Assembly: GCA_043810345.1 (NCBI GenBank) | Contig: JBDROF010000102.1 | Span: 22,118 to 86,117 of the forward strand | Source of the DNA: Bacteroidota bacterium | Lineage (GTDB): Bacteria > Bacteroidota > Bacteroidia > Bacteroidales > FEN-979 | DNA: 64,000 nt | Direction: 5' to 3' | Shown: positions 1-64,000 of the stretch, one piece after another | Layout: every line of letters starts with the position of its first letter | Numbering within the stretch: the stretch's first letter is position 1 | The notes under the pieces: model-generated | Databases searched by the model: none | Told to the model about the DNA's origin: nothing | The model's input: the letters and a program-made list of their open reading frames with translations, nothing else | Translations under genes and position numbers: made by a program

Positions 1-28
1 GTTTTTATTCCCCTGTTTTTATTCCCCT
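1..28. repeat. direct tandem duplication of a 14-mer (GTTTTTATTCCCCT x2)
   Basis: Positions 1-14 and 15-28 are identical. The repeat lies downstream of the comEC stop at the window edge. Confidence 0.9.
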
Positions 29-104
29 GTCACGGGGTCCCAAGTCCTCGGGACGAGTTCGAGTCTCGATTGCCGCGAAAAGTAAGAATGAACCTCTCCT
101 CCCA

Positions 105-2240
105 TCAAAACCTGAGTGCCGAGTTGATGAGGGTATAGGCCCCCTCCTCCAACACGCTATAACAAGGGACTCCCAGTTCCTTCGCTTGCTCCTTCCACCT
201 CCGTGCGTTGTACCACGAGTTTGTGGGATCGATGACAATCTGAGCAGGATGGAAATGACGAACAATCTTTTCCACGCTTACTTCCGGATTCTTCCTGATA
301 ATGACCAGGTCCACCTTCAGCGAGTCAGTCAGTGATGATGGTAAGCTGGTTGAAACAATCGCCATTCTGAGGTCAGTGAACTGAAGAAAGTTCCCTTTCC
401 TGCTCAGGAAACCGAATTCACGAAGATGGACTGGGGACAGACCGTGATTGTCTGCCAGGTAAGTAGTATATGATCTGCGTATCCCTTCTGCTGCGTTGAA
501 GGTAGCTAATACCTCCCTGGCATAGGGTTCCTGGCAGGTTGCCCTGAAGTCCTTCATGCATACCATGTTCCGGCCTGTCACAAACGCATACTGAGAAGCC
601 CCCTTCACCTGGAACACTACGATCATGCTGCGTTTGATACGCAGGGAATCGCTGTACAGGCCGTGAACCGACAGGATGATAAGGAGCATGAAAAGAGTAT
701 AGAGCCAGGCAATCTTCCGGGAGAAGAGAAAACAACCAATCGACAGCAGCACCATATAAATAAGAAAGGTGTCCGGCAACGATGGGTAGATACCTGTGGA
801 GACAGAACCGGGCAGGGCTTCGATGAACCGGATGGTGGAGTTCATGAATCCGACGGTGAAAGAGAGTCCTTTTGCGAGAAGCACAGAGAGCGCTGGAAAC
901 GGACTGAGCACAAGCACCCCGATCCCGCTATAGATCACCAGGCTGGTCAGCGGAAGCACCACTACGTTGGTCAGGATGAAATAGTTCGGGAACTGATGGA
1001 AAGCATACAGTGCCAGCGGGAAGGTAGCGATTTGCGCCGAAACCGAGACCGCAATCAATCCCCATAAACGGGCCTCGATCCATCCGGTGACCGGGATCAG
1101 GTTAAATAAAGGCCTGTAAAGGAAGAGGATCCCTGCCACAGCCAGGTAGGAGAACTGAAATCCAATGTGGAGGATCAGGGAAGGGTCAATCACGAGCATG
1201 ATAAACATGGCTCCACCAACCACGTTCAGCGAGTCAGGCTTCCGTTTGGCTGTTCTCCCCAGGATCACCAGGCTGAGCATCAGGGCTGCCCGAAATACAG
1301 GTGGCGATAATCCCGTGACCATGGCATAGCTCCAGATCATCAGGATCATCAATAACGCCTTGATTTTTGGTCCGTGAGTACACCGGTTGAGAAATGCAAG
1401 TACGGTTTCCAGAAAAAGAAAAATGATCCCTACATGCATCCCCGATACGGCCAGGATGTGCATGGCGCCGCTGGCAGCGAACCCTTTTCTCAGATCTTTG
1501 CCAATTTCTCCGGTATATCCAAGCAGGATGGCAGAGGCTACCGCAAACTCCTCCCTTTGCAGGGAATGATCCCGTAATATCTTTAATAACCGGTCACGAA
1601 GTGTAAAAGCCAGACGCCTGACTGAATTGGATTCAGGAATTTCGCCACGTTTCCAGTCGGTTGACCGTACCCAGCCCTGACTGAACACCCCTTTCCTTCC
1701 ATAATATCCAGCGGGATCGAAGCCATATGGATTGGATTCGTCCTGAACAGGTTTCAACGAAGTTGACACAAGGATCCAATCACCAAACTGGAGAGCCAGA
1801 GCGTTGGAATCCTTCTCCAGGAATAACAATGCCTTTCCTTCTCTGATAAGTGCATTTGTATTGGAGTCCGGTTCATACCTGCATACGATCAACTTTACGG
1901 TTTTGGATGTAACACGCGGTGGTTCAAGAATCTCAGCCGGAAACTGGGAATTGCCCACTGCCCACTGCCCCCTGCCAACTGATCTCTCTCGGTGGCTTTG
2001 TACAGTGAATACTCCCAAACACAACATCAACAGGCAAACGGTAAAGCCCGGGACCCATCGCAGTCTGAATGGAAGTTTTCCGATCAGTGTAAACAGGAGT
2101 AAAAGTCCGGAAAGAAATCCGCCAATCCCAATGAGTACGGGATTATCAGCCTGCCACTCCGGCTTCATCAGGGCATAGATCACCCCGCCCAGAAACGGGA
2201 TCAGGAGTCGGATTAACGGAAAGGGTCTCCAGGGATTCAC
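105..2240 (-). CDS. comEC: ComEC/Rec2-family DNA internalization membrane protein
   Basis: 711-aa ORF with a polytopic membrane profile. It carries the competence-domain signature region ...SGAMHILAVSGMHVGIIF.... Length and layout are typical of ComEC/Rec2. Confidence 0.8.
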   Translation of the reverse strand: MNPWRPFPLIRLLIPFLGGVIYALMKPEWQADNPVLIGIGGFLSGLLLLFTLIGKLPFRLRWVPGFTVCLLMLCLGVFTVQSHRERSVGRGQWAVGNSQFPAEILEPPRVTSKTVKLIVCRYEPDSNTNALIREGKALLFLEKDSNALALQFGDWILVSTSLKPVQDESNPYGFDPAGYYGRKGVFSQGWVRSTDWKRGEIPESNSVRRLAFTLRDRLLKILRDHSLQREEFAVASAILLGYTGEIGKDLRKGFAASGAMHILAVSGMHVGIIFLFLETVLAFLNRCTHGPKIKALLMILMIWSYAMVTGLSPPVFRAALMLSLVILGRTAKRKPDSLNVVGGAMFIMLVIDPSLILHIGFQFSYLAVAGILFLYRPLFNLIPVTGWIEARLWGLIAVSVSAQIATFPLALYAFHQFPNYFILTNVVVLPLTSLVIYSGIGVLVLSPFPALSVLLAKGLSFTVGFMNSTIRFIEALPGSVSTGIYPSLPDTFLIYMVLLSIGCFLFSRKIAWLYTLFMLLIILSVHGLYSDSLRIKRSMIVVFQVKGASQYAFVTGRNMVCMKDFRATCQEPYAREVLATFNAAEGIRRSYTTYLADNHGLSPVHLREFGFLSRKGNFLQFTDLRMAIVSTSLPSSLTDSLKVDLVIIRKNPEVSVEKIVRHFHPAQIVIDPTNSWYNARRWKEQAKELGVPCYSVLEEGAYTLINSALRF

Positions 2241-2336
2241 AGGGTCCTGACTTTTCTCTTATCCCATTAATCCGGAAAAGATAGAAAAGGTAATACCTCA
2301 GTGATCATAAAATTTTCGACTATTCCCGTGGAAGAT

Positions 2337-3287
2337 CTATTTACAGTTCTTGATGATGAGATCACGCGACGCCTCAATGCCGAATAAGAGCGCTTTGTGC
2401 CAGTCGGAGCAGGCCCCTTCGGTATCCTCCAGATAAAAACGAACCCGTCCCCTGTTGTTGTATGCATCAGCATATTGCGGGTCCAGTTCAATCGCACGAT
2501 TAAAATCCTTCAGGGCCCCGTTGTAATCCTTCAACATCATCCTGGCCGCAGCCCGGTTGTTGTAAATCTTCTTGTTGTCTGGATTCCGTTTAACAGCTAC
2601 GTCGTAATCCTCGAGCGCCCCTTTGAAATCGCGTAGGTAATGCCGCATCATGGCTCTGTTGATTAATGCATCAGGAAAAAGGGAATCGCACCGGATCACC
2701 TGGGAATAATTCTCCAGTGCACACTGGAAATCCTGCCGCATGAAACAGAGAGCTGCCATATAATTAAAGGCCATTGCGTTGACCTGGATCATATCAAGGT
2801 ATTGTTTTAAATCAGCTTCTGCGCCGGTGTAGTCTTGCATCTCAAAGCGGGCAACTCCAAGCCCGAAGACGGCTTCTATGCTAGCCGGAGCAAGCCGAAG
2901 TGTCTCGGTAAAATCCTGTAGAGCAAGAGGGTATTTCCCTGACCACAGGTATGCAAAACCCCGTTTCATATATGAATTAGCGTTCTCTGCCAAGGCAATG
3001 GAAGCCGTAAAATCTTTAATGCTTCCTTCGTAATCTCCTAATTTTCCTTTCTTTGATCCTTCTGTAAAGAGCTGCTGGGCCTGTTTTTCATCCTCCGTCA
3101 GCTCCTTCCTTGGGGGGAAAATAGTCGTTGGCATGGTATCGGTACCCATCAGACTGATCCACCGCCCTGTCACCTCTTTTTTCGGTTTCTCACCTGTTCC
3201 CGTCTCCTGGGCAAAAAGGGATGATGTAAAAATAATTCCAATAAAAAGGAGGGGAAGCCAAATCCTGAATATAGATGTAATCTTCAT
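2337..3287 (-). CDS. secreted or lipoprotein-like TPR repeat protein
   Basis: 316-aa ORF with a signal-like N-terminus (MKITSIFRIWLPLLFIGIIFTSSLFAQ). This is followed by several 34-aa TPR-like units, e.g. YNNRAAARMMLKDYNGALKDFNRAIELDPQYADAYNNRG. Confidence 0.75.
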   Translation of the reverse strand: MKITSIFRIWLPLLFIGIIFTSSLFAQETGTGEKPKKEVTGRWISLMGTDTMPTTIFPPRKELTEDEKQAQQLFTEGSKKGKLGDYEGSIKDFTASIALAENANSYMKRGFAYLWSGKYPLALQDFTETLRLAPASIEAVFGLGVARFEMQDYTGAEADLKQYLDMIQVNAMAFNYMAALCFMRQDFQCALENYSQVIRCDSLFPDALINRAMMRHYLRDFKGALEDYDVAVKRNPDNKKIYNNRAAARMMLKDYNGALKDFNRAIELDPQYADAYNNRGRVRFYLEDTEGACSDWHKALLFGIEASRDLIIKNCK

Positions 3288-3314
3288 TGGTTTTTTCTTT
3301 TTGTATAGTTTAAC

Positions 3315-4433
3315 TTATTTATCGTTTAAATATTGTATTACCAGCTCGGCAGTCCGGATCGAAGCACCGCTGCCTCCCAGCTTCTGTGTAAGTCTGGTAA
3401 ATTCGTGATTCATCTGATCCCGGTACGCAGGATCAAACAACCGTTTCAATTCATAAATGAGGTTCTCCCGGGTAAGCTGGTGCTGGATCAGTTCTTTCAC
3501 TACCTCTTTCTCCATGATCAGGTTCACCAGGGAGATAAAGGGTACATGCACAATCCTGTTGGCTATCCAGAAAGAGAGTGCACTACCCCGGTAACACACC
3601 ACTTCAGGAGTTCCCAGGAGGGCGGTTTCCAGCGTAGCGGTTCCCGAGGTCACGAGGGCTGCCTCGGCATGCTCCAGCAGGTCGTAGGTTTGTTTGAAAA
3701 TCACGGATACCGGAGCATCCCCGATCACAGATGCATACAGGTTTGGATCGATAGAGGGAGCTCCTGCGACCACAAACTGGTATCCTTTAAAAGCGGGGAT
3801 CACCTCCTGCATGTGTTTCATCATGGTGCGTATCTCCTGTCTCCGGCTTCCAGGAAGAAAGGCAATGATGGGCTTTCCCGGCAACTTGTTCTGCTTCAGG
3901 AATGCATTCCTGTCAACCGGTTTCCTGTCTTCCTGGATGACATCCAGCAACGGATGACCCACAAAATCGACCGGATAATTATACTTTTTGTAAAAATCCT
4001 GTTCAAACGGAAGAATCACAAACATCCGTGAAACACACTGCTGAATGATCCTGACCCGGGAACTCTTCCAGGCCCACAGTTGCGGGGAGATGTAGTAAAA
4101 GACCCTGATTCCGTGTCGGCTGGCAAATCTGGCCATCCGCAGGTTGAAACCCGGGTAGTCGATCAGGATCAACACATCGGGCCGGTAATCCAGGATCTCT
4201 TTTTTACAGAAGCGTAAATTCCTGAGAATCTTCCCCAGGTGAACCAGTACTTCCCAAAAGCCCATATATGCCAGGTCGCGGTAATGCTTCACCAGCTCCC
4301 CTCCGGCTTGCTGCATGAGGTCGCCGCCCCAGCAGCGAAAGGAGGCAGCGGGGTCGCGCTCGTTTAATGCACGCATCAAATTCGACCCATGCAGGTCGCC
4401 TGAAGCTTCCCCGGCGATAATGTAATAGGTCAT
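3315..4433 (-). CDS. lpxB: lipid-A-disaccharide synthase
   Basis: The N-terminus MTYYIIAGEASGDLHGSNLMRAL and a length near 370 aa match LpxB. I moved the start to the ATG at 4433 (Met7 of the track ORF), which removes the overlap with surE. Confidence 0.9.
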   Translation of the reverse strand: MTYYIIAGEASGDLHGSNLMRALNERDPAASFRCWGGDLMQQAGGELVKHYRDLAYMGFWEVLVHLGKILRNLRFCKKEILDYRPDVLILIDYPGFNLRMARFASRHGIRVFYYISPQLWAWKSSRVRIIQQCVSRMFVILPFEQDFYKKYNYPVDFVGHPLLDVIQEDRKPVDRNAFLKQNKLPGKPIIAFLPGSRRQEIRTMMKHMQEVIPAFKGYQFVVAGAPSIDPNLYASVIGDAPVSVIFKQTYDLLEHAEAALVTSGTATLETALLGTPEVVCYRGSALSFWIANRIVHVPFISLVNLIMEKEVVKELIQHQLTRENLIYELKRLFDPAYRDQMNHEFTRLTQKLGGSGASIRTAELVIQYLNDK

Positions 4434-4440
4434 TGGCTGA

Positions 4441-5214
4441 TCAGGAGGCAAAATCCCATCTCTTCAACTCTTCTATTGCAGGATAATCGGTAAAATCAAA
4501 ATTAACCGGAACGATGGATACATACTGATGCTCCAGCGCATACTCATCGGTATCTTCCCCATCGCCAACCCGGGCAAAGACCCCTTTGAGCCAAAAGTAA
4601 TCCCTTCCTTTCGGATCTTTCCGGATATCGAAGTCCTCCAGCCAGGTTCCTCCAGCCTGCCTGCAGATCCGGATCCCCTTGATTTTACTGACAGGCTGGT
4701 GAGGAATGTTTACATTCAGGCAAACCCCGTCCGGTAATTTGTGCGTCATGACCGTCCGGATAATCCGGTTGGCGTAAACCCTGGCAGCAGAAAAATCGGA
4801 ATCAGTCTTATAGTGGAGCAGCGAAAAGCCAATGGATGGAACACCCGCCATCGCCCCTTCAAACACCGCCGCCATGGTTCCGGAATAGATGATATTGATG
4901 GAGGAATTCGAACCATGGTTGACACCGGATACAAGCAAGTCGGGATGCCGGCCAAGAACTACTTTGTAAGCGAGTTTGACACAATCGACAGGAGTCCCGT
5001 TGCAGCTGTACTTCTCAAAACCGGGCTCCTGATGGATCCGGTTGAGACGCAACGGTTGGTGCATGGTAACAGCATGAGATGTGCCTGACTGAGGCTTGTC
5101 AGGGGCAACCACTACCACCTTCCCCATCGGCCTGACCACATCGGTAAGGGCACGTAAACCCGGAGCAGTAATCCCATCGTCATTGGTAACAAAAATCAGG
5201 GGTTTGTCCTGCAT
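4441..5214 (-). CDS. surE: 5'/3'-nucleotidase SurE
   Basis: The motif PLIFVTNDDGITAPGLRAL near the N-terminus and ...SGVNHGSNSS... are SurE hallmarks. The start is set at the ATG at 5214 (MQDKPLIF...). Confidence 0.9.
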   Translation of the reverse strand: MQDKPLIFVTNDDGITAPGLRALTDVVRPMGKVVVVAPDKPQSGTSHAVTMHQPLRLNRIHQEPGFEKYSCNGTPVDCVKLAYKVVLGRHPDLLVSGVNHGSNSSINIIYSGTMAAVFEGAMAGVPSIGFSLLHYKTDSDFSAARVYANRIIRTVMTHKLPDGVCLNVNIPHQPVSKIKGIRICRQAGGTWLEDFDIRKDPKGRDYFWLKGVFARVGDGEDTDEYALEHQYVSIVPVNFDFTDYPAIEELKRWDFAS

Positions 5215-5231
5215 TTTCAAGCTGATCTTAC

Positions 5232-5831
5232 TCAGCAAAGGTAGGAATAATTTTTGAGCAGCTCTTCATAAACCTCCTTCACAGGGAGGCCCATCACATT
5301 GAAAAAAGACCCTTCAAGCTTCGATATCCCGATGTACCCGATCCACTCCTGAATACCATACCCTCCGGCTTTGTCATAAGGCAGGAAGTTGTTGATGTAG
5401 TAGTCAATTTCCTCGTCACTAAGCTCCTTGAAGTATACCCGTGAAGTGACCTGGAATACGCTCTTCTTGTCCTTTGACCTGATACATACACCGGTGATCA
5501 CCTCATGCCGTCTGCCTGATAGTTTCTTCAGCATGGCCAGAGCCTGTTCATAATTCCCTGGTTTTCCCAGGATCTCTCCATCGAGGGAAACAATCGTATC
5601 GGCAGCCACGATGATCATCTTCTCTTCCATCCGGGAGATGTCGAAGCTCTCCGCCTTTTTCTCTGCCAGGAAGATGGCAATCTCCTCCGGAGCCAATGTG
5701 TCGGGATACTCCTCCTGAACATCCGTCGGAATGATCTCGAAATTCAATCCCAGCTCCTTTAACAGGTATTGCCTGCGGGAGGACTGAGAAGCCAGAACGA
5801 TCTTAAAATCCTGTAATCTCTTGTTTATCAC
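5232..5831 (-). CDS. maf: Maf-family nucleoside triphosphate pyrophosphatase
   Basis: 199-aa ORF with ...ILASQSSRRQYLLKELGL... and ...KAGGYGIQE... regions, both typical of Maf/YhdE. Confidence 0.85.
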   Translation of the reverse strand: MINKRLQDFKIVLASQSSRRQYLLKELGLNFEIIPTDVQEEYPDTLAPEEIAIFLAEKKAESFDISRMEEKMIIVAADTIVSLDGEILGKPGNYEQALAMLKKLSGRRHEVITGVCIRSKDKKSVFQVTSRVYFKELSDEEIDYYINNFLPYDKAGGYGIQEWIGYIGISKLEGSFFNVMGLPVKEVYEELLKNYSYLC

Positions 5832-5832
5832 G

Positions 5833-6816
5833 TCAATAACTTAAAGATAAAACCAGCAATGACAGGATTCCGGTAAACATGATCAGCTTTGCCAGGCCGC
5901 TGGCAAAACGAAAATCTTCTCTCCTTTTTGCCCGGATTACCGCAACGATCATGTAAAGGGCAGGCATCTGTACCGTGACCAGGAAATACCAGAACAACAT
6001 CTCTAGTCCGAACCGGTAAATAACCAGCTGGCCATAAGCAAGCAACACCATGGTGATCAGTACCAGGATCACCACCACAATCTTTGCCCAGCCGATCCCG
6101 GTCACAGAAGGAAGTGACCGGGTGCCAAACTGCTCATCTCCTTTCAGATCCTCCATATCTTTAACGATCTCACGGAACAGGCTTACCAGGAATGCAAAAC
6201 CGGCATAAGCTAAAAAGATCCGGAAAATACCCTTAAAGGTTCCGATCACAGTGGAAAAATATTCCGGATTCAGGCGCAGATGAAAAAACTCAAACAGGAG
6301 TACCAGCATGATCAACGTGGCTGAGATAAAGGCCACGATCAGATTTTTCCAGACTAAAAGTTGTTTCCAGCGGGCCGAATAGAACCAGAAGAAGAGAGCA
6401 CCGCATGGGAATAGCAGTCCGAACCAGAGCGATTGAACCCGGTACGCCAGGTAAAACCCAAGAATGATGGCAACGGCATTGACCAGGATGTGGACCTTCA
6501 TGGCCATCCGGGGGGCAACCAACCTGGAGACCACTAACTGTTCCGGACGGTTAACACGATCAATCTTCAGATCGAAGTAGTCATTGATGACGTAACCTCC
6601 GATAGCCAGCAACAGGGTGACTACGACGAAGATGATGAAATCAGGCAATCCTGTCATGAATTCCGTTTGATCATGGAAGAGAATCGGCTTAAGCACTCCG
6701 TACCGGAGCAGAAACTCGATCAGCACGACGATCATCAGGTTTGGAAGCCTGATGAACCGGGCTACGCCCGTCACCCAATCCCATGCTGTCCGTTTTTTAC
6801 CAGGTGAAGGCGTCAT
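5833..6816 (-). CDS. UbiA-family polyprenyltransferase (membrane)
   Basis: 327-aa polytopic ORF with the Asp-rich prenyltransferase motif ...YVINDYFDLKIDRVNRP.... Confidence 0.75.
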   Translation of the reverse strand: MTPSPGKKRTAWDWVTGVARFIRLPNLMIVVLIEFLLRYGVLKPILFHDQTEFMTGLPDFIIFVVVTLLLAIGGYVINDYFDLKIDRVNRPEQLVVSRLVAPRMAMKVHILVNAVAIILGFYLAYRVQSLWFGLLFPCGALFFWFYSARWKQLLVWKNLIVAFISATLIMLVLLFEFFHLRLNPEYFSTVIGTFKGIFRIFLAYAGFAFLVSLFREIVKDMEDLKGDEQFGTRSLPSVTGIGWAKIVVVILVLITMVLLAYGQLVIYRFGLEMLFWYFLVTVQMPALYMIVAVIRAKRREDFRFASGLAKLIMFTGILSLLVLSLSY

Positions 6817-7318
6817 CGTTCATCCATTTACCCTGAACCTTCATCACCTGCTCAATGACATCGCGGACGCAACCTTTTCCTCCCGGCAGATGGCTGATAT
6901 AGCCAGCCAGCTCTTTGATCTCCTCGGCTGCGTCGGACGGACAGGCAGGCATTCCCGCCTCCTTCATGATCTGATAATCGGGAATGTCATCCCCCATAAA
7001 GAGGACCTCTGATGGTGCGATTGCATGATCTTTCAGATAGGCATGAAAGGTTTCAAGTTTGTTTCCTGTTCCCAGAAATACATCCGTGATCTGCAAAGCT
7101 TTCAGTCGGTGAGCCATGGACTTTGACTTGGCGCCGGAGATGATAGCTACCCGGTACCCTTTTTTAATGGCGAGCTGGAGTGCATAACCGTCTTTGATGT
7201 TGGAGATCCGGAGCGCCTCCCCGTGTTCTGTCATGATAATCGTCCCCTCCGTAAGCACACCATCGTAATCAAAGACAAAAGTGGTGATCTTTTTGAGTTG
7301 TACTTTATAGTTTGCCAT
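6797..7318 (-). CDS. kdsC: 3-deoxy-D-manno-octulosonate 8-phosphate phosphatase (HAD-IIIA)
   Basis: 173-aa ORF with HAD motifs FVFDYDGVLT, ...IISGAKS... and ...FMGDDIPD.... The C-terminal ...GGKGCVRDVIEQV... is KdsC-like. Confidence 0.8.
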   Translation of the reverse strand: MANYKVQLKKITTFVFDYDGVLTEGTIIMTEHGEALRISNIKDGYALQLAIKKGYRVAIISGAKSKSMAHRLKALQITDVFLGTGNKLETFHAYLKDHAIAPSEVLFMGDDIPDYQIMKEAGMPACPSDAAEEIKELAGYISHLPGGKGCVRDVIEQVMKVQGKWMNDDAFTW

Positions 7319-8096
7319 GTTGGTGTTTATGTTGAATGATTCGTTTGCTGATCAGGTCATAGATCTCCTGATAGGCTTGATGATCCTTAAGCAACTCCAG
7401 GTGCTTATCAATGATTGCGGTATCCTCTCTGATAGCAGGTCCGGTTTGAAGGGAGAAGAGTCCGGCATGCCGGACGTTGGACGCCGTTTGTCTGATCAAC
7501 GGATTCAGTAGTTCGAACGGAATGTTGTACTGGAGCAGCAGATCCTCTGCGATGGCATAGAGGTAATTGGTAAAGTTCCCTGCAAACACTGCAGTCAGAT
7601 GGAGGATCTGCCGTTGGGCAGAGTTGATGACATGGACATTGGAACTCAGCTGTTCAGCCAGTCCAACCAGTGCCTTCTCAACACCCGGAAGATTCGCTTC
7701 CACGCAAACCGGGATGCGGTCAAATGAGATCCGCCTTCCTTTTCGAAATGTTTGCAATGGGTACAGGACCCCGGTTTGATCGGCGGTCTTTTTCAGGACC
7801 TCCATTCCGACAGATCCGGAAGTATGGACCACAATTCCTCTTCGGACCTTCAGTCGGGAAGCGATTTCCGGGATAGCTGAATCACTGATTGCCAGGATAT
7901 AAAGATCGGCATCCTGTTCAACCTTCTGCAGCGACCCGGTATAGCTGGCACCTATCAGGCGGGCGAGCCGCTTCCCGGTTTTCTCCGTCCGGTTGAAAAG
8001 CTGAACAACCGAAAACCCTTTCCCAATAAATGCATTCGACAGGTGAGTGGCCACATTTCCTGCTCCGAACAAAACGATATGTTTGATCTGGTCCAT
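7305..8096 (-). CDS. Rossmann-fold protein of the DUF2520 type (putative oxidoreductase)
   Basis: The N-terminal dinucleotide-binding motif is IVLFGAGNVATHL. The start is set at the ATG at 8096, because the upstream 26 codons of the track ORF run into a palindrome and look spurious. Confidence 0.55.
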   Translation of the reverse strand: MDQIKHIVLFGAGNVATHLSNAFIGKGFSVVQLFNRTEKTGKRLARLIGASYTGSLQKVEQDADLYILAISDSAIPEIASRLKVRRGIVVHTSGSVGMEVLKKTADQTGVLYPLQTFRKGRRISFDRIPVCVEANLPGVEKALVGLAEQLSSNVHVINSAQRQILHLTAVFAGNFTNYLYAIAEDLLLQYNIPFELLNPLIRQTASNVRHAGLFSLQTGPAIREDTAIIDKHLELLKDHQAYQEIYDLISKRIIQHKHQHGKL

Positions 8097-8162
8097 GTAA
8101 ATCAACCGAACGAAAGTAAAAAAAAAAGTGATGAGAATCGAGCGCACCAATCGAGTAGGTAG

Positions 8163-8184
8163 GGGGCAATTCATGAATTGCCCC
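8163..8184. repeat. perfect 22-nt palindrome GGGGCAATTCATGAATTGCCCC
   Basis: The sequence is self-complementary when read directly. It starts 7 nt downstream of the stop of the 8192-8503 gene on the minus strand. A T-run follows only about 35 nt later, so it is not a canonical terminator. Confidence 0.6.
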
Positions 8185-8191
8185 TACTGCG

Positions 8192-8503
8192 TTATGCTTG
8201 TGCCGTCGGAGTCCCTATATTGAATGGCATATCTCCCCCTGTATCTTTGATCTCTCCATGCATCGCCTCGTACTTACTGATGTTTTCTTTGAGTGCTTTA
8301 TACAGCCGTTTTGCATGCTGCGGTGTCAGGATAATCCTTGATTTCACTTTAGCTTTCGGAACTCCGGGCATCATTTTCACGAAATCCACGATAAATTCCG
8401 ATGGTGAGTGTGTGATGATGGCAAGGTTCGAATAGATTCCTTCACCAACATCATCTGAAAGCTCAATGTTGAGCTGTTGTTGTGGGTTTGTTTTTTCTTG
8501 CAT
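8192..8503 (-). CDS. small conserved protein (DUF3467-like) downstream of rpoC
   Basis: 103-aa ORF in tight linkage with rpoC. The region ...GIYSNLAIITHSPSEFIVDF... resembles the small DUF3467 family as I remember it. Confidence 0.5.
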   Translation of the reverse strand: MQEKTNPQQQLNIELSDDVGEGIYSNLAIITHSPSEFIVDFVKMMPGVPKAKVKSRIILTPQHAKRLYKALKENISKYEAMHGEIKDTGGDMPFNIGTPTAQA

Positions 8504-8514
8504 CTTATTGATTT

Positions 8515-11500
8515 TTAATCCTCTTCTTTGGAAGCCAGGAGGGTCTCATACTCCTCCTTGCTGCCTACGATCAAATCTTCATATTCACGCAGTCCGGTAC
8601 CGGCAGGGATCAGGTGACCAACGATCACATTCTCCTTCAGGCCGGCCAGATCGTCCTGGCGGGCATTGATAGCGGCCTGCGTCAGCACCTTGGTGGTCTC
8701 CTGGAAGGAGGCCGCTGAGATCCAGCTCTTGGTCTGAAGCGATGCGCGGGTGATTCCCTGCAGTACCTGGCGCGCAGTAGCCGGTTTGGCATCCCGGGCT
8801 TCCACCAGTTTCATATCTTTTCGCTTCAGGTACGAATTGTCATCTCTCAGTTTTCTGGCACTGATGATTTGTCCCGACTTGAATGTTTGTGAATCGCCTG
8901 GGTCTTCCACCACCTTCTTTCCATAAATCCAGTCATTCTCATCCTGGAAGTCGATCTTATTGACCAGCTCCCCTTCAAGGAACCGGCTGTCGCCGGGATC
9001 TTCCACATCCACTTTCCGCATCATCTGACGGACGATGGTCTCAAAATGCTTGTCGTTGATCTTAACTCCCTGTAAACGATAAACCTCCTGGATCTCGTTC
9101 ACGATGTACTCCTGTACCTTCATCGGGCCTTTGATGGCCAGGATATCACTGGGAGTCAGGGCGCCATCGGAAAGCGGGGTTCCTGCCTTCACGTAATCGT
9201 TCTCCTGTGCGAGGATTTGTTTGGTAGTTGGAACCAGGTAGCGTTTCTGTTCCCCGGTTTTCGAAGTAATGATCACCTCACGGTTACCTCTCTTCAGTTT
9301 CTTGGCAAAGGATACTACCCCGTCAATCTCGGAAACGATCGCGGGATCCGAAGGGTTTCTGGCTTCGAAGAGCTCGGTCACACGTGGCAGACCACCGGTG
9401 ATATCACCAGCCTTTCCAACGGCTCTCGGAATCTTCACCAGCACGATACCGGCTTTGATCCTGGCATTGTTTTCCATCATGATATGTGCCCCCACGGGAA
9501 GGTCATACGTCTTGATGATCTCTCCTTTGGCATCCAGGATGTTTATCACCGGATTTCTCGCCTTCTGACGTGATTCGATGATCACCTTTTCGTTGTATCC
9601 GGTCTGATCGTCAGATTCAACCCGGTAGGTCACTCCTTCAAGGATATTCTCAAAGCTGATTTTTCCCGGAACTTCTGAAAGGATCAGGGCGTTGTAGGGA
9701 TCCCAGTCGCTGATCAGGTCATCCCTCTTAACCTCTGCGCCATTCTCGTAAAAGAGCCGGGCTCCATACGGAATGTGAGAAGAGGTAAGGGCGATGCGGG
9801 TCGTTTTATCTATGATCCGCATCTCAGCAGACCGGCCGATCACAATGTTATAGGATTCTCCGGTCGCGGGATTAAAGGGTAGTGCCCGGAGCTCATCAAT
9901 CTCCAGGATACCATCGTATTTAGCCTGGATCCGGGAAGCGCTGGTGATGTTCACTCCAGCCACTCCACCCACGTGAAATGTACGCAGGGTGAGCTGTGTC
10001 CCCGGTTCTCCGATCGACTGGGCAGCAATGACCCCTACAGCTTCTCCTTTCTCAACCAGGCGCCCGGTGGCCAGGTTCCGTCCGTAACATCTGGTACAAA
10101 CCCCCTTTTTCGATTCACAGGTCAGTACCGAACGGATCTCCACACTTTCAATCGGTGAGTCTTCAATGACCTGAGCTACCTCTTCCGTGATCTCCATCCC
10201 GGTACCAATAATATTTTCGCCTGTCTGCGGATGAAATATATCATGAAGGGTAACGCGGCCAAGGATCCGGTCATAGAGCGATTCTACCACCTCTTCCTGC
10301 TTCTTGAGCACCGTGATGGTCAAACCTCTCAGGGTACCGCAGTCTTCCTCAGAGATTATCACATCCTGGGCAACATCCACCAGGCGACGGGTCAGATATC
10401 CAGCGTCAGCCGTTTTCAATGCCGTGTCAGCCAGACCTTTACGTGCACCGTGGGTAGAGATAAAGTACTCCAGTACGGAGAGTCCTTCCTTGAAATTGGA
10501 GAGGATGGGGTTCTCGATGATCTCACCTCCGCCAGCGCCTGATTTCTGTGGTTTGGCCATCAGACCTCGCATTCCGCACAACTGACGGATCTGCTCCTTG
10601 GAACCACGTGCACCGGAATCGAGCATCATGTAAACCGGATTCAGCCCCTGTTTGTCGTTCGAAAGCTGGTTCATCAGGGTGATAGTCAGCTTGGAATTGG
10701 TATGTGTCCAGATGTCGATGATCTGGTTGTAACGTTCGTTGTTGGTGATGAAACCCATATTGTAGTTTCCTACTACTTCATCCACTTCGGTTATGGCATC
10801 TTCGATCAAACGCTCTTTGATCTCGGGGATAATCACATCATCGAGGTTGAACGAGAGACCACCCTGGAATGCCATGGTAAATCCAAGGTCTTTGATGTCG
10901 TCAAGGAACTTGGCTGTTTTGGCTGTTCCTGTCTTTTTCAGAATGGAGCCAATGATGTCACGCAGTGCCTTCTTTGTCAGCAACTGGTTGATATAACCAT
11001 ACGCTTCAGGTACTACCTGGTTTAAGAGGACTCTCCCAACCGTCGTCTCTATGATTTTAGTCACCGGCTGTTCGTTTTCGCGGGTGGTGATGCGTACATT
11101 GATCACGGCATGGAGATCAGCACGCTTCTCATTGTAAGCAATGATCACCTCTTCGGGGGAGTAAAATGTCATTCCCTCTCCCGGCACTTTATCATTTCCA
11201 GCGCTGGTGCGGGCCTTGGTCATATAATAGAGACCCAGAACCATATCCTGGGAGGGTACCGAAATCGGGGCTCCGTTGGCCGGATTGAGGATGTTGTGCG
11301 AAGCCAACATCAGCAACTGTGCTTCCAGGATGGCTGCGTTACCCAGAGGTATATGAACCGCCATCTGGTCACCGTCGAAGTCAGCGTTAAAAGCGGTACA
11401 CACGAGCGGGTGAAGCTGGATTGCTTTCCCCTCGATCAGTTTGGGCTGGAACGACTGGATCCCCAGACGGTGCAACGTAGGAGCACGGTTCAGTAACACA

Positions 11501-12801
11501 GGATGTCCTTTCAGGATGTTCTCAAGGATATCCCAAACAACCGGGTCTTTCCGGTCGACGATCTTCTTGGCCGATTTTACCGTTTTGACGATACCTCTTT
11601 CCAGCATCTTCCGGATGATGAATGGCTTGAAAAGCTCGGAAGCCATCTCTTTGGGCAAGCCACATTCGTTCAGCTTCAATTCGGGACCAACCACGATGAC
11701 CGAACGGCCTGAGTAGTCTACCCGTTTCCCAAGCAGGTTCTGACGGAACCGTCCCTGTTTTCCTTTCAAACTGTCGCTGAGGGATTTGAGAGCGCGGTTC
11801 GATTCGGTTTTCACAGCGCTGGCTTTACGGGAGTTATCCAGCAATGAATCCACGGCTTCCTGCAGCATCCGTTTTTCGTTACGGAGGATCACATCAGGAG
11901 CTTTGATCTCGATCAACCGCTTCAGACGATTATTCCGGATGATCACCCGGCGGTAGAGATCGTTCAGGTCAGAGGTGGCGAATCGTCCTCCATCCAGTGG
12001 TACCAGGGGCCGTAACTCGGGCGGGATCACAGGAACCACTTTTACGATCATCCATTCCGGACGGTTCTCCAGCCTTTTCTGCGCATCACGGAAGGCTTCA
12101 AATACCTGCAGCCGTTTAAGGGCTTCACTTTTTCGCTGTTGGGAAGTTTCGGTATTGGCTTTGTGTCGCAAATCAAACGACTCTTTATCGAGGTTAAGCC
12201 TTGCCAGCAAATCACAAAGTGCTTCGGCTCCCATCCTGGCAATGAACTTATTGGGATCAGCGTCATCCAGGTACTGATTCTCCTGAGGGATCTTGTCGAG
12301 GATGTCAAAATATTCCTCCTCAGAGAGAAAATCGAGGTAGTTGATCCCCTCCTCCCGGAGAATGCCCGGATTGATGACTACATATTTTTCGTAATAGATG
12401 ATTGACTCCAGTTTCTTCGTTGGCAATCCCAGCATCGAGCCTATTTTATTTGGCAGAGAGCGGAAAAACCAAATGTGGGCAACGGGCACCACCAACTGGA
12501 TATGTCCCATCCGTTCACGCCGGACCTTCTTCTCTGTGACCTCTACCCCGCACCGGTCGCAAACAATTCCTTTATACCTGATCCTCTTATACTTACCGCA
12601 ATGACATTCCCAATCTTTTACCGGTCCGAAGATCCGCTCGCAGAATAAACCATCACGCTCGGGTTTGTAGGTCCGGTAGTTGATGGTCTCGGGTTTCAGC
12701 ACCTCACCGCTCGACAGTTCCAGGATCTTCTCCGGGGATGCAAGGCTGATCGTGATACTTGAAAAACCGCTGGTGATTGGTCCGTCTTTTCTAAAAGCCA
12801 T
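8515..12801 (-). CDS. rpoC: DNA-directed RNA polymerase subunit beta'
   Basis: 1428-aa ORF with the zinc-binding N-terminus ([23 protein letters not shown]) and the catalytic [12 protein letters not shown] motif. Confidence 0.98.
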
Positions 12802-12851
12802 ATAATTGTTGATTGTCGATTTCTAAACTGTTTGTGAACTTACCTGATTTC

Positions 12852-16658
<3,807 letters not shown>

Positions 16659-16728
16659 GGTCTTTGGGGATTTGCGTCCCGTTCGGGCGGGACAGTTTAA
16701 GAAACAATTTAACTTTCAATATAAACAA

Positions 16729-16766
16729 GTTATAGACCTCCCCTAGTTAAAGGGAAAGTCTATAAC
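16729..16766 (-). terminator. hairpin in the rplL-rpoB spacer (candidate attenuator or partial terminator)
   Basis: The 9-bp arms GTTATAGAC (16729-16737) and GTCTATAAC (16758-16766) flank an internal CCC/GGG pairing. On the minus strand TTGTTTAT follows. The position matches the rplL-rpoB attenuator known in E. coli. Confidence 0.45.
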
Positions 16767-16790
16767 TAATTAGGAATGAGAAAGTATAGT

Positions 16791-17171
16791 CTACTTAATT
16801 TCAACCTCTGCACCTGCTTCCTTTAATTGGTTCATCAATGCCTGAGCTTCATCTTTGGTAACGCCTTCCTTGATCGCCTTTGGTGCCGAATCTACGAGTT
16901 CTTTGGCTTCTTTGAGGCCGAGACTGGTCAGTTCCTTCACCAGTTTGACCACAGCCAGTTTAGCTTGTCCCGGGTGCTTCAGTACCACGTCGAATGAGCT
17001 TTTTTCCTCTACCTCAGTACCTCCTTCAGCAACAGCCGCAGGAGCAGCAACGGCTACAGCAGCAGCTGCGGGTTCAATACCATATTCATCTTTCAGGATT
17101 GCTGCCAATTCATTGACCTCTTTTACGGTCAGGTTAACTAACTGTTCAGCAAAAGCTTTTAAGTCTGCCAT
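16791..17171 (-). CDS. rplL: 50S ribosomal protein L7/L12
   Basis: 126-aa ORF with an Ala-rich hinge and the C-terminal ...[41 protein letters not shown]. Confidence 0.97.
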
Positions 17172-17236
17172 TTCATTTGTTGTTTTGGTTTCCGGTCTAT
17201 CCGGACGGTTTATAATTCTTGTTGGTTGCTTAATGA

Positions 17237-17758
17237 TTATTCGGGTCGTTCAGATAGAGTCCTGACGATGCCCGAGAGATTTGTTCCGCCTGATTGCAAT
17301 GCCGAGATAACGTTTTTAGCAGGGGATTGCAAGAGGGCAATCAGATCTGCCACCAGTTCATTTTTCGATTTGATGTTTATCAGTGCGTTCAGCTGATCGT
17401 CTCCAAGGTACGCAGTCTCTTCCACCCAGGCTCCTTTGAGAATGGGTTTAGGAGACCTCTTCCGGAACTCCTTGATCAGTTTAGCAGGGTCGTTAGGGAC
17501 CTCTGAAAACATGATCGAAGTAGAGCCGGTAAGGATACTGTAAAAAGGTTCCAACTTCTTTCCGCTTTTCTCCATGGCTATTCTGAGAAGGGTATTCTTG
17601 ATCATCTGCAGCTCGACATTGCGTTTGAAACAAAGCCGTCGCAGATGGCCGGATGTCTCCACATTCAGATCAGAGATATCAGTAAGGTAGAAGATATTGG
17701 CCTCTTTCAGCTTCTCAACCATAGAATCGATGATCTGATTTTTTTCTTCTTTTTTCAT
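17237..17758 (-). CDS. rplJ: 50S ribosomal protein L10
   Basis: 173-aa ORF located between rplA and rplL, with an L10-like sequence. Confidence 0.93.
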
Positions 17759-17784
17759 GATTTATCGTTCAGATTACTGAAAAA

Positions 17785-18480
17785 TTAAACCGTAACAGAT
17801 TTGGGTTCCACCTGTACTCCCGGGCTCATCGTACTTGAGAGGTAAATACTTTTAACATAAGACCCTTTGGCGGAGGCAGGTTTCAATTTGACGACTGTCT
17901 GGATAAGCTCCCTGGCGTTCTCTTCAATTTTGTCGGGTTCAAACGAAACCTTCGCAATCGAAGCGTGGATGATACCAAATTTATCTACTTTGAAATCGAT
18001 CTTTCCGGCTTTCACATCCTGGACAGCTTTTCCCACCTCCATGGTCACAGTTCCGGTTTTCGGGTTGGGCATCAGTCCGCGGGGTCCCAGGATCTTTCCG
18101 AGGGCACCCACTTTGGCCATGACACTGGGCATGGTAATGACTACGTCAATATCTGTCCAGCCACCTTTGATCTTCGTAATGTATTCATCCAGCCCGACAT
18201 AGTCAGCACCGGCCGCCTGGGCCTCTTCTTCCTTGTCGGGGGTACACAACACCAGTACCCGGATAGTTTTCCCGGTTCCGTGCGGAAGCGTCACGGTACC
18301 ACGAACCATTTGGTTTGCCTTACGGGGATCTACACCCAGGCGGATGTCTATATCAACTGAGGAATCAAATTTCGTATCGGTAATGTCTTTCACAATCCCT
18401 ATTGCATCAGTCAGTGCGTAAACAGCTTCCCGGTTATATTTCTCAAAAGCCGCTTTCCTCTTCTTGGTCACTTTCGTCAT
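17785..18480 (-). CDS. rplA: 50S ribosomal protein L1
   Basis: 231-aa ORF with ...[17 protein letters not shown]... and ...[16 protein letters not shown]... L1 motifs. Confidence 0.96.
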
Positions 18481-18491
18481 ATATTATAATA

Positions 18492-18980
18492 TTAATATTG
18501 TGATTCATGCAGAGTACAGACGCGATTAATCGCGTCTGTACAATTAAAAGGGGCCGTGCCTGATACGTTGATGCCCATGCTGCGCGCTGTTCCGGCTACC
18601 ATCTTCATGGCTGACTCTACGGTGAAAGCATTGAGATCGGGCATCTTATCTTCAGCGATCCGTTTTACCTGGTCCCAGGAGACCGATCCCACTTTAGCTC
18701 GGTTTGGCTCTGGTGAACCTTTCTGCAACTTCACGGCTTCCATAAGTTGTACCGCAACCGGTGGCGTCTTGATGATGAAATCGAACGACTTATCCCGGTA
18801 AACGGTGATGATAACAGGAATGATTTTTCCTCCTTTATCCTGGGTGCGGGCGTTAAACTGTTTACAGAACTCCATGATATTCACACCCTTGGCACCTAAA
18901 GCAGGGCCTACTGGTGGAGATGGATTAGCAGCGCCACCCTTGATCTGTAATTTAATTAATCCAGCTACTTCTTTTGCCAT
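18492..18980 (-). CDS. rplK: 50S ribosomal protein L11 with a C-terminal extension of about 16 aa
   Basis: The sequence [29 protein letters not shown]... is L11. The ORF is 162 aa versus 142 aa in E. coli. The extra tail ...[16 protein letters not shown] is encoded by the palindrome at 18514-18541. Confidence 0.93.
18514..18541. repeat. perfect 28-nt palindrome GTACAGACGCGATTAATCGCGTCTGTAC inside the 3' end of the rplK ORF
   Basis: The sequence is self-complementary when read directly. It lies 20 nt upstream of the rplK stop codon (18492-18494). Confidence 0.9.
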
Positions 18981-19051
18981 ATGTCATTTTTTATTGGTGA
19001 GACGCGGCAAGCCTCGTCTTTACTATTCCTGAGCCGCAATAATTTGCGGCT

Positions 19052-19594
19052 CTACTCTTTCTGAACCTGCATGAAGCCAAGTTCGAGCGGGGTTTTCCGT
19101 CCGAAGATTTTGACCATCACTTTCAGCTTTTTCTTCTCCTCGTTGATCTCTTCGATCACGCCGCTGAAGCTGTTGAAAGGGCCGTCTACCACCGTGACTG
19201 TCTCGCCCACGATATAAGGGATGTTGACCTCTTCACCCTGCTCCGACAGCTCGTCAAATTTTCCCAGCAGGCGTTTCACTTCAGAAGGCCTCAGCGGGTG
19301 GGCTTCCCCTTTTGCTCCAAGGAACCCGAGAACTCCGGGAACGTTTCGGATGATATGGGGAATTTCACCGACCAGGGTGGCTTCGATGAGCACGTATCCG
19401 GGAAAATAATTCCGCTCTTTGCTCACCTTTTTCCCTTTACGAATCATGTAAACCTTTTCAGTAGGTATCAGTACCTGTACGATGTAATCCTGAAGGTTGA
19501 GATTGGCAATCTCGCTTTCGAGGTATTGCTTCACCTTTTTTTCATTCCCACTGATGGCTCTGACAACGTACCATTTTTTATCCTGTTCACTCAT
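19052..19594 (-). CDS. nusG: transcription termination/antitermination factor NusG
   Basis: 180-aa ORF with the N-terminal [14 protein letters not shown] (NGN domain) and a C-terminal KOW region. It follows secE in the conserved order. Confidence 0.95.
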
Positions 19595-19630
19595 GCCTTC
19601 GGTGCAATTGTATCGACGTGTAGAATATGG

Positions 19631-19828
19631 CTAGAAAAGTTTGTAGAACTGCATCAGGACATTGCGGAAGACTTCGTCCATTGCAAATACGACCAGGGCA
19701 ATGATGAGCGATGCCACAGATACCACGATGGCGCTGCTTTGCAACTCCTTCCAGCTAGGCCAGGAAGCTTTATGAACCAGCTCATCGTAGCACTCTTTGA
19801 CGTAGGTAACTAATTTAAACTTAGCCAT
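19631..19828 (-). CDS. secE: preprotein translocase subunit SecE
   Basis: 65-aa ORF with a single C-terminal TM segment, located between tRNA-Trp and nusG. Confidence 0.85.
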   Translation of the reverse strand: MAKFKLVTYVKECYDELVHKASWPSWKELQSSAIVVSVASLIIALVVFAMDEVFRNVLMQFYKLF

Positions 19829-19843
19829 TTATCTAAATATTTG

Positions 19844-19916
19844 CACGGGTGGTAGGAGTCGAACCCACAGCCTACGGTTTTGGAGACCGCCACTCTACCA
19901 ATTGAGCTACACCCGT
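19844..19916 (-). tRNA. tRNA-Trp (anticodon CCA)
   Basis: Hand-folded cloverleaf with acceptor ACGGGTG/CACCCGT, anticodon loop CTCCAAA and T-arm GTGGG-TTCGACT-CCTAC. It sits in the conserved tuf-tRNA(Trp)-secE position. Confidence 0.9.
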
Positions 19917-19946
19917 GTACAATTAATCTTTAATTCAACGAATTGA

Positions 19947-21134
19947 TCAGTCAAGGATCTCTGTAACCTGACCGGCACCAACGGTACGCCCACCTTCACG
20001 GATGGCGAAGCGCAGACCTTTGCTCATGGCGATCTCGGAGATCAGATGTACTTCAATACTCAGGTTATCACCAGGCATCACCATCTCAACCCCTTCGGGA
20101 AGGATAATCTCACCCGTTACGTCGGTGGTTCTGAAATAGAACTGAGGACGGTATTTGTTATGGAATGGCGTATGACGTCCCCCCTCTTCTTTTTTCAGGA
20201 TATAGACCTCAGCGTTGAATTTTTTGTGCGGGGTGATAGATCCAGGTTTTGCGATCACCATACCTCGACGGATCTCATCTTTATCGATCCCACGAAGAAG
20301 CAAACCTGCATTATCCCCGGCTTCTCCTCTGTCGAGGATCTTGCGGAACATTTCCACACCGGTTACAACTGATTTCAGCTTTTCCGCACCCATCCCGATG
20401 ATATCAACCGGATCTCCTGTAAGGATCACTCCTGTTTCAATTCTTCCGGTAGCAACAGTACCACGGCCGGTGATGGAAAAGACATCCTCAACAGGCATCA
20501 AAAAAGGTTTATCCACATCGCGGGTCGGAAGTTGAATGTACTCATCGACAGCCGACATCAGCTCTATTATTCTCTCTATCCACTGTGCCTCTTTATTTAG
20601 TCCCCCCAGTGCAGATCCACGGATGATCGGCGTCGTATCGCCATCAAAACCGTAGAACGTCAATAGTTCACGAATCTCCAGCTCAACGAGGTCAAGCAGC
20701 TCGGGGTCGTCAACCATATCGCATTTGTTCATGAATACCACCATCCGGGGAACACCAACCTGACGAGCCAGGAGGATGTGCTCGCGTGTTTGCGGCATGG
20801 GACCATCGGTAGCTGCCACCACCAGGATGGCGCCGTCCATCTGTGCAGCACCGGTAACCATGTTCTTGATATAGTCGGCGTGTCCGGGACAGTCGACGTG
20901 CGCATAGTGACGATTCTCCGTCTGGTACTCAATGTGCGCCGTATTGATCGTGATTCCTCTTTCCTTCTCTTCCGGAGCATTGTCGATAGAATCAAACGAC
21001 CGGAAAGTAGATAACCCTTTGTCTGCCAGAATCAGTGTAATAGCAGCTGTCAAAGTAGTTTTGCCATGGTCAATGTGCCCGATGGTTCCGACATTAACGT
21101 GCGGTTTTGAGCGTTCGAATTTTTCTTTTGCCAT
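19947..21134 (-). CDS. tuf: elongation factor Tu
   Basis: 395-aa ORF with the [18 protein letters not shown] and NKCD GTPase motifs. Confidence 0.98.
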
Positions 21135-21184
21135 TTTGAATTAAAGTTTAATTACGTAATTTAAGATTAATTGCATAATAACTG

Positions 21185-21256
21185 AGCCTTTGACGAGAAT
21201 TGAACTCGTGACCCCTTCCTTACCAAGGAAGTGCTCTACCCCTGAGCTACAAAGGC
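21185..21256 (-). tRNA. tRNA-Thr (anticodon GGT)
   Basis: Hand fold: acceptor GCCTTTG/CAAAGGC, anticodon stem CTTCC/GGAAG with loop TTGGTAA, and T-arm ACGAG-TTCAATT-CTCGT. Confidence 0.9.
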
Positions 21257-21322
21257 TTTTCTTTACTCCCGGATAAAAAACATCCAGGGTTGAGTGAGAG
21301 CCCCGTTTATGGCCCAGGTTAG

Positions 21323-21395
21323 AGCGGAAGACGGGGCTCGAACCCGCCACCTGAAGCTTGGAAGGCTTCCGCTCTACCAAATGAGCTACTTCCGC
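21323..21395 (-). tRNA. tRNA-Gly (anticodon TCC)
   Basis: Hand fold: acceptor GCGGAAG/CTTCCGC, anticodon stem GAAGC/GCTTC with loop CTTCCAA, and T-loop TTCGAGC. Confidence 0.9.
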
Positions 21396-21400
21396 AATCT

Positions 21401-21470
21401 AGGTAGCGAGGTAGTGAAAATGTGAGGTAGCGAAATTTCGCTATTTCACTATTTCGCTATTTCGCTACTT
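21401..21470. repeat. inverted octamer arrays (GGTAGYGA)n ... (TCRCTAYT)n around a 16-nt palindrome, in the tRNA-Gly/tRNA-Tyr spacer
   Basis: The sequence reads aGGTAGCGAGGTAGTGAaaatgtgaGGTAGCGAAATTTCGCTATTTCACTATTTCGCTATTTCGCTACT. The central TAGCGAAATTTCGCTA (21428-21443) is a perfect palindrome. Confidence 0.85.
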
Positions 21471-21476
21471 TAGTCG

Positions 21477-21558
21477 TGGGGAGAGGAGGATTCGAACCTC
21501 CGAAGGCTTAGCCAACAGATTTACAGTCTGCCCCATTTGACCGCTCTGGTATCTCCCC
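21477..21558 (-). tRNA. tRNA-Tyr (anticodon GTA), long variable arm
   Basis: Hand fold: acceptor GGGGAGA/TCTCCCC, anticodon loop CTGTAAA, an extra arm, and T-arm GGAGG-TTCGAAT-CCTCC. Length is 82 nt. Confidence 0.9.
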
Positions 21559-21562
21559 GGCG

Positions 21563-21635
21563 AGCCGATGGACGGACTCGAACCGCCGACCAGCTGATTA
21601 CAAATCAGCTGCTCTACCAGCTGAGCTACATCGGC
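21563..21635 (-). tRNA. tRNA-Thr (anticodon TGT)
   Basis: Hand fold: acceptor GCCGATG/CATCGGC, anticodon stem CTGAT/ATCAG with loop TTTGTAA, and T-loop TTCGAGT. Confidence 0.9.
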
Positions 21636-21743
21636 GTTTGATGCCCGCTCTCCATATATATAAAACAGTCCTTCATTAAAAAGGACTGCAAAAGTATAAA
21701 GAATTAGAAAATTATCAAAGAGTTTTCTGAAATTTAGCCATTA

Positions 21744-22043
21744 TTATTTGCCCCTTTGTTTCTCTTTGTGCTTCCTTAACTGTCGGCGCAAGACATCCGT
21801 CGCCCTGGAGGCTGCCTCTTCAAAAGTCTTAGCCTCCTTCACAGCAAACAGGTCATTCCCTTTGACCATCAATCTGATCTCTGCAATCTTATTTTTAGGA
21901 GAATCATTGTTATCCAGCTTCAGTTTTACCTCTGCACCAATAACACCATCGTAGACTGCTGGCAATTTAACCAGTCTTTCTTTGATGAAATCTTCCAGTT
22001 TTTTGTCGGCTTTAAAATGTACAGAGTTAATGATCAAATTCAT
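21744..22043 (-). CDS. hpf: ribosome hibernation/stationary-phase factor (HPF/RaiA family)
   Basis: 99-aa ORF with the N-terminal MNLIINSVHFKADKKLEDFI... typical of the short HPF of Bacteroidota. It sits in the conserved rpsU-xerC-hpf neighbourhood. Confidence 0.8.
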   Translation of the reverse strand: MNLIINSVHFKADKKLEDFIKERLVKLPAVYDGVIGAEVKLKLDNNDSPKNKIAEIRLMVKGNDLFAVKEAKTFEEAASRATDVLRRQLRKHKEKQRGK

Positions 22044-22058
22044 ATCACCTCCTTTTTT

Positions 22059-22979
22059 TCATGCTTTTGGATGAGCTTGTTGATATATCCGCTTTAACTT
22101 CTCTATCTCATTGTGTGTATAAACCTGCGTGGCTGCCAGACTGCTGTGTCCGAGCAACTCTTTTACAGCATTCAATTCCGCGCCATTATTTAGCAAATGG
22201 GTGGCAAAGGTGTGCCGGAGCACGTGAGGACTTCTTCTGGTAAGGGTTGAAACCTGAGCAAGGGCCTGGTTAACGATCCGGTACACCATCTTTGGATAGA
22301 TTTGCTTCCCTCCGTCAGTCAGAAAAAGCCAGGTTTGGCTGGGAAACAGGGACCGCTTCGTATCCAGATATTGCTTCAACAACCCTCCCATAGTTGAACC
22401 AAACGGGATAATCCGCTCTTTATTTCGTTTGCCGAGAACTTTCAAACTGGCTTGCTGAAGCTCCAGATCCTGTTCCTTCAGATTGATCAGTTCTGTCAGT
22501 CGTATGCCAGTAGCATAGAACATCTCCAGGATCAACCGGTTTCGAATGGCCGGATACCCCTTACCATAGTCGAGCTGATCAAACAGGAGATCTATCCGAT
22601 CCTGTTCTAAATAGACGGGGAGTCGTTTGCTGGTTTTAAGAGAGGTGATCCTGTTCATTGGATTGATCTCTACATCACCTGTTTTGATCAAATACCTGAA
22701 AAAGGATTTAAGAGTGGTCATCTTACGGTTCACACTCCGCTCACTGACTCCCTGCTCCATCAGGTAGACCAGCCACGAACGAATCATCGTATGATCTACC
22801 CCATCCATATCCCGGAGATCATAGTGGTAGTCCAAAAAATCGAAAAACTGGGATAGATCGTTATGATAGGCTGCAACCGTATGAGGCGAGTATCGCTTCT
22901 CAAACTTGATATATTCAATAAACTTCTCCTTCACCTCAGCCAAAAAAAAATAAGAAGAAACGTTGATGGGTTCTCCCAT
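22059..22979 (-). CDS. xerC: tyrosine site-specific recombinase XerC/XerD family
   Basis: 306-aa ORF with an N-terminal SAM-like core-binding region and the C-terminal catalytic ...HVLRHTFATHLL...LLGHSSLAATQVYTH motif. Confidence 0.85.
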   Translation of the reverse strand: MGEPINVSSYFFLAEVKEKFIEYIKFEKRYSPHTVAAYHNDLSQFFDFLDYHYDLRDMDGVDHTMIRSWLVYLMEQGVSERSVNRKMTTLKSFFRYLIKTGDVEINPMNRITSLKTSKRLPVYLEQDRIDLLFDQLDYGKGYPAIRNRLILEMFYATGIRLTELINLKEQDLELQQASLKVLGKRNKERIIPFGSTMGGLLKQYLDTKRSLFPSQTWLFLTDGGKQIYPKMVYRIVNQALAQVSTLTRRSPHVLRHTFATHLLNNGAELNAVKELLGHSSLAATQVYTHNEIEKLKRIYQQAHPKA

Positions 22980-23041
22980 TCACCGGATAAATATACAAAT
23001 TAATTTACCCGGGTCAAAATTTCTTCTTACAAAATCGCTTT

Positions 23042-23233
23042 TTAACTTTGTTCCTGCTGAAGCTTCTGGATAAAAACAGCTTTCTGAACTGTTTCCCTAC
23101 GCTTAATAGATGGCTTTGTGAACTTCTGACGGTCCCTCACCTCTCTAACGACGCCCGTTTTTTCAAATTTACGTTTCAGTTTCTTCAGCGCCCGGTCGAT
23201 GTTTTCGCCTTCTTTTACAGGTACGATAATCAT
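23042..23233 (-). CDS. rpsU: 30S ribosomal protein S21
   Basis: 63-aa basic ORF reading MIIVPVKEGENIDRALKKLKRKFEKTGV.... Confidence 0.93.
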   Translation of the reverse strand: MIIVPVKEGENIDRALKKLKRKFEKTGVVREVRDRQKFTKPSIKRRETVQKAVFIQKLQQEQS

Positions 23234-23289
23234 TCGTTTACGCTCTCTTTCTTGTTTGAATTGACAAATTATTCTCTTAAAAAGAGCTG

Positions 23290-23297
23290 CAAAGTTA
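23290..23297 (-). promoter_or_regulatory. candidate Bacteroidota -7 promoter box (TAACTTTG on the minus strand) upstream of rpsU
   Basis: It matches the TAnnTTTG consensus reported for Bacteroides sigma-A-type promoters and lies 57 nt upstream of the rpsU ATG. A single-motif match only. Confidence 0.25.
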
Positions 23298-23310
23298 CCA
23301 AGTTTAATTC

Positions 23311-23335
23311 TGAATTCAAAATGCTGAATTCAAAA
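23311..23335. repeat. TGAATTCAAAA repeated twice with 14-nt spacing
   Basis: The sequence reads TGAATTCAAAAtgcTGAATTCAAAA. It contains the GAATTC word shared with the arrays at 45891 and 50655. Confidence 0.8.
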
Positions 23336-23338
23336 TAA

Positions 23339-23434
23339 CCCCTAAATCCCCTGAAGGGGACTTGTTCACGCGTAAAGGATGACCACTCCCCATCCCTCCC
23401 CTTAGAGGGGAGGGAGAAAGCCCCCTTTAGGGGG
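23339..23434. repeat. composite GC-rich hairpin element (three small hairpins)
   Basis: It comprises CCCCTAAATCCCCtgaaGGGGACTT, then CCCTCCCCTtagAGGGGAGGG (23394-23414, a perfect 9-bp stem), then CCCCCtttaGGGGG (23421-23434). The first and last modules recur at 58825-58877. The DPP-IV stop codon (23427-23429) lies inside the last hairpin. Confidence 0.85.
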
Positions 23435-25703
23435 TTTGGGGGTTGGTAAGGTTCTCGAGAATGAACTCCGTCATCCGTGTGTAGTTGTGCCAGGTAGTGT
23501 TCTTCCCGGAATAGATACCATGGTTGCTGTTGGGGTATACCTGCAGTTCAAACTGCTTGTTTGCCGCTACCAGTGCCGAAACCATGTCGTAGGTATTCTG
23601 GGCATGCACGTTGTCGTCAGCCATGCCATGGATGATCAGGAGGTTCCCTTTCAGCTTATCAGCATGGTTAACAGGTGAGTTATCTTCATAACCCTCCTCA
23701 TTTTCCCGAGGGGTGCGCATAAACCTTTCGGTATAAATATTGTCATAGTATTTCCAGTTGGTCACCGGAGCTACGGCGACACCCATGCTGAAATAATCAG
23801 CCCCTTTAGTCAGACAAGACAACGTGAGGTATCCGCCAAAACTCCATCCCCACATGCCGATCCGATGTGGATCCACGTAGGGCAACGTTCCCAGGTATTT
23901 GGCTGCTTCAATCTGATCCAGTGTCTCATATTTACCAAGCTGAAGATAGGTGCATTTTTTGAACTCCTGTCCACGGGCGCCGGTTCCCCGGTTATCCACC
24001 GAGACCACTAGGATGTCATGCTGGGCCAATAACTGGTTCCAGGCACTCACCGTTCCCCAACGATTGGCCACGGTCTGGGAACCGGGACCTCCATAAATCG
24101 TGAACAACACCGGGTATTTTTTCTCCGGATCAAAACCGGGTGGCTTCAGCATCCATCCATTTAGTTCCATTTCATCATCGGTGTTGAAGGAGAAGAGATC
24201 GGCCTGCTGGAAATCATACCTCTTCATAAGCTCCATCAACTTCTCATTGGTCTCCATAACCCTGATTTCCTCCCCGTCGGAGTTGTTCAAGGTAATGACC
24301 GGCGGGGTATTGATATCCGACCAGTTATTGATGTAAATGGTATAATCGGTGTTGAACTGTGCGCGGTTGGTCCCCTCCTTTCCAGAGAGCGTCCGTTTGC
24401 CTGATCCATCAAGGGCAATTACATTCACCTCCCGGTTAAGGGGAGAAGATTCGGCCGACTGAAAATAGACCAGCCCATGCTCTTCATCCACACCGTATAA
24501 CGATGTCGCGTCCCAGGGACCGGAGGTCAGCTGTCTGATCAACCTTCCATTCAGATCGTAAAGATACAGATGGTTATATCCATCTTTTTCACTGGAAAGC
24601 AATACCGATTCCCTATCCTTTAAAAATGTCCAGTCGTCGGTGATATCAATGTACCAGGGATTATTCTCTGTCAGGATCACACGTGATGAACCGTTGTTCG
24701 CATCCGCCAGCAGGAGCTCCAGTTTATTCTGGTGACGGTTCATCCGGTACATCGCCAGGGTATTGGGATCGGTTGTCCATTTGATCCGTGGAATATAGAT
24801 ATCCGTTTCTGTTCCTGTATCAACCGGAACGGTTTCACCCTGCTCCAGGTCATAAATCTTAATCGCTATCAACGAGTTATCCTCACCTGCCTTAGGATAC
24901 TTAAAGGTATAGATTTCGGGATAGATGTCGCCAAAATACTCCAAGGTATACTCTTTAACCTTCGATTCATCAAAACGGTAAAAAGCAATCTTTTTGCTGT
25001 TGGGCGACCAGAAAAACGCCTTGGTGAAGCCAAACTCCTCCTCGTAAACCCAATCGGTAGCCCCATTGATGATCGTGTTGAACTGGCCGTCGGTTGTGAT
25101 TTGCATCTCGCTAGTGAAGACCGGATCGTGGTTGGTATCATCACCCTGCCCGCCGCTCTTACCAGGATCCCAGATACCGGATGCCAGATCCCGGATAAAG
25201 AGGTTATTATCCCTGACAAAGGCCACTTTGTTCCCATCCGGAGAAAATGTGGCCAGCTGCTGCTTCTCGCCTTCTGATAATGGAACCAGCATCTTGGTCT
25301 CAATGTCAAAGATATAATAGAATGCTTTGGAAGAGTGGCGGTAGATCGATTCCCTTTCAGCAGCAAACAGGATCCTTGATTCATCCTGACTGAACTGATA
25401 ACTGGAGATCGGAACGGGAACGGTATCTCCTTTCGGGATCAGATCAGCAGAAGTGACAATGGTTCTCACATAATCTCCTGTGAGGTAGTCATACACGTTA
25501 AGACTATCGTTCTTAACCTGGCAAAAATATTGAACATCCTTAAGCGGGTGAATGTTATAAACACCCTTCGAGGAGAATGTCCTTTTCCTGATCACATCTT
25601 CGAGGGTAATTTGTTTATGTTCCTCCTGGGAATATCCTGCAACTGAAAAGCAAGCGAGCAGGAAAACCAATATTATTTTCTCTACCTTTGTTTGCATACC
25701 CAT
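23427..25703 (-). CDS. dipeptidyl-peptidase IV (S9B prolyl oligopeptidase family), secreted
   Basis: 758-aa ORF with a signal-like N-terminus, a beta-propeller region and a C-terminal hydrolase domain. The domain carries the nucleophile motif GWSFGGY and ...IHGMADDNVH.... Confidence 0.88.
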   Translation of the reverse strand: MGMQTKVEKIILVFLLACFSVAGYSQEEHKQITLEDVIRKRTFSSKGVYNIHPLKDVQYFCQVKNDSLNVYDYLTGDYVRTIVTSADLIPKGDTVPVPISSYQFSQDESRILFAAERESIYRHSSKAFYYIFDIETKMLVPLSEGEKQQLATFSPDGNKVAFVRDNNLFIRDLASGIWDPGKSGGQGDDTNHDPVFTSEMQITTDGQFNTIINGATDWVYEEEFGFTKAFFWSPNSKKIAFYRFDESKVKEYTLEYFGDIYPEIYTFKYPKAGEDNSLIAIKIYDLEQGETVPVDTGTETDIYIPRIKWTTDPNTLAMYRMNRHQNKLELLLADANNGSSRVILTENNPWYIDITDDWTFLKDRESVLLSSEKDGYNHLYLYDLNGRLIRQLTSGPWDATSLYGVDEEHGLVYFQSAESSPLNREVNVIALDGSGKRTLSGKEGTNRAQFNTDYTIYINNWSDINTPPVITLNNSDGEEIRVMETNEKLMELMKRYDFQQADLFSFNTDDEMELNGWMLKPPGFDPEKKYPVLFTIYGGPGSQTVANRWGTVSAWNQLLAQHDILVVSVDNRGTGARGQEFKKCTYLQLGKYETLDQIEAAKYLGTLPYVDPHRIGMWGWSFGGYLTLSCLTKGADYFSMGVAVAPVTNWKYYDNIYTERFMRTPRENEEGYEDNSPVNHADKLKGNLLIIHGMADDNVHAQNTYDMVSALVAANKQFELQVYPNSNHGIYSGKNTTWHNYTRMTEFILENLTNPQTP

Positions 25704-25740
25704 GTCATTTAGTAAATTTTAACTGCAAAAGTAGAAAAAT

Positions 25741-26244
25741 ATGCGGAGAGAGATCGGAACATTCGAAGCATTTGAAAAGACGATGGAGAGGATGCGGGGC
25801 GATGGCATCCTGCTCGTTGCCGGCTATCCTCCCAATCCCATGACCATCGGCTGGGGTTCGTTGGGAACTGTTTGGAGCCGTCCTGTTTTCCAGGTACTGG
25901 TCAGACCAACCCGATATACATTCGGACTCATGGAGGATAGCCAGGCTTTCACGGTCAACGTGCTCTCCGATGACTATCAAAATGAGTTATTGCTTTGTGG
26001 AACCCGGTCGGGGCAGGATCTGGATAAAGCAGCCTCCTGCGGCTTCACCATGGTCAAGGGCGAAACCACTACGGCATTTTACATCCAGCAATCAACCATC
26101 CACTACGAATGCCGTATCATCCACAAACACCTTCTTGATGCGGCCACCCTGGATCCGGCCATTATTGAACGCTACTATCCCTTACGCGATTTTCACATGG
26201 TTTACTATGGGGAGATCGTGGGAGTCTTTAGGAATGAGGAATGA
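25741..26244 (+). CDS. flavin reductase-like (FMN-binding split-barrel) protein
   Basis: 167-aa ORF with ...NPMTIGWGSLGTVWSRPVF...FTVNV...CGTRSGQDLDK.... The last three codons and the stop lie in the heptamer array. Confidence 0.65.
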   Translation: MRREIGTFEAFEKTMERMRGDGILLVAGYPPNPMTIGWGSLGTVWSRPVFQVLVRPTRYTFGLMEDSQAFTVNVLSDDYQNELLLCGTRSGQDLDKAASCGFTMVKGETTTAFYIQQSTIHYECRIIHKHLLDAATLDPAIIERYYPLRDFHMVYYGEIVGVFRNEE

Positions 26245-26341
26245 GAAATGAGGAATGAGGAATGAGGAATGAAGGACGAGGGACGAAGGGCGAAGGATGA
26301 GGGACGTGAGACGTAAGACGTGAATTTCGAATTTCGAATTT
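26230..26341 (+). repeat. 112-nt tract of 16 strictly phased heptamers with drifting words
   Basis: The units read in one 7-nt phase as AGGAATG x2, AGAAATG, AGGAATG x3, AAGGACG, AGGGACG, AAGGGCG, AAGGATG, AGGGACG, TGAGACG, TAAGACG, TGAATTT, CGAATTT x2. The tract overlaps the stop codon at 26242-26244. Confidence 0.95.
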
Positions 26342-26392
26342 GGCTACGCCGAGCTTCGCGGAGTTTATCACGGTAATACGGGGCTCCGGTTC
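26341..26392 (+). repeat. non-tandem conserved core TGGCTACGCCGAGCTTCGC...GCTCCGGTTC, also present at 45055-45086
   Basis: The second copy reads TGGCTCCGCCGAGCTCCGCttcGCTCCGGTTC. It shares both ends and lacks about 22 internal nt. Both copies directly follow a CGAATTT/AATTCGT-type heptamer array. Confidence 0.75.
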
Positions 26393-26421
26393 AAGTTTCA
26401 AATTCTTAACTGCATATACCC

Positions 26422-26475
26422 TATATCTTATATCTTATATCCTATATCCTAACATCCTATCATCCTACATCTAAT
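26422..26475. repeat. tandem 7-8-mers (TATATCT x2, TATATCC x2, TAACATCC, TATCATCC, TACATC...)
   Basis: Read directly from the spacer upstream of tRNA-Val. Confidence 0.85.
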
Positions 26476-26499
26476 CTTCTGTTTTTTTAAAACTTTCCT

Positions 26500-26507
26500 T
26501 AAATTTG
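26500..26507 (+). promoter_or_regulatory. candidate -7 promoter box TAAATTTG for tRNA-Val
   Basis: It matches TAnnTTTG, lies 12 nt upstream of the mature tRNA 5' end, and is preceded by a T-rich stretch. Confidence 0.35.
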
Positions 26508-26518
26508 CACCCGTTTCC

Positions 26519-26593
26519 GGGATGTTAGCTCAGTTGGTTTAGAGCATCGCCTTGACAGGGCGGGGGTCATCGGTTCGAATCCGCTACATCCCA
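26519..26593 (+). tRNA. tRNA-Val (anticodon GAC)
   Basis: Hand fold: acceptor GGGATGT/ACATCCC, D-arm GCTC...GAGC, anticodon stem TCGCC/GGCGG with loop TTGACAG, and T-arm ATCGG-TTCGAAT-CCGCT with one T-C mismatch. No CCA is encoded. Confidence 0.85.
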
Positions 26594-26655
26594 CGGTTCG
26601 AAGTTAGAAGCCGGAGGTTAGAAGTACGAAAGGGAGGCTGGAAGTGCGAAACAGG
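26594..26655. repeat. three copies of an 11-mer GA(A/G)G(T/C)T(A/G)GAAG with short spacers
   Basis: The sequence reads cGAAGTTAGAAGccgGAGGTTAGAAGtacgaaagGGAGGCTGGAAGtgcgaaac, immediately 3' of tRNA-Val. Confidence 0.7.
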
Positions 26656-27315
26656 TTATTCCTTATTTTTCCTTTGACTAAACCGATACGCGACCCCTAC
26701 CAGAAAATTAACCGAGTTTGTTTTCTCATACCAGTGACTTTCCTGGCTGATATCGTCCTTTACAATCTGATATAAGCCAAGATTATACCGGACCTCAACA
26801 GATACCAGGAACCGTTGCCACAGTGGAATATTCATTCCAATACCTGTACTCAAGCCCCAATCAAACCTGTTAAAAAATTGAGTTGTTTCATAGGTTCTTC
26901 CAAGCTCTTTTGGCCATGCATTATTTACAGTGTAACCTCTTAAAAGATATCCTGAAAAAAGGCCTGTCTGAAAAAAGAAGTTAATCTTTTTCCCAAATGT
27001 CATTCTGCCGAATATCTGCGAGATGAGATAGTTATAATTTATACGGCTTATCTCACCATGACTGTTAATATCTCGCTCCCCTTTTCGTTCAAATGAAAAA
27101 TCAGCCCTGATGGAAAAAAACTTGCGGAAATTGTATTGGATAAACGGTCCGGCTGAAAACCCGATCCCCGGATTTAAATGATCACAGCTGCCATTTATAA
27201 AAATCACACTGGGGCCACCTTCTATACCAATGTCTAACCGGTTTGTCTGACAAAATAAATTCACGGGATCAAGAAGTAATACCAGAATCAATACGGAAAC
27301 TATCAGGGATTTCAT
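26656..27315 (-). CDS. outer-membrane beta-barrel (porin-like) protein
   Basis: About 219 aa from the ATG at 27315 (MKSLIVSVLILVLLL... signal). The body shows alternating aromatic/polar beta-strand patterns and a C-terminal ...NFLVGVAYRF typical of OMP barrels. The region looks AT-rich. Confidence 0.6.
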   Translation of the reverse strand: MKSLIVSVLILVLLLDPVNLFCQTNRLDIGIEGGPSVIFINGSCDHLNPGIGFSAGPFIQYNFRKFFSIRADFSFERKGERDINSHGEISRINYNYLISQIFGRMTFGKKINFFFQTGLFSGYLLRGYTVNNAWPKELGRTYETTQFFNRFDWGLSTGIGMNIPLWQRFLVSVEVRYNLGLYQIVKDDISQESHWYEKTNSVNFLVGVAYRFSQRKNKE

Positions 27316-27371
27316 TGGGAAAAGATTCCTTATTTTGTCATCAAATTTACATAATGTTTTTCTAAAATAAT

Positions 27372-29009
27372 CTACCATAGACAGTTTGGTGGTGGTGGCG
27401 GCATCGTTAATTGTGAATTTCTGTTTTCTGAGTAACCACAAACATTTCTTTCACGAAGCCGGATTTGATATGTCTCTCCGGGTTCATATTGCCAATAATC
27501 GGCTGCATATCTTGTACTTGCAATCTGTTCTATTGAACCCGGTCGCCATGTTTGCGTGATAAAATCAAAAAACTGGCAGGAGGTGGTTGTTTCATCCAGG
27601 ATGGGATTCAGAACATGAAAAAAACAACCGTTTCCCGATTGTTCTGCAAAAAAAAGATCGGGTGGCTGCGAAGGCACATCTCCAATCACCGTAATATAGC
27701 ATGTATCATATTCAACATGGCCCCAGGGAAATGACACGGTTAAATAAATGGGGTATGTTTGATTGGGTTCGACACCGCTTTTGACCCAAATCTTCATTTT
27801 ATTATGATGTCGATGGGGATTGCTATTGGGGAACTGGAATGATTCAAATTCAAAAGCCGGGGATGACCATTGGTAAACTGCATTAGGATAATAATTTGCA
27901 CTGATAATTTTATCGGAATTTGAAGAGGAGTTTGAAGTAATGCAAATTCGCGGACTCCTGTCGAAAATCTTGATTGGTGAGGCCAATTCTCCTTCTTTTT
28001 TATACACACGAATATACTCAATCTCCATATACTTGGGCAAAGTTCCAGGATCGACAGGTGTATTATGATCTCCAACTGCATTTGGGCCGGAACCAAACCG
28101 TAAACAAAAAGGTCCGCTGGGAGAAATATATTCAATACCCGGCATCCCACAGCTTGGCGCAGGTGTTCCCGGGATATCTATCTGATGAATCAGGGTATTG
28201 TTTACAAACCACTTAATGTAGTTATCACTCCATTCAAGGGCAAATACGGTCCAATAAGTGAATGCATGATTATGTAAATCAACGCAATGACTTTCTTCTA
28301 CAAGGTTATTCTCAGGATAGGTTTTCCAATGGTAAGTTACATCAAATATTGTTGAATTATCATGCGTTTCAAAAATATCAATCTCGTTACTATCAAGGAA
28401 TATGTTGTGATAAGGGGTAAGGAATTCATCAGGATCCTGCACACACCATAACCACATGGCGGCTCCCTGGCCATCTTCTGCATATATTTTAACTTTTGCT
28501 TCAACATATCCAGAACCATAGAAATAATAGCTCTTGAAATAATCGTTGAGAACACTAAGGGTTTTTATTTCCCCACATGAATAAGGGCAATCCGGGGGAA
28601 CCGGAACATTGGTATTCCAAATTTTTGCGTGGTAAATTGCAGCCTGAGGGGGCTGAGGCGGAAGGCCATCATTCAATGGTAAGGGTTCATACAGTTCATA
28701 AGTAACATTATCCGGATTCTTACGAAAGCTCCAGGTGCATTCCGAACCATCATCGCCGTTTATACTTATATTCCAATGTTGGTTTACGGTTGAGGGATAG
28801 AAATGTTCATTTAACAATAGATAATATCCTGGTTTCTGAGATGGATTATTAGGACATGGGTTAACATATGCCTGTATTTCCGCACATCCTATGTGACAAT
28901 AATCAGAAATATTTTCCTGAGCGTATCCCATTATGAGAGGCATCGTAAGAATGACAAGAAACAAGTTCCTGATTATACCATATTTAAATAAAGAAACATG
29001 TCGATTCAT
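27372..29009 (-). CDS. secreted GH16-like glycoside hydrolase domain protein with a C-terminal domain of unknown function
   Basis: The start is set at the ATG at 29009 (MNRHVSLFKYGIIRNLFLVILTMPLIMGYAQ signal). The region ...GAAMWLWCV...SNEIDIFETHD... matches the GH16 catalytic pattern E-x-D-x-x-E. Confidence 0.6.
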   Translation of the reverse strand: MNRHVSLFKYGIIRNLFLVILTMPLIMGYAQENISDYCHIGCAEIQAYVNPCPNNPSQKPGYYLLLNEHFYPSTVNQHWNISINGDDGSECTWSFRKNPDNVTYELYEPLPLNDGLPPQPPQAAIYHAKIWNTNVPVPPDCPYSCGEIKTLSVLNDYFKSYYFYGSGYVEAKVKIYAEDGQGAAMWLWCVQDPDEFLTPYHNIFLDSNEIDIFETHDNSTIFDVTYHWKTYPENNLVEESHCVDLHNHAFTYWTVFALEWSDNYIKWFVNNTLIHQIDIPGTPAPSCGMPGIEYISPSGPFCLRFGSGPNAVGDHNTPVDPGTLPKYMEIEYIRVYKKEGELASPIKIFDRSPRICITSNSSSNSDKIISANYYPNAVYQWSSPAFEFESFQFPNSNPHRHHNKMKIWVKSGVEPNQTYPIYLTVSFPWGHVEYDTCYITVIGDVPSQPPDLFFAEQSGNGCFFHVLNPILDETTTSCQFFDFITQTWRPGSIEQIASTRYAADYWQYEPGETYQIRLRERNVCGYSENRNSQLTMPPPPPNCLW

Positions 29010-29013
29010 AAAT

Positions 29014-30213
29014 TTATAAAGTATTATGTTTGACAATTATTTTTTCAACAAAAAAACCTTCAGACGTATGAACGATCAAATAATAAAATCCTTCAGGTAT
29101 CACTTCACTGTTAATAGTGATTCTTAAATCGATAACCTTATTCCCTGAATAGAGAACTTTTCCAAATATATCCACTAGCTGAATCGAGTTAATTGTTCCC
29201 GAAAAAATCTTAATTGTGATTTGGTCATCTGCCGGATTCGGAAAGATTGAGATAGATTTCTTCCCGAAATCGTGAACGATCACCTGAATTTCAAGACACG
29301 GATGATTGTAAAAGAAGTTTGCAAAATAGGTGCCAGGGAAAGGTATAATAGGTGAGCTTACAACCAATTCCCCTGTTTGCAGATCAGCGGCATTAAAGGT
29401 AGTGTCCCCGCCGATAAAGTAATAATATTCCTGAAAGGGATCCAGCGTGGCAGGATTGTTTTGAATAGAATTTGCAATAATATTTTGTGAAATCAAGGTA
29501 ACCTCCCCTGTGTTTGGATTGATCATAGCGAGTTTTCTTCCCAGGGTCATATTTCCGGCAAGACCGTACACAATGGAATCATAACAGTTGAATATAATAG
29601 GACCAAAATATTGACCAGATGGGAGATCAATAACAGATTCCGAGATGATCCCTCCGGATTGGAAATCAACGCCGATCAGCATATTATTTGTCGTCTCGAA
29701 ATAAAATATGTTATGATATGGATCCAAGGTCGTATACGTAAGGATTCGGTAACTTGGTGCAATCGGATTTCCGGATATTATATCCACAACACCTGTATTT
29801 GGATCCAGTGATGCCAACCAAACCGCCTGACCGGTATTGTCCCATGCCAGGCCATAGAGTGTTGAATCGACACAATTATATTCTAAGCCATAGAACATGG
29901 AAGTCTGATACTGTATCAATTGAACGGCTTCCAGAAGGTCGCCTGTCTGTAAATTAAATTTAAGCAATACGGAATCCAGGCATTGATAGAAAATATGATT
30001 TACAGGATCTATTGCCCTTCCATTATATCCGGAAGTGAAACTCACCGCATTCTGTGAAATGTTTGTAACGACTCCTGATTGGGCAGATATCTTTGCCAGA
30101 TAAAGACCAGTACCCGAAGAAACTACACTGATACCATAAATTACCGAATCAATCTGTGCCTGTGAAAACATGTAGCCCAGTGAAAAGATGCTAATTAGAA
30201 GAATTTTTTTCAT
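29014..30213 (-). CDS. T9SS-sorted secreted protein with internal propeller-like repeats
   Basis: 399-aa ORF with a signal peptide (MKKILLISIFSLGYMFSQAQ). The module ...LYGL...IDPNTGxVxxIS... recurs. The C-terminal roughly 80 aa (ISIFPNPADDQITIKI...YYLIVHTSEGFFVEKIIVK) resemble a type-A T9SS sorting domain. Confidence 0.7.
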   Translation of the reverse strand: MKKILLISIFSLGYMFSQAQIDSVIYGISVVSSGTGLYLAKISAQSGVVTNISQNAVSFTSGYNGRAIDPVNHIFYQCLDSVLLKFNLQTGDLLEAVQLIQYQTSMFYGLEYNCVDSTLYGLAWDNTGQAVWLASLDPNTGVVDIISGNPIAPSYRILTYTTLDPYHNIFYFETTNNMLIGVDFQSGGIISESVIDLPSGQYFGPIIFNCYDSIVYGLAGNMTLGRKLAMINPNTGEVTLISQNIIANSIQNNPATLDPFQEYYYFIGGDTTFNAADLQTGELVVSSPIIPFPGTYFANFFYNHPCLEIQVIVHDFGKKSISIFPNPADDQITIKIFSGTINSIQLVDIFGKVLYSGNKVIDLRITINSEVIPEGFYYLIVHTSEGFFVEKIIVKHNTL

Positions 30214-30610
30214 ATGAGAATTTTTGCAAAATAACTTCCCTTGAAAACAGATAAAGCTACATAAAATAGTTGGTTGATTTTCAGGTGTAACCCTTCTTCT
30301 AATATCTTTGCCCCGGCCACCTTCTTTCGTTAGTAATTCGTTTTATTGTAAAAAAATCGTTTGCTTACGATACCGAAAAAGGTTATTTTTCTCCTTCCCC
30401 TTCTATTCTGTAATGATTATTTTAAAGCAATAAGTATGCCAAAAATATAATTACCTAACATTCAATACATTAAAAATCAGATTGTCGGAATGAAAAGAAA
30501 AAGGTGTCAAAATATTTGAAACTGGTGTAAATAAATTGGACAGTGTAAAAAGGAAAAATACCAGGAGTGCAATAAAAAAACCGGCCCACAATTCATGAGC
30601 CGGCTTTCGT

Positions 30611-30650
30611 CCATGGCAATAAATGGCAATCCATGGCAATAAATGGCAAT
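30611..30650. repeat. tandem duplication of a 20-mer CCATGGCAATAAATGGCAAT (sub-period 10)
   Basis: Positions 30611-30630 and 30631-30650 are identical. The repeat lies 17 nt downstream of the response-regulator stop codon. Confidence 0.95.
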
Positions 30651-30666
30651 CAACCGATCTCTTCCC

Positions 30667-31062
30667 TCATCCTTCTCCCCGATCCATGTACTTCTTAATC
30701 AGCTCGATCATTTCATTAGCCCGGATAGGTTTAGCTATAAAATCCCAGCATCCGGCTGCGAAGGCCGCTGCCTGATCATGTTCGGTGGCGTAAGCGGTTT
30801 GCGCAATAACGGGAAGGGTTTGCCTGAATGACGTGATTTTTTCTGTAGCTTCCAGTCCATCCATCCCGGGCAGCCGGATATCCATCAGCACCACATCAAT
30901 TTCGGGATGCTGTATGCAAAGATTGATGGCATGTTCTCCCTCAAGTGCATGAAAAATAGTGGCCCTGGTCGGTTTCAAAACGACATCCAGGTAACTGAAA
31001 CTTATTTGATCGTCTTCCACTACCAGAATGGATTTCCCCTGCCAATTGATCTCCCCCCTCAT
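30667..31062 (-). CDS. receiver-only (CheY-like) response regulator, paralog 1
   Basis: 131-aa ORF with the REC residues present: VVEDD, the phospho-acceptor context VVLMDIRLPGMDG, AQTAYA and KPI. About 70% identical by eye to the ORF at 38653-39081. Confidence 0.85.
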   Translation of the reverse strand: MRGEINWQGKSILVVEDDQISFSYLDVVLKPTRATIFHALEGEHAINLCIQHPEIDVVLMDIRLPGMDGLEATEKITSFRQTLPVIAQTAYATEHDQAAAFAAGCWDFIAKPIRANEMIELIKKYMDRGEG

Positions 31063-31063
31063 A

Positions 31064-31687
31064 TTACTGTTTAAGGATGGAACGTGAGATGACTATTTTC
31101 AGAATTTCAGAAGTGCCTTCGTAAATCTGGGTAGCTTTTGCTTCCCGCATCAACCGCTCCACATGATACTCCTTTACATATCCGTACCCGCCCAGGATCT
31201 GAACCGCCTGGGTAGTTACTTCCATCGCGATATCGGCACAATATTGTTTGGCCATCGCACTGGCCGTAGTATAGGGCCGGTGCTGATCTTTCAGCCAGGC
31301 AGCTTTCAGGACAAGCAACTGACCGGTTTCAATCTTCACCGCCATATCAGCCAGCTTAAATGCGATGGCTTGGTGATTGCAGATTTCTGTCCCAAAAGCT
31401 TTCCGCTCTTTTGAATAGTGGAGAGCGCGTTCGTAAGCTCCCATCGCGATTCCTAACGCCTGGGCGGAAATTCCTATGCGGCCGAAATCGAGCTGTTTCA
31501 TCGCCAGCGAAAATCCAAAGCCTTCTTCCCCGATCCGGTTTTCTTTCGGGATTTTCACGTCGGTGAACATCACCGAATGGGTATCGGAACTTCTGAGCCC
31601 CATTTTGTTTTCATGAGGACCCAATATAATGCCCGGCGTATTCTTTTCAACGATAAAGCCATTGATCCCTTTGTGCTTCTTTGGAAC
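31064..31687 (-). pseudogene. 5'-truncated acyl-CoA dehydrogenase (C-terminal roughly 205 codons only)
   Basis: The translation ...KKHKGINGFIVEKNTPGIILGPHENKMGLRSSDTHSVMFTDVKIPKENRIGEEGFGF...QIYEGTSEILKIVISRSILKQ is the middle and C-terminal part of an ACAD. The frame stays open to about 31727, but homology stops near 31687 and no ATG or N-terminal domain is present. AT-rich foreign-looking DNA begins there. Confidence 0.8.
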
Positions 31688-32024
31688 CTTTTGACTTTTT
31701 ATATTTAAAACCTTCTTTAAACATATTTAAAATTAACAAAAAGTGTTTACGAAGGTCTGACGTGTCTACAGACGCCACACAATCAAAGGGATAGTCTCCA
31801 TCCCCAACCCAGGGCAAAATCGAACGGTATCACCGAACGATGAAAAATGTTGTTAAAATAGAAGCAATCACATTTTAAAATGTTGTAACTTTGACTAAAT
31901 CACGCACATGGAATTACGTCATACTAGTGAACATTGTTTTGAAGACGTACAGTCAATATAAATCGGCGTGGGGTGGTCAATTTAGTCGGCATATCCAATT
32001 CACTAAAATAAACACCAGAAAAGA

Positions 32025-34259
32025 ATGAAATTAGCTTTTATTGGCACATACCCACCCAGGGAATGCGGCATTGGCACCTTTACGAATAACCTGTTTAACT
32101 CAATGTTAGTTAACAATGAAAGTATTGAAGTTGGGTATGAGGGTTTTGTTGTTGCATTAAACGACATCGACCTTACTTATAATTACCCTGAAGAGGTAAA
32201 ACTGACCATCAGGCAGGAACACCAGGAAGATTATTTAAAGGCCGTTAAATTCATTAATCTAAGCGGCGCTGACCTTTGTATCCTTGAACATGAATTTGGC
32301 ATTTTCGGCGGTCAAAACGGGGTATATATCCTTCCTTTGTTACATAGATTGGAAGTTCCTATTATTGTAACGCTACATACTATACTTAAAACCCCATCGT
32401 ATAACGAAAAAGCTGTTTTGCAGGAAATATGTAAAATGGCACATAAAATAGTGGTGATGAGCCATAAAGCAATTGAATTCCTGGCGAGTATTTACAATGT
32501 GCCGGAAAAAAAAATTGTTTTTATAGAACATGGCGTACCAGACATTCATTTCAGCCAGGAAAAATCGAAAAAGGAGTTTAAGCTCGAAAATAACAAAGTG
32601 TTACTTACCTTCGGTTTTATTGGACGCAACAAAGGAATTGAAACGGTAATAAAAGCATTGCCTAAAGTTGTTGAAAAACACCCCGATGTTCTGTATATCG
32701 TTTTAGGCAAAACCCACCCTCATGTGCTGCGACATTCAGGCGAAGAATATCGTATTTTCTTAATGCGTTTGGTCAAAAACCTACAACTGGAGAAGCATGT
32801 TGTGTTTCTTAATGAGTTTATTAACGTACAAGATTTGTTCAAATACCTATCCGCTTCTGATATATACATAACACCCTATTTGAACGAAGCCCAAATGACC
32901 AGCGGAACTCTATCCTATGCCGTTGGAGTAGGTTCAGCCGTGATTTCAACACCCTATTGGCATGCTGCAGAGTTATTGGCAGAAGGAAGGGGAAGGCTTT
33001 TTGACTTTAATGATTCCAACAGCCTTACTTCCACTTTAACAGAACTCTTAGATAAACCTGAGGAGTTAAATGAGCTTAAAAGAAAAGCATATGATTATGG
33101 CCGGAAAATTACCTGGCCGAAAACAGGAGAAAAGTATGTTGCGCTTGCTGTAACTATTCTGAAGGAAGGGTATAAGTTAATTGTAAAGAAAGACACAGTT
33201 TTGGATTTCCTCATTCTGCCCCCTTTTTCTCTTGCTCATATCAATCGATTAACAGACGATACAGGCATCATCCAACATGCAAAATTTGGCATTCCAAACT
33301 TAAAAGAAGGCTATTGCATTGATGATAATGCCAGGGCTTTGCTTATGGTGTTAATGGCATACAGGCAAATAAAAGATATCCGGGCTCTTGAATTATCGCC
33401 TATCTATTTAAGCTATATTCATTATATGCAAAATGCGGATGGTACCTTCAGGAATTTCCTGAGTTTTAGCAGAAACTTCCTGGATGAGATTGGTTCCGAA
33501 GATTCTTTTGGCCGGACTATATGGGCATTGGGATACCTGCTGAGTAATGCCCCCAACGATGCCTATTATCAAACAGGTAAATTAGTGTTTTTTAATGCAT
33601 CTCCCAATTTTGAAAAATTAAAGTCCATCAGAAGTATCGCCAATACCATGATCGGAATAAGCTATTATCTGAAAAGCAACCCATCGGACGATTCAATGAC
33701 TGAAAGATTACGAAACCTGGCTCAAAACTTAAGTAAACATTATGAAGAAAACGAATCCCCCGATTGGAAATGGTTTGAATCCTTACTTGCATACGATAAT
33801 GGCATTTTACCTTTAGCTCTTTTACATTCAGCAGAAATACTTAACGATGATAAAATAACAAATACGGCGCTCGAATCTATGAACTTTCTGACAAAGCATA
33901 CACTGAAGGATAATTACATATCGATCATTGGAAATGAGAAATGGTACAAGAAAGAAGGGGAACGTTCTGTTTTTGCCCAACAACCAATAGATGCCATGGC
34001 CATGGTTTTAATGTACCACCAAGCCTTTCATGTAACAAAGGATAAAGATTACCTCAATAAGCTATACACTTCATTTTTGTGGTTCCTTGGTGAAAATGAC
34101 CTGAGAATGAGCCTGTATGATTTTGAGACACAGGGATGCTGCGATGGATTTGAACGTTATGGTGTAAACCGCAATCAGGGTGCAGAAAGTTCATTGTCGT
34201 ATCTAATTTCTCATTTAACCGTATTGCAGGCTTATGAAGAATTTCACAAGTCAGATTAA
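32025..34259 (+). CDS. GT4-type glycosyltransferase fused to a C-terminal helical domain of about 350 aa (alpha/alpha-toroid-like, unassigned)
   Basis: 744-aa ORF. The N-terminal half has a GT-B/GT4 layout (MKLAFIGTYPPRECGIGTF...; ...FGFIGRNKGIETVIKA...). The C-terminal half is rich in repeated helix pairs (...DDNARALLMVLMAY...GRTIWALGYLL...LLAYDNGILPLALLHS...). No signal peptide. Confidence 0.65.
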   Translation: MKLAFIGTYPPRECGIGTFTNNLFNSMLVNNESIEVGYEGFVVALNDIDLTYNYPEEVKLTIRQEHQEDYLKAVKFINLSGADLCILEHEFGIFGGQNGVYILPLLHRLEVPIIVTLHTILKTPSYNEKAVLQEICKMAHKIVVMSHKAIEFLASIYNVPEKKIVFIEHGVPDIHFSQEKSKKEFKLENNKVLLTFGFIGRNKGIETVIKALPKVVEKHPDVLYIVLGKTHPHVLRHSGEEYRIFLMRLVKNLQLEKHVVFLNEFINVQDLFKYLSASDIYITPYLNEAQMTSGTLSYAVGVGSAVISTPYWHAAELLAEGRGRLFDFNDSNSLTSTLTELLDKPEELNELKRKAYDYGRKITWPKTGEKYVALAVTILKEGYKLIVKKDTVLDFLILPPFSLAHINRLTDDTGIIQHAKFGIPNLKEGYCIDDNARALLMVLMAYRQIKDIRALELSPIYLSYIHYMQNADGTFRNFLSFSRNFLDEIGSEDSFGRTIWALGYLLSNAPNDAYYQTGKLVFFNASPNFEKLKSIRSIANTMIGISYYLKSNPSDDSMTERLRNLAQNLSKHYEENESPDWKWFESLLAYDNGILPLALLHSAEILNDDKITNTALESMNFLTKHTLKDNYISIIGNEKWYKKEGERSVFAQQPIDAMAMVLMYHQAFHVTKDKDYLNKLYTSFLWFLGENDLRMSLYDFETQGCCDGFERYGVNRNQGAESSLSYLISHLTVLQAYEEFHKSD

Positions 34260-34268
34260 AGAAGTAAC

Positions 34269-35204
34269 ATGGAAACAGCGATGTTGATAAACAGATATCA
34301 AAATAACCCTATCCTCACAAAGGATGACGTGCCCTATCCGGTTGCTACGGTGCATAATGCCGCTGTTGTAAAGCACGAGGGGAAGTATATAATGATATTT
34401 CGCTCACATAAACTGAACGGAAGAAGTATACTTGGGATGGCAGAGAGTGAAGATGGATACAATTTTAAAGTGAATGACAAACCTTTTATGATTCCGGCTA
34501 CTGAGGGGATTTTTAAAGAATACGAGACCTATGGAGTGGAAGATCCAAGGATTATTTTTATGGACGGCGAATACCTCATTACATATAGTGCTTATTCCAG
34601 GCATGGTGTGCGTATTGGACTGGCAAGAACAAAAGATTTCAAATCTGTTGAAAGATTTTCACTTATTACCGAATCCGACTGCCGGAATGTTGTAATCTTC
34701 CCTGAAAAAATTGGGGGTTTATATGCCAGGCTCGACCGCCCTCATTCTGAAATATCGCCTTGGTCCATCTGGATATCCTATTCTCCCGATCTAAAGTATT
34801 GGGGCGAATCGAAACTAATTATGAAACCATTACAATACCATTGGGATGAGATGAAGATAGGTCCCGGAGCGCCCCCTATTAAAACATCCCGTGGTTGGTT
34901 AAGCATCTATCACGGCGTGTTTCCAACTATGGATGGGAGTGTTTATAGATTAGGGGTGGCATTGCACGATTTGGAAGATCCTTCAAAAATTATTGCCGTT
35001 GGCGATGAATGGATTCTACAACCCGAAGAAGTTTATGAAATTACAGGCTATGTCCATAATGTGGTGTTTACCTGTGGCGCTGTTCCGGAAGACGATGGAA
35101 GCGTTAAAATCTATTGGGGTGGCGCTGACAAAGTGATGTGTGTAGGCACAGCGAAATTGGAAGCCCTTGTTCACCATTGTTTAAACAACCCGCGGGAACA
35201 ATGA
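34269..35204 (+). CDS. GH130-family protein (beta-mannoside phosphorylase/glycosidase-like)
   Basis: 311-aa ORF with ...YGVEDPRIIFMDGEYLITYSAYS... and ...GWLSIYHGV... regions typical of GH130 (former DUF377) five-bladed propellers. No signal peptide. Its stop overlaps the next start as ATGA. Confidence 0.7.
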   Translation: METAMLINRYQNNPILTKDDVPYPVATVHNAAVVKHEGKYIMIFRSHKLNGRSILGMAESEDGYNFKVNDKPFMIPATEGIFKEYETYGVEDPRIIFMDGEYLITYSAYSRHGVRIGLARTKDFKSVERFSLITESDCRNVVIFPEKIGGLYARLDRPHSEISPWSIWISYSPDLKYWGESKLIMKPLQYHWDEMKIGPGAPPIKTSRGWLSIYHGVFPTMDGSVYRLGVALHDLEDPSKIIAVGDEWILQPEEVYEITGYVHNVVFTCGAVPEDDGSVKIYWGGADKVMCVGTAKLEALVHHCLNNPREQ

Positions 35205-36205
35205 AAATCGCAATACTCTCATCTATTGCCTGGCGTACACCTCCCCGGAAATATGGCCCCTGGGAACAAGTAGCATCTAATATCGCTGAGGGAATGGTTG
35301 AACGGGGCATTGATGTAACATTATTTGCCTCAGGCGATTCTATTACAAAAGGCAAATTAGCGTCAGTTTGCGAACAACCGTATGCCGAAGATTCTAAAAT
35401 CGACCCCAAAGTAGCAGAGTGCCTTCATATCAGCTATCTGATGGAACAAGCAGATACGTTTGATTTGATTCATAATAATTTTGATTTTCTACCTCTAAGT
35501 TATTCCCGTTTGATCAAAACACCCATGGTAACCACTATTCATGGTTTTTCTTCTCCAAAAATTCTTCCGGTCTACAAAAAATACAACAGCACCGGTTATT
35601 ATGTTTCTATCAGTAATTCCGACCGCAGTCCTGAACTTGATTACACTGCAACCGTTTACAATGGCGTGAACGCCAATGAATTTAAATTCAGTCCCGGATC
35701 ACAAGATTATCTGCTTTTTTTCGGCAGGATTCATCCGGAAAAGGGGGTTTATGAGTCCATCCAAATTGGTAAAAAATCAAAAAGAAAGCTCATCATTTCC
35801 GGTTTAATTCAGGATCAGGAATACTTTGATCTTAAGGTTAAGCCATTTATTGATGATCATGATATAGTTTATGTCGGCAACTCAGGGCCTGATGAACGGA
35901 ATAAGCTTTTAGGTGGCGCGTTTGCTCTTTTACATCCGATTAGTTTTGAAGAACCTTTTGGCCTGAGTGTGGTTGAAGCCATGTTTTGCGGCACACCCGT
36001 TATTGCATTTAACAGGGGCGCTATGCCTGAATTAATTCTTGATGGGAAGACCGGTTTCTTGGTAAACACGATTGAAGAAGCGCTGGAAGCGGTAAATAAT
36101 ATTAAAATGATTAACAGGAAATATTGCAGGGAATGGGCAATTTCAAAATTCAGCAGGCAAAAAATGATAGAAGGTTATCTGGAGGTTTATGAGAAGATTT
36201 TATAA
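35201..36205 (+). CDS. GT4-family glycosyltransferase
   Basis: The start is set at the ATG at 35201 (MKIAILSSIAWRTPP...). The C-terminal ...EPFGLSVVEAMFCGTPVIAFNRGAMPELI..GKTGFLV is the GT4 E-x7-E region. Confidence 0.8.
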   Translation: MKIAILSSIAWRTPPRKYGPWEQVASNIAEGMVERGIDVTLFASGDSITKGKLASVCEQPYAEDSKIDPKVAECLHISYLMEQADTFDLIHNNFDFLPLSYSRLIKTPMVTTIHGFSSPKILPVYKKYNSTGYYVSISNSDRSPELDYTATVYNGVNANEFKFSPGSQDYLLFFGRIHPEKGVYESIQIGKKSKRKLIISGLIQDQEYFDLKVKPFIDDHDIVYVGNSGPDERNKLLGGAFALLHPISFEEPFGLSVVEAMFCGTPVIAFNRGAMPELILDGKTGFLVNTIEEALEAVNNIKMINRKYCREWAISKFSRQKMIEGYLEVYEKIL

Positions 36206-36239
36206 ATGCATAATAGGGAAGAAGCAACTGCTACCGTCA

Positions 36240-37712
36240 CTATTTTGAATTCTTAAGTTCATGTAAAAGCTGCCCTAAATCAATACATGCATAAGAAGAA
36301 GCATAGTCTGACATGGCGTATGGAATTATCAGATCACCATTATGAATAATCGAACCACATGAATAAATTACATTGGGCACATATCCTTCTCTTTCCACTT
36401 CATTTGGAATCATTAAAGGAGCCTTTAATCTTCCTATTTCTTTTTCAGGATTATCAAGTTCATACAAACAAGCGCCTAGAACATACTCCCTCATTTGTCC
36501 AACGGCATGCGTTATAACCAGCCATCCTTCTTCCGTCTCGATGGGTGATCCGCAATTTCCGATTTGAACGAATTCCCAATGATATTTGGGTTCCTGAATG
36601 AGTTTGGCATCCCGCCAAATATTGATGTCATCTGAAAATGCAACGTAATTATTTACTTCATCTATTCTGCAGAGCATGGCATATTTTCCATTAATCTTCC
36701 TCGGAAATAATGCCATCCCTTTATCTTTCGAAATTTCACCGTGAAGAGGTAATACTTTAAAACTATAAAAATTTTTGGTTTTAAGTAACTTCGGTAATAT
36801 GGTTGTGCCATCATAAGCAGTGTAAGTGGCAAAGTAGGTTACATCACCGTTATCGTCTGTGAATTTAACAAAACGTGCGTCTTCAATACCATTTTTTTCG
36901 GTTTCAGAGATAGGGAAAATAACTCTTTCAGATATAGCCGAATCAATGGAGAATTCAAGTTCATAATGAGATGAAGCCAGCCACATTATTTGATAAAATA
37001 ACAATTCTTTATTTGCCGCAAGGTTAAGAGTCTTTCTTGTTTCTTCTACACACCTTTTCAATTCCCCATAAGTAAAATTTTCACCTAATTTGTCAAAAAC
37101 AAGTTCGGATGGAATTATATTATTACGTTTTTGCATTTCATCCAGCTTCTTTGTAAAGGATTCTTTATTATAGACATGTCTTTTGATACGATCTGCCTCA
37201 TCTAACATTTTGCCGACAGGTTCAATACTCAGGTTATTATCCTTGTCAAGAACCCCGGAACGGAAAACGATTGAGGAAATATGTCCTTCTCCTGTTGCTC
37301 TGAAACTTAAAATCACCCTTTTTTCTTTAGGCCCTAATTCGGTTTGATCAGGATGTTCAACAATGGATGGATTAAAAAAAGCTGCCGATTCAATAGAATA
37401 TTCCATTGTGAAATAGGAACCAATAAGCACTTTCCTGGATAGATTAAGGTTATTAGGGTTAATATTCATTTCTTTAAATAAGTGAGTTAATTTATTGAAA
37501 TGATTTTCAAATATTTTTGAAATATTTCTGTGACGCTTGGAATACCCTCTCAGCACCTGGCTTATTGCTATATTTACATCTCCTTCTGACATAGCCAATA
37601 CCTGACGGATTATATTTGCGCTTCTTTCGTTATTAGGATAATGAAAGCGGGCAATTATCCTGGTAGGATCGGGATAAAATTTACCATCTTTTCTTGTTAC
37701 ATAAAATTCCAT
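36240..37712 (-). CDS. two-domain protein: unassigned N-terminal domain of about 270 aa plus a GH130-like C-terminal propeller
   Basis: 490-aa ORF. The C-terminal part has ...NGIEDARFVKFTDDNGDVTYFATYTAYDG... and ...EGWLVITHAVG..., paralleling the GH130 motifs of the 34269 gene. No signal peptide. Confidence 0.6.
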   Translation of the reverse strand: MEFYVTRKDGKFYPDPTRIIARFHYPNNERSANIIRQVLAMSEGDVNIAISQVLRGYSKRHRNISKIFENHFNKLTHLFKEMNINPNNLNLSRKVLIGSYFTMEYSIESAAFFNPSIVEHPDQTELGPKEKRVILSFRATGEGHISSIVFRSGVLDKDNNLSIEPVGKMLDEADRIKRHVYNKESFTKKLDEMQKRNNIIPSELVFDKLGENFTYGELKRCVEETRKTLNLAANKELLFYQIMWLASSHYELEFSIDSAISERVIFPISETEKNGIEDARFVKFTDDNGDVTYFATYTAYDGTTILPKLLKTKNFYSFKVLPLHGEISKDKGMALFPRKINGKYAMLCRIDEVNNYVAFSDDINIWRDAKLIQEPKYHWEFVQIGNCGSPIETEEGWLVITHAVGQMREYVLGACLYELDNPEKEIGRLKAPLMIPNEVEREGYVPNVIYSCGSIIHNGDLIIPYAMSDYASSYACIDLGQLLHELKNSK

Positions 37713-37714
37713 AG

Positions 37715-37953
37715 ATCAAAATTTGCAACAAGTTCATCCATTTGTTTCCGGTTCAGCTTTCCAACCCCGCCAACATAGTTGTATTGAAGCAAACTGTCTT
37801 TGCCTCCGGAGTAATATACCTTGTCTGCCACCTTCTGATTGTAGTGTCATCAAGCAAAAGAATTTCAGCAGTAATAAAAATGCTTCCATCGCATAGCAAA
37901 GAAAAACTGTAAATAATCATTCTCCACTTGATATTTAGATTTTTTCTCAACAA
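37715..37953 (-). mobile_element. degenerate N-terminal (HTH) remnant of an IS630-like transposase
   Basis: The minus-strand translation ...AEILLLDDTTIRRWQTRY..., and after a frame change ...NYVGGVGKLNRKQMDELVANF, resembles the winged-HTH N-terminus of IS630-type transposases as I recall them. It is frameshifted and has no catalytic domain. Confidence 0.35.
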
Positions 37954-38100
37954 GCAATTGTTAACTCAAGTTTCGGGGTTAAAAATTGAACGTAAATATT
38001 TATAGATATATGTTAATAACATGGTGATAACTTTTCGGTAAAAAAGTGAAGGCATTCTCATACTCACGCCGAAGTGGCTGACCATCCTCCCTGCAATGAC

Positions 38101-38352
38101 TTAAGAACGATCCTTTTCCTGTGTCTGAATGACATGATACAAATTTACATATTTTTCATTTTGTTCAACATCCTCATTAATTTTGGTTTTTTGTCTCTTC
38201 CGTAGCGATTCCCCTAAGAGTTCCAATCGATGCGCATCATGAACAATACGATCAAGGATGGCATCTGCCACTGTCTGCTCACCGATTACTTCATACCATT
38301 GTACGCCGGGTAATTGAGATGTAATAATCGTTGACCGGTTACCGTGCCGGAA
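38101..38352 (-). mobile_element. istB: IS21-family istB (helper ATPase) C-terminal fragment
   Basis: The translation ...[54 protein letters not shown] parallels the IstB C-terminus (...SLLITSN....W.EVFGD.V.ATAILDRLLHH.H...I.GESYR.K). Confidence 0.7.
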
Positions 38353-38382
38353 AAGCCGACCAAATTGACCTCCTGTTTTACT

Positions 38383-38475
38383 TTGCTGATCCTTGATGAT
38401 TTTGGCATACAACCACTTGATAATCAAAATCGGGCAGTTTTATTGGAGATCATCGAAGACATACATGAAAAATAT
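38383..38475 (+). mobile_element. istB: IS21-family istB Walker-B fragment in the opposite orientation
   Basis: The plus-strand translation [31 protein letters not shown] parallels IstB LLIIDELGYLP......LF.L...RYE. It diverges head-to-head from the minus-strand fragment at 38101-38352. Confidence 0.6.
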
Positions 38476-38614
38476 ATCAATATGCTTGACAGGCATGGGG
38501 TCGCTAGTTCGAACCGAAGCTCACGAGGACGAAGTCCGAGTAATCTAGTACATCCCACTACTCACCTCCAACATCCCTCTGCCACACGAGAAGCAAATGG
38601 TGATTCCGGTACAG

Positions 38615-38684
38615 TAGTTGGCAGTTGGCATTCACGTCTCACGTCCTACGTCTCACGTCTCACGTCCTACGTCTTCCGTCTCCC
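38615..38684 (-). repeat. 10 phased heptamers; minus-strand reading ...GTAGGAC GTGAGAC GTGAGAC GTAGGAC GTGAGAC GTGAATG CCAACTG CCAACTA
   Basis: The plus strand reads TAGTTGG CAGTTGG CATTCAC GTCTCAC GTCCTAC GTCTCAC GTCTCAC GTCCTAC GTCTTCC GTCTCCC. It uses the same words and order as 26300-26330 and overlaps the stop codon (38653-38655) and last codons of the response regulator. Confidence 0.95.
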
Positions 38685-39081
38685 CTTCCAGATATTTCCT
38701 GATGAGTTCCAGCATCTCATTCGCCCGTATCGGTTTGGTGATGAAATCCCAGCACCCGGCAGATAAGGCTGCTTTCCTGTCCTGCTCGGAAGCATAGGCC
38801 GTTTGAGCAATGACCGGCAACTCTTTCCGGAAGGAGGTGATCTCCCGGGTGGCATCCAATCCGTTCATCCCGGGTAACCTGATATCCATCAGTATCACAT
38901 CCATCTCCGGGTGAGCATGGCAGAGGTTGACCGCCTGTTGCCCTTCCAGAGCATGGAAGATGGTGGCACGGGTAGGCTTTAATAATACATCCAGGTAACT
39001 GAAGCAAACCTGATCATCTTCGACAATCAGGATGTTCCTGCCCTGCCAGTTGAGTTCTCCCCGCAAACGAATGTTTCCCAT
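38653..39081 (-). CDS. receiver-only (CheY-like) response regulator, paralog 2
   Basis: 142-aa ORF with the REC residues conserved: IVEDD, VILMDIRLPGMNG, AQTAYA and KPI. The C-terminal tail ...GETEDVGRET is encoded by the heptamer array. Confidence 0.85.
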   Translation of the reverse strand: MGNIRLRGELNWQGRNILIVEDDQVCFSYLDVLLKPTRATIFHALEGQQAVNLCHAHPEMDVILMDIRLPGMNGLDATREITSFRKELPVIAQTAYASEQDRKAALSAGCWDFITKPIRANEMLELIRKYLEGETEDVGRET

Positions 39082-39110
39082 GGATCAAGAATCTTGAAAT
39101 GATAATTTTG

Positions 39111-40055
39111 TTAAAAACGGAGTGCTGTAAGTTGCTCTTTTGCTGTTCGGAATTCCTCCATGATCTCTGAAACAATCTGGCCTGCCGGTTTCATCTCCCG
39201 GATCAATCCGGATACCTGTCCGATCTCCAGCTCCCCTTCGTCCAGGTCACCTTCCAACATCCCTTTTTGTGCGCGCCCTTTCCCTAACAAGCGGGCCAGC
39301 TCCTCTGCAGAAGCCCCTGCATCTTCCATTTGACTGACCTTCTGGAAGAATTTATTCTTCAGCAATCGGACAGGCCCCAGCCGTTTCAATGCCAGCATCG
39401 TATCCCCATCAGTCGCTTCCAGTATCTTCTGTTTGAAAGCAGGGTGTGCCGAAGATTCGGGGGTAGCCACAAACCGGCTACCAATCTGAACTCCTTCAGC
39501 GCCCAGAGCAAAGACAGCCAGCATGGCTTTCCCTGTAGCTATACCACCCGCTGCTATCAAAGGAAAATCCACAACTTCCCGGACTTGGGGTATCAGGACC
39601 ATCGTTGTGGTCTCCTCTTTGCCATTGTGACCGCCGGCTTCAAAGCCTTCAGCCACCACCGCATCCACTCCCGCATGTTGGCATTTTACAGCAAATTTAA
39701 CATTTGCAATAACATGTACCACGGTGAAACCTCTCCCCTTCAGATATTGTGTCCATTTCTCAGGATTACCTGCAGAGGTGAAAACAATCTTCACCCCCTC
39801 TTCCTCGAGGATGTTAAACTTATCTTCATTCCTCTCGTAAAGAAGAGGAACATTTACACCAAAAGGGTTGCGCGTGGCCTGTTTACATTTCCTTACCTGG
39901 TCACGAAGCAGATCGGGGTGCATCGACCCGGAACCAATTAGGCCCAGGCCTCCAGAATTACTTACGGCTTGGGCCAGTTTCCATCCGCTGCACCAGATCA
40001 TCCCGGCCTGAATTATCGGGTACCGAATGCCAAGGAGATGGGTGATCCGGTTCAT
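39111..40055 (-). CDS. NAD(P)H-dependent flavin oxidoreductase (nitronate monooxygenase / FabK-like)
   Basis: 314-aa ORF with ...YPIIQAGMIWCSG...GGLGLIGSG... and ...PLIAAGGIATG.... This is a TIM-barrel FMN enzyme of the NMO/enoyl-reductase II type. Confidence 0.8.
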   Translation of the reverse strand: MNRITHLLGIRYPIIQAGMIWCSGWKLAQAVSNSGGLGLIGSGSMHPDLLRDQVRKCKQATRNPFGVNVPLLYERNEDKFNILEEEGVKIVFTSAGNPEKWTQYLKGRGFTVVHVIANVKFAVKCQHAGVDAVVAEGFEAGGHNGKEETTTMVLIPQVREVVDFPLIAAGGIATGKAMLAVFALGAEGVQIGSRFVATPESSAHPAFKQKILEATDGDTMLALKRLGPVRLLKNKFFQKVSQMEDAGASAEELARLLGKGRAQKGMLEGDLDEGELEIGQVSGLIREMKPAGQIVSEIMEEFRTAKEQLTALRF

Positions 40056-41293
40056 CCAGCCTTCCGGTAAACGATGGAGACGAGGGATTTGTCGTCTCCT
40101 CCCATGTTGATCGTTAGTCCGTATGGCCTTTCAGATGTGATCGGGATCTGGGCATCTCCGGCTTTGCCGGTGAGCTGTTCCAAAATGGTGATCGCCTGGT
40201 GGACGCCAGTGGCTCCCGTTGGATGTCCCCATCCAACAAGGCCGCCGGTAGTATTGAAAGGTACCTTTCCGGTACGCTTGGTATTCCCCTGCAGGATAAA
40301 TTCGGCACCACCTCCATGCGGGGCGAATCCGATGGCTTCCGTCGCCAGGATGCCGGCAATGGTAAAGCAGTCGTGGCACTCTACGGTTCCGATCTGATCC
40401 TTGGTAATCCCTGCTGATTCGAGCGCTTTTCTGACGGCTTCCCTGGTGGTAGAGAGAACTGTTGGATCATCGGGCGGTTTGGTGATGTCCTCTTCTGCCT
40501 GGCCGATACCAATGATCTCAATCGCTTCACTCTTTGGAATTCCCACCCGCTTCAAGCCATCTTCAGAAACAACCGCAATGGCAGAGGCGCCATCGGAAAC
40601 TTTGGAGCAGTCAAAGACATTCAGGCTGTCAACAAAACCCCGGGGATTGGGTTTCATCATCCCCAGCGACCAGAGGTCTTCTGTCGTATTGTGATACTCC
40701 TGGGCAGTAGGACAAAGGCGTGCATTTTCAATGGCGTTGACAAACCACTGTGCCATGGCTTTCCGGGGCTCTTCATCTCCGAACTTCTCAAGGTAGGCTT
40801 TCGCACGGTCACTGAATAAGCCAGGAAAATAATAAGCATGTCCGTTTTTTCGTGATTTAGCCCAACTAGCAGCAGCCAGGATATCGGCGCCATAGATGGC
40901 TTTCACCGTATTCTGAACTTCCACGCCCAGCACCAGTACCACTTCAGCCGTTTCTGCCAGCACGGAACGGATCCCGGTCACCAGAGCCAGAGCACCTGAT
41001 GCGCAGGCACCTTCAACCCGCACAGCAGGTTTGTACCGTAATCCAGGATCAATGTAAGGCATAAAGGCTGCTAAATTACCCTGCCGGTTGAAACGGGCAG
41101 CAATGAAGTTGCCGATCACCGCTTCATCCACATTTTTAGCTCCGCCAATCTGTTTCAACACACCCTGACCCGCTTCTTTAATATACTCATCTATACCCGG
41201 ACGCGGCTTTTTCGGGTTAAATTCTTTCCGGCCTGTTCCCAGTGAGATGGTGTTGTAGCCGGCGACCATATATACTTTCTTGCGTAATTTCAT
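40052..41293 (-). CDS. thiolase-like acetyl-CoA acyltransferase
   Basis: 413-aa ORF with the active-site Cys context ...VRVEGACASGALAL... and C-terminal ...VECHDCFTIAG... and ...GGLVGWGHPTGATG.... Confidence 0.8.
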   Translation of the reverse strand: MKLRKKVYMVAGYNTISLGTGRKEFNPKKPRPGIDEYIKEAGQGVLKQIGGAKNVDEAVIGNFIAARFNRQGNLAAFMPYIDPGLRYKPAVRVEGACASGALALVTGIRSVLAETAEVVLVLGVEVQNTVKAIYGADILAAASWAKSRKNGHAYYFPGLFSDRAKAYLEKFGDEEPRKAMAQWFVNAIENARLCPTAQEYHNTTEDLWSLGMMKPNPRGFVDSLNVFDCSKVSDGASAIAVVSEDGLKRVGIPKSEAIEIIGIGQAEEDITKPPDDPTVLSTTREAVRKALESAGITKDQIGTVECHDCFTIAGILATEAIGFAPHGGGAEFILQGNTKRTGKVPFNTTGGLVGWGHPTGATGVHQAITILEQLTGKAGDAQIPITSERPYGLTINMGGDDKSLVSIVYRKAG

Positions 41294-41310
41294 AGTTTGT
41301 CCTCCTTCGT

Positions 41311-42648
41311 TTAATCCAGGTAATTATTAATAGGTCCGTAAGCATGAAAGAAGCCGGTCAACAGCACCGTGTTGACATCGTTCTCGTTGAAAGCCACTTT
41401 GTCAGCTACCAGTTTGAGCCCGATCTCTTTGGATCGTCTGGCATAATTTGTAGCCAGCTTGGCACCGAGCGTATTCATCCCCTTAATTTCATCAAAGATC
41501 GCTTTCAGAAGATCCTCTTTCTGCAGTGAAAATGCAACGCTTTTCCATGGCTGCATGGAGGCAGGCATGGGGCCAAGCTTTGCGTCACAGGCACCCTGAA
41601 AGCCGGAGATCATCACGTACTCCCTTGTGTCAGGGTTGAATACACCAACAGGCCTCCCCTTCTCATACTTCAGGATCCCATCTTTCTGGGAACCGTCAGA
41701 ATACTGGCCTCCAAGAATTCCCTGTTCAATCAACCGGTCGAGCAGGTCGCTGTGGAGGTCTTCACCCTTCAGGAACGGGTTCATCACACTCATGATATAC
41801 TGGCAGACATCCACTCCGACATAATCGATCAACTGAAAAATACCCATGGGCCGGACGAGGTATTCCTGGCTGACTTTGTTTACCATATACATGGCTTCGG
41901 GCAGGGAACACTCCTTCGCAAGTTTTTCCGCCACGTGGATTCCGTGAAGCGCATCCCGCATGAAATGTCCATTCCCTACAAATCCGGCAAAGTCGCTGGA
42001 GGGAACCACTACCTTCCGTAAGCTCTTGGCATACTGAAGAGCTAACTCCTCCACTTCAGGTAGGGTATGATTGCTCTTGATCACTTCAACCAATTTTTGA
42101 ACTGCCGGAGGGTTATAAAAATGGAACCCGATGATCCGTCCACCCAGGTTGGCCTTTTCGTCAAGCTGTGTGATAGGGATGGAGGAAGTGTTTGTAAAGT
42201 ACCAGGGTTTGTGGGGATTGTTCCGGTCTACCTGGGTGAGGATCTTCACCTTCAGCTCCGGATCCTCTTTGATCGCTTCAAAGATCAACGTGGAGTTGTA
42301 GGAGACCTCCAGATGTAAAGAGGGGCGGATGGTCACCATGACATCTTCGACATACTGCAGGATGATCTCTTCGTTATCGATCAGATCAGCCCTGTCGGCA
42401 TACGCTGCCCTGAGCTGAACAGTTTTCTTCTCTGCGGCCTTCAGCGCCTGAGCCCGTATGTACTTCATCAGGCCAATCAGGGCTTCGTTTGACACATCAA
42501 TGGCGTTGATCACGAAAGCCTTCCCCTTGTTCTCGGGCTTCAGGCTCAGATCAGCCATCTCCTGTGCCGTCAGGAGCAGGATACCGCTACCCATCTTCCC
42601 GGCGGCTCCCAGGACAGTGACATTGGATAATCTTTCAGTGTAGTTCAT
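41311..42648 (-). CDS. 3-hydroxyacyl-CoA dehydrogenase family protein (long form)
   Basis: The start is set at the ATG at 42648 (MNYTERLSNVTVLGAAGKMGSG, an NAD-binding GxGxxG). It lies between the thiolase and crotonase genes. Confidence 0.75.
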   Translation of the reverse strand: MNYTERLSNVTVLGAAGKMGSGILLLTAQEMADLSLKPENKGKAFVINAIDVSNEALIGLMKYIRAQALKAAEKKTVQLRAAYADRADLIDNEEIILQYVEDVMVTIRPSLHLEVSYNSTLIFEAIKEDPELKVKILTQVDRNNPHKPWYFTNTSSIPITQLDEKANLGGRIIGFHFYNPPAVQKLVEVIKSNHTLPEVEELALQYAKSLRKVVVPSSDFAGFVGNGHFMRDALHGIHVAEKLAKECSLPEAMYMVNKVSQEYLVRPMGIFQLIDYVGVDVCQYIMSVMNPFLKGEDLHSDLLDRLIEQGILGGQYSDGSQKDGILKYEKGRPVGVFNPDTREYVMISGFQGACDAKLGPMPASMQPWKSVAFSLQKEDLLKAIFDEIKGMNTLGAKLATNYARRSKEIGLKLVADKVAFNENDVNTVLLTGFFHAYGPINNYLD

Positions 42649-42693
42649 AAGTTTGGATTGATTTTTCGATATATTATAATCTATTATTTTGAC

Positions 42694-42733
42694 GGTCATA
42701 AGGTCATGGAGTGATGAGGTGATGAGGTGATGA
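42694..42733 (-). repeat. five phased octamers; minus-strand reading CTTCATCA CCTCATCA CCTCATCA CTCCATGA CCTTATGA
   Basis: The plus strand reads GGTCATAA GGTCATGG AGTGATGA GGTGATGA GGTGATGA. It belongs to the same family as 49024-49055 and lies 10 nt downstream of the crotonase stop codon. Confidence 0.9.
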
Positions 42734-42742
42734 AGTTACCTC

Positions 42743-43513
42743 TTACCAGTTCGGTTTGCGTTTCTCCAGGAACGCTTTCATCCCCTCTCCGGATTCACCG
42801 TTTCCGAACAGGGATGCAAATTCCTCAGCTTCCAGGCGGCAGGCCTCCTTAAAGTCCATATGGAAACCCTGCCGGGTCACCTCTTTGGCCTTCATTACAG
42901 CGAGGGGACCTTTGGTAGCAATACGGCCTGCCAGTGCTTTGGCTTCGGCGAGAAGCTCTTCCGGTTCCGTCACTTTTTGCACCAATCCCATCCGCAGTGC
43001 ATCATCCGCCGTGATCATATCTCCGGAAAGGATCATGTACAACGCATTTGAAATCCCTGCAATCCGTGAAAGGCGCTGTGTGCCGGCATACCCGGGGATC
43101 AGGCCGAGGCTCACCTCCGGCTGACTGAATTTGGCTTTGTTGCTGGCAACCCGGAAATCACATGCCATGGCCAGTTCGCACCCACCGCCCAGAGCAAATC
43201 CGTTAACAGCTGCGATCACCGGGGCACGAAAGTGCGCGATACGGTAAAAAGTATCTTGTCCGGTAAGGGAAAAACTAAGGGCCTGGTCATAGGTCATCTC
43301 CGACATCTCAGCAATGTCGGCACCGGCAACAAAAGCCTTGTCAACACCGGTTAGAATCACAGCTGTTATCGATTCATCTGCATCCAACCGGTCCAGTACA
43401 TGGTTCATCTCAACGAAAAAACGTGCATTCAGGGCGTTGAGTACCTGCGGACGGTTGATGGTAATGGTCGCAATGCCATGATCCACGTCAAGTTTCAGAA
43501 TCTCGTATTCCAT
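42743..43513 (-). CDS. enoyl-CoA hydratase (crotonase family)
   Basis: 256-aa ORF with ...VAGADIAEM... and ...AAVNGFALGGGCELAMACDFRVAS... oxyanion-hole motifs. Confidence 0.9.
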   Translation of the reverse strand: MEYEILKLDVDHGIATITINRPQVLNALNARFFVEMNHVLDRLDADESITAVILTGVDKAFVAGADIAEMSEMTYDQALSFSLTGQDTFYRIAHFRAPVIAAVNGFALGGGCELAMACDFRVASNKAKFSQPEVSLGLIPGYAGTQRLSRIAGISNALYMILSGDMITADDALRMGLVQKVTEPEELLAEAKALAGRIATKGPLAVMKAKEVTRQGFHMDFKEACRLEAEEFASLFGNGESGEGMKAFLEKRKPNW

Positions 43514-43614
43514 CTGGTTGAGGATTTAATCATTGAATCTGTGAAAAGATAAACAAAAATATAAAAAAGTCCTCATCTTTGCCTAAACTCTAAAAAAATA
43601 CAAATAAACCCAAA

Positions 43615-45018
43615 ATGCGCCGCACAAAAATCATCGCCACGCTTGGACCAGCCAGCCAGTCACCAGAGGTGATCAGGCAACTGATCCTTGCAGGTATGGA
43701 TGTGGCCCGGCTGAATTTTTCCCACGGGACTTACCAGGATCATGCCAGGGCGATCGGTAACCTCCGGAGGATCAGTGCCGAACTGGATAAACCTGTCACG
43801 ATTCTTCAGGATCTGCAAGGGCCGAAGATCAGGGTGGGTATGCTTCCCGAAGGAGAGATGAATCTGGAAAAAGGGGCCGTGATGAAGCTGGTTCCGGAGA
43901 CACTCTTTTCAGGATCACAAGATGAGATCCCGATCGATTATCCTTATACCGCAGCGGAAACAAAGCCAGGTACACAGGTGTTGCTTGATGATGGCTTGCT
44001 TGAAATGAAGGTCAACCGGGTTGATGGAGATGTGGTGATCTGTCAGGTCGTGGAAGGAGGAACCCTGAGGCAACGCAAAGGGGTGAATTTTCCAACCCTG
44101 AACCTGAAACTGCCCTCCCTGACAGAAAAAGACAAGCGTGACCTGGATTTTGGAATCGCCCATGATGTGGATTGGGTCTCGTTGAGTTTTGTACGAAGCG
44201 TTGCAGACGTACGGGAATTGAAATCGATCCTTGAGAGTTTGGGAAACCTGAAACCGGTGATTGCCAAGATCGAAAAACCTCAGGCTATTGAACACCTGAA
44301 AGAGATTGTCGAGGAGGCTCAAGGGATCATGGTTGCCCGCGGCGACCTGGGTGTGGAGCTGAGTCCGGAGAAGGTTCCTCTGCTGCAGAAACAGATCATC
44401 GAACATTGTAACCGCATGGGTAAGCCGGTGATCACTGCTACCCAGATGCTTGAGAGCATGATGCATACAGCACGTCCTACCCGCGCCGAAGCTTCGGATG
44501 TGGCTAATGCGATCATCGATGGGACCGACTGCATCATGCTTTCGGGGGAGACAGCCGCAGGAAGTTTCCCTGTTAAGTCTGTGGAGATCATGAGTAAAAT
44601 TGCCACAGAGGTGGAATCACAAATTGAATTTAAAACCTATCCCCCGGAAGGAAACCTGGATATCATGGCACTCAGTGAAGCAACCAACATGATTGAAAAG
44701 ATTGCTGAACCCCATTGTGTGGTCGTGCTCACCACCAGTGGCAGAAGCGCCCGTTTTGTTGCTGCAGAGCGCCCGAAAACGCCCATTTATGCCATCACCA
44801 CCGACCTGAATGTCTACCATGGACTCAACCTGTTATGGGGGATCAACCCGATCCTGGTGTCGATGATATCCAGTACATTCGACGACCTTGTCAACTTGGC
44901 AGAACAAACACTCCTGAAAAGAGGACTGGCTGCTCCGGGGAATAAAATTATTGTTGTCGGAGGTGTGCCTGCAGGTATTCCCGGAGGGACCAACTTCATT
45001 AAAATTCATACCATCTAA
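43615..45018 (+). CDS. pyk: pyruvate kinase
   Basis: 467-aa ORF with MRRTKIIATLGPAS, ...ARLNFSHG... and ...MVARGDLGVE... motifs. Confidence 0.95.
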   Translation: MRRTKIIATLGPASQSPEVIRQLILAGMDVARLNFSHGTYQDHARAIGNLRRISAELDKPVTILQDLQGPKIRVGMLPEGEMNLEKGAVMKLVPETLFSGSQDEIPIDYPYTAAETKPGTQVLLDDGLLEMKVNRVDGDVVICQVVEGGTLRQRKGVNFPTLNLKLPSLTEKDKRDLDFGIAHDVDWVSLSFVRSVADVRELKSILESLGNLKPVIAKIEKPQAIEHLKEIVEEAQGIMVARGDLGVELSPEKVPLLQKQIIEHCNRMGKPVITATQMLESMMHTARPTRAEASDVANAIIDGTDCIMLSGETAAGSFPVKSVEIMSKIATEVESQIEFKTYPPEGNLDIMALSEATNMIEKIAEPHCVVVLTTSGRSARFVAAERPKTPIYAITTDLNVYHGLNLLWGINPILVSMISSTFDDLVNLAEQTLLKRGLAAPGNKIIVVGGVPAGIPGGTNFIKIHTI

Positions 45019-45037
45019 CCCAAAAAGCCCACGAAAA

Positions 45038-45093
45038 AATTCGTAATTCGTAATTGGCTCCGCCGAGCTCCGCTTCGCTCCGGTTCGTAATTA
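45038..45093 (+). repeat. AATTCGT heptamers flanking the conserved core TGGCTCCGCCGAGCTCCGC..GCTCCGGTTC
   Basis: The sequence reads AATTCGT AATTCGT AATTGGCTCCGCCGAGCTCCGCTTCGCTCCGGTTCGTAATTA. It lies between the convergent pyk and LytTR-regulator stop codons. The core is shared with 26341-26392. Confidence 0.85.
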
Positions 45094-45852
45094 TAATTTA
45101 AGTGTTTCCTTCAATACCTTATATCCCGATGTACTTGCTTTCAGACTGGTCCCATCCTGCATCAGTACAGCGTAGCTCTCTTTGTCGTAATATTCGAGTT
45201 TGTCCATGAAATCAACGTTGATGATAGTAGAGCGGTGAATCCTCACAAACATGGTGGGATCAAGATGCGTTTCAAAGTATTTCATGGTCTTTTCCTTCAG
45301 AAACCGCTCCTTTTCCGTGTGAATGGTAACATAGTCACCATCCGCTTCAAAGTACCTGATATCATGGACCGGGATCACGTAAACCTTATGTCTGACCTTC
45401 ACGGCAATCCGGGTGAGAAGATCCGGTTGCTCATTCACTACCCGAAGAATGTTTTTCACTGGTTTAACACTTCCTGAGCCAGTGGAAAGAACGCCCAGGG
45501 CTTTTACCATAGCCTGGTCGAACCGTTCTCTGGCATAGGGTTTCAGCAGGTAGTCGACCGCATTCATCTCAAATGCTTTGATGGCAAATTGATCAAACGC
45601 CGTACTGAAGATGATTACCGGTGGATCATCCAGCAACTCCAGCATCTCGAAACCGGTCAGTTTTGGCATCTGGATATCAAGGAAAATGAGATCGGGTTTC
45701 AGCTCCTGGATCGCTTTCAGTCCGGAGAATCCATCCGGATACTCCCCTGCCACTTCCAGCGTTGGGTATTCCATGAGGTAATCCCTGATGATCTGACGGG
45801 CAGGAGGTTCATCATCAATGATCAGGACTTTGTATTTTCGGTCATTTGTCAT
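45091..45852 (-). CDS. LytTR-family DNA-binding response regulator
   Basis: 253-aa ORF with an N-terminal REC domain (VLIIDDEPPAR...IFLDIQMPKLTG) and a C-terminal LytTR domain (...IRYFEADGDYVTIHT...). Confidence 0.9.
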   Translation of the reverse strand: MTNDRKYKVLIIDDEPPARQIIRDYLMEYPTLEVAGEYPDGFSGLKAIQELKPDLIFLDIQMPKLTGFEMLELLDDPPVIIFSTAFDQFAIKAFEMNAVDYLLKPYARERFDQAMVKALGVLSTGSGSVKPVKNILRVVNEQPDLLTRIAVKVRHKVYVIPVHDIRYFEADGDYVTIHTEKERFLKEKTMKYFETHLDPTMFVRIHRSTIINVDFMDKLEYYDKESYAVLMQDGTSLKASTSGYKVLKETLKL

Positions 45853-45868
45853 TGGCCATTAGTCATTA
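45841..45868 (-). repeat. four phased heptamers; minus-strand reading TAATGAC TAATGGC CAATGAC AAATGAC (AATGACC family), containing the regulator start codon
   Basis: The plus strand reads GTCATTT GTCATTG GCCATTA GTCATTA. The ATG at 45852-45850 is the ATG of the third unit. Confidence 0.9.
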
Positions 45869-45890
45869 AAGGCATTAAGGGAAATTATTT

Positions 45891-45911
45891 TGAATTCTGA
45901 ATTCTGAATTA
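45891..45911 (-). repeat. three heptamers TGAATTC TGAATTC TGAATTA (minus-strand reading TAATT CAGAATT CAGAATT CA)
   Basis: It overlaps the histidine-kinase stop codon (45909-45911). Same family and same gene-relative orientation as 50655-50682. Confidence 0.9.
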
Positions 45912-46958
45912 ATTAACCGGTATCCTCAACCTGACAAAGTACCTGTTCCCCTTTTTCCATGTTTTTAATAAATCATTCCGGTGATAAGTAAGCCTGAGTC
46001 GCTCTCTGATGTTGTTCAATCCTACCCCGGCCCCTTTGCGGGGAACGGCTTCCGGGTCAAAATCGTTGACAATGGTAATCTCAGTGAAATCAGATTCTAC
46101 CCTGCACTCCGTCTCAATCCGGACCTGGTCGGTACTTTCGTAAACACCATGTTTGATCGCATTTTCATAAAGCGGCTGCAATAACATCACAGGGATTTGC
46201 TGGTCATAGCAATCTTGACGGATATCTAGTTCATAGACAAGCTTCTCCCCAAACCGGATTTTTTCGATCTCGAGGTATCGTTGGATATTTTCAAGCTCTC
46301 TGGAGAGAGGTGTCAGGCTGTCGGCTCCGGATGAGACTGAATACCTCAGGAAATCCGAAAGTTTGATCACCATCTCCCGTGCCTTCTCCGGGTTACTCAC
46401 CGTCAGGGAACTGATGGAATTCAGGCTATTGAACAGGAAATGTGGATTGATTTGAGATTTCAACATATTCAATTCGGTCTCTTTCAACAGGGTGTTTAAC
46501 CGGGCCTCCATCTTCAGTTTCTCCTCCAGGTTGAAATTGTATATCAACAGGTAGAATGTAAGTCCCACGAGAATATAGAGGAACACTCCACTGAAAAGCC
46601 TGACCGGGATGGATACATATAGAAAGTCGTTGTAAGCCGTCTGGCCCTGGAACAACGTAGAGAGCACAGAATATCCTACACCGAACCAGATCACGATGAT
46701 CAGCACCAATGAGGTCATATGGTTGAATATGATGTTGAAGCTGGACTTCCTGGTTGGTGAACTGTAGCGCACGATAAACCACATTGGCAGTCCGATCAGC
46801 GCAAAAAGAAGGTTGAAGATCAGGCTGTCGGCCAGGGCTATCTCAAGCGGAAAATGATATTGAAAAGTGAGAATGGAAAACTGGATCCCGGCCAGAAGGA
46901 TCCAGACCCCAAAATAGAGAATAGTTGTTTTTATGTTTTGAAATACAGGATGCTGCAT
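45909..46958 (-). CDS. LytS/YehU-type sensor histidine kinase
   Basis: 349-aa ORF with an N-terminal TM bundle, then ...LKSQINPHFLFNSLNSISSL... (His_kinase/PF06580-type H-box) and a C-terminal ATPase region. Confidence 0.85.
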   Translation of the reverse strand: MQHPVFQNIKTTILYFGVWILLAGIQFSILTFQYHFPLEIALADSLIFNLLFALIGLPMWFIVRYSSPTRKSSFNIIFNHMTSLVLIIVIWFGVGYSVLSTLFQGQTAYNDFLYVSIPVRLFSGVFLYILVGLTFYLLIYNFNLEEKLKMEARLNTLLKETELNMLKSQINPHFLFNSLNSISSLTVSNPEKAREMVIKLSDFLRYSVSSGADSLTPLSRELENIQRYLEIEKIRFGEKLVYELDIRQDCYDQQIPVMLLQPLYENAIKHGVYESTDQVRIETECRVESDFTEITIVNDFDPEAVPRKGAGVGLNNIRERLRLTYHRNDLLKTWKKGNRYFVRLRIPVN

Positions 46959-46969
46959 TTATGGCCTGA

Positions 46970-47719
46970 TTAATAACTTTTAATCTCACCGCCACCAAAA
47001 ATGGCTTCAGCTTTGATGATCAGAATGCGTGAGGGATCCGGACTCTCTTTGATCACACTCCTTTTGTCTTCAAATCCACCGAGGATGGAAGAGTTTCTTA
47101 CCACGATTTTCCAGTCAGCAGGAACAATCACGGTGGCTCCTCCGAAGATGGCACTGACTTCGAGCGTATGCTCACCGGGAGCCAGGGCAGCATGGGTCAG
47201 GTCCACCTCCGCTCCCCCGAAGATACAGGAGATCTTCCCCCCTTTGAACGACTGGTGGGTAACTTTTTGGTTGGTCCCTCCGAAGATTGTCTCTAAGTTG
47301 ATATACCCGTCTTTCAGCATCAGCTCCCCCTTGCTCCGGCGCAGTCCAGACCTCCTGAATCCCTTGAACAGGATAATCAACCCGATCGCGATCAGAATGG
47401 CCGGCCAGAACAGGCTATGGATACTAAAGGGCAACACACCGAATTTAGGAATGATGAATATCCCGCCAACCAGGATCAGGATGATCCCGGGTACATAACT
47501 TTCTCTGCCGAAAAGGCTGACCACTCCAATGACGATGAGTAACATCTGCCAGGAAAAAATAATAGATTTCCATGTTATTGGAATAAATCCAACATTTAAA
47601 CCGAGCAGGATCAGGCCGGCCAGAATCGCAACCGATCCAAGTGCATATTTCTTCATACGCCTGCCGTTTGAGTAATTATCCGTTTTGTAGCCGGAATGTT
47701 GATCAATGGATGAATTCAT
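46970..47719 (-). CDS. LiaF-like cell-envelope stress membrane protein (DUF2154-type C-terminal domain)
   Basis: 249-aa ORF with four N-terminal TM segments. The C-terminal repeated ...IFGGxxV... strands (ISCIFGGAEVDL, VSAIFGGATVIV, AEAIFGGGEI) are typical of LiaF-type proteins. Confidence 0.65.
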   Translation of the reverse strand: MNSSIDQHSGYKTDNYSNGRRMKKYALGSVAILAGLILLGLNVGFIPITWKSIIFSWQMLLIVIGVVSLFGRESYVPGIILILVGGIFIIPKFGVLPFSIHSLFWPAILIAIGLIILFKGFRRSGLRRSKGELMLKDGYINLETIFGGTNQKVTHQSFKGGKISCIFGGAEVDLTHAALAPGEHTLEVSAIFGGATVIVPADWKIVVRNSSILGGFEDKRSVIKESPDPSRILIIKAEAIFGGGEIKSY

Positions 47720-47959
47720 TTTTTAGATTTTAAAGTTATACATTTTTTGCTGAAGCAAAATTAATTTGTGCGAATCGCTCTGAGAACAGGCTTTCGGTGG
47801 GTGCCCGATTTTTCCCGGTGAAACCCGGAATTTGTATTTTTGTTCGTGCCTGTTAATAACAATGAAGACACGGAAATCACGAAAAAATACAGATTAATCC
47901 GTGAAAATCCATATAAATCCGGATAATCTGTGTTCCAATAAATCCTTAGCTTTGCAGGG

Positions 47960-48958
47960 ATGAAGCTTTCATTTTACAAATATCACGGAACAGGCAATGA
48001 TTTCATTCTGGTCGATAACAGGGAAGGAACAATCGCACTATCGAAAAAGCAGATCGAACGTTTGTGTGATCGTCATTTTGGCGTCGGTGCCGACGGGCTG
48101 ATGTTACTTACTTCCGAAAAGGGGTATGATTTCGGCATGGTCTACTTCAATGCCGATGGGAACGAAAGCACCCTATGCGGGAACGGAGGCAGGTGCATAA
48201 CAGCCTTCGCACATATGCTGGGTATCATCGGTCAATCCGCCCGGTTTCTGGCCAGCGACGGCGAACATACTGCCAAAATCCTGAAAGACGAAGGGAATGT
48301 GAAATGGGTCCGGTTGAAAATGGCGGATGTAACTACCCCTCCCCTGGCCCCTCCCCAACAAGGGAGGGGAGTATCGGATATCGAAACAGATAAATCGTCC
48401 TTCGTCCTTCGTCCTTCGTCTTTCTTAATCAACACCGGCTCTCCCCATCTGGTTATCTTCGTTGAGAACGTGAGTGAAATAGATGCTGTATCAGAGGGCC
48501 GTAAACTCCGGGACGATCCCCAATTCGCCCCGGATGGAACCAATGTCGATTTCGTGGAGATCATGGAATCCAATCTCTTCGTCAGGACCTATGAACGAGG
48601 GGTGGAGAATGAGACACTCTCCTGTGGTACGGGGGTAACGGCGGCAGCAATGGCCTATGCCAGTTGGCAGTCCGCAGTCCGCAGTCCACAGTCCGCAGTC
48701 CTCAGTCCGCAGTCCGCAGTCCACAGTCCGCAGTCCGCAGTCCGCAGTCCAAAAATATCCAGGACCCAGCATCCAGGATCCAGCATCGAAATAGAAACAC
48801 TTGGCGGCAAACTGACCGTTTCCTTCCGGTTTGAGGATGGAACATTTACGGATATCTGGCTGAAGGGACCGGCGGAGCATGTTTTCAGCGGGGAGATCGA
48901 GGTTCGTGAAACGAGGGACGAGAGACGAGGGACGAGGGACGAAGAACTTAAGAGGTAA
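47960..48958 (+). CDS. dapF: diaminopimelate epimerase carrying in-frame repeat-derived insertions and a repeat-encoded tail
   Basis: The DapF core is recognisable: FYKYHGTGNDFILVD, NADGNESTLCGNGGRC, NTGSPHLVIFV, RTYERGVENETLSCGTG. The ORF is 332 aa versus 274 aa for E. coli DapF. The extra segments coincide with the repeats at 48336-48422, 48667-48784 and 48907-48958. Confidence 0.85.
   Translation: MKLSFYKYHGTGNDFILVDNREGTIALSKKQIERLCDRHFGVGADGLMLLTSEKGYDFGMVYFNADGNESTLCGNGGRCITAFAHMLGIIGQSARFLASDGEHTAKILKDEGNVKWVRLKMADVTTPPLAPPQQGRGVSDIETDKSSFVLRPSSFLINTGSPHLVIFVENVSEIDAVSEGRKLRDDPQFAPDGTNVDFVEIMESNLFVRTYERGVENETLSCGTGVTAAAMAYASWQSAVRSPQSAVLSPQSAVHSPQSAVRSPKISRTQHPGSSIEIETLGGKLTVSFRFEDGTFTDIWLKGPAEHVFSGEIEVRETRDERRGTRDEELKR
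48336..48370. repeat. GC-rich hairpin element (CCCCTCCC / GGGAGGGG family) inside dapF
   Basis: The sequence reads CCCCTCCCCtggCCCCTCCCcaacaaGGGAGGGGa. An 8-bp stem pairs 48348-48355 with 48362-48369, and the C-rich arm is duplicated at 48336-48344. It translates in frame as TPPLAPPQQGRG. Confidence 0.85.
48395..48422 (-). repeat. four phased heptamers TCGTCCT x3, TCGTCTT (reverse complement of the GGACGA words) inside dapF
   Basis: Read directly. It translates in frame as SSFVLRPSSF. Confidence 0.9.
48667..48750 (+). repeat. 12 phased heptamers (GCAGTCC with A/T variants), 84 nt, in frame inside dapF
   Basis: The units are GCAGTCC x3, ACAGTCC, GCAGTCC, TCAGTCC, GCAGTCC x2, ACAGTCC, GCAGTCC x3. 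The 21-nt super-period gives the peptide repeat QSAVRSP/QSAVLSP/QSAVHSP/QSAVRSP. Confidence 0.97.
48757..48784 (+). repeat. tandem 14-mer ATCCAGGA(C/T)CCAGC x2 inside dapF
   Basis: Read directly, immediately after the heptamer array. It is translated as ISRTQHPGSS. Confidence 0.85.
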
Positions 48959-48976
48959 GAGGTGAATCGTGAATAG
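48907..48976 (+). repeat. 10 phased heptamers TGAAACG AGGGACG AGAGACG AGGGACG AGGGACG AAGAACT TAAGAGG TAAGAGG TGAATCG TGAATAG
   Basis: It shows the same word progression as 26300-26341 and, in reverse, 38615-38684. It encodes the dapF tail (ETRDERRGTRDEELKR) and contains the dapF stop codon TAA (48956-48958). Confidence 0.95.
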
Positions 48977-49002
48977 TACAAATTATAAGTATTGCCAACT
49001 TC

Positions 49003-49023
49003 GGACTGAGGACTGAGGACTCC
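49003..49023 (-). repeat. three heptamers GGACTGA GGACTGA GGACTCC (reverse complement of the 48667 array units)
   Basis: The reverse complement of GGACTGA is TCAGTCC, a unit variant present in the intragenic array. Confidence 0.9.
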
Positions 49024-49055
49024 CTTCATGACCTCATGACCTCATGACCTCATGA
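49024..49055 (+). repeat. four phased octamers CTTCATGA CCTCATGA CCTCATGA CCTCATGA
   Basis: Read directly. Same family and same gene-relative orientation as 42694-42733. Confidence 0.95.
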
Positions 49056-49072
49056 CCCTATAACTATTGACG

Positions 49073-49093
49073 AATGACCAATGACCAATGATC
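49073..49093 (+). repeat. three heptamers AATGACC AATGACC AATGATC containing the GNAT start codon
   Basis: The ATG at 49088 is the ATG of the third unit. The two upstream unit ATGs open 5-codon out-of-frame mini-ORFs (MTNDQ*, MTNDP*). Confidence 0.9.
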
Positions 49094-49624
49094 CATAACC
49101 TCCTCACCGGCCCCTCACTAGCCCTCAGGGCTGTTGAACCCGTTGATGTGGATCTCCTGCTGAAGTGGGAGAACGACACCTCCGTCTGGAAAGTGAGTAA
49201 TACCGTCACACCCTATTCAAGGTTTGAGTTGGAGGAGTATGTCCTGAATGCCAAACGGGATATCTTTTCTGCCCGGCAACTGAGGCTGATGATTGACCGT
49301 ATTGATGGCGTGGATCCTCCGGTAACCATCGGGACCATTGACCTGTACGATTTCGACCCGGTGCATCTCAGGGCAGGGGTTGGCATCATGATCGCCGAAG
49401 AGTTCCGGGAACAGGGTCATGCCAAAGAAGCCCTGAAGATGTTGATCCGATATGCGGTGGAAAGTCTTCTCCTGCATCAACTGTTCTGCCATATCTCATC
49501 AGACAACCACATCAGTATCAAAGTTTTTGAAAAACTTGGTTTCATCCGCTGCGGGGAGAAAAAAGAGTGGCTTAATTCCGGCGAAGGGTGGTTGGATGAA
49601 TACATATACCAACTGATTCTATAA
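49088..49624 (+). CDS. GNAT-family N-acetyltransferase (RimJ/RimL-like)
   Basis: 178-aa ORF with ...VGIMIAEEFREQGHAKEALKMLIRYA... (acetyl-CoA-binding motif-A-like region). Confidence 0.75.
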   Translation: MIHNLLTGPSLALRAVEPVDVDLLLKWENDTSVWKVSNTVTPYSRFELEEYVLNAKRDIFSARQLRLMIDRIDGVDPPVTIGTIDLYDFDPVHLRAGVGIMIAEEFREQGHAKEALKMLIRYAVESLLLHQLFCHISSDNHISIKVFEKLGFIRCGEKKEWLNSGEGWLDEYIYQLIL

Positions 49625-49629
49625 CATCC

Positions 49630-50694
49630 ATGCACCTCTTTTTTCGAATCACCATCCTGCGTATCCTTCCATTCCTTCTCCTGGCAGCTCTGCTTGTGGG
49701 TACAGAGCGGCTCTACTTCCGGATCCACACGGCTGTAATCGACCTGGGAGATGCCGATCATGCATGGTTAACTATTCCTACCGGGGCAGGGTTCAACCAG
49801 GTGAAAGACAGTCTGTACCATCATGATTACGTCAGCAAAAAGAAATTCTTTGAAAACTACGTTGAACTGGGGAAGTACGACCATTATTTCAAGCCTGGCA
49901 GGTACAGGCTCCGGAACCGGATGAATGCCCGGGAACTGGTTGATATGCTGATCATGGGATTCCAGACCCCGGTGAATGTTTCATTCCACAACATCCGGAA
50001 AAAAGAGGAGCTTGCGGGCAGGATCGCCCGTCAGATCGAGGCCGATAGCCTGAGCCTGCTGACGGTTCTTTCTGACAACACCATCCTTTCTCAATACGAC
50101 GTAACTCCTCTGACGGTGTTCACCTTGACCATCCCCAACACCTATGAGATGTGGTGGAATTCCACAGCAGAAGACTTTATGGCACGAATGGCAACAGAAT
50201 CCAGGAAGTTCTGGAAAGGGGCCCGGACACGGAAGGCCGATTCCATCGGTTTGACCATTCCTGAAGTGGTTACCCTGGCCTCCATCATTGAGAAGGAGAC
50301 CACGAAGAATGATGAAAAGCCTTTGATTGCCGGTGTCTATATCAACCGCCTTCAAAAAAAATGGCCCCTTCAGGCCGATCCTACCCTGATCTATGCATGG
50401 GATGATTTCACAATCAACCGGGTCCTGAACCGACATAAAAAGATAAATTCTCCCTATAACACCTATAAAAACAGAGGCCTTCCTCCTGGACCCATCTGTC
50501 TCCCCTCAATCACCTCGATCGATGCGGTGTTGAACTACCGGGATCATAAGAATATGTACTTTTGTGCGAAGGAGGATTTCTCAGGATACCACGTTTTCTC
50601 CTCCACCATGAGTGAGCATAACAGAAATGCAAGGCGGTATCAGGAGGCGTTTAATAGAATTAAGAATTCAGAATTCAGAATTACAAATATATGA
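49630..50694 (+). CDS. mltG: endolytic murein transglycosylase MltG (YceG-like)
   Basis: 354-aa ORF with an N-terminal TM anchor and the ...VTLASIIEKETTKNDEKPLIAGVYINRL...LQADPTLIYA...SPYNTYKNRGLPPGPICLPS... YceG signature. The C-terminal ...IKNSEFRITNI is encoded by a heptamer array. Confidence 0.88.
   Translation: MHLFFRITILRILPFLLLAALLVGTERLYFRIHTAVIDLGDADHAWLTIPTGAGFNQVKDSLYHHDYVSKKKFFENYVELGKYDHYFKPGRYRLRNRMNARELVDMLIMGFQTPVNVSFHNIRKKEELAGRIARQIEADSLSLLTVLSDNTILSQYDVTPLTVFTLTIPNTYEMWWNSTAEDFMARMATESRKFWKGARTRKADSIGLTIPEVVTLASIIEKETTKNDEKPLIAGVYINRLQKKWPLQADPTLIYAWDDFTINRVLNRHKKINSPYNTYKNRGLPPGPICLPSITSIDAVLNYRDHKNMYFCAKEDFSGYHVFSSTMSEHNRNARRYQEAFNRIKNSEFRITNI
50655..50682 (+). repeat. 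four phased heptamers TAGAATT AAGAATT CAGAATT CAGAATT
   Basis: Read directly, within the last 13 codons of mltG. Confidence 0.9.
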
Positions 50695-51647
50695 AGATGC
50701 GGGGATGGCTGATGGTGGGTATTTTGTCGCTATTCCAACTGAGCAGTGTTGGTCAACGGGTTTCTGACACAACAGATGCCAATTCCCTGTTTTCAGTAAT
50801 ACCCGGCCAGGTTCAACGGCGGCCTGTCGAGCAGAATCCCCTTTTTCCGGATACGCTGCATAAGGGACGGCTGATCGGAGTCCTCACAGCCCAGGGGGCC
50901 ATCTATATCGGATCCATGACCGGTCTCTACTTTTTGTGGTACAGGGATTACACACAAAGCAACTTCCACTTCTTCAACGACAACAGTGAGTGGCTCCAGA
51001 TGGACAAAATGGGCCATTTTTTCTCCTCCTACTATCTCAGCCGGGTGATGTACGCCTCCTACCGATGGGCCGGTGTGGAACGGAAAAAAGCCATCCTGTT
51101 CGGAAGTCTGCTCACCTATGCCTTCATGCTTAACATTGAAATCCTGGACGGTTTCTCAGCAGGTTGGGGATTCTCCTGGGGGGATCTCGCTACCAATACA
51201 GCCGGTTGTCTTCTTTTTGTGGGGCAGCAGTTTGGTTGGGATGAACAGCGCTTCCTAATCAAATATTCCTATCACCCGAGTAAATATCCGCAGTACAATC
51301 CAGAACTGCTTGGAAAGAACCTGATCCAGAACCTGGTGAAAGATTACAATGGAATGTCGTTCTGGCTCTCAGGGAATATTCATTCTTTCCTGCCCAGACA
51401 CTCCAACTTCCCTAAATGGTTGAATGTAGCGGTGGGCTATGGGGCAGAAGGCCTGGGTGTGAACAACCAGGAGTTTGACCGGTACCGGAAATTCTTCCTG
51501 TCCCTGGATGTGGATCTCACCAGGATCCCAACACGGTCAAAAGCATTAAAGGGAATCTTCACCATCCTGAATCTGGTAAAGATCCCCTTTCCGGCACTTG
51601 AATACAATACAAAAGGAGAGATTAAATTTCATGCCCTCTATTTCTGA
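50691..51647 (+). CDS. DUF2279-type membrane/lipoprotein of unknown function
   Basis: 318-aa ORF with a signal-like N-terminus and the region ...NSEWLQMDKMGHFFSSYYLSRV... as in DUF2279 proteins. Its ATGA start overlaps the mltG stop. Confidence 0.5.
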   Translation: MKMRGWLMVGILSLFQLSSVGQRVSDTTDANSLFSVIPGQVQRRPVEQNPLFPDTLHKGRLIGVLTAQGAIYIGSMTGLYFLWYRDYTQSNFHFFNDNSEWLQMDKMGHFFSSYYLSRVMYASYRWAGVERKKAILFGSLLTYAFMLNIEILDGFSAGWGFSWGDLATNTAGCLLFVGQQFGWDEQRFLIKYSYHPSKYPQYNPELLGKNLIQNLVKDYNGMSFWLSGNIHSFLPRHSNFPKWLNVAVGYGAEGLGVNNQEFDRYRKFFLSLDVDLTRIPTRSKALKGIFTILNLVKIPFPALEYNTKGEIKFHALYF

Positions 51648-51728
51648 GGCCATCAAAAAAAATCTACCTTTACCTTTGGGTTTTACAAATCAATCCACCA
51701 ATCCCTTCTGGGGAAGGATCGGTTAGCC

Positions 51729-53282
51729 ATGAAAATACTCCCTGTTGAAAAGATCCGGGAAGCAGACGCGTACACCATCGAACACGAGCCGATTACCGAC
51801 ATCGACCTGATGGAGCGGGCTGCCGGTAAATGTTTTGACTGGCTGTACCAGCATATACCCGCCACCCGCTCCGTTAAGGTATTCGCCGGAACAGGAAATA
51901 ATGGGGGTGACGGATTAGCCATCGCCAGAATGTTGGCTGAAAAAGGATACCTTGTAGAAGTAGTTCTTGCCGGTGATCCGGATACCCTTTCACCCAGTTG
52001 TAAACTAAATTACGACCGGTTTCTTGGGATCAAGGGTGGGAAAAGCAGATTTACCGTCCATTCAGCTCGGGGAAATTCAACTAAAGAGGCATCTCCCCTC
52101 CCTTTATGGGGAGGGGTCGGGGGAGGGGTCGTAATCATCGACGCCCTGTTCGGCAGTGGCCTGACGCGTCCCATCACAGGATTCCATGCAGATCTGATCC
52201 GGGCTGTCAACCAGTTGAAAGCACTCGTAGTCTCCATTGATGTCCCTTCCGGACTCTTCATCGATCAAACGGTAAAAGCGGAGAGCGATCCGGCTATCAT
52301 CCAAGCGGACTTCACGCTTACCTTTGCCCCGCCAAAACTGGCCTTCTTTTTTCCTGAAAATGACCCCTATATCGGGGAGTGGGTGCTGCTCGATATCGGA
52401 CTTTCAGAAGAGTACCTGAAACAGACGGAGGTGAAAAATTTCATGGTTACCGTGGCCAACGTCAAACCGCTTTTACGTAAACGTAATAAATTTGCTCACA
52501 AAGGAAATTTTGGCCACGCCCTGCTGATCTGTGGCGGAAAAGGGAAGATGGGAGCAGCCGTGCTGGCGGCAAGAGCCTGCCTGCAATCGGGGCCCGGACT
52601 GGTTACTGTGAGGGTTCCCCGTTCGGGAGTGGAGATCATGCAAACGGCCGTTCCGGAAGCCATGCTGGCGATCGATCCGGATGAAGAATACTACTCCGAG
52701 CTTCCCAAACTGGATGGATACACGGCCGTTGGGATCGGCCCTGGAATCGGTCTGGAGAAGTCCACAGGAAATGCTTTAAAGCATCTGATTCAGGAAGGTA
52801 TCCCGATGGTCATCGATGCCGATGCCATTACGATCCTGGGTGAAAATAAAACCTGGCTCTGTTTTCTTCCGCCAGGCAGCATCCTTACACCTCACCCCAA
52901 AGAGTTCGAAAGGTTAGCAGGCAAAACATCCAACGATTTCGAACGGAACCAGGTGCAACGGGAACTCTCTTTCAAATACTCCTGTTACATCGTATTGAAA
53001 GGAGCTTATACCGCCATCACCACACCCGACGGCAGATGCTTCTTCAACACCACCGGGAATCCCGGAATGGCTACCGGTGGAAGTGGCGATGTGCTGACCG
53101 GGATCATTACGGGATTGGTTGCCCAGCACTACCTTCCACTGGATGCCTGTTTGCTGGGAGTATACCTCCATGGACTAGCCGGTGACCTGGCTGCGGAAAT
53201 TACCGGCCACGAGGCATTGACTGCCGGAAAGATCATCCACCACCTTGGAAACGCATTTCTTTCGCTGTATGGAGAATTATGA
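51729..53282 (+). CDS. nnr: bifunctional NAD(P)H-hydrate repair enzyme Nnr (epimerase + ADP-dependent dehydratase), with an in-frame hairpin-element insertion
   Basis: 517-aa ORF with an N-terminal YjeF_N domain (...VFAGTGNNGGDGLAIARML...DALFGSGL...) and a C-terminal carbohydrate-kinase-like domain (...HKGNFGHALLICGG...GNPGMATGGSGDVLTG...). Confidence 0.88.
   Translation: MKILPVEKIREADAYTIEHEPITDIDLMERAAGKCFDWLYQHIPATRSVKVFAGTGNNGGDGLAIARMLAEKGYLVEVVLAGDPDTLSPSCKLNYDRFLGIKGGKSRFTVHSARGNSTKEASPLPLWGGVGGGVVIIDALFGSGLTRPITGFHADLIRAVNQLKALVVSIDVPSGLFIDQTVKAESDPAIIQADFTLTFAPPKLAFFFPENDPYIGEWVLLDIGLSEEYLKQTEVKNFMVTVANVKPLLRKRNKFAHKGNFGHALLICGGKGKMGAAVLAARACLQSGPGLVTVRVPRSGVEIMQTAVPEAMLAIDPDEEYYSELPKLDGYTAVGIGPGIGLEKSTGNALKHLIQEGIPMVIDADAITILGENKTWLCFLPPGSILTPHPKEFERLAGKTSNDFERNQVQRELSFKYSCYIVLKGAYTAITTPDGRCFFNTTGNPGMATGGSGDVLTGIITGLVAQHYLPLDACLLGVYLHGLAGDLAAEITGHEALTAGKIIHHLGNAFLSLYGEL
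52095..52130. repeat. GC-rich hairpin element (CCCCTCCC / GGGAGGGG family) inside nnr
   Basis: The sequence reads CCCCTCCCtttatgGGGAGGGGtcGGGGGAGGGGTC. An 8-bp stem pairs 52095-52102 with 52109-52116, and the G-rich arm is duplicated. It translates in frame as ..SPLPLWGGVGGGV... Confidence 0.85.
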
Positions 53283-53746
53283 AGAAGAAGCGCTGGAACA
53301 ACTTGTTCTGGCACCTTATATACAAAAAAGCACGGCGCTTCGCGGAAAGTTCAGGTATGTCGGAGGAAATCAGTTCCGCCATGCCTTTGGTACCTTCGCT
53401 ATCCTCCTGGATTATCATTACATCGACCCGGTGTTGCTGAAAGCCTCAATGATTCATGACGTGTTTGAGGATGTAAAATACGTATCCAGTTCTGAAAGAG
53501 GGATCCACCAGCGCCAAGGTGCTCAAGTGTGCTGACCGTATCAGCAACCTCACTGACCTGCATTCGGATACCTTCGACAAAGAGTTTATCAAAAAATACA
53601 TCGAAGAAACAAAGGAATTTGTGCTCCCTATGGCAAAGGAGGTCAACCAGCATATGCTGTACGAACTGAAGGATCTTATCAAAAAACGGGAATCGAGCCT
53701 AAGGTTCTCAACCCATATCTGGCCGTTGCACAGGAAAGAGGATTAA
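53269..53746 (+). pseudogene. HD-domain (metal-dependent phosphohydrolase) gene with an apparent frameshift near 53476-53480
   Basis: Frame 1 gives MENYEEE...NQFRHAFGTFAILLDYHYIDPVLLKASMIHDVFEDVK, then nonsense and a stop. The +1 frame opens at 53477 and gives ..TYPVLKEGSTSAKVLKCADRISNLTDL..., the expected continuation of a small HD protein. The switch point coincides with the run GTAAAATA. Confidence 0.6.
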
Positions 53747-55599
53747 TTCAATTGCGGGTTTAGAAGGAGGTCATTCTCCATCCGGAGATTATCGATGATG
53801 AAGCCCTGACGCTGAGGCGTATTTTTCCCCATGTAAAAGGCGAGAACCTCCTGGATAGAAGAATCTTTTGAAAGGAGAACCGGATCGAGACGAATGTTGT
53901 TTCCGATGAAATGGCTGAACTCATCCGGTGAGATCTCTCCTAACCCCTTAAACCTGGTGATCTCCGGATTTCCTCCCAACGTTTCAACAGCCTGCTGTTT
54001 TTCTTCCTCTGAGTAACAGTAAAAGGTCTTTTGCTTATTCCGGACACGAAACAGCGGGGTTTGCAGGATGTACAGGTGGCCGTTGCGCACCAGATCGGGA
54101 TAGAACTGCAGGAAGAAGGTCAGCAGCAACAGCCGGATATGCATTCCATCCACATCGGCATCGGTTGCAACCACCACATGATTGTATCGCAGGTTCTCCA
54201 GCCCCTCTTCGATATTCAGGGCAGCCTGTAACAGGTTGAACTCATCGTTCTCATAGACCACCCGCTTACTGAGTCCATATACATTGAGAGGTTTGCCTTT
54301 CAACGAAAATACCGCCTGGGTATTGACATCCCTTGCTTTGGTGATCGAACCGCTGGCAGAGTCCCCCTCGGTGATGAAGATGGTTGTCTCAAACTTCCGG
54401 TCTTCGTGATTGTTATAATGTATGCGGCAATCGCGGAGTTTCTTATTATGGAGGCTAACCTTCTTCACACTGTCTTTGGCGATCTTTTTGATATTTGCCA
54501 GTTCTTTGCGCTCCCTCTCGCTCTGCAGGATCTTCTTCAGCAACGACTCGGCCGTTTCGGAGTTGATGTGAAGGTAGTTATCGAGATGCCGCTTCACAAT
54601 ATCCATGATGTAGTTCCGGATGGTCTGTCCATCGGGTTCAATCAGCTGAGAGCCCAGTTTGGTTTTGGTCTGAGATTCAAACACGGGATCCTGCACCTTG
54701 ATGCTGATCGATGCCAGCAGGGAAGCTTTGATATCACTGGTATCAAAATCCTTTTTGTAAAACTCGCGGATGGTCTTCACCAGGGCTTCCCGGAAGGCGG
54801 CCAGGTGAGTCCCTCCCTGCGTGGTATGCTGCCCATTTACAAAAGAGTAATACTCTTCTCCGTACATCTCACAGTGCGTAAAGGCAAACTCAAAATCCCC
54901 TTCCTTTACATGCACAATGGGATACATTACCGGGGAATCGATATAACTCTTCAGCAGGTCGAGTAATCCATTGGAAGAGTGAAATTTCTCACCATTGAAG
55001 ATGATGGTCAGCCCGTTATTGAGGTAGGCATAATTCCACAACATCTTGGTGATGTACTCAGGGATGAAGTGGAAATTTCCAAACAGCTCATCATCAGGTG
55101 TGAACGTAACGATGGTGCCGTTCCTGAGTTCGCATTCGTTCTCCTCCTCCTCCTTCAGCAAAACCCCTTTCTGAAACTCCACGATCTTGGTCCTGCCTTC
55201 ACGGATCGACTGAACCTTGAAATAGTTCGTGAGGGCATTGACTGCTTTAGCTCCTACCCCGTTGAGCCCCACTGCTTTCTTAAAGACCTTGGAATCGTAT
55301 TTAGCGCCGGTATTGATCTTAGACACACACTCCACCACCTTCCCCAGCGGCATGCCACGTCCGTAGTCACGTACACAAACCTGCTGGTCATGAATGGTCA
55401 CCTCGATCGTCTTCCCGAATCCCATTACATACTCATCGATGGAGTTGTCGAGGATCTCCTTGATCAGCACATAGATCCCATCATCGGGAGAAGCTCCATC
55501 TCCGAGCTTCCCGATATACATCCCGGGACGCATACGGATATGCTGCTTCCAGTCAAGCGACCGTATCGTATCTTCCGTATAGTTATCGGGCTGAAACAT
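53743..55599 (-). CDS. parE: type IIA topoisomerase subunit B (topoisomerase IV ParE-like)
   Basis: The motifs are ...[17 protein letters not shown]..., the ATPase-lid region ...[14 protein letters not shown]..., the Toprim EGDSA and ...[11 protein letters not shown].... The start is set at the ATG at 55599, because the upstream 47 codons of the track ORF run through a repeat array. Confidence 0.8.
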
Positions 55600-55692
55600 C
55601 CTGCTTCTCTTTCTACGCGGTGCAAAGGTAACGGATACGGCCTGTGATGAAGTATAGCTGGTGAAAGAGTTTTCAAAAAGAAATGAACAGGC

Positions 55693-55735
55693 GGACAAGG
55701 GACGAAGACTATTCATTCCTGCATTCCTGCATTGA
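55693..55735. repeat. GGACAAG GGACGAA heptamers followed by octamers TTCATTCC TGCATTCC TGCATTGA (reverse complement of the AGGAATG words)
   Basis: Read directly, between the flippase stop (55745) and the parE start. The reverse complement of CATTCCT is AGGAATG, the unit at 26230. Confidence 0.85.
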
Positions 55736-55744
55736 GGCATTATC

Positions 55745-57010
55745 TTAATTCCCCAATGACCTCCTCACCTCCGTCACCAACATCCGGATTTCCTCCTTCC
55801 GTATAAGAAAGTCTTTGGCCTTGACACCGGATAAGACAACAAAAGCAATCAACTGATACACAGTGGCGGATGTGTATGAACAGGATGCGGCAATCCCGGC
55901 GCCGATGATTCCGTAAACAGGGATCAGCCAGAGGCTGAGGGCGATGGTGAAGATCAGACCGATTCCGGAAGCAATGGCGCTGTGCATCGGTTTTCCCATC
56001 CCGGAAAAAAAGGCGCTGAGGAGAATGGAAAAAGAGAGTGAGATGATCCCGACCGTCAGGCTGATGATTACCGGTTTGATTCCACTGAATTCAGGCCCGA
56101 AAACGAACACAAAGAAACTGGCCGGCAACATCAGGATCAATCCTACGATCAGGGTGGAAACCAGCACTCCTACCTTGCTGAAAACGAGGGTTACCTTCAC
56201 TGCATAGTCCCATCTCTTTTCATTGCTGATCCTTGAAAGCTGTACCATTGAAATGCTGCGCGGGATGATCCAGACTGCTTCCGAAAGCTGAACACCGGTA
56301 GAATAGACGCCCAGTGCGGCTTTATTGATCATATGTTCGATAAAGTAATAACTCAACCGGTAATTGAAGAGCTGGAAGATATTGGCTGTTTGTGCCCAGG
56401 CACCAAAGGCAAGGATTTCACGGATAACCCGTTTCATGCCACTCAGCTCGCCCTTCTTCAACCGCGTCGTGATCAAGGCAACACTTGCCAGAAACATGAC
56501 GATGTAAGAAATATACATGGCATAAACATAGACCATTACCTCTCTGTTGGAAGTAAACAGGTAGAATGCCAGAAGGGTGGCGATCAGGGAGGTGATCTGG
56601 GCCACGGTAAGAACATTGATGGCCTTGATACGTTCCTGGCCAAGAAGGATCATGATATTCACGGTAAACAGGGAATGGAGTGTGGAAAGGATCATCACAT
56701 GCACGAAATAACCTTCCGGAATGGAATCAGTGAAATATAGCAACCCTGCACAGGCAATGGAGGCAATCACTCCCCAAATGTAGGAGGGGATAAAAAGTTT
56801 TAACAGAGGGGTCCTGGGGACAAGATATACCAGTGCCGCACCCCCGATAAAGTTATTCACCATTTGGACTATGGTGACAGCCAGGATGATCAGGCTGATC
56901 ACCCCCACCTTCTCGGCACCGAGATACCGGGCATTCATCACCACGATGACAAGCGTAAATATGGCCGCCAGGAACCGGGTGAAGATCGTGCCCATTATTT
57001 TTTTAAACAT
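55745..57010 (-). CDS. polysaccharide/oligosaccharide flippase (Wzx/MOP superfamily)
   Basis: 421-aa polytopic ORF with about 12 TM segments, adjacent to and overlapping a GT4 gene. Confidence 0.7.
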
Positions 57011-58190
57011 CGTCCATGACTTGGGTATAAATTGCTGAGAGTTTATCCCCTACTGATTGAGGAGAGTAATAGTCCTGGACACTGGCCCGGATAGCCTCCC
57101 GGTCGAAGAAGTTACCCTGATCAAGCATATGGTCTATTGCCTCTACCAGTGATTGTTTGTCATTCGCCGGAATCAATATGCCGTTGCTGGGATTGATTAC
57201 TTCAGGAGCAATTCCAACCGCGGTAGAGACCACCGGAGTGCCGCAGGCCAGGCTCTCGATCAGTACGGTGCCAAAGGTCTCATACCGACTCGAAAGTACT
57301 GTAAAATCAGCCTGTTCATAGAGATCTGTCAGATCTTTCTGTGCTTTCAGTCCTGCAAAGAAAACTGTTTTTCCAAGTAGACCGAGATCCATAGCCGCCT
57401 GCTGCATCCGCTCCAGGTCGGGCCCTTCGCCTGCCAGCAGACACCGGAAATCTGACCTTCGCCTGGACAGCTCAGTAACCGCTTCAAGTAATCCACTGAT
57501 ATTCTTAGCCCGGTCATCAAAACAGGAGACATGTAAAAACTGTTTCTGGGAACCAGGTCTCTCCTGATGCCTGTCAACCTGGAGGGAAGTTTTAACCACA
57601 TTGGGGACCACAAAATAGTGATGATTGAATAGCCGGCAGGAGAGCAATGCCTGCTTCAGCACCTCTGAAACGGCAATCACCGCCGCCGCCTTCCCAACCA
57701 CATGCCGGGTGATCAGTTTCCGGAACCACCCCCGGTATGTGCCATTCTCCGGAAAGTATCTTGACCAGTGTTCCGAAATCACATGAGGAACACGGTACCG
57801 GCGACTCAGGTAATGGCCCATCAATGCTGTGCGTGTGAGAACATGCGAGTGTATGACATCAGGAATAAAATCACCTGCCACCTCTAATCCTCTCTGATGG
57901 GCCCGGTAGAAGCTTGAAAGGTTCAACGCCTGGTAGATCCCGGGAAGGACTGTCTCCGGAATCTTGTAATAGACCCGGACAGCCGTTACACCGTTTTCCT
58001 CTGCATAATCGATCTCAAATTCACTCGGGCAACCGGGATCAGGATGTGCATAAAGAACCACCACATGATGTTGGGTTGCAAGCGCTTCCGCTTGCCGCTG
58101 GATAAACAATCCCGGCATCGGATCATACCGGTTCGGGTACCAGCGGGGAAGAAACAGGATATTCAGCTTTTGGTCAGATGCAGAGGACAT
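57003..58190 (-). CDS. GT4-family glycosyltransferase
   Basis: 395-aa ORF with ...ILFLPRWYPNRYDPMPGLFI... and the C-terminal ...ETFGTVLIESLACGTPVVSTAVGIAPEVI... E-x7-E region. Confidence 0.8.
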   Translation of the reverse strand: MSSASDQKLNILFLPRWYPNRYDPMPGLFIQRQAEALATQHHVVVLYAHPDPGCPSEFEIDYAEENGVTAVRVYYKIPETVLPGIYQALNLSSFYRAHQRGLEVAGDFIPDVIHSHVLTRTALMGHYLSRRYRVPHVISEHWSRYFPENGTYRGWFRKLITRHVVGKAAAVIAVSEVLKQALLSCRLFNHHYFVVPNVVKTSLQVDRHQERPGSQKQFLHVSCFDDRAKNISGLLEAVTELSRRRSDFRCLLAGEGPDLERMQQAAMDLGLLGKTVFFAGLKAQKDLTDLYEQADFTVLSSRYETFGTVLIESLACGTPVVSTAVGIAPEVINPSNGILIPANDKQSLVEAIDHMLDQGNFFDREAIRASVQDYYSPQSVGDKLSAIYTQVMDDV

Positions 58191-58194
58191 GAAG

Positions 58195-58250
58195 CGAAAT
58201 TACGAATTACGAATGACGAATTACGAATGACGAATTATCCGGCATCCGGC
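58195..58250. repeat. eight phased heptamers CGAAATT ACGAATT ACGAATG ACGAATT ACGAATG ACGAATT ATCCGGC ATCCGGC
   Basis: Read directly in a single 7-nt phase, between the nadR-like stop (58260) and the GT4 start (58190). The minus-strand reading is AATTCGT, as at 45038. Confidence 0.95.
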
Positions 58251-58259
58251 ATCAAATCA

Positions 58260-58811
58260 CTATGTAAAACATGCGTCAACGAATTTTATTGCATTCCTCA
58301 ACCGCTCTTCCCCCAGGCCGGAAACAACACGGAAGTTCCAGCCACGTTCCAGCATCTCGTCGTAATAGAGGTTAAAGAGCTGTTCCCGCATGTGCGGATG
58401 CTCCCGTTGCGGATCCTCCTCCCAGGGTGTGTCGATATAGCAAAGGAGGTACAGATCGTAGGAATAGACTTCCAACTGCTTCAGGATCCAGGCATCACAC
58501 CGGCTGAATTTCACCTCACTCCAGATCTTGGTGACCAGCAGTTCGGTATCACAGAACAGGTATTGCTTACGGCCTGCATGACCATGAATCCATTTCTCTT
58601 TCGCTAATGCTTCCTCTGCTTCTTTCTCCAGGTTCAGCTGACCCCCGGCGATCGTCAGGATGTCATGTTCTTCATAAGGCCGGCCCAGCTGATCGATGTA
58701 CTCCCGGGCAAACTCCGCCACCCAGAGCGTGTGATAGTGGTTTGCCAGTTGCTCCGCCAGCATCGACTTGCCCGTTGATTCCGGTCCGGTAATAGCGATT
58801 CTTCTAATCAT
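58260..58811 (-). CDS. NadR-type AAA ATPase / ribosylnicotinamide kinase-like protein
   Basis: 183-aa ORF with the P-loop ITGPESTGKS, adjacent to pnuC as in NadR-PnuC modules. Confidence 0.7.
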   Translation of the reverse strand: MIRRIAITGPESTGKSMLAEQLANHYHTLWVAEFAREYIDQLGRPYEEHDILTIAGGQLNLEKEAEEALAKEKWIHGHAGRKQYLFCDTELLVTKIWSEVKFSRCDAWILKQLEVYSYDLYLLCYIDTPWEEDPQREHPHMREQLFNLYYDEMLERGWNFRVVSGLGEERLRNAIKFVDACFT

Positions 58812-58824
58812 ATTGTCAATAGTA

Positions 58825-58877
58825 CCCCTAAATCCCCTTCTGAAGGGGACTTACTCCCCCTTTAGGGGGCCGGGGGG
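58825..58877. repeat. composite GC-rich hairpin element, second copy
   Basis: The sequence reads CCCCTAAATCCCCttctgaaGGGGACTTactCCCCCtttaGGGGGccgggggg. Both modules are shared with 23339-23434. It contains the pnuC stop codon (58828-58830) and its last roughly 16 codons. Confidence 0.9.
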
Positions 58878-59523
58878 CATTTACGATCTTCCTCCTCCAT
58901 TCCACAAATCCAAAAATAGCAATTACCGTGAACACCAGGAACTGGAAAGAACTAAGGTAGAGGTTCAGCCAGGCAAACATCCCGATAGAGATCACATCGC
59001 CGATGATCCAGAGAATCCAGTGCTCGATCTTTTTCTGGGCCAGCAACCACATAGCAACGATATAAATGGCTGTGGTCACTGCATCCCAGGCTGGTATCTC
59101 ACTATCTGTAAACTGAACCAGAAGAAATCTGAGGCTAAAGAAGAAACCCGGGATGATCAGGGCATAGATCAGTAGGCCCCGTATCGACAGACGGGTTATC
59201 CTGATCCGCTCATCCTGTTCGTTTTTCCTCAACCAGTTGTACCAGCCATAAGCGCTCATGACCGCATAGAACACATTGATTCCGGCATAGGCATACAACC
59301 TGGAAGAGAAACAGATGTAGACGTAAATCAGTACATTGATGATTCCGAAGGGGTAAACGAGGATCTTCTCCTTTTTCATAAACCACACACTGGCAAGTCC
59401 GCACAACACAGCGAATATCTCCAGAATGGTTGTCTGGGTTCCCAGGATAACAAACGGATCGGTCAGCACGAAACGAAAGTTATTAACATCATGGGGCAAA
59501 GATATTTTAAAATGACGGAGCAT
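58828..59523 (-). CDS. pnuC: nicotinamide riboside transporter PnuC
   Basis: 231-aa polytopic ORF with ...VWFMKKEKILVYPFGIINVLIYVYI... and ...YGWYNW... PnuC motifs. The C-terminal ...NAPRPPKGGVSPLQKGI is encoded by the hairpin element. Confidence 0.85.
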   Translation of the reverse strand: MLRHFKISLPHDVNNFRFVLTDPFVILGTQTTILEIFAVLCGLASVWFMKKEKILVYPFGIINVLIYVYICFSSRLYAYAGINVFYAVMSAYGWYNWLRKNEQDERIRITRLSIRGLLIYALIIPGFFFSLRFLLVQFTDSEIPAWDAVTTAIYIVAMWLLAQKKIEHWILWIIGDVISIGMFAWLNLYLSSFQFLVFTVIAIFGFVEWRRKIVNAPRPPKGGVSPLQKGI

Positions 59524-59569
59524 GGAGGAAATGATATAATTTTGCGCGATTCTTCAAATCCTTCCTTCT

Positions 59570-60805
59570 ATGCCACCTGTGGCTCACTTTCAGTTGCCGT
59601 TGATTGTAACACTGCTTCTCCTACTATTGTCGGCCAGGGTACTCGGCGAACTATTTGAACGGATCGGTGCACCCGCCATGGTTGGGGAGGTATTGGCCGG
59701 GGTCATTCTTGGCCCCTCCCTCATCAACCTGGTGGTTCCCTCCCCGGAACTCAAGGTGATCTCCGATCTCGCTGTCTTCCTGCTAATCATCATGGCAGCC
59801 CTGGAGATCTCGCCGGAGGAGATCCGGAAGGCCCTGAAACCCGGCACCATCTGGATTGCCGTGTTCGGTTTTTGTGTCCCCTTCCTGAGCGGTATCTCTG
59901 CGGGAATGCTTCTTGGATATACCCCTATATTTTCCTTGTTTCTGGGCCTCTGTATCTCCATCACAGCATTGCCGGTCACCGTGCGGATCCTGATGGACCT
60001 GGGCATGCTTCAGAGTGATACCGGACAAATGATCATCACCGCAGCGATCTTCAATGACGTTCTGTCCCTGCTGATCCTGGGAATACTTCTTGATTTTCCC
60101 GGGGAGTCCGGATCTATCCGGCAATTCATCATCTCCGTCGGGATTACTGTGCTGAAGCTGATCCTGTTTATTTCCCTGCTCTATGTAACCTTCCGGCTGA
60201 TCAGATATGCCTCGCAGAAGCTGGACTTCATCAGTCTGCAACTGGACAGGTTTCTGCTCGTTCTGAAAGGGAAGGAATCGATGTTTGCCTTGGTAATGCT
60301 CTTCGTCCTGATGTTTGCCAGCATATCTGAACTACTGGGGATCTATTTCATTGTGGGAGCCTTCTTCGGAACCATCCTGATCCCCCGGGTTATCGTTTCC
60401 AGAAATGACTTCCGAAGAGTAAAAGAGGCCGCTTCCGGGATCTCTTCCGGTTTTCTGGTGCCGATATTTTTTGCCGCCATGGGGGCCTCCTTCAGTTTGT
60501 CAGCCCTGCAGGATTACACCCTCTTTCTGATCCTGGCCGGTACCATTTTTACCAGTAAGATCCTCGGTGGATATCTGGGTGGGCGACTCTCCGGAATGAA
60601 TTCACGCGATGCCCTGACCCTGGGTATCGGGATCAATGCCGGGGGAGTTATGGCCCTGGTTATTACCAACATTGCTCTGAATAAAAACCTGATCGATCTG
60701 AACCTCTTTTCGATCCTGGTGTTACTGGCACTGATCACTACCCTGATCACTCCATTACTATTGAAGCTCTCTTTTAGAAGAACCGGGAGGTCCGTATCCT
60801 TGTAA
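59570..60805 (+). CDS. cation:proton antiporter (CPA family, Kef/NhaP-like membrane domain)
   Basis: 411-aa polytopic ORF. The N-terminal ...LLLSARVLGELFERIGAPAMVGEVLAGVILGPS... is typical of Na+/H+ exchanger family proteins. Confidence 0.8.
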   Translation: MPPVAHFQLPLIVTLLLLLLSARVLGELFERIGAPAMVGEVLAGVILGPSLINLVVPSPELKVISDLAVFLLIIMAALEISPEEIRKALKPGTIWIAVFGFCVPFLSGISAGMLLGYTPIFSLFLGLCISITALPVTVRILMDLGMLQSDTGQMIITAAIFNDVLSLLILGILLDFPGESGSIRQFIISVGITVLKLILFISLLYVTFRLIRYASQKLDFISLQLDRFLLVLKGKESMFALVMLFVLMFASISELLGIYFIVGAFFGTILIPRVIVSRNDFRRVKEAASGISSGFLVPIFFAAMGASFSLSALQDYTLFLILAGTIFTSKILGGYLGGRLSGMNSRDALTLGIGINAGGVMALVITNIALNKNLIDLNLFSILVLLALITTLITPLLLKLSFRRTGRSVSL

Positions 60806-60844
60806 AAAAGTTTATCTTTACGCCCGTCGTGAAACGCTGAAAGC

Positions 60845-61510
60845 ATGATAGATCTGTTGAAGTTTCTGGTCGATTTTATTTTCCACATCGACCAGCACCT
60901 GCTACGAATTGTCTCTGACTACCAGACCTGGACCTACCTGATCCTCTTTGCCATCATCTTTATGGAGACAGGATTCGTTATCACGCCGTTTCTCCCTGGT
61001 GACTCTTTGTTATTTGCTGCCGGGACGATTGCTGCCATGACAGGCAATCCACTCAACGTTTGGGTGATCATTCCGCTCCTGATTATCGCTGCATTCCTGG
61101 GCGACAACACCAATTACTTCATCGGGAAGTTTCTGGGACATAAGGTCTACGAGAAAAATTATAAACTCATCAAACGGGAATACCTGGATCAGACTCACCA
61201 GTTTTACGAGAAGCACGGCAGGATCACCATCATCATCGCCAGGTTCATACCGATCATCCGGACATTCGCCCCCTTTGTGGCAGGAGTAGGTACCATGCAC
61301 TACATCCGCTTTGTCTCCTTCAGTATCCTGGGAAATATTTTATGGGTGACCTTCTTCACCCTGACAGGATATTTCTTTGGAAACATTCCGATTATTAAAA
61401 ATAATTTTACTATCGCTATTGTTGGGATTATCTTTGTATCCATACTTCCCATGATCATCGCCGGTGTCAGAAAATACCTGGAAAACCGGAAACGTAGAAA
61501 CAGTGTATGA
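60845..61510 (+). CDS. dedA: DedA-family membrane protein
   Basis: 221-aa ORF with ...ETGFVITPFLPGDSLLFAAG... and ...ARFIPIIRTFAPFVAG... DedA/SNARE-associated motifs. Confidence 0.85.
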   Translation: MIDLLKFLVDFIFHIDQHLLRIVSDYQTWTYLILFAIIFMETGFVITPFLPGDSLLFAAGTIAAMTGNPLNVWVIIPLLIIAAFLGDNTNYFIGKFLGHKVYEKNYKLIKREYLDQTHQFYEKHGRITIIIARFIPIIRTFAPFVAGVGTMHYIRFVSFSILGNILWVTFFTLTGYFFGNIPIIKNNFTIAIVGIIFVSILPMIIAGVRKYLENRKRRNSV

Positions 61511-63471
61511 GTCGCTCGGGTCATAAAAGCCAGATCACCGGGGCCTCTACTGCCGGTGTGCTGGTCACCCTCGGTATTATCTTCGGCGATATCGGGACCT
61601 CCCCTCTCTACGTTATGCGCGCCATCATCCATGGAGCTGATACCATCTCCGAGATGTTCATCCTGGGTGGCCTCTCCCTGGTTTTCTGGACGCTGACCCT
61701 GCAAACCACTATCAAGTACATCACCATCACCCTGCGGGCTGACAACAAAGGGGAAGGAGGGATTTTTGCCCTCTTTGCCCTGATCCGGAAACGGGCCAAA
61801 TGGGCATACCTGTTTGCCATGATCGGGGGATGCACCCTGCTTTCGGATGGGGTGATCACCCCTGCCATCACCATCGTTTCGGCCGTGGAAGGGCTCATCA
61901 TCGTCAATCCCCGTGTTCCGGTTGTTCCCATTGCCCTGGTCATCATCACGGTGATTTTTTTCATTCAGAAATACGGCACCAAGGTGGTGGGCCGATCGTT
62001 CGGTCCCATCATGCTGGTCTGGTTCACGATGCTGGGGACACTGGGATTACTGCAAATTATCCAGTATCCTGTCATTCTCAAAGCGCTCAATCCCTATTAC
62101 GGATACTATTTCCTGACCCACTTTCCGCAAGGTTTCCTGTTGCTGGGAGCTGTGTTCCTCTGTACCACAGGCGCCGACGCACTCTATTCAGACCTGGGCC
62201 ATTGCGGACTGAAAAATATCCGGATCTCCTGGAGCTACGTAAAAACCACCCTGTTACTGAACTACTTCGGCCAGGGAGCCTGGATCCTGATCAATGCCGA
62301 TTATGTGAACGAATGGACCAACCCCTTCTTTGCCATCATGCCCTCCTGGTTCCTGATCTTCGGGATCGGCATTGCTACGGTAGCGGCAATCATTGCCAGC
62401 CAGGCTATGATCACCGGATCTTACACGTTGATCAGTGAAGCGATATCCCTGAACTTCTGGCCCAAGATCAAGATCAATTACCCGACCAACATCAAAGGGC
62501 AGATGTACATCTCCAGCATCAATTGGATCCTCTACTTCTGCTGTGGCTTTGTCGTGCTCTTCTTCCAGAAATCAGCAAACATGGAGGCTGCATACGGACT
62601 GACGATCAACATCACCATGCTGATGACTACACTGCTGTTGAGCGTCTACCTGTTCAAAAAGAAAGTACCGGTTTACCTGATCGGGCTCTTTCTGGCGATT
62701 TACCTGTTCATTGAAGGGTCTTTTCTGGTAGCCAATCTCAATAAGTTTATCTACGGTGGATGGTTCACCTTCCTGCTTGGTAGTTTGTTGTTTGTGGTGA
62801 TGTATGTCTGGTTTAACGGCCGGAAGATCAAGAACTCCTTCATCGAATTTGTTAAAATCGAAAACTACTTCGAGATCATCAAAGAGCTTCACATCGACGA
62901 ATCGATCCCCAAATACGCCACTCACCTTGTATTTCTTACAAAAGCAAATAAGGCCACCGATGTGGAGACCAAGATCATCTATTCCATGCTCAACAAACAA
63001 CCAAAACGTGCTGATGTTTACTGGTTGTTACACGTCGATATTCTCGATGACCCTCATGTGCTGGAATACAAGATCACTCAGTTGATCCCCGATATCCTGA
63101 TCAAGGTGGATTTCAAAATCGGATTCAAGGTTCAGCCCCGGGTGAACCTCTTCTTCCACCAGGTGATAGAAGAGATGAGCCGGAACAACGAAATAGACCT
63201 GGTGAGTAAATACGAGTCCCTTAGGAAGTTCCATGTCATGAGTGACTTCCGGTTCATTGTCATCGACCGGATCCAGAACTACGACTTTGATTTTCCGCCC
63301 AAAGAGCAGTTTATCATGGACATGTATGATGTTTTCAAGAAATTCGGCATCAGTGAAGTGAGGGCCTTGGGGCTGGATACCAGTAACGTGACCATTGAAA
63401 CAGTACCCCTTTACGTCGACAAGGAGATTCCGGTACTCCTGACGCCACATGACCAGAAGAAGCATCAATAG
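61507..63471 (+). CDS. kup: KUP/HAK/KT potassium uptake transporter
   Basis: 654-aa ORF with ...LGIIFGDIGTSPLYVMRA... and ...GADALYSDLGHCG... Kup signatures. Its ATGA start overlaps the dedA stop. Confidence 0.92.
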   Translation: MSRSGHKSQITGASTAGVLVTLGIIFGDIGTSPLYVMRAIIHGADTISEMFILGGLSLVFWTLTLQTTIKYITITLRADNKGEGGIFALFALIRKRAKWAYLFAMIGGCTLLSDGVITPAITIVSAVEGLIIVNPRVPVVPIALVIITVIFFIQKYGTKVVGRSFGPIMLVWFTMLGTLGLLQIIQYPVILKALNPYYGYYFLTHFPQGFLLLGAVFLCTTGADALYSDLGHCGLKNIRISWSYVKTTLLLNYFGQGAWILINADYVNEWTNPFFAIMPSWFLIFGIGIATVAAIIASQAMITGSYTLISEAISLNFWPKIKINYPTNIKGQMYISSINWILYFCCGFVVLFFQKSANMEAAYGLTINITMLMTTLLLSVYLFKKKVPVYLIGLFLAIYLFIEGSFLVANLNKFIYGGWFTFLLGSLLFVVMYVWFNGRKIKNSFIEFVKIENYFEIIKELHIDESIPKYATHLVFLTKANKATDVETKIIYSMLNKQPKRADVYWLLHVDILDDPHVLEYKITQLIPDILIKVDFKIGFKVQPRVNLFFHQVIEEMSRNNEIDLVSKYESLRKFHVMSDFRFIVIDRIQNYDFDFPPKEQFIMDMYDVFKKFGISEVRALGLDTSNVTIETVPLYVDKEIPVLLTPHDQKKHQ

Positions 63472-63551
63472 CATCATGAAAATTATATAAAGTAAAGCAA
63501 CTTCAATAATAATGTAGTGTAATATATTATTGAAAATGACTAAATTGCGAG

Positions 63552-64000
63552 GTGCTCCAGCATTGGATAATATCGAGGTTTAACCGAGAACGACTACATC
63601 GTAAAAGCAATTCATTTGCAATTGCCATCATCCCTTTTCTCTTTTTATTTTCTTGCGTGAGTTATTGTCAAAGCGATTACGAATTTTGGTTTGTGGCACC
63701 GGCTGTCACATATCGGACTATTCCTCCGAGTCCAATAATTCTTACTCAGTTAAACCAGCCAGTAAGATTATATATTACAACGGCTGAAGGACCTGCAACG
63801 GTTAAAGTTGAACAACCTGCGAATCCATCCTTTATTCCGATTATATCATCTGTTTCTAATGATTCTGCCAGAGAGGTTAATCTGACGCCTTTTCTTGATA
63901 TTATTGAAAACAAACCTGCAGATACCGTGCTTAATTACGGTTTAAGAATTAGCTCAAATAGAAGAATTAATTTACAAAAAATGGAAATCAAGGAAACTTC
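63552..64000 (+). CDS. 5' part of a secreted protein gene (runs off the window end)
   Basis: The frame is open from 63540 to the window end and contains no ATG; GTG at 63552 is the best start. Signal-like ...FAIAIIPFLFLFSCVSYCQS is followed by DYEFWFVAPAVT..., reminiscent of N-termini of large Bacteroidota surface proteins. The region looks AT-rich. Confidence 0.45.
   Translation, partial: MLQHWIISRFNRERLHRKSNSFAIAIIPFLFLFSCVSYCQSDYEFWFVAPAVTYRTIPPSPIILTQLNQPVRLYITTAEGPATVKVEQPANPSFIPIISSVSNDSAREVNLTPFLDIIENKPADTVLNYGLRISSNRRINLQKMEIKET

Follow-up and report, generated by a model that had tools for sequence, protein, structure and literature searches.

Short GC-rich hairpins recur at several loci in the 64,000-nt stretch of Bacteroidales DNA analyzed here (the window), where some of them end genes and others are read through as protein, and we asked what kind of element these hairpins are and what could have placed them there. 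The window is C102:22118-86117 of the genome under study, G000 (2.96 Mb, 124 contigs, 48% GC, 97% complete). By its rpoB, for which the best public match is 81%, G000 falls among uncultured Bacteroidales. A composite element lies at 23339-23442, 3′ of a gene for an S9-family dipeptidyl-peptidase (DPP-IV-like; 23427-25703, minus strand; NCBIfam Dpp5-like match with E 5.5e-33, which falls under the model's curated cut-off). From left to right, this mosaic comprises M1 (23339-23363), a nested three-arm module of the B type (23388-23414) and M2 (23421-23442), and the whole region is predicted to fold into one long hairpin (-56 kcal/mol, z -4.4). The last codons and the stop of the DPP-IV-like gene (23427-23442) fall within the M2 module, the ORF ending in ...NPQTP. 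At 58823-58879, between pnuC (58828-59523, minus strand; TIGR01528, 3.5e-32) and the next gene, we find a canonical 52-nt A element (M1, a CTTACT linker and M2) with flanking TA and CA, which supplies the last ∼15 codons and the stop of pnuC, the protein ending in ...PRPPKGGVSPLQKGI. The string CCCCTAAATCCCCT(tc)GAAGGGGACTT is present at both 23339-23363 and 58825-58852, and CCCCCTTTAGGGGGnnnGGGGG at both 23421-23442 and 58856-58877.

The other two loci lie inside genes. A B-type three-arm module, TA-CCCCTCCCC-TGG-CCCCTCCCC-AACAA-GGGAGGGG-AGTA, occupies 48334-48373 (plus strand) in frame in dapF (diaminopimelate epimerase; 47960-48958, plus strand), where it encodes TPPLAPPQQGRG; the same gene holds several heptamer-repeat inserts. 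A B-type module in the opposite orientation, CCCCTCCC-TTTATG-GGGAGGGG-TCG-GGGGAGGGG, is found at 52095-52128 (plus strand) in frame in the gene that we call nnr after the first-pass annotation of this DNA (bifunctional NAD(P)H-hydrate repair enzyme; 51729-53282, plus strand), and it encodes SPLPLWGGVGGGV. The segments 23394-23414, 48348-48369 and 52095-52116 are CCC(C)TCCC(C)/GGG(G)AGGG(G) hairpins with a third arm on each. A possible mini three-arm module, TACCCC-GG-CCCC-TTTGC-GGGG, at 46019-46043 inside the minus-strand ORF 45909-46958 is doubtful and was set aside as a possible chance match. The first-pass annotation had proposed that four loci share modules, that two copies hold the stop codons and C-termini of minus-strand genes, and that the dapF and nnr copies are translated in frame; the sequences at all four loci are as it described them, and both C-termini and both internal peptides can be read from the ORFs.

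The motifs are repeated throughout the genome. CCCCTAAATCCCC occurs 22 times in G000 against 0.08 expected from the composition of the whole genome, CCCCCTTTAGGGGG 20 times against 0.02, and GGGGAGGGG 80 times against 16.7. Patterns for the module cores give 27, 20 and 23 matches, with none in a reversed-genome control, and a scan for the three-arm grammar (a hairpin plus a third arm) returns 248 raw matches in G000 versus 10 in the reversed genome. These 248 matches condense to 108 modules in 79 islands and, with dubious ones taken out, to ∼68 islands that total 2.7 kb. Where only a few copies would have counted against a dispersed family, the genome thus holds many, at ∼68 loci. The loci of the window belong to a family of short GC-rich three-arm modules that is dispersed over the whole genome. 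An Rfam scan of the 64-kb window returned tRNAs only, and a literature search on the motif strings returned nothing relevant.

Each basic unit has three arms, laid out as (TA)-C arm-spacer-C arm-loop-G arm with an A(C/G)T(T/A)A(C/G)T linker behind the last one; the reverse complement of this layout also occurs. M1 is CCCC-TAAAT-CCCC-TGAA-GGGG-ACTT, M2 is CCCCC-TTTA-GGGGG-nn-GGGGGG, and B is TACCCCTCCCC-nnn-CCCCTCCC-CAACAA-GGGAGGGG-AGTAAG. Module ends are usually TA (TA adjoins the outer arm at 24 of 49 and 16 of 44 ends, versus a 4.5% background), and modules are joined by the CTTACT/AGTAAG linker. They occur singly, as inverted pairs or nested into mosaics. The common 52-nt element is such a pair, M1 plus an inverted M2 sharing one linker between them, and is predicted to fold as one long hairpin (-34.7 kcal/mol, z -3.1); B modules nest between the halves of elements, as at 23339-23442. 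Every module contains a hairpin of a pure pyrimidine arm and a pure purine arm, with a third arm on the 3′ or 5′ side that mirrors its neighbor. The first-pass annotation had described a shared stem with a duplicated arm. The stem stands, as does the additional arm, but the arm is a mirror image and not a duplicate: among 78 asymmetric hairpins, the third arm is a mirror repeat of its neighbor in 46 and a direct repeat in 1, with 18 ties and 13 hairpins that have no third arm. The same comparison (46 vs 1) rules out an 'alternative hairpin' reading of the third arm.

This anatomy is that of the intrastrand-triplex motifs known as BoxC, PIT or TMECO (Bergler 1992, Hoyne 2000, as summarized by Holder et al. 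2015, PMC4666352), which are defined by pure pyrimidine/purine arms, three blocks and mirror symmetry (PMC4666352). The modules of G000 show three consecutive blocks (pyrimidine stem, 3-6 nt loop, purine stem, short second loop and second purine stem, or the complement), and the third block is a mirror repeat, which is the geometry for Hoogsteen pairing. Their arms are homopyrimidine/homopurine; pure C/T 5′ arms of the CCCTCCC type make up 81 of the 153 perfect GC-rich hairpin matches in G000 (stems of at least 7 bp), at 45 loci. Judged by sequence, the modules have the BoxC/PIT/TMECO architecture; folding energies were computed for the hairpins. Inverted pairs are frequent in both groups, both differ sharply in copy number among close relatives, and both are abundant in cyanobacteria. 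The arms themselves differ, being CCCCTCCC, CCCC(C) or CCCTCTCC here, and the M1 type is further defined by a conserved TAAAT spacer and the ACTT/CTTACT linker. The exact TMECO consensus, CCCTCNCCC N3-6 GGGNGAGGG N3 GGGNGAGGG, has 0 copies in G000, and we therefore regard the G000 family as a sequence variant of the TMECO architecture. To our knowledge, no origin, enzyme or function has been assigned to triplex-type repeats of the BoxC/PIT/TMECO kind, on record since the 1990s, and we know of no enzyme partner in print either for them or for the modules of G000.

Comparison with relatives indicates that these sequences came in as insertions. At the pnuC junction, near-identical 52-nt elements are present in G000 and G010, whose flanking proteins are ∼76% identical; the junction is empty in G001 and holds CCTTCGT heptamer arrays in five other congeners. 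The C-terminus of PnuC varies with the content of the junction, and in G001 the protein ends in ...EWRRKMV, the tail of the G000 protein being absent. DapF is 332 aa long in G000 versus ∼262-283 aa in other genera. At its first hot spot, the B module is present in G000 and G003 only, the other congeners holding heptamer repeats there, and dapF of other genera is free of inserts at both hot spots. In nnr, the module-bearing loop has no insert in other genera, and most congeners carry a B-type module in it that is intact, decayed or interrupted, in the opposite orientation in G002, G004 and G007. Comparing orthologs had been suggested in the first-pass annotation, and its outcome agrees with that reading: the inserts of dapF and nnr vary within the genus and are missing beyond it, the pnuC tail is lacking in G001, and distant relatives do not carry the same peptides. 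Orthologous sites within the genus are thus filled, empty or occupied by heptamer arrays; this insertion polymorphism is directly visible in the alignments, and on these comparisons the modules appear to behave as selfish insertions. The original description of the elements as REP/MITE-like, nested, small dispersed repeats inserted in frame holds in view of the many copies, the nesting and the inserts absent outside the genus, although not as REP/RAYT elements in the strict sense. The first-pass annotation had suggested looking for empty sites and target-site duplications. Empty and filled orthologous sites exist, but two filled/empty comparisons (valS, and an intergenic site in G004, G007 and G000) reveal no clear duplication; TA is enriched at the ends of the modules, and at these two sites the TA (TTA) is part of the element, which leaves a TA target duplication unsupported there.

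The positions of the islands were taken from our own crude ORF caller (2231 ORFs, 88% coverage), and the counts are approximate for that reason. Some 28 of the 68 islands lie inside an ORF without breaking its frame, and for 24 of these both gene ends are more than 100 nt away (∼35% of islands are deep inside genes); 11 overlap the 3′ end of a gene, supplying stop codons and C-termini, 2 overlap a 5′ end and 27 are intergenic. About 35-40% of the copies are in coding sequence, in both orientations and in several frames. Hosts with NCBIfam support include ValRS, MurG, RsmA, IspE (two modules), TsaB, MtaB and HemW, together with AckA, which has a copy at its C-terminal end and the same kind of support; MutS and a delta-prime-like protein are further hosts, named by sequence alone. 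The peptides encoded by the modules are rich in Pro, Gly and Ser, as in TPPLAPPQQGRG and PSPGPSPTREGSKPPSGGLGV. Among non-coding M1 copies, 17 of 18 are within 150 nt behind the 3′ end of a gene, and one orientation of M1 with respect to the upstream gene is weakly favored (13 to 4). Landings between genes, mostly just behind one, would persist, and so would landings in tolerant protein loops, since the C- and G-rich arms contain no stop in most reading frames and are translated as flexible Pro/Gly/Ser loops.

In-frame read-through of this kind recalls the Rickettsia palindromic elements (RPEs; Ogata et al. 2000, as summarized in PMC10969869). In both cases palindromes are inserted in frame in many unrelated housekeeping genes and read through as peptide loops, a likeness of behavior alone. 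RPEs are, in the same account, ∼100-150 bp long, AT-richer and confined to Rickettsia, whereas the modules described here are 25-60 nt long and GC-rich, have triplex-type symmetry, are found in several phyla and also form the ends of a nuclease cassette. TMECOs of E. coli also differ, having been reported always to be intergenic and not tied to mobile elements (PMC4666352), where the present modules are in frame inside genes in about the proportion given above and end cassettes that carry a DUF559 gene. The Bacteroidales variant, read through in some two dozen housekeeping enzymes, offers a second, independent Rickettsia-type case of selfish DNA in proteins. Neither for RPEs nor for the G000 modules are we aware of any known transposase.

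We followed the distribution of the family with the M1 25-mer as query, allowing up to 3 mismatches. All 10 congeners contain it, in 11-133 copies each, and none of 13 other genera of the family does; one genome of another family has 28 copies. Across the order it is present in 43 of 401 Bacteroidales genomes, with zero matches in controls, and it is patchy even within genera, with counts such as 26, 48 and 0, or 0, 0, 0 and 52. The 25-mer also occurs alone in ten phage contigs; a Spirosoma plasmid has two copies in inverted orientation, and phytoplasma plasmids carry it singly. It is almost invariant across families and phyla despite the divergence of the host genes. Such a distribution is easier to reconcile with selfish DNA that spreads horizontally than with a conserved host signal. 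A metagenome search for a close relative of G000 found nothing nearer than 79% protein identity.

What could have moved these modules is suggested by genes found between them in other genomes. We came upon DUF559 when inspecting the ORFs that separate distant inverted modules. Congeners and members of other phyla have these modules on either side of genes for DUF559 nucleases (PF04480; Vsr-like, PD-(D/E)XK), making cassettes of ∼0.4-0.75 kb with two inverted module ends and DUF559 as the only gene. The cassette protein matches DUF559 clearly (7.5e-36); it is a relative of PDB 3hrl and has weak similarity to the I-Bth0305I-type intron nuclease 3r3p. We examined the flanks (170 nt, folding energy in 50-nt windows) of 45-47 free-standing DUF559 genes from 25 Bacteroidales genomes. 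Flanks at or below -20 kcal/mol are found upstream of 57% and downstream of 49% of the DUF559 genes versus 4% and 11% of 284 control genes, all of them from G000 (p 1e-12 and 2e-9), and 18 of 44 DUF559 genes have an exact inverted repeat of at least 12 nt common to the upstream and downstream flanks. The flanking modules are of the M1, CCCTCCC, CTCTCC and CCTCCT types, and flank type follows the nuclease tree, with 14 changes versus a mean of 26.5 after shuffling (0 of 200 shuffles as low). The clade flanked by M1 spans four host families, and solo copies of the flank type CCCCTTCTCC are scattered through the genomes that carry it. The same bracketing is present in records of Pseudanabaena and Picosynechococcus PCC 7002 (Cyanobacteriota), Deinococcus (Deinococcota), and Azospirillum and Neisseria (Pseudomonadota); in the two cyanobacteria the modules are of the form CCCC(C)TAAATCCCC(C)-loop-GGGG(G)ACTT. 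Rfam searches around the DUF559 flanks gave only sub-threshold microRNA-like hairpin matches, and none of the papers on DUF559 that we searched links it to repeats.

Individual sites connect the cassettes to the gene-less modules. In valS of G172, a 420-nt module-DUF559-module block is in frame (KLYYLRYK, the block, then EYIVVATTRPET), and valS of the congener G025, 93% identical in this stretch, has a short empty loop at that place; a similar block is found in leuS of G025. At one intergenic site for which both flanks can be aligned, G004 has a full M1-DUF559-M1 cassette, G007 lacks the gene but has an M1 array and an inverted M1 within identical boundaries (TTACCCC...GGGGTTA), and G000 is empty. 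A second cassette site, taken from G002, is also empty in G000. From this series of full, gene-less and empty sites we conclude that the gene-less elements and the cassettes are one family. As in MITEs, the terminal inverted repeats are common to a gene-bearing element, here with a gene that is not a known transposase. We hold the family assignment and the shared ends with DUF559 cassettes, taken jointly, with high confidence. The elements of the window are most likely gene-less, MITE/REPIN-like derivatives of such cassettes, which would be the autonomous form. Our best explanation as a whole, that they are triplex-type selfish modules derived from DUF559 cassettes, we put at a probability of roughly 0.6. 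In G000 itself, DUF559 is represented by a gene with an in-frame stop beside two B modules (C63) and a decayed fragment (C20), and with only these two broken genes its copies are probably relics that no longer move.

The repeats thus form a real family, a Bacteroidales variant of a known but unexplained class that behaves in frame like the Rickettsia elements and has, since its modules end DUF559 cassettes in relatives, the DUF559 nuclease as candidate partner. In the mechanism that we propose, the nuclease would recognize its own folded three-arm ends, possibly via exposed mismatches, and then copy or move them. A full cassette would be a mobile element of a new kind, with one small nuclease gene and no intron or intein. 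Its GC-rich ends, free of stops in most frames and translated as flexible linkers, would allow it to survive in essential genes; the window's modules, having no gene, would be its REPIN-like offspring. That the nuclease recognizes the folded ends and drives copying is a tentative proposal, to which we give somewhat under even odds. The wider idea that DUF559 nucleases are the missing protein partner of BoxC/PIT/TMECO-type repeats across many phyla is more speculative, and we consider it rather unlikely. Nuclease and repeats do not always go together: G008 (67 M1 copies), G255 (41) and G315 (12) have no DUF559 match, for part of which the incompleteness of the MAGs may account, and the only DUF559 gene of G007 (133 M1 copies) has a different end type. 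The nuclease gene could be a passenger that inserted into repeats already present or was kept between them, a model that predicts neither the match between nuclease lineage and end type nor inverted ends on both sides of the gene. Vsr-like (EDxHD) homing endonucleases such as I-Bth0305I (PDB 3r3p), which are listed with DUF559 in PMC3424549, provide a partial precedent. There, too, a small Vsr-fold nuclease, with weak sequence similarity, is the sole gene of a selfish insert in conserved genes, but no intron or intein surrounds the DUF559 cassettes, which are read through in frame between hairpin-coded linkers, and homing fails to explain dispersal to many unrelated sites.

Other movers deserve consideration. 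Classical REP/REPIN elements, mobilized by a RAYT (Y1 HUH) transposase, resemble the modules in being short hairpin repeats that occur as singles and inverted dimers, mostly behind genes and sometimes inside them, as for GTAG/CGTC REPs (PMC3733652). The parallel extends to REPtrons and to the partner gene, which is bracketed by its own repeats, is far outnumbered by solo copies and belongs to protein lineages that track repeat type (PMC3116915, PMC3733652). Y1 transposases are also common elsewhere in the order. A PF01797 profile search, however, gave no match in G000 or in the repeat-rich congeners G001, G002, G003, G005 and G008, and among 40 genomes PF01797 is equally common with and without the M1 module. 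The module consensus sequences lack a GTAG or CGTC tag. With no RAYT gene and no such tag, this is not a REP/RAYT system; the RAYT hypothesis, already largely refuted, was dropped with PF01797 missing from G000 and half the genus and uncorrelated with the repeats, and we leave it only a marginal probability. The linked RAYT-like or other transposase for which the first-pass annotation had suggested looking was not encountered in the PF01797 search or in the regions inspected between modules: the gene linked to the modules elsewhere encodes a DUF559 nuclease, a Vsr-like PD-(D/E)XK protein unrelated in fold to the Y1 HUH transposases. The modules might instead be miniature elements moved by another enzyme, such as a TA-targeting DDE transposase of the IS630/Tc1 type, or products of template switching at hairpins during host replication or repair, the same hot spots also collecting heptamer arrays. 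The TA enrichment next to the outer arms, the replacement of hairpin modules by heptamer arrays, and the reverse, at given junctions and loops among congeners, and the several M1-rich genomes without any DUF559 are points in favor of this idea. The TA (TTA) that belongs to the element in both filled/empty comparisons argues against it, as does our inspection of regions of G007, G065 and G170, where the ORFs between or beside distant inverted module pairs are ordinary genes and none is transposase-like, and we judge it quite improbable.

A different possibility is that the repeats are a structured motif useful to the host and under selection, present either in the DNA (as a triplex or hairpin) or at the 3′ ends of mRNAs (as an RNA hairpin), with DUF559 genes as passengers. 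Its uses would be mRNA stabilization, transcription pausing or recombination hot spots, and it would spread by gene conversion or recombination with no dedicated enzyme. The crowding of non-coding M1 copies just behind genes and the near invariance of the 25-mer across families and phyla are what this would lead one to expect; solo copies far outnumber DUF559 genes, and Holder et al. tie TMECO sites to local genome instability (PMC4666352). On the other side stand the ∼35-40% of copies in coding sequence, in both orientations and several frames, and the patchiness within genera, which makes for a poor fit to a conserved host function. The elements also lack a T-tract, and PIT elements, as summarized in PMC4666352, were without promoter or terminator activity in E. 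coli. Taking these points together, we consider a host-useful motif improbable and prefer derivation from DUF559 cassettes.

With the link to DUF559, the origin and spread of an old class of repeats become directly testable, using one small protein and a few oligonucleotides, and the lineage offers a natural series of full, gene-less and empty sites. Such inserts also matter in practice: gene models are inflated and split by them, MAG assemblies are broken, and essential enzymes gain loops peculiar to the lineage. A further likeness, by description only, is to the small dispersed repeats (SDRs; Elhai et al. 2008, as cited in PMC4390886) of cyanobacteria, which reportedly have units of 21-27 nt, nest, insert precisely into conserved sequences and coexist with heptamer STRR-type arrays. 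We know of no transposase for them. The modules are alike in unit size, nesting, insertion and heptamer arrays, their host here belonging to the Bacteroidales. Modules of the CCCCTAAATCCCC-loop-GGGGACTT type are found on plasmids of Pseudanabaena and Picosynechococcus, which suggests that the SDR and M1-type families may overlap.

Whole cassettes, each a gene for a DUF559 (Vsr-like) nuclease bracketed by inverted copies of the hairpin modules, lie in frame within two aminoacyl-tRNA synthetase genes of a congener pair elsewhere in Bacteroidales, valS of G172 (contig C16, L259) and leuS of G025 (contig C24, L234). In both genes the cassette sits close to the start of the editing domain and is read through; the resulting open frame is 1033 aa long in valS and 1086 aa long in leuS. 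In G065 (C40:2800-5200, L213), the element takes a larger, composite form: a DUF559 gene is flanked on either side by a 265-nt unit that includes M1, a stretch of about 55 nt, and M2. The source genome, G000, has only two DUF559 genes, both outside the window: one with an in-frame TAA, followed directly by two B modules (C63:7217-7585), and a decayed fragment (C20:6224-6340). In the table in section 27 of PMC9881135, "DUF559 domain-containing protein" is enriched 14-fold among predicted targets of programmed inversion, an enrichment that could be explained by the inverted repeats that bracket DUF559 genes.

The hairpin elements and the heptamer arrays, the second repeat system of the genome, share insertion hot spots. 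At the junction between pnuC and the next gene (window 58811-58830), hairpin elements in some congeners take the place of CCTTCGT heptamer arrays in others, depending on the species (L183-L191). Heptamer repeats are also read from the sequence as in-frame inserts in dapF, at window positions 48395-48425, about 48650-48770, and 48905-48955. Here, CCTTCGT units encode SSFVLRPSSF, CAGTCCG units give SPQSAV(R/L/H) repeated four times, and GACGAAG-type units make up the C-terminal tail; the product is 332 aa long, whereas those of other genera are about 262-283 aa.

In G007, the M1 module and a small CTGC-TTCG-GCAG hairpin together form a 42-nt unit that is repeated in tandem, with up to four units per array (L093, L096, L098). 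Some of these arrays lie at contig ends, which suggests that such repeats break MAG assemblies. The G-rich strand of the B modules, at window 52095-52128 and elsewhere, contains four G-runs, GGGAGGGG-nnn-GGGGAGGGG, and because of these runs it could, judging from sequence, adopt a G-quadruplex as a further fold.

Close matches to the modules are also present on plasmids and phages. M1 is matched at 24 of 25 positions on the Periwinkle leaf yellowing phytoplasma plasmid p05PLY-2 (453-477, L203), and related phytoplasma plasmids carry the match as well, in an AT-rich non-coding stretch upstream of ssb. These tiny Mollicute plasmids are an unexpected host for a GC-rich Bacteroidales repeat. In the phage collection, M2 is matched at 23 of 24 positions in bajarodmic viruses (H12-H15), whose Microviridae-like, single-stranded DNA genomes of about 4.6 kb come from rodent faeces.

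Follow-up and report, generated by a model that had tools for sequence, protein, structure and literature searches.

Short tandem arrays of heptameric and octameric units are dispersed through a 64,000-nt stretch of Bacteroidota DNA (the window, taken at its full length), and they are a trait of a whole clade of uncultured Bacteroidota. On balance, they are probably STRR-like simple-sequence repeats, heptanucleotide with some octa- and decanucleotide members, that are driven by slippage and retained where they are tolerated. With Tandem Repeats Finder (TRF) and a period scan, 17 period-7 arrays were detected in the whole window against 0.1 expected from dinucleotide-preserving shuffles, and 5 period-8 arrays against 0.3, while the scan of the window gave no excess over background at periods 4–6 and 9–13. 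The heptamer and octamer arrays reported in an initial annotation are thus real, and every sequence quoted there was found in its place. All period-7 arrays except one fall within 26.2–58.3 kb of the window; octamer and decamer arrays occur too (21435 and 30613). In clade loci, runs of at least three identical 4-mers at period 7 number 92 per 100 kb vs 16 in other Bacteroidota loci, and those at period 8 number 40 vs 6, periods 6 and 9 showing no enrichment in the same comparison.

A vocabulary shared among the arrays, as had been proposed, is borne out by the counts, since four pairs of loci have identical units (0.18 expected) and 12 unit pairs differ by at most one mismatch (3.96 ± 1.94 expected, P=0.0015); the recurrence of units between loci exceeds chance. 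In each unit a core of four bases (CAGT, GACG or AATT) is combined with three that vary, TRF scores several arrays better at super-periods of 14 and 21 bases than at period 7, and compound arrays hold the 7-base phase where the word changes. The claimed run of 16 units in phase at 26230..26341 (+) was confirmed; it reads AGGAATG ×6, AAGGACG/AGGGACG ×5, TGAGACG TAAGACG, then TGAATTT CGAATTT CGAATTT, the flavin reductase gene takes its stop codon (26242-26244) from it, and shorter related arrays stand at this site in two relatives (L055 and L056).

Most arrays lie at gene boundaries, as initially stated, and Pfam confirms the first gene assignments, except at 45091-45852, which encodes a response regulator of the LytTR type, and for the ‘nadR-like’ gene, whose product is an AAA_28 protein. 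At 38616..38682 (-), the regulator-sense units GGAGACG GAAGACG TAGGACG TGAGACG and so on, followed by TGAATGC and CCAACTG ×2, span the stop codon of a response regulator (38653-38655) and code for its tail GETEDVGRET. At 48911..48976 (+), ACGAGGG ×4.6, TAAGAGG ×2 and TGAATCG TGAATAG provide DapF with a 17-residue tail and a stop codon (48956-48958), and this site is filled by related arrays in L043/L031 and L049. The xxxGACG progressions noted at 26300, 38615 (-) and 48907 are all present, but their common word order is in part a reading-frame effect, because stop-free units (AGGGACG, AAGGACG) extend an ORF tail until units beginning with TGA, TAA or TAG.

The remaining junctions hold a variety of families, and the octamers at 42711 and 49026, CAGAATT at 45887 (-) and 50656, AATTCGT at 45038 and 58198 (-), and AATGACC on start codons at 45852 (-) and 49088 were all recovered. 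The octamer CTCATCAC ×2.9 (42711..42733, -) lies in the spacer that separates the enoyl-CoA hydratase stop codon from the start of the 3-hydroxyacyl-CoA dehydrogenase gene, where L046 and L057 have an xxxGACG array and then CATSAC octamers. AATTCGT ×2.6 (45038..45055, no strand assigned) sits in the convergent spacer between pyk and the LytTR regulator; it had been taken to follow pyk, but orthologues in L043 and L046 adjoin the regulator's stop codon and assign it to that 3' end. A small GC-rich element (45056-45087) comes directly after this array. AATGACN ×4 (45841..45868, -) covers the start codon of the regulator (45850-45852), codes for MTND and recurs in L039, L043 and L017, and TCAGAAT ×3.4 (45887..45910, -) covers the histidine kinase stop codon and is absent from the close relatives L039 and L043. 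Downstream of dapF, GGACTGA ×2.7 (49003..49021, +), which in reverse complement (TCAGTCC) belongs to the NNNCAGT family, is followed by the octamer TCATGACC ×4 (49026..49057, +), with its self-complementary TCATGA, and by TGACCAA ×3.4 of the AATGACC family (49068..49091, +) over the GNAT acetyltransferase start codon (49088-49090), a placement repeated in L017. AGAATTM ×4 (50656..50683, +) lies in the last codons of mltG/YceG just ahead of an ATGA stop/start overlap with a DUF2279 gene, and AATTGAN arrays occupy this site in L046 and L017. The octamer CAGGAATG ×2.5 (55714..55733, -) marks the junction of a polysaccharide-synthesis gene 3' end with the parE 5' end, and AATTACG/AATGACG ×5.7 followed by ATCCGGC ×2.4 (58198..58253, -) fills the spacer from the AAA_28 stop to the glycosyltransferase start, both families being found there in L046, L049, L058 and L063. 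Near tRNA genes, TATATCC ×5 runs into ATCCTAAC octamers upstream of tRNA-Val (26415..26471, +), and the octamer AGCGAAAT ×4 lies between tRNA-Gly and tRNA-Tyr (21435..21467, -), beyond the range first described, with an octamer array in this spacer in L055-L057.

In a functional reading, the arrays would be cis-elements read in the transcript as punctuation of gene junctions. This is the less likely view, but a live rival. A single-strand-binding protein of the OB-fold, cold-shock or S1 type might contact one heptamer per domain, arrays after stop codons would serve to close all three frames, and ATGA units (AATGACC, TCATGACC, AGGAATG-A) ahead of start codons would give a stop and a start in every frame together with an unstructured landing site. 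Shine-Dalgarno pairing is rarely used by Bacteroidota, and such a landing site could therefore matter in this phylum if the arrays did act in the transcript. In keeping with this role, arrays occur in 0/16 divergent, promoter-only spacers vs 29/84 spacers containing a gene 3' end, a contrast that comprises only ~5–6 independent divergent sites since orthologous spacers are not independent. Moreover, xxxGACG is in gene sense at 5/5 independent gene 3' ends, the 4-base core is kept while three bases vary, (AATGACC)n lies over start codons at both its sites in the window, and deletion of (GAC[C/T]AAT)8 over the recO start codon has reporter effects in a Nostoc paper. Most arrays fold near zero energy, which suits an unstructured element. 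That they share no consistent RNA structure and have no excess of promoter-like or terminator-like sites speaks for slippage instead. MacGregor 2015 (PMC4679880) also proposed a transcript role and named cold-shock, S1 or CsrA-type proteins as possible binders. Orientation itself is a weaker guide than the initial annotation held in saying that every family keeps one orientation: five of eight families do so (xxxGACG at gene 3' ends, AGGAATG, AATGACC, CAGAATT and octamer CATSAC), but AATTCGT, NNNCAGT and ATCCGGC occur both ways, and a permutation test on curated independent sites gave P=0.23 overall and P=0.044 when restricted to intergenic sites. The ribosomal-protein/rpoBC block is almost array-free, unit identity and number shift fast between close relatives, and members of these families also occur within coding loops, where a transcript role is unlikely. 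Furthermore, we know of no protein that binds the arrays.

Those coding loops depart from the boundary rule, as four arrays are in frame within dapF (48395, 48658, 48759 and the tail at 48911). At insertion site 1, TCGTCCT ×4.3 (48395..48424, +), the reverse complement of the xxxGACG family and so antisense to the gene, codes for SSFVLRPSSF. At site 2, NNNCAGT ×13, mostly CCGCAGT, precedes ATCCAGS ×4 (48658..48787, +) and gives a peptide beginning SWQSAVRSPQSAV. A further in-frame array, GGGCAGT ×4.3 in gene sense (1952..1981, -), codes for GQWAVG in comEC, again beyond the range first described. In an AlphaFold2 model of DapF, the core has pLDDT >90 and the array-coded segments, <55 and without secondary structure (residues 242-272 of site 2, <50), are modelled as disordered loops. 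Both sites hold hypervariable inserts, periodic at 7 residues, in about 20 DapF proteins of the clade, and the CAGT core is invariant across four lineages despite change at the other three positions.

Comparison of relatives combines long retention with turnover. Orthologous junctions hold arrays of related unit families at only 62–64% DapF identity, which would be expected of a transcript element, yet the unit mix turns over: between the window and a relative with 89% DapF identity the sites are the same, unit number and mix differ, and one array is present in just one genome. A unit-number difference between close strains was also observed, with (TCCTTCG)9 vs (TCCTTCG)8, one unit or 7 bases, in strains 99.6% identical, and this single indel shifts the predicted C-terminal tail of an NMN transporter from 242 to 232 residues. 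Such a change, and the presence of arrays within or across ORF ends with a unit length that is not a multiple of 3, are what contingency loci would offer, in which gain or loss of units toggles genes by phase variation. This is very improbable here: there were zero indels in nine strain comparisons (99.7–99.99% identical, 2–21 kb each) and one array indel only in four further ones; ~14 near-identical comparisons contain just this one; the genes concerned, dapF, mltG and comEC, serve housekeeping rather than surface or virulence functions; and the reading frame is intact across the intragenic arrays of all ~20 aligned DapF proteins. Arrays that vary so little also weigh against slippage itself, since classical slippage-prone repeats are far less stable.

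An assembly or scaffolding artefact is effectively refuted. Some assemblies do break or show N runs beside arrays (the L043 spacer; JACKQG01 fragments), but related metagenome assemblies from different samples and assemblers share the arrays at the same junctions, 23 contigs encode an identical P0005 with its array-coded inserts, there is agreement within the L046-L048 group and within the L058-L061 group, and differences at orthologous sites are evolutionarily coherent between lineages, with dapF in frame.

Slippage combined with tolerance would act through slipped-strand mispairing and unequal exchange, by which arrays may lengthen, shorten or alter their unit composition through gain or loss in steps of whole units or of two- and three-unit blocks. 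The positions of the arrays suggest that they would persist only where extra sequence is tolerated, namely in spacers 3' of stop codons, in the codons at either end of a gene and in disordered surface loops of proteins. Much of the apparent ‘grammar’ probably stems from reading-frame selection. With 7 and 3 coprime, repeats of a unit that contains a stop codon put a stop in every frame within 21 bases, so stop-free units can become part of ORF tails and loops, and stop- or ATG-bearing units mark the gene boundary. The first units match native coding sequence at dapF site 2 (TAT GCC AGT) and at the GNAT and regulator start codons (ATGACCAA), as seeding from local sequence would give. Also in favour of this reading are the enrichment confined to periods 7 and 8, the one-unit difference between close strains, the changes in unit number and mix at shared sites, the super-periods, the constant phase of compound arrays and the disordered DapF segments. 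Units that keep the 4-base core may be preferentially amplified. Slippage alone does not account for the same units at unrelated loci, and it leaves unexplained the retention of families at DapF identities where neutral intergenic sequence should be randomised, the invariant CAGT core, and the three non-orthologous sites at which an ACTGNNN array comes after an xxxGACG array; a transcript-linked role would explain the array-free divergent spacers too. The shared vocabulary and recurring array order may come from occasional copying between loci, by ectopic conversion or template switching.

A stronger version, that copying is active and directional, with tiny mobile elements carrying or targeting heptamers, or with template switching or gene conversion pasting cassettes at gene 3' ends, is improbable. 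It would fit the occurrence of TAAGAGGTAA and then CTTCATSACCTCATSA downstream of the enoyl-CoA hydratase gene and again of dapF, the GACGTGAAT junctions at three loci, an AATT-ending array followed by GGCTMCGCCGAGCT at 26340 and 45054, and small hairpin elements within or beside arrays at different sites in different lineages. It would also fit the dapF-GNAT spacer of 129 bases and four arrays, which has no counterpart in L017 or L046, two genomes in which these genes overlap. The shared junctions, however, are few and short (9–16 bases), local expansion of native sequence can explain many arrays, and the examined loci contain no array-linked transposase, reverse transcriptase or other candidate enzyme and neither target-site duplications nor defined element ends. 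For slippage with tolerance, dedicated machinery is neither required nor visible.

The arrays belong to a known class. STRR heptanucleotides were reportedly described in heterocystous cyanobacteria by Mazel and colleagues in 1990, with units said to be CCCCAGT (STRR1), TTGGTCA (STRR2) and CAACAGT (STRR3), and Vioque is said to have found STRRs inside a cyanobacterial RNase P RNA gene in 1997. Of these, only STRR1 and STRR2 are backed, indirectly, by GGGGAYT and GACYAAT arrays in Nostoc 7120. This precedent, already named in the initial annotation, holds: both systems have tandem 7-base units in several families at many dispersed, mostly intergenic loci, and arrays can sit inside genes. Rotation of the reverse complement of TTGGTCA gives AATGACC, which makes TGACCAA/AATGACC the complement of STRR2, and TRF returns TTGGTCA itself for the orthologous L039 array; CCGCAGT is one mismatch from STRR1, all fitting NNNCAGT, and Nostoc (GACYAAT)n, like AATGACC in the window, lies on start codons. 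Unlike the STRRs, the present arrays belong to a Bacteroidota clade, include further families (xxxGACG, AATTNNN, octamer CATSAC and decamer ATGGCAATNN), lie in frame within protein-coding housekeeping genes and are documented at orthologous junctions over deep divergence.

Small in-frame repeat insertions in protein genes, the Rickettsia palindromic elements, were reportedly described by Ogata and colleagues in 2000, and Elhai and colleagues are said to have treated the small dispersed repeats of Nostoc in 2008, for which tiny mobile elements carrying or targeting heptamers were proposed. These resemble our case in that short in-frame repeats are tolerated in surface loops of conserved proteins and that small hairpin elements lie in or beside heptamer arrays, but the arrays here are tandem and non-palindromic, and they showed neither element ends nor target-site duplications.

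In the long simple-sequence repeats (5–11-base units) of Mrazek, Guo & Shah 2007, as summarised in PMC4679880, heptanucleotides are the commonest, exceed chance length, are mostly non-coding, occur in free-living non-pathogens as here, and are ascribed to polymerase slippage. Conserved array order, shared composite junctions and deep orthologous retention were not among the findings of that survey, and units that are not multiples of three are expected to avoid coding sequence, whereas five arrays here are in frame. MacGregor 2015 (PMC4679880) described TAACTGA and other heptamers in Beggiatoaceae, Cyanobacteria and five Bacteroidetes, so the initial statement that no such system was described in Bacteroidota does not stand. 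The TAACTGA repeats are likewise intergenic, mostly forward, just upstream of start codons or over upstream stops, their forward units close all three frames, a few are inside ORF ends, and other heptamer arrays are mixed in; in our case there are many families instead of one dominant unit, TAACTGA is absent, and most arrays are at gene 3' ends. In Rehm 2015 (PMC4692102), the same intergenic sites are filled in two Xanthomonas species, and the GGGAATC repeats, like Nostoc GGGGAYT, are heterogeneous heptamers with a conserved core and variable positions, with length and sequence varying between related species and no pathogenicity link found. Those repeats are G-rich and quadruplex-capable, the focus of that work, whereas only xxxGACG is G-rich here, rarely with four GGG runs, and the genomes compared here are much more divergent. 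What is new is the persistence of arrays at orthologous junctions over deep divergence with unit turnover, the 4-base-core units, the in-frame arrays in two DapF loops and ComEC, (AATGACC)n over start codons, and one 7-base difference between close strains.

The sequences quoted in the initial annotation were all found at their coordinates, and its observation of dispersed heptamer and octamer arrays was confirmed, including the run at 26230–26341, in which 16 successive units keep a single 7-base phase as the word changes four times; its interpretation is supported in part. Tandem Repeats Finder (TRF) returned 63 rows for the window, a large share of them of period 7. In a period scan set against dinucleotide-preserving shuffles, 17 period-7 arrays were present where 0.1 were expected, and 5 period-8 arrays where 0.3 were expected, with periods 4–6 and 9–13 at background level in the window. 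Approximately eight unit families recur inside the 64 kb; identical-unit pairs between loci numbered 4 (0.18 expected), and pairs with at most one mismatch 12 (3.96 ± 1.94 expected, P = 0.0015). By Pfam, the neighbouring genes encode a flavin reductase, two response regulators, a LytTR-type regulator and its kinase, an enoyl-CoA hydratase, pyruvate kinase, DapF, a GNAT acetyltransferase, YceG/MltG and an AAA_28 protein. As the units of the window arrays are contiguous and 7–10 bases long, a CRISPR array, which needs repeats of ~24–48 bases with unique spacers, was rejected. Decamer arrays sharing the core ATGGCAAT were also seen at 30613–30650 and, in loci fetched from relatives, at L017 3601–3635, 4417–4509 and 15674–15707 and at L049 6368–6393; they reach 9.3 copies in L017 and represent a third unit length with clade-wide shared vocabulary.

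The DapF of the window is identical to P0001, a protein annotated from a Bacteroidota MAG, the proteins nearest to those of the window come from Bacteroidota or Bacteroidales MAGs, and the gene content includes Por_Secre_tail, which is typical of Bacteroidota. Syntenic DNA comprised L031 and L039 (83–89% nucleotide identity), L043–L045 (89% DapF identity), L046–L048 (64%), L017 (63%) and L049–L054 (62%; the identical protein on 23 contigs from independent metagenomes), together with L055–L057 around a peptidase gene and L058–L064 around a K+ transporter gene. Runs of at least three identical 4-mers occur at 92 (period 7) and 40 (period 8) per 100 kb in 201 kb of clade DNA, against 16 and 6 in 352 kb of other Bacteroidota loci, with no clade enrichment over those loci at periods 6 and 9. 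By the shuffle controls and the comparison of clade with outgroup loci alike, the arrays exceed chance length for the genome. Since the enrichment in periods 7 and 8 extends across the fetched clade DNA, the arrays are a clade-wide trait, and an assembly artefact is virtually ruled out. Heptamer arrays with units of their own also cluster locally in unrelated genomes that served as dapF outgroups, namely Kordia (L006 4699–4968 and L008 4977–5191, with CCTAACA x7 and AACGAAT as units) and an Omnitrophota MAG (L019), and hence heptamer-rich spacers recur sporadically beyond the clade.

On balance, these are probably simple-sequence-repeat arrays that are driven by slippage and persist wherever they are tolerated, and much of the apparent word grammar would come from reading-frame selection. 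This account is directly supported by the period-specific enrichment, whole-unit polymorphism, turnover, block duplication and tolerant locations. Whole-unit changes and duplicated blocks would build the arrays, and the tolerant sites retaining them would be spacers downstream of stop codons, ORF ends and loops modelled as disordered; the shared vocabulary may stem from copying between loci, and units that keep the core may be preferentially amplified.

In the units, a 4-base core is conserved and the other three bases vary. At site 2, the second of two loop positions where array-encoded inserts interrupt DapF, CAGT is invariant in four lineages and the triplet is TGG, CCG, CCA, CCT, AAT, GGG, CAC or GAC; elsewhere the core is AATT at the mltG end and GACG in the purine-rich family. 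CAGT is kept by all unit types with at least two copies and broken by half of the singleton types, numbers that are too small for significance, and protein-level selection for this core is unlikely because every unit is read in all three frames. In several arrays, TRF super-periods of 14 and 21 bases outscore period 7, which fits duplication of two- or three-unit blocks. First units often match native coding sequence, with TAT GCC AGT preceding the dapF array and ATGACCAA found at two start codons, which fits local seeding. The xxxGACG arrays at 26273 and 48911 hold three GGG runs each, a quadruplex being defined by at least four G3 runs with short loops, and the other families are not G-rich.

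The arrays had been placed at gene boundaries, which holds for most of them; several others, missed at first, lie in frame within dapF and comEC. The dapF ORF (47960–48958) holds TCGTCCT x4.3, NNNCAGT x13 and ATCCAGS x4, an ACGAGGG array at its 3' end encodes the final 17 residues of the protein, and GGGCAGT x4.3 is in frame within comEC. Alignment with outgroup DapF resolves the arrays into two insertions at loop positions and one C-terminal extension. In an AlphaFold2 model of DapF, the core has pLDDT above 90, residues 131–146 and 242–272 fall below 50 and the C-terminal tail is at ~54, and the array-encoded segments have no secondary structure. Every one of ~20 DapF proteins (at least 56% identity) carries hypervariable inserts at the same two sites, and lengths in the clade are 270–332 residues compared with ~262 in outgroups. 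The inserts contain 7-residue-periodic peptides (SPQSAVR, TSHVSQL, SSFVLRPSSF), a periodicity that is heptamer DNA translated in three frames.

A small hairpin element, CTCCCCAACAAGGGAGGGGAG (peptide PPQQGRG), is in frame within two different genes, dapF (48351–48371, +) and the NAD(P)H-hydrate repair gene nnr (52093–52131, −), the second copy being followed by GGGGAGGGGTCG x2, and is found again at L017 8147–8183. It looks mobile, since its peptide motif occupies the other dapF insertion site in the DapF protein P0010. Another element of ~35 bases, AATGTCATTGCGAGAAACGAAGTGACGAAGCAAAC, which encodes NVIARNEVTKQT, lies between two heptamer arrays in dapF of several lineages (L043 10770–10805; L031, at site 2; DapF proteins P0002, P0005, P0014 and P0018) and is not in the window.

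Among spacers of at least 30 bases in the clade loci, a 7- or 8-mer array is present in 24 of 75 co-directional, 5 of 9 convergent and 0 of 16 divergent ones, so that each intergenic array lies downstream of some gene's stop codon; the contrast is suggestive only, as orthologous spacers are not independent. Most arrays are at gene 3' ends, and the AATGACC family lies forward, overlapping the start codon at two independent sites. The main rival explanation, which we hold to be possible but tentative, is a function in the transcript, where the arrays would be protein-binding sites in a 7-base register that punctuate gene junctions. The avoidance of divergent spacers fits such a function better than pure slippage, as does the parallel in another phylum to AATGACC on start codons, and the copies within genes speak against it. 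The ribosomal-protein/rpoBC block is almost array-free in the window and relatives alike.

Several other features lie beside the arrays. A low-GC island at 26600–38430 (35–42% GC versus ~49%), between tRNA-Val (26519–26594) and a response regulator gene (38653–39081), holds no heptamer array and is missing from L055–L057; it contains glycosyltransferase and GH130 genes, an IstB remnant (38101–38427), a truncated acyl-CoA dehydrogenase (31064–31624) and a second response-regulator paralogue (30667–31062) with 71% nucleotide identity to 38653–39081. A GC-rich element, GGCWCCGCCGAGCTCMGCTTCGCTYCRG, directly follows an AATT-ending array or motif at three loci, two of them non-orthologous (45056–45087 and 26342–26365 in the window; ~6300–6340 in L049), and may prefer AATT-ending repeats as a target. 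Between dapF and the divergently oriented liaF-kinase-LytTR operon, the spacer contains a direct repeat of 20 bases, AAAATACAGATAAATCCGTG x1.9 (47884–47926); this repeat is kept in the close relative L039 (2115–2157) and may be a binding site of the LytTR regulator.

Orientation was scored at curated independent sites, with ambiguous cases settled by orthologues. That every family compared keeps one gene-relative orientation, as proposed, is borne out for five families: xxxGACG is in gene sense at 5/5 gene 3' ends (and antisense within dapF), and AGGAATG, AATGACC, CAGAATT and the CATSAC octamer each agree at 2/2 sites. AATTCGT, NNNCAGT and ATCCGGC occur both ways. A permutation test gave P = 0.23 for all sites and P = 0.044 for intergenic sites only. 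The array at 45038 had been wrongly assigned to pyk; it adjoins the regulator stop codon in L043 and L046, with another gene between array and pyk in L043, and its reassignment to the regulator reverses its orientation relative to the array at 58198. Such mixed orientations weigh against a transcript function. Replication strand was rejected as a cause, because cumulative GC skew falls almost monotonically across the window, in which six families have members on either strand.

An Rfam scan of the window returned tRNAs only, and when every array was folded in either orientation, no structure or z-score was consistent and most energies were near zero; good folding was confined to the self-complementary TCATGACC octamer and to the dapF array in antisense. 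Consensus scans, whose models do not extend to Bacteroidota-type promoters, detected neither enrichment of promoter-like or terminator-like sites nor their co-location with arrays. On the Rfam result, the weak folding and the lack of terminator enrichment, a structured non-coding RNA or intrinsic terminator was rejected.

The progression AGGGACG, TGAGACG, TAAGACG, TGAAT, described as shared between arrays, is real at three window loci, and a variant of it is also present in L043 and L063. It is partly a reading-frame effect: stop-free first units form the ORF tail, and the next units start with TGA, TAA or TAG; at a period of 7 bases, stop-bearing units close all three frames within 21 bases. 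Some order goes beyond this effect, in that an ACTGNNN array follows xxxGACG at three non-orthologous sites, TAAGAGGTAA precedes CTTCATSACCTCATSA in two non-orthologous spacers, and GGCTMCGCCGAGCT follows an AATT-ending array at two loci. Exact search recovered no composite junction pattern in the fetched loci, which confines the cassette-like resemblance across loci to the window genome and to short junctions; we consider it improbable that a small mobile element is actively dispersing the arrays. More far-reaching, and in our judgment quite doubtful, is a conserved junction grammar read in the transcript, in which a single-strand-binding protein with a 7-base register would recognise the cores and control termination-reinitiation, mRNA processing or stability, the likeness to cyanobacterial repeats reflecting a common, possibly horizontally transferred, system. 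The order would run from the stop codon through stop-free and then stop-bearing xxxGACG, ACTGNNN and CATSAC octamers to AATGACC with the next start codon. In the phylum Bacteroidota, Shine–Dalgarno initiation is largely lacking.

Between near-identical strains (99.7–99.99%), nine comparisons revealed zero indels and no concentration of SNPs within arrays. Four further strain comparisons yielded one array indel, a single event in which the longest and purest array differs by one 7-base unit, (TCCTTCG)9 versus (TCCTTCG)8, between strains 99.6% identical, altering the predicted tail of an NMN transporter. The arrays slip, yet they are much more stable than contingency loci, whose high-frequency unit-number polymorphism was not seen among the close strains compared; with these indel counts against it, phase variation is highly improbable. 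At 89% DapF identity, the same sites are occupied with different unit numbers and mixes: dapF site 2 is dominated by CCGCAGT in the window and by TGGCAGT in L043, differences extend to the dapF tail, and the kinase 3'-end array of the window is missing in L039 and L043. This rapid turnover of units and the differing presence or absence among relatives count against a function in the transcript.

At 62–64% DapF identity, related unit families persist at the same junctions. AATTACG followed by ATCCGGC occupies the spacer that separates the AAA_28 stop from the start of the glycosyltransferase gene in the window, L046, L049, L058 and L063; AATTCGT adjoins the LytTR regulator stop codon in the window, L043 and L046; and an xxxGACG array followed by CATSAC octamers lies in the hydratase/dehydrogenase spacer of the window, L046 and L057. 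Likewise, AATGACN is found at the LytTR regulator start codon (window, L039/L043, L017), CCAATGA at the GNAT start codon (window, L017) and AATTNNN at the mltG end (window, L046, L017). Such deep retention at orthologous junctions, like the conserved cores, is better accommodated by a transcript function than by pure slippage. An octamer array in the tRNA-Gly/tRNA-Tyr spacer of a tRNA operon (21435–21467 in the window; L055 14264, L056 14220, L057 14213) reads AGCGAAAT in gene sense in the window, TAGCGAAA in L056 and AAATGGTG/AAATAGTG in L055 and L057, and would be part of the tRNA precursor transcript. Outside the arrays, a 28-base deletion in the transketolase C-terminal-subunit gene of L062 (12843–12871) relative to L058 may be an assembly error, the L062 assembly having low coverage (6).

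What makes the system valuable is a clade for which many relatives have been assembled and in which the role of heptamer families, long a matter of question, could be approached quantitatively. Many independent assemblies stand at graded distance, from strain pairs at 99.6–99.99% nucleotide identity to lineages at 89% and 62–64% DapF identity, and as the same junctions can be compared throughout, the birth, turnover and retention of arrays are measurable. Testable cases are provided by arrays supplying a stop or start codon, by arrays in essential enzymes, by the conserved 4-base core, and by the occurrence of one unit at start codons in two phyla. Should the arrays prove functional, they would represent a new level of signalling at gene boundaries; otherwise, they would offer a clean natural system for unit-length-specific slippage and for protein tolerance of in-frame repeats.

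To our knowledge, heptanucleotide families have been known since 1990, and nobody knows their function or why the unit length is 7. The short tandemly repeated repetitive (STRR) heptamers were reportedly described by Mazel in 1990 in heterocystous cyanobacteria, and their units STRR1–3 we take to be CCCCAGT, TTGGTCA and CAACAGT. They share with the window arrays a tandem 7-base unit and unit families dispersed over loci, in a heterocystous cyanobacterium rather than a Bacteroidota host. With these STRR sequences, the proposed relation of AATGACC to STRR2 holds, as the window TGACCAA/AATGACC is its complement, and CCGCAGT differs from STRR1 by one mismatch; counterparts among STRR1–3 are lacking for most of the other window families. 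The arrays are a further case of a known repeat class, not a new system, because this class has already been described, and the statement that none was known in Bacteroidota is wrong: Beggiatoaceae, Cyanobacteria and five Bacteroidetes carry heptamer repeats, TAACTGA among them (MacGregor 2015, PMC4679880). As summarised in the same paper, the long simple-sequence repeats of non-pathogens are most often heptanucleotides, a prevalence ascribed to polymerase slippage (Mrazek 2007); those long repeats, of 5–11-base units, share with the present arrays longer-than-chance length and whole-unit length change, here a single event. TAACTGA-type repeats are mostly forward and next to start codons, with a proposed role in translation (MacGregor 2015, PMC4679880), a placement matched here by the AATGACC family alone. 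Tandem TAACTGA was absent from eight clade loci, where a search for two tandem units with at most two mismatches gave only two isolated near-matches. In sister species, GGGAATC of Xanthomonas and GGGGAYT of Nostoc are found at matching intergenic sites with variable length (Rehm 2015, PMC4692102), the GGGANTN repeats of Xanthomonas have core-plus-variable units as in the window arrays, and the window CCGCAGT is one base from the complement of Nostoc GGGGACT. In Nostoc 7120, (GACYAAT)8 overlaps the recO start codon and its deletion alters reporter output (bioRxiv 10.1101/2022.06.06.494920); in unit, position and orientation, this array matches the AATGACC arrays of the window.

What the first reader, a model, noticed from the sequence alone, without database searches (positions are those of the whole stretch)
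47960..48958. dapF carries three repeat-derived segments that all stay in frame, including 12 heptamers (84 nt)
The DapF catalytic core is intact, with both Cys regions present (CGNGGRC, CGTG). The ORF is about 58 aa longer than E. coli DapF (274 aa). The extra sequence coincides with repeat elements. A GC hairpin plus (TCGTCCT)4 at 48336-48422 is translated TPPLAPPQQGRG...SSFVLRPSSF. (GCAGTCC)12 plus a 14-mer duplication at 48667-48784 is translated QSAVRSP x4 ...ISRTQHPGSS. The heptamer array at 48907-48958 supplies the tail ETRDERRGTRDEELKR and the stop codon. A heptamer array stays in frame only when unit number is a multiple of 3, and 12 units is such a number, which suggests purifying selection on frame in an envelope/lysine-pathway gene. 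Gain or loss of one unit by slippage would knock out or restore dapF, so it could act as a contingency switch. This is inference only.
Basis: partly seen in the sequence, partly recalled or inferred. Interest (0 to 1): 0.75.

Follow-up and report, generated by a model that had tools for sequence, protein, structure and literature searches.

The report
Heptamer repeat nests inside dapF gene
An intact cell-wall/lysine-pathway gene (dapF) of an uncultured Bacteroidota bacterium carries runs of 7-base repeats translated as floppy surface loops, and because relatives carry different repeats at the same spots this looks like tolerated simple-sequence DNA, not a genetic switch.

Summary
ORF 47960-48958 is a bona fide DapF with both catalytic Cys (C73, C222). 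Its extra length comes from a G/C hairpin plus (TCGTCCT)x4.3, from (GCAGTCC)x12.0 plus ATCCAGG-type heptamers, and from a tail read out of (ACGAGGG)x4.6 and (TAAGAGG)x2.

The contingency-switch interpretation is not supported.
- Heptamer arrays are a genome-wide habit here: 14 period-7 arrays in 64 kb, against 0 for periods 5, 6 and 9-11. Almost all are intergenic or at gene ends.
- All ten syntenic dapF orthologues examined (57-90% aa identity, dS >1.3 for most) carry heptamer arrays at the same two internal sites and often at the 3' end.
- Units and copy numbers differ between them (2.6-12 copies, not multiples of three). Only the total insert length keeps frame.
- Both sites are modelled as low-confidence loops outside the conserved core.
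- Core dN/dS is 0.07-0.13.
- No length variants appear in independent assemblies or in the 90% clusters checked.
- The 12-unit array is interrupted three times.

Best reading: long-lived "repeat nests" in permissive loops, turned over by slippage and recombination and filtered by selection for frame. This is a new example of known phenomena (heptanucleotide SSRs; in-frame selfish repeats). The heptamer vocabulary shared across species and unrelated loci remains unexplained.

The parts
47960..48958 (+). dapF (diaminopimelate epimerase) ORF, 332 aa. It is intact and syntenic with its orthologues (LiaF-like gene upstream; GNAT, YceG and DUF2279 genes downstream).
48176..48178 (+). Codon of catalytic Cys73 (motif CGNGGRC).
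   Evidence: Invariant in the 120-sequence alignment.
48623..48625 (+). Codon of catalytic Cys222 (motif SCGTGVTA). It starts the helix 223-241, and site 2 sits at the far end of that helix.
48332..48430 (+). Repeat nest 1 (aa 125-157, TTPPLAPPQQGRGVSDIETDKSSFVLRPSSFLI), between the last strand of domain 1 and the first strand of domain 2. Mean pLDDT in 10-residue blocks falls to 48-52 over residues 131-150, and residues 134-144 are below 50.
48336..48369 (+). G/C hairpin element: CCCCTCCCC twice, then GGGAGGGG. The same element is in dapF of L081 and L086, and a similar one lies in-frame in the Nnr gene at 52095-52128.
48395..48424 (+). (TCGTCCT)x4.3 heptamer array. Its last unit runs into the native beta-strand SFLIN. 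The same unit occurs in reverse orientation at 26271-26306.
48665..48781 (+). Repeat nest 2 (aa 236-274), in the loop after the catalytic helix of domain 2. It is about 33 aa longer than in solved DapFs. Mean pLDDT in 10-residue blocks is 46-59 over residues 241-270.
48667..48750 (+). (GCAGTCC)x12.0, translated (QSAV[RLH]SP)x4. Three units differ at the first base. The same unit lies at the same site in L084, L087 and L093.
48757..48787 (+). ATCCAGG-type heptamers (14-mer x2.2). Related ATCCGGG, CATCGGG and CATCCAG arrays are at the same place in L081, L084, L087 and L088.
48911..48963 (+). (ACGAGGG)x4.6 and (TAAGAGG)x2.1. This 3'-end array lies just past the stop in relatives and is read through here, giving the tail RDERRGTRDEELKR and the TAA stop at 48956-48958.
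49003..49091 (+). Spacer arrays between dapF and the GNAT gene: (GGACTGA)x2.7, (TCATGACC)x4 and (TGACCAA)x3.4. All three carry stop codons in the dapF strand. The last overlaps the GNAT start codon at 49088 and appears to be amplified from the native junction CCAATGACC.
47841..48660 (.). Tract 99-100% identical to L081, in a background of about 85-95% identity. It ends exactly at the nest-2 array, so it is probably a recombination tract.

Best explanation
This is the working, orthologous dapF of an uncultured Bacteroidota (Bacteroidales-like) lineage. The genomes of this lineage are littered with short tandem arrays of 7-nt units and small G/C hairpins.

In dapF these repeats occupy two internal positions that tolerate extra residues, plus the 3' end:
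- Nest 1 is the inter-domain connection, aa 125-157.
- Nest 2 is the loop after the catalytic helix of domain 2, aa 236-274.
- At the 3' end, this allele has no stop before the array and reads 16 codons into it.

The two internal positions are long-lived 'repeat nests' shared by every orthologue of the clade. The arrays inside them are young and keep turning over. The inferred processes are replication slippage, unit mutation followed by re-amplification, in-situ amplification of native seeds, and recombination or conversion between arrays.

Selection on DapF removes any variant whose total length is not a multiple of three or that contains a stop codon. What is seen is therefore always in frame. 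The encoded peptides are passenger, probably disordered surface loops.

Shown: gene identity, the repeat anatomy, conservation of the sites together with turnover of their content, purifying selection on the core, and absence of length variants in the available assemblies.

Inferred: slippage and conversion as the turnover mechanism, neutrality of the loops, and retained enzyme activity.
For: - DapF identity and integrity. Foldseek top hits are all DapF, with TM-score (target-normalised) 0.72-0.83.
- Model: AF2 mean pLDDT is 86.6. Low values are confined to roughly residues 124-153, 242-273 and the tail.
- Genome-wide excess of period 7: 14 arrays against 0 for periods 5, 6 and 9-11.
- Arrays avoid gene interiors: 3 of 17 are internal, although about 90% of the window is ORF. 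A crude binomial gives P = 7e-12.
- Ten syntenic orthologues were examined. Every period-7 array of at least 2.5 copies lies in nest 1, nest 2 or the tail, and none lies in the core. Units and copy numbers differ.
- Core dN/dS is 0.07-0.13 with dS above 1.3, while arrays are 77-100% internally identical. The arrays are therefore younger than the species splits.
- Seed amplification: the native dapF-stop/GNAT-start junction CCAATGACC is single-copy in L084 and L085. It is amplified to (AATGACC)x3-4 in the window and L086, and to related TTATGACC/TTAATGAC repeats in L093.
- The sister allele L081 is 99.4% identical over the first 705 nt, including nest 1, but has a completely different nest 2. 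Both alleles are in frame.
- C-terminal read-through tails come and go among strains that are at least 97% identical.
- The same kinds of repeat are in-frame in ComEC and Nnr in this window.
Against: - There are no activity, expression or proteomic data.
- Disorder of the loops is only a prediction.
- All sequences are assembly consensuses, so minority length variants would be invisible.
- Occupancy of the same two sites across lineages with saturated synonymous divergence could mean the inserts, or the DNA arrays, are selected for rather than merely tolerated.
- Simple local slippage does not explain why the same heptamer units recur at unrelated loci and in different species: 35 identical-unit pairs against 2.0 expected.
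- RPSSF[VL][ILV] at the end of nest 1 is conserved in several orthologues.
Confidence: 0.73

Rival explanations
1. The heptamer arrays themselves have a function at the DNA or RNA level, such as binding sites for a repeat-recognising protein, mRNA structure, or recombination or gene-conversion hot spots. They are kept at these positions for that reason, and the translated loops are the price paid.
For: - A restricted heptamer vocabulary is shared across species and non-orthologous loci.
- The nests persist although dS exceeds 1.3.
- A 99-100% identity tract shared with L081 ends exactly at the nest-2 array.
- The nest-1 array is 86% complementary over 28 nt to the tail array, and the nest-2 array is 86% complementary over 29 nt to the downstream GGACTGA array.
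- Published speculation on regulatory roles of heptamer repeats exists (PMC4679880; bioRxiv 10.1101/2022.06.06.494920).
Against: - At nest 1 at least six unrelated units occur in different orthologues, so no particular sequence is conserved there.
- The inverted complementarity is seen only in the window, L081 and L085 types. It is absent in L084, L086, L089 and L093 and weak in L088.
- There is no Rfam match and no terminator or promoter signal.
- A single recombination end-point is an anecdote.
Confidence: 0.12
2. The repeat-encoded peptides are adaptive additions to DapF, such as flexible linkers or interaction surfaces, retained by selection at the protein level.
For: - All clade members keep extra residues at the same two loops.
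- The motif RPSSF[VL][ILV] recurs at the end of nest 1 in P0001, P0002, P0005, P0009 and P0010.
- The model extends the catalytic helix through the first ~6 array-encoded residues.
Against: - Peptide sequences differ completely between an 89%-identical pair (QSAVRSP repeats against QLAVGS..VIARNEVTKQT) and among all orthologues.
- Insert lengths range from 14-41 aa at nest 1 and 27-63 aa at nest 2.
- The inserts are low-complexity and low-pLDDT.
- Typical Bacteroidales DapFs lack them.
Confidence: 0.08
3. Contingency locus. Slippage of the (GCAGTCC) tract by one or two units switches dapF off and on at high frequency.
For: The tract is a 12-unit array with a unit length that is not a multiple of three, and it lies inside the ORF. 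Simulated changes of 1 or 2 units give truncated 275-293 aa products lacking the last strands, while changes of 3 units stay in frame.
Against: - Three of the 12 units are variant, and the longest perfect run is 27 nt.
- The gene is housekeeping and under strong purifying selection.
- The tract is in the last third of the ORF.
- The independent MAG protein P0121 has the identical array translation, including the R/L/H variants.
- The sister allele has the same length in L081-L083, L092, P0122 and P0123, with one synonymous change inside the array.
- No internal length variants occur among 16 members of the P0007 cluster or in the other 90% clusters checked.
- No truncated near-identical DapF appeared among the top hits.
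- All ten orthologues are ON.
Confidence: 0.05
4. Assembly artefact or decaying pseudogene copy.
For: The sequence comes from a metagenome-assembled genome, and tandem repeats are prone to mis-assembly. The rest of the genome could not be searched for a second dapF.
Against: - The 84-nt array is shorter than the usual read length (own knowledge).
- An independent MAG gives the same protein apart from 2 substitutions elsewhere.
- The ORF is intact, the catalytic residues are kept, synteny is conserved and dN/dS is low.
- There is no second dapF in the window.
Confidence: 0.02

Closest known systems
Heptanucleotide long simple-sequence repeats: Mrazek et al. 2007 as summarised in PMC4679880, TAACTGA repeats of Beggiatoaceae, Cyanobacteria and some Bacteroidetes (MacGregor 2015, PMC4679880), and cyanobacterial STRR heptamers (from memory)
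   Same: - Head-to-tail 7-nt units.
- Period 7 strongly preferred over other periods.
- Mostly intergenic or at gene ends.
- Several different heptamers side by side in one spacer.
- The same unit recurs at many loci and in several taxa.
- Occasional translation as 7-aa repeats when the unit has no stop codon.
   Different: - The units here are different. No TAACTGA array was found.
- In the published cases ORF-internal arrays lie mainly at the periphery of proteins or in hypothetical ORFs.
- Here two internal loops of a conserved enzyme are occupied, at the same sites in all ten orthologues of a clade.
Rickettsia palindromic elements (Ogata et al. 2000, 2002, as reviewed in PMC10969869) and other intragenic MITEs
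   Same: Repeated, apparently selfish DNA is inserted in-frame into unrelated housekeeping genes. The insertion points are compatible with the protein fold, and the product is a translational fusion.
   Different: - RPEs are discrete ~100-150 bp elements with a family consensus that encode a conserved peptide.
- Here the material is tandem 7-nt arrays of variable unit and length, plus a 34-nt hairpin.
- No terminal inverted repeats or target-site duplications are evident.
- The content turns over while the site stays.
Simple-sequence contingency loci of host-adapted bacteria (e.g. Haemophilus and Neisseria; heptanucleotide example discussed in PMC8262952)
   Same: A tandem tract whose unit length is not a multiple of three lies inside an ORF, so a change of one unit would shift the frame.
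   Different: - The tract is interrupted.
- It lies in the 3' third of a housekeeping enzyme gene.
- No ON/OFF or length polymorphism is seen in the available sequences.
- The organism is an environmental bacterium in which such arrays are everywhere, mainly outside genes.

Membership tests
DapF, diaminopimelate epimerase (TIGR00652 / PF01678) | Profile match above the curated cutoff over both domains. | tested here: met
   TIGR00652 scores 218.5 bits against a cutoff of 114.65. PF01678 gives 2 stretches at 1.4e-40.
DapF, diaminopimelate epimerase (TIGR00652 / PF01678) | Two catalytic cysteines, each at the N-terminus of a helix (Cys73 and Cys217 in E. coli numbering; from established knowledge). 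| tested here: met
   C73 and C222 are invariant in 120 homologues. Helices 74-86 and 223-241 follow them in the model.
DapF, diaminopimelate epimerase (TIGR00652 / PF01678) | Two-domain DapF fold. | tested here: met
   Foldseek ranks 1-16, 18-20 and 21-26 are DapF structures; rank 17 is the related O-ureidoserine racemase. For DapF targets E is 1e-18 to 1.6e-23 and the target-normalised TM-score is 0.69-0.83.
DapF, diaminopimelate epimerase (TIGR00652 / PF01678) | LL- to meso-diaminopimelate epimerase activity. | not testable with these tools
   Needs an enzyme assay or complementation.
Phase-variable contingency locus | Tandem tract inside the ORF or promoter whose unit length is not a multiple of three. 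| tested here: met
   (GCAGTCC)x12 at 48667-48750.
Phase-variable contingency locus | Long uninterrupted (perfect) tract. | tested here: not met
   3 of 12 units are variant, and the longest perfect periodic run is 27 nt.
Phase-variable contingency locus | Tract-length polymorphism with ON and OFF alleles among strains. | tested here: not met
   No length variants were found in P0121, in L081-L083 and L092, in P0122 and P0123, or in clusters of nine further orthologues. All ten orthologues are in frame. The sample is small.
Phase-variable contingency locus | Within-population (read-level) length heterogeneity. | not testable with these tools
   No reads are available.
Phase-variable contingency locus | The gene encodes a surface, host-interaction or restriction-modification function (typical, not strictly defining; own knowledge). 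| tested here: not met
   It is a housekeeping lysine/peptidoglycan pathway enzyme.
Heptanucleotide simple-sequence repeats (LSSR / STRR-like) | Head-to-tail arrays of 7-nt units, with period 7 in excess over other periods genome-wide. | tested here: met
   14 period-7 arrays, against 3 of period 8 and 0 of periods 5, 6 and 9-11 in 64 kb. The same holds in nine related loci.
Heptanucleotide simple-sequence repeats (LSSR / STRR-like) | Predominantly intergenic or at gene ends. | tested here: met
   14 of 17 arrays are outside ORF interiors although about 90% of the window is ORF.
Heptanucleotide simple-sequence repeats (LSSR / STRR-like) | The same units recur at multiple loci. | tested here: met
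   35 identical-unit pairs among 53 arrays, against a null mean of 2.0 and a maximum of 7 in 2000 permutations.
RPE-like / MITE in-frame elements | In-frame insertion into housekeeping ORFs at positions compatible with the fold. | tested here: met
RPE-like / MITE in-frame elements | A discrete element with a family consensus, terminal inverted repeats and target-site duplication. | tested here: not met
   The inserts are tandem arrays of varying unit and length. Only a 34-nt hairpin is present (2 copies in the window). The GTCATTGCGAG..CGAAGCAA palindrome occurs in four relatives but has 0 copies in the window. TIRs and TSDs were not searched for systematically.

The most novel reading that the evidence does not exclude
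The heptamer arrays of this Bacteroidota clade may not be mere slippage products. They could be a self-propagating or actively maintained class of sequence with a limited unit vocabulary.

On this reading the arrays move or convert between loci and across species, and settle in heritable 'nests'. Some nests lie inside essential genes, where they continually rewrite surface loops and mark recombination end-points. No such mechanism is known for prokaryotic heptamer repeats.
Probability: 0.15. Interest if true: 0.65.

Novelty: new member of a known kind. Interest (0 to 1): 0.35.

Why it matters
This is a clean natural experiment on how much simple-sequence DNA a conserved enzyme can absorb, and where.
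- Two loops of DapF have acted as repeat nests over a divergence at which synonymous sites are saturated, while the repeat content is renewed.
- It shows that tandem units whose length is not a multiple of three can persist inside essential genes without behaving as phase-variation switches. Annotators and SSR-based 'phasome' predictors should keep this in mind.
- It adds a Bacteroidota lineage to the puzzling, patchy distribution of heptanucleotide repeats, for which neither mechanism nor function is established.
- The shared unit vocabulary across species is the part worth following up.

Tried and rejected
It gave no close relatives and no taxonomy beyond 'Bacteroidota/Bacteroidales'.
- The exact protein P0001 is not on record in the contig index, so the source contig beyond the window could not be read.
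- A metagenome scan with the 19-nt left flank of nest 2 found only one relevant contig, L092, which is the L081-type allele.
- A search with a (QSAVRSP)x6 peptide returned only four short, probably spurious ORFs. It says nothing about how often this array is translated elsewhere.
- A literature search for the STRR unit sequences returned noise. The resemblance of TGACCAA and GCAGTCC to cyanobacterial STRR units therefore rests on memory and is not used as evidence.
- The hairpin's fold energy is not unusual for its composition (z = -1.5).
- There are no terminator or promoter signals, no Rfam family and no tRNA.
- The long-range complementarity between arrays is not conserved in most orthologues. 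It was set aside as a by-product of the shared vocabulary.
- Longer DapFs outside the clade are mostly mis-called N-termini. Only P0095 (site 1) and P0025 (site 2) have non-repeat inserts there.
Full report
OBSERVATION. The ORF 47960-48958 (+ strand, 332 aa) exists as described.
- It is diaminopimelate epimerase. NCBIfam TIGR00652 scores 218.5 bits against a cutoff of 114.65. Pfam DAP_epimerase gives 1.4e-40 in two stretches. All sequence hits to solved structures except one (O-ureidoserine racemase) are DapFs.
- Both catalytic cysteines (C73 in CGNGGRC, C222 in SCGTG) are invariant in an alignment of 120 homologues.
- Tandem Repeats Finder confirms the arrays. They are (TCGTCCT)x4.3 at 48395-48424, (GCAGTCC)x12.0 at 48667-48750 (92% matches), a 14-mer x2.2 equivalent to ATCCAGG x4.4 at 48757-48787, (ACGAGGG)x4.6 at 48911-48942, and (TAAGAGG)x2.1 at 48949-48963.
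- The second TAAGAGG unit supplies the stop codon.
- The hairpin CCCCTCCC..GGGAGGGG at 48336-48369 is real. There were 0 such matches in 100 shuffles of the window.
- The 12 units read G,G,G,A,G,T,G,G,A,G,G,G at their first base. The longest perfect periodic run is 27 nt.

WHERE THE REPEATS SIT IN THE PROTEIN.
- An AlphaFold2 model built on 120 homologues has mean pLDDT 86.6. The 10-residue blocks covering 131-150 and 241-270 average 46-59, and the tail blocks (321-332) average 64-65.
- Its best structural matches are DapF crystal structures, with target-normalised TM-scores mostly 0.72-0.83.
- Nest 1 (aa 125-157) joins the last strand of domain 1 to the first strand of domain 2.
- Nest 2 (aa 236-274) follows helix 223-241, which starts at the catalytic Cys222. 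It is therefore at the end of that helix remote from the active site.
- Compared with solved DapFs, nest 2 is about 33 residues longer.
- Nest 1 is not longer than in E. coli-type enzymes, but it is about 20 residues longer than in ordinary 260-265-aa Bacteroidales DapFs.
- That the inserts are disordered surface loops is a prediction, not a measurement.

THE GENOMIC HABIT.
- Period 7 dominates the window: 14 arrays, against 3 of period 8 and none of periods 5, 6, 9, 10 or 11.
- About 90% of the window is long ORF, yet only three of these 17 arrays are inside a gene. Two are in dapF and one is in a ComEC gene. A crude binomial gives P = 7e-12.
- The others are intergenic or overlap gene ends.
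- Three ORF 3' ends overlap or end inside arrays: the flavin reductase-like, response-regulator and YceG genes. A fourth array abuts the 3' end of the histidine-kinase gene. The GNAT gene starts inside an array.
- dapF is thus exceptional within its own genome.

RELATIVES.
- The protein search found an identical NCBI MAG protein (Bacteroidota bacterium), an 89%-identical one (P0002), and about 18 further proteins at 57-64% identity. The lengths of these proteins range from 270 to 329 aa. Ordinary Bacteroidales DapFs cluster at 260-265 aa.
- I fetched DNA for nine orthologous loci. All share the neighbourhood: a LiaF-like gene upstream and GNAT, YceG and DUF2279 genes downstream.
- In all ten genes, every period-7 array of at least 2.5 copies lies in nest 1, nest 2 or the 3' tail. 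None lies in the conserved core.
- Nest 2 begins at the same codons (GCC AGT T/GGG CAG T) in eight of the ten orthologues. It then carries CAGT-core units: CAGTCCG, CAGTTGG, CAGTGGG or CAGTCAC.
- Nest 2 often also holds a palindrome GTCATTGCGAG..CGAAGCAA and ATCCAGG-like units.
- Nest 1 carries at least six unrelated units in different species.
- Copy numbers are 2.6-12 and are not multiples of three. Only the total is in frame.
- Even the shortest member (270 aa, L093) has micro-arrays at both sites.
- Core dN/dS between the window and the 57-64% relatives is 0.07-0.13 with dS above 1.3. The gene is therefore under purifying selection.
- Arrays with 77-100% internal identity must be far younger than the species splits. 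The sites are old and the arrays are young.

HOW ARRAYS ARISE AND CHANGE.
- The native overlap of the dapF stop with the GNAT start (CCAATGACC) is single-copy in L084 and L085.
- It is amplified to (AATGACC)x3-4 in the window (49068-49091) and in L086. In L093 it is amplified to related TTATGACC/TTAATGAC repeats. This is direct evidence of in-situ amplification from a native seed.
- The 3' array (GACGAGR or GACGTRA units) lies just after the stop in L081, L085 and L093 and straddles the stop in L088. In the window it is read through for 16 codons.
- The same kind of tail comes and goes among strains at least 97% identical in another orthologue ('RNEGRRTSI').
- The window and L081 are 99-100% identical from 47841 to 48660, in a background of about 85-95%. 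The tract ends exactly at the nest-2 array. After it the array is entirely different and identity drops to about 80%.
- Recombination therefore reshuffles nests. Whether arrays attract break-points cannot be judged from one case.

TEST OF THE CONTINGENCY-SWITCH IDEA.
- Simulated gain or loss of one or two units truncates the protein at 275-293 aa. Changes of three units stay in frame. The logic is sound.
- The tract is interrupted, lies in the last third of a housekeeping gene, and shows no polymorphism where it could be looked for.
- An independent MAG protein (P0121) has the same array translation, including the R/L/H variants, while differing at two other residues.
- The sister allele has identical length in L081-L083, L092, P0122 and P0123. 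One synonymous change lies inside the array, and about a dozen substitutions lie elsewhere in P0123.
- The 16-member P0007 cluster and eight other 90% clusters show no internal length variants. The differences there are start-codon calls, contig ends and the C-terminal tail.
- No near-identical truncated DapF appeared among the best hits.
- These are consensus sequences and the sample is small. Minority variants cannot be excluded.
- From memory, E. coli dapF null mutants are viable. Lethality alone therefore does not rule out switching, but nothing here supports it.

WHAT REMAINS UNEXPLAINED.
- The same heptamer units recur at unrelated loci and in different species. GACGTGA occurs at two intergenic sites in the window, at the dapF 3' end in L081 and L093, and in nest 1 of L089.
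- CAGTGGG occurs in ComEC of the window and in nest 2 of L084 and L087. GAAGGAC occurs at 26271 and, in reverse orientation, in nest 1.
- Among 53 arrays there are 35 identical-unit pairs, against 2.0 expected. The maximum in 2000 within-unit permutations was 7.
- Some of these pairs are orthologous and could reflect descent with homogenisation, but several are not.
- The nest-1 array is 86% complementary to the tail array, and the nest-2 array to a downstream spacer array. This is not conserved in most orthologues.
- No Rfam family, tRNA, promoter or terminator signal overlaps the region.

COMPARISON WITH WHAT IS KNOWN.
- Heptanucleotide arrays are the commonest class of long simple-sequence repeats in many prokaryotes.
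- They are known from Cyanobacteria, Beggiatoaceae and a few Bacteroidetes, mostly between genes and sometimes with several different heptamers in one spacer.
- When translated they lie mainly at the periphery of proteins or in hypothetical ORFs. Their spread and function are unexplained (MacGregor 2015, PMC4679880, which also summarises Mrazek et al. 2007).
- In-frame colonisation of housekeeping genes by selfish repeats is classic for Rickettsia palindromic elements (reviewed in PMC10969869).
- The present case works like both. It is a member of the heptamer-SSR class: all three features tested were met. It is not an RPE or MITE, since it is not a discrete element. It fails the tests for a contingency locus that could be applied.

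VERDICT.
- The repeat origin of the inserts and selection for frame are supported.
- The significance attached to 12 being a multiple of three is only partly right.
- The switch hypothesis is not supported.
- What is there is a tidy new example of known phenomena. The notable twist is two conserved intragenic repeat nests in an enzyme across a whole clade, and the open question is the shared heptamer vocabulary.
- Interest is moderate-low (0.35).

Noticed in passing
window 1952-1981 (ORF 105-2168, - strand): A ComEC/competence-protein gene (PF03772, DUF4131) carries an in-frame (CAGTGGG)x4.3 array translated ..GRGQWAVGNSQ.. near its N-terminus. The same unit is found in nest 2 of dapF in L084 and L087.
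   Followed up: partly
window 52095-52131 (ORF 51729-53282, + strand): The Nnr (YjeF_N / carbohydrate-kinase) gene contains an in-frame G/C hairpin, CCCCTCCC..GGGGAGGGG(x2), translated SPLPLWGGVGGG. It falls in a loop about 12 residues longer than in the solved homologue TM0922. It is the same kind of element as in dapF nest 1.
   Followed up: partly
window 26230-26341, 38632-38682, 45887-45911, 50656-50684: Three ORF 3' ends overlap or end inside heptamer arrays: the flavin reductase-like, response-regulator and YceG genes. The 45887-45911 array abuts (3-nt overlap) the 3' end of the histidine-kinase gene. The YceG 3'-end/junction array is also present in L084 (5555-5579) and L086 (4490-4515), so this junction is another conserved nest.
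   Followed up: partly
window 47841-48660 vs L081: An ~820-bp tract is 99-100% identical between two genomes that are otherwise about 85-95% identical. It ends exactly at the nest-2 heptamer array. Downstream, the gene content also differs: HEPN/nucleotidyltransferase pair in L081, GNAT gene in the window.
   Followed up: partly
window and loci L081, L084-L089, L093, L094: A restricted heptamer vocabulary (GACGTGA, AATTACG, GCAGTCC, CAGTTGG, CAGTGGG, AATGACC, GAAGGAC, ATCCGGC, ACGAGGG) recurs across species and non-orthologous loci in both orientations. There are 35 identical-unit pairs against 2.0 expected.
   Followed up: partly
window 48397-48424 / 48920-48947 and 48690-48748 / 48993-49021: Two crossing pairs of inverted complementarity (28-29 nt, 86%) link the intragenic arrays to the arrays at and after the 3' end of dapF. 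The pattern is not conserved in most orthologues.
   Followed up: partly
L081 3768-3800, L084, L085, L087 (dapF nest 2): A small palindrome, GTCATTGCGAG(N)CGAAGTGACGAAGCAA, translated VIARNEVTKQT, is embedded in-frame in nest 2 of four relatives. It is absent from the whole window (0 matches with 1 mismatch allowed).
   Followed up: partly
window 47884-47926: A 20-mer x1.9 / 10-mer x3.5 repeat (AAAATACAGATAAATCCGTG) lies about 35-75 nt upstream of the dapF start. It is identical in L081. It may be part of the promoter region.
   Followed up: no
window ~8500-21200 (- strand): A run of large ORFs (1428, 1077 and 395 aa, plus several of 100-230 aa) looks by size and order like an rpoB/rpoC, ribosomal-protein and tuf cluster. 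This was not checked.
   Followed up: no

Follow-up and report, generated by a model that had tools for sequence, protein, structure and literature searches.

Why should the start codons of two unrelated genes, on opposite strands of the same stretch of DNA, each lie inside a tandem heptamer repeat whose units carry ATGs of their own? The stretch in question, 64,000 nt long and called the window from here on, is part of contig C102 of G000, a 2.96-Mb MAG in 124 contigs from an uncultured Bacteroidales. Its nearest named relatives are Bacteroidales MAGs, some of them labeled Prolixibacteraceae. An initial annotation had described the arrays around both starts, had argued that the same architecture at two loci was no coincidence and had proposed that the short ORFs stacked over each start, or changes in the number of units, set the level of translation.

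The first gene encodes a GNAT acetyltransferase of 178 aa (Pfam Acetyltransf_3; 49088..49624, plus strand). Its start is the third ATG of a core heptamer array, AATGACC AATGACC AATGATC (49073..49093, plus strand; ATGs at 49074, 49081 and 49088), which TRF reports as a row of period 7 and 3.4 copies at 49068-49091. Read in a single 7-nt phase, judged by eye, the array extends over 49058..49099 on the same strand as six degenerate units, CTATAAC TATTGAC GAATGAC CAATGAC CAATGAT CCATAAC, of which the outer ones are without an ATG and the last two encode GNAT codons 1-4. Two mini-ORFs open within the core: MTNDQ* (49074..49091), whose TGA at 49089-49091 overlaps the GNAT ATG as ATGA, and MTNDP* (49081..49098), whose stop, TAA at 49096-49098, lies 8 nt into the GNAT CDS. 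Upstream is an octamer array, TCATGACC x4 (49026..49057, plus strand; TRF period 8, 4 copies), which places four further ATGs 5' of GNAT. Its mini-ORFs (MTS*, MTS*, MTS* and MTL*) are three codons each, with MTS* stopping on the ATGA of the next unit, and its sequence is self-complementary (TCATGA), giving a weak hairpin with a z-score of -1.95.

The second gene, on the minus strand at 45091..45852, encodes a LytTR-family response regulator of 253 aa (Response_reg plus LytTR). The array at its start reads TTAATGCC T TTAATGAC TAATGGC CAATGAC AAATGAC (45841..45878, minus strand), with ATGs at 45875, 45866, 45859, 45852 (the real start) and 45845. The part from 45868 to 45841, TAATGAC TAATGGC CAATGAC AAATGAC, corresponds to a TRF row at 45841-45868 of period 7 and 4.0 copies. 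MPLMTNGQ* and MTNGQ* share one frame (45849..45875, minus strand) and a TGA that overlaps the regulator ATG 45852 as ATGA; the TGA of MANDK* (45842..45859, minus strand) overlaps the out-of-frame ATG 45845. At both starts the sequence, the ATG positions, the 7-nt spacing and the mini-ORF peptides are just as the initial annotation had them. It had missed two ATGs at the regulator: 45875, in frame with MTNGQ* and giving MPLMTNGQ*, and 45845, out of frame within the regulator CDS and giving MTENTKS*. It had also missed the octamer array at 49026-49057, the six-unit phase at 49058-49099 and a third case in the window, at 42692-42707. There, on the minus strand, the gene at 41311-42699 begins in the second unit of CCATGACC TTATGACC (42692..42707), and an upstream mini-ORF, MTL*, stops on the gene's ATGA. 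The product of this gene is 462 aa long with the N terminus MTVKIIDYN, and the rest of the 43-nt spacer to the upstream gene consists of CTCATCAC x3. A search of Rfam over 45000-50000 returned nothing relevant at E <=1, and fold z-scores of the array leaders (-0.32 and -1.95) gave no significant structure.

Are these ATGs the true starts? The arrays could be chance, or the starts misplaced, with the real ones downstream. Three ATGs 7 nt apart are found at 75 loci in the genome and about 50 times in a Markov-shuffled one, so the pattern alone is not rare. Our gene calls are also crude (longest ORF plus codon score, giving 2262 genes and 86% coding); the caller takes the first in-frame start codon, which inflates the number of starts called in arrays and leaves strand bias unaffected. 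The orthologs argue otherwise. In nine members of the genus the position of the GNAT start is conserved, and their N termini (MTN[DNSH]LLTG, against MIHNLLTG in the window) align without a gap to ATG 49088. Regulator orthologs in the genus begin at the position of ATG 45852, with MT[KQN][ED]..Y[KR]VLIIDDE. Between either ATG and the conserved protein core there is no alternative start codon. A GHMP-type kinase on contig C7 is a third case in G000 with an ortholog-aligned start. Ortholog N termini thus place both starts inside the arrays and not downstream of them, the outcome that the initial annotation had said would undo its reading. With ATGAC clusters occurring 3-4 times as often as chance predicts, and lying at starts in 17-18 sense cases against 0 antisense, we find chance or misplacement hardly credible.

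The neighborhood of both genes is itself repetitive. Upstream of the regulator, and in the same direction, is a LytS-type histidine kinase (45909..46958, minus strand); the 56-nt spacer between them is made up of ATTCAGA x3.4 and, after it, the ATGAC-type array. Upstream of GNAT, and again in the same direction, is dapF (47960..48958, plus strand), from which GNAT is separated by 129 nt made up almost wholly of arrays. In a relative, G005 (L002), the TGA of dapF overlaps the GNAT ATG as ATGA, and because of that overlap the sequences suggest that dapF and GNAT once lay tightly joined and that the window's 129-nt spacer grew between them. The dapF gene holds in-frame heptamer arrays of its own, GCAGTCC x12 at 48667-48750 and TCGTCCT x4.3 at 48395-48424, and its C-terminal tail and stop fall in ACGAGGG x4.6 (48911-48942). 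On the far side of the regulator, the sister species (L131-L133) has a 353-aa gene with a weak PHP-domain match before pyruvate kinase; the window has no such gene, and there (45018-45091) regulator and pyruvate kinase are 72 nt apart.

Much of what catches the eye in these arrays is arithmetic. Seven is 1 modulo 3, so successive ATGs rotate through the three frames, and the ATGA within the unit closes each frame with a TGA. A mini-ORF that opens in unit i stops on the ATGA of unit i+2 in heptamers, or of unit i+1 in octamers, as is seen at both loci, and at each focal locus one mini-ORF stops on the ATGA of the real start. Every upstream ATG at the focal loci opens a mini-ORF of at most 8 codons, and a TGA in each unit combined with a period of 7 yields stops in three frames. 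The real start is in one of the last two units because a long ORF can exit the array only from there. The stacked mini-ORFs had been taken as a sign of design; since the stack is forced by the unit sequence, automatic for any 7-nt unit with ATGA, it is uninformative on that point. The companion idea, that a change in unit number could switch the gene, also falls away. Every unit brings its own ATG, so one ATG is always at a fixed distance from the gene body. Read from its sequence, then, the array is slip-proof: gain or loss of units cannot frameshift the gene, and the array is not an on/off switch. In species with 1-5 units N-terminal length is unchanged, and neither unit counts nor upstream ATGs are conserved across species.

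How general is this arrangement? G000 carries an extraordinary load of short repeats: 799 perfect heptamer arrays of at least 3 copies against 0 in a Markov shuffle, with an excess also at period 8 (309), period 9 (116) and period 10 (95). The TRF rows of period 7 number 734, of which 347 are intergenic, 239 coding, 106 over stop codons and 42 over start codons. Within this load ATGAC stands apart. Clusters of at least two ATGACs at 7-8-nt spacing number 39 in the genome, where about 11 are expected and a reversed-word control gives 4. Counting those within 40 nt of a gene boundary, 17-18 are at starts in the sense direction and 0 in antisense (two-sided binomial ~1.5e-5), while at stop codons there are 3-5 sense and 3-4 antisense. 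No such gathering at starts in sense is seen for any of the remaining 15 ATGNN words; ATGAA opens 529 genes, yet forms 1 such cluster. Nor is the sense excess at starts significant when ATG-bearing arrays of 7-10-mers are pooled over all words (32 vs 21, p = 0.17), and of TGAC[CT] arrays without an ATG, 0/7 are start-associated.

The preference extends beyond G000. Across this genome and four others of the genus we counted 32 AATGAC[CT]-type arrays; 15 have the start of a long ORF in the last or next-to-last unit and a further 8 have a start 11-29 nt downstream, so that 23/32 are start-proximal. AATGACC and AATGACT also occur in six other Bacteroidales families, at 1-2 loci each, 4-5 of 10 being start-proximal in sense. 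About one-third of arrays end 6-30 nt 5' of a start that is not ATGAC. Enrichment inside operons was not significant (14 co-directional vs 2 divergent, against a background of 72%). The genome count that the initial annotation had proposed thus finds ATGAC clusters both in excess and biased to starts, and its argument against coincidence stands, on different grounds: ATGAC[CT] arrays are a start-associated family in genome and genus, and the shared architecture is no coincidence because it is a word-family effect, not design. The focal arrays belong to this NATGAC[CT] family, of period 7 or 8, whose members sit at the 5' edge of genes, on the coding strand, and have as the real, conserved start the ATG of the last or next-to-last unit. 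The family is one among the many short tandem repeats with which intergenic spacers are filled throughout the genus.

Other repeats in G000 have habits of their own. Many word families hold fixed strand and end preferences relative to genes; purine-rich words of the GAGACGT, GACGAAG and AAGACGT type lie on the coding strand at stop codons, and over all arrays of a family placement at stop codons reaches 18/29 for ACGTCTC and 17/28 for AAGGACG. A dispersed, part-palindromic element of about 45 nt (CCCCCTAAAGGGGGAGTAAGTCCCCTTCAGGGGATTTAGGGG), REP- or MITE-like in look, is found just 5' of several ATGAC arrays and gene starts (contigs C20, C80 and C110 of G000; relatives L139, L142 and L143). A 9/10-mer family, GCAATGATG / GTGCAATGAT, puts two to four ATGs within 21 nt 5' of many called starts, with examples in the window at 30610-30651 and on G000 contigs C8, C16, C22, C33, C34, C38, C49, C50, C67, C71, C78 and C89. 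We also considered a fixed composite element, a TTTCC..TAATGAC phrase, and dropped it: the pattern is unspecific, and most of its matches fall by chance in coding sequence.

What made these arrays? The explanation we favor, and hold to be probable, is that they are tolerated, slip-proof products of start-region duplication in a genome given to heptamer repeats throughout. Replication slippage or tandem duplication would have copied a 7-8-nt segment holding the start of genes that open with ATG-ACN (Met-Thr); often the start would be Met-Thr-Asn-Asp, encoded as ATGACNAATGAC, which already amounts to 1.7 units. With its own ATG and TGA in each unit, such an array could then be tolerated on a start codon, because a change in unit number never frameshifts the gene; a heptamer of another kind would disrupt the reading frame there. 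Of 125 genes that start with ATGAC, 9 have one more ATGAC unit at -7 to -9, compared with 8/1467 other ATG-start genes. At three orthologous starts (GNAT, the regulator and the GHMP-type kinase) species differ in the period and flanks of their ATGAC-core copies: the 7-mer AATGACC here, the 8-mers CTTATGAC and TTAATGAC in L006, the 9-mer TTTAATGAC in L144, and one extra copy or none elsewhere. Read as sequence, these differing periods and flanks fit with repeated local duplication of the start region. At the GNAT start the ATG may even have been handed over by a 7-nt insertion, as the window and its closest relative, L001, match at 20/24 positions with one 7-nt gap and at 16/24 without (our own reading).

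Duplication does not account for everything. Generic seeding from any start codon fails as a full explanation, given that ATGAC is the only one of 16 ATGNN words to gather at starts. A second unit within the CDS (ATGACNNATGAC) as the required seed gave few genes for comparison, only 6 having it. Local duplication leaves both the exclusivity of ATGAC and the presence of the same words in other families unexplained. Those shared words in six families, along with the non-ATGAC starts 6-30 nt away, hint at a favored word or a function over pure local duplication; selection, too, would be consistent with the 17:0 strand bias and with arrays that persist in several species at orthologous sites.

If there is a function, one candidate is that the repeats are binding sites in mRNA (or DNA) for a trans-acting factor, the ATG being incidental, as has been proposed for the TAACTGA repeats of Beggiatoaceae. 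The forward orientation, closeness to starts and three-frame stops are common to those repeats (PMC4679880), and the recurrence of the same words in several Bacteroidales families and the many arrays that end 6-30 nt 5' of non-ATGAC starts both sit well with a binding site. So does the way that distal, degenerate units keep TGAC and lose the A of ATG (12/19 changes in the ATGAC core, in a test biased by how arrays are defined). The rest of the evidence pulls the other way. TGAC[CT] arrays without an ATG are never at starts (the 0/7 above), the period varies between 7, 8 and 9, many orthologous starts have no array, there is no conserved structure or Rfam family, and no candidate factor was found. 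We regard a binding site as quite improbable.

A different kind of function is that suggested by the initial annotation, evolved control of the uORF type, in which stacked mini-ORFs were selected to tune the main ORF and slippage adjusts the level. The strict sense-strand bias at starts speaks for it, as does the recurrence of arrays at the same gene starts in several species. At each locus, too, a mini-ORF ends on the ATGA of the real start, an overlap that supports termination-reinitiation (PMC6728339). Against it, the geometry is forced by the unit sequence, the genes are functionally unrelated (GNAT, a response regulator, a GHMP kinase and others) and ATG-bearing arrays pooled over words have no sense enrichment at starts (32 vs 21, p = 0.17).

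Evolutionary turnover weighs on the same side. Across species, the number of upstream ATG units at orthologous sites ranges from 0 to 5. At the regulator start there are 4-5 ATG units in the window, 3 in a sister species whose kinase is 92% identical, and 2 in the P0002 group with none upstream of the start; G004 has an ATG-less array, AATAACC x3, G009 has a different one, GAAGGAC, and G005, G007 and G008 have no such array. Neither the position nor the peptide of the upstream ORFs, by whose conservation a regulatory uORF is recognized, is conserved in this set of 0-5 upstream ATGs and ATG-less versions. A separate pair of orthologs (MTKKQRL...), G000 C16:12829-14985 on the minus strand and its counterpart on L096 of G003, has an array at the start in both; L096 has three ATG units; its G000 counterpart has lost the ATG from both upstream units, which are AATAACC and AATTAACC there.

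Among strains the picture is divided. The initial annotation had suggested comparing unit counts, and we did so in the sister species. The AATGACC start array has 3 units in 4/4 near-identical, independent assemblies. Two of them, L132 and L133, are separated in 5.4 kb by 1 SNP and one 35-nt (5-unit) indel; the indel falls in an AATTACG/ATTTACG array immediately 3' of the regulator (L132 5157-5254 vs L133 2404-2466) and reflects either units quickly gained or lost, or a repeat collapsed in assembly. Arrays, then, probably change quickly in this lineage; the start array is without polymorphism among the four sister-species assemblies. When the exact GNAT and regulator proteins were looked up, no further strain of the species to which the window belongs turned up, and two metagenome pattern scans gave either no match or only a different species. 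Unit number (0-5), period and upstream ATGs that are not conserved, ATG-less AATAACC at the same sites, and four near-identical strains that agree on 3 start units while the neighboring AATTACG array differs by 5 together make evolved uORF-type control, in our judgment, unlikely.

Tolerated duplication of the start region, the reading we prefer, would still leave the ribosome with extra AUGs to contend with. Bacteroidia ribosomes do not use Shine-Dalgarno pairing (PMC7797042), and in F. johnsoniae AUG is under-represented around starts, which has been read as selection against spurious initiation (PMC6847099). The ratio of ATG to GAT in this genome follows the same trend: it is 0.66 on the upstream side of starts and 0.58 on the downstream side, compared with 0.71-0.77 in mid-gene. 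Two or more ATGs between -21 and -1 are found in 45/1592 ATG-start genes, a set to which the GCAATGATG / GTGCAATGAT family contributes much. In Bacteroidia, then, with no use of Shine-Dalgarno pairing and AUG normally avoided near starts (PMC6847099, and our own ATG/GAT ratios), extra AUGs should matter, a point that belongs on the credit side of uORF-type control. The decoy AUGs share the context of the real start (CAAUGA) and the region is unstructured by fold z-scores, and for that reason some competition among AUGs is expected. Extra AUGs with the local context of the real one would compete with it as decoys and reduce initiation at the true start, probably incidentally; one of the two decoy lanes could return ribosomes to the start through its AUGA overlap; and the effect would be graded, not on/off. 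Decoy competition where Shine-Dalgarno pairing is not used is plausible.

There is a more adventurous possibility. ATGA-bearing arrays of period 7-8 could be "stop-and-restart tracks" that pass terminating ribosomes from unit to unit until they reach the real AUG. Such tracks would close all three frames and keep co-directional genes coupled across growing spacers without Shine-Dalgarno recognition. The cleanest candidate example is in the sister species, where the spacer between kinase and regulator is just 13 nt, all of it array (TAA, TGACCAATGACCA, ATG), and where, with no gap, TAATG at the kinase stop leads into one 5-codon mini-ORF and this in turn into the ATGA of the regulator start. 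The TAACTGA repeats of other low-Shine-Dalgarno lineages could be a related three-frame-stop device. We think the idea of tracks a long shot.

Whatever their origin, the arrays are useful. About 1% of the genes in this lineage show the ribosome two to seven AUGs in identical context, 7-8 nt apart, of which one is productive. Because Bacteroidia pick their starts without Shine-Dalgarno pairing and normally avoid extra AUGs nearby, these natural leaders are ready-made test cases for how ribosomes without such pairing choose among neighboring AUGs, and for whether termination-reinitiation at AUGA works without a Shine-Dalgarno sequence. There is a warning here for annotation as well: start calls in such genomes need ortholog support, and an N-terminal Met-Thr-Asn-Asp may be repeat-derived.

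How do the arrays compare with what has been described in other bacteria? Repeats in 5' coding sequence are familiar from translational phase variation, as in lic1 of H. influenzae, where CAAT repeats are combined with alternative ATGs, and in the opa genes of Neisseria, with CTCTT. Like our arrays, these are short repeats at a gene's 5' end; their period is not divisible by three, and ATGs occur in more than one frame. At phase-variable loci a unit change shifts the frame, whereas here it leaves the frame intact; the genes here are housekeeping or regulatory and not surface antigens, and the start array is identical in 4/4 sister-species assemblies. A slippage-prone repeat can thus occupy a start codon and never switch the gene off, which is the reverse of how a classical contingency locus behaves.

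Long simple sequence repeats also bear comparison. According to the summary in PMC4679880 of the work of Mrazek, Guo and Shah (2007), heptamers dominate among prokaryotic repeats of this kind with 5-11-nt units. This genome is alike, and like the cyanobacterial STRR heptamers, in having period 7 dominant and hundreds of arrays, mostly noncoding. The arrays have head-to-tail units within 5-11 nt and numbers above composition, although the focal ones are short (3-4 units). Slippage has been proposed for long simple sequence repeats, and in this lineage unit number may differ between close strains (the 35-nt indel of L132 vs L133). What separates the present family from them is its strict preference for one strand and one position at gene starts. 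To our knowledge, long simple sequence repeats as a class have not been described as carrying the start codon. The cyanobacterial STRR2 unit is reported to be TTGGTCA (Mazel et al. 1990); its opposite strand reads TGACCAA, which is AATGACC rotated. A preprint on Nostoc describes heptamers near or overlapping start codons and speculates on their roles (bioRxiv 10.1101/2022.06.06.494920).

Translational coupling by termination-reinitiation at ATGA or TAATG overlaps is also known (Huber et al. 2019, PMC6728339). Shared with it are the stop that overlaps the real start as ATGA and the unbroken chain in the sister species. The known cases of that coupling join two real genes directly, whereas here there would be a putative chain of repeat-born mini-ORFs. 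We know of no earlier description of such a chain.

The nearest relatives are the TAACTGA heptamers, direct repeats found upstream of starts in marine Beggiatoaceae, some Cyanobacteria and some Bacteroidetes (MacGregor 2015, PMC4679880). They too provide three-frame stops, and their role is putative (PMC4679880). Both sets consist of tandem heptamers, mostly intergenic, that put stops in all three frames 5' of functionally unrelated genes; both are sporadic across lineages, with a role that is putative. Our arrays share their closeness to starts, with 17-18 in sense and 0 in antisense in G000 and 23/32 in the genus. The words differ: AATGACC, AATGACT, TAATGAC and TCATGACC are none of them a rotation of TAACTGA, and the unit is neither TAACTGA nor a one-step variant of it. 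Most TAACTGA arrays finish 1 nt short of the start and bring in no AUG, whereas the unit here contains an ATG, so that the start codon itself can be a repeat unit, accompanied by decoy AUGs and ATGA-linked mini-ORFs. The family at these starts is therefore a variant of the start-proximal heptamer repeats of the TAACTGA type, new in its word and new in carrying the start codon.
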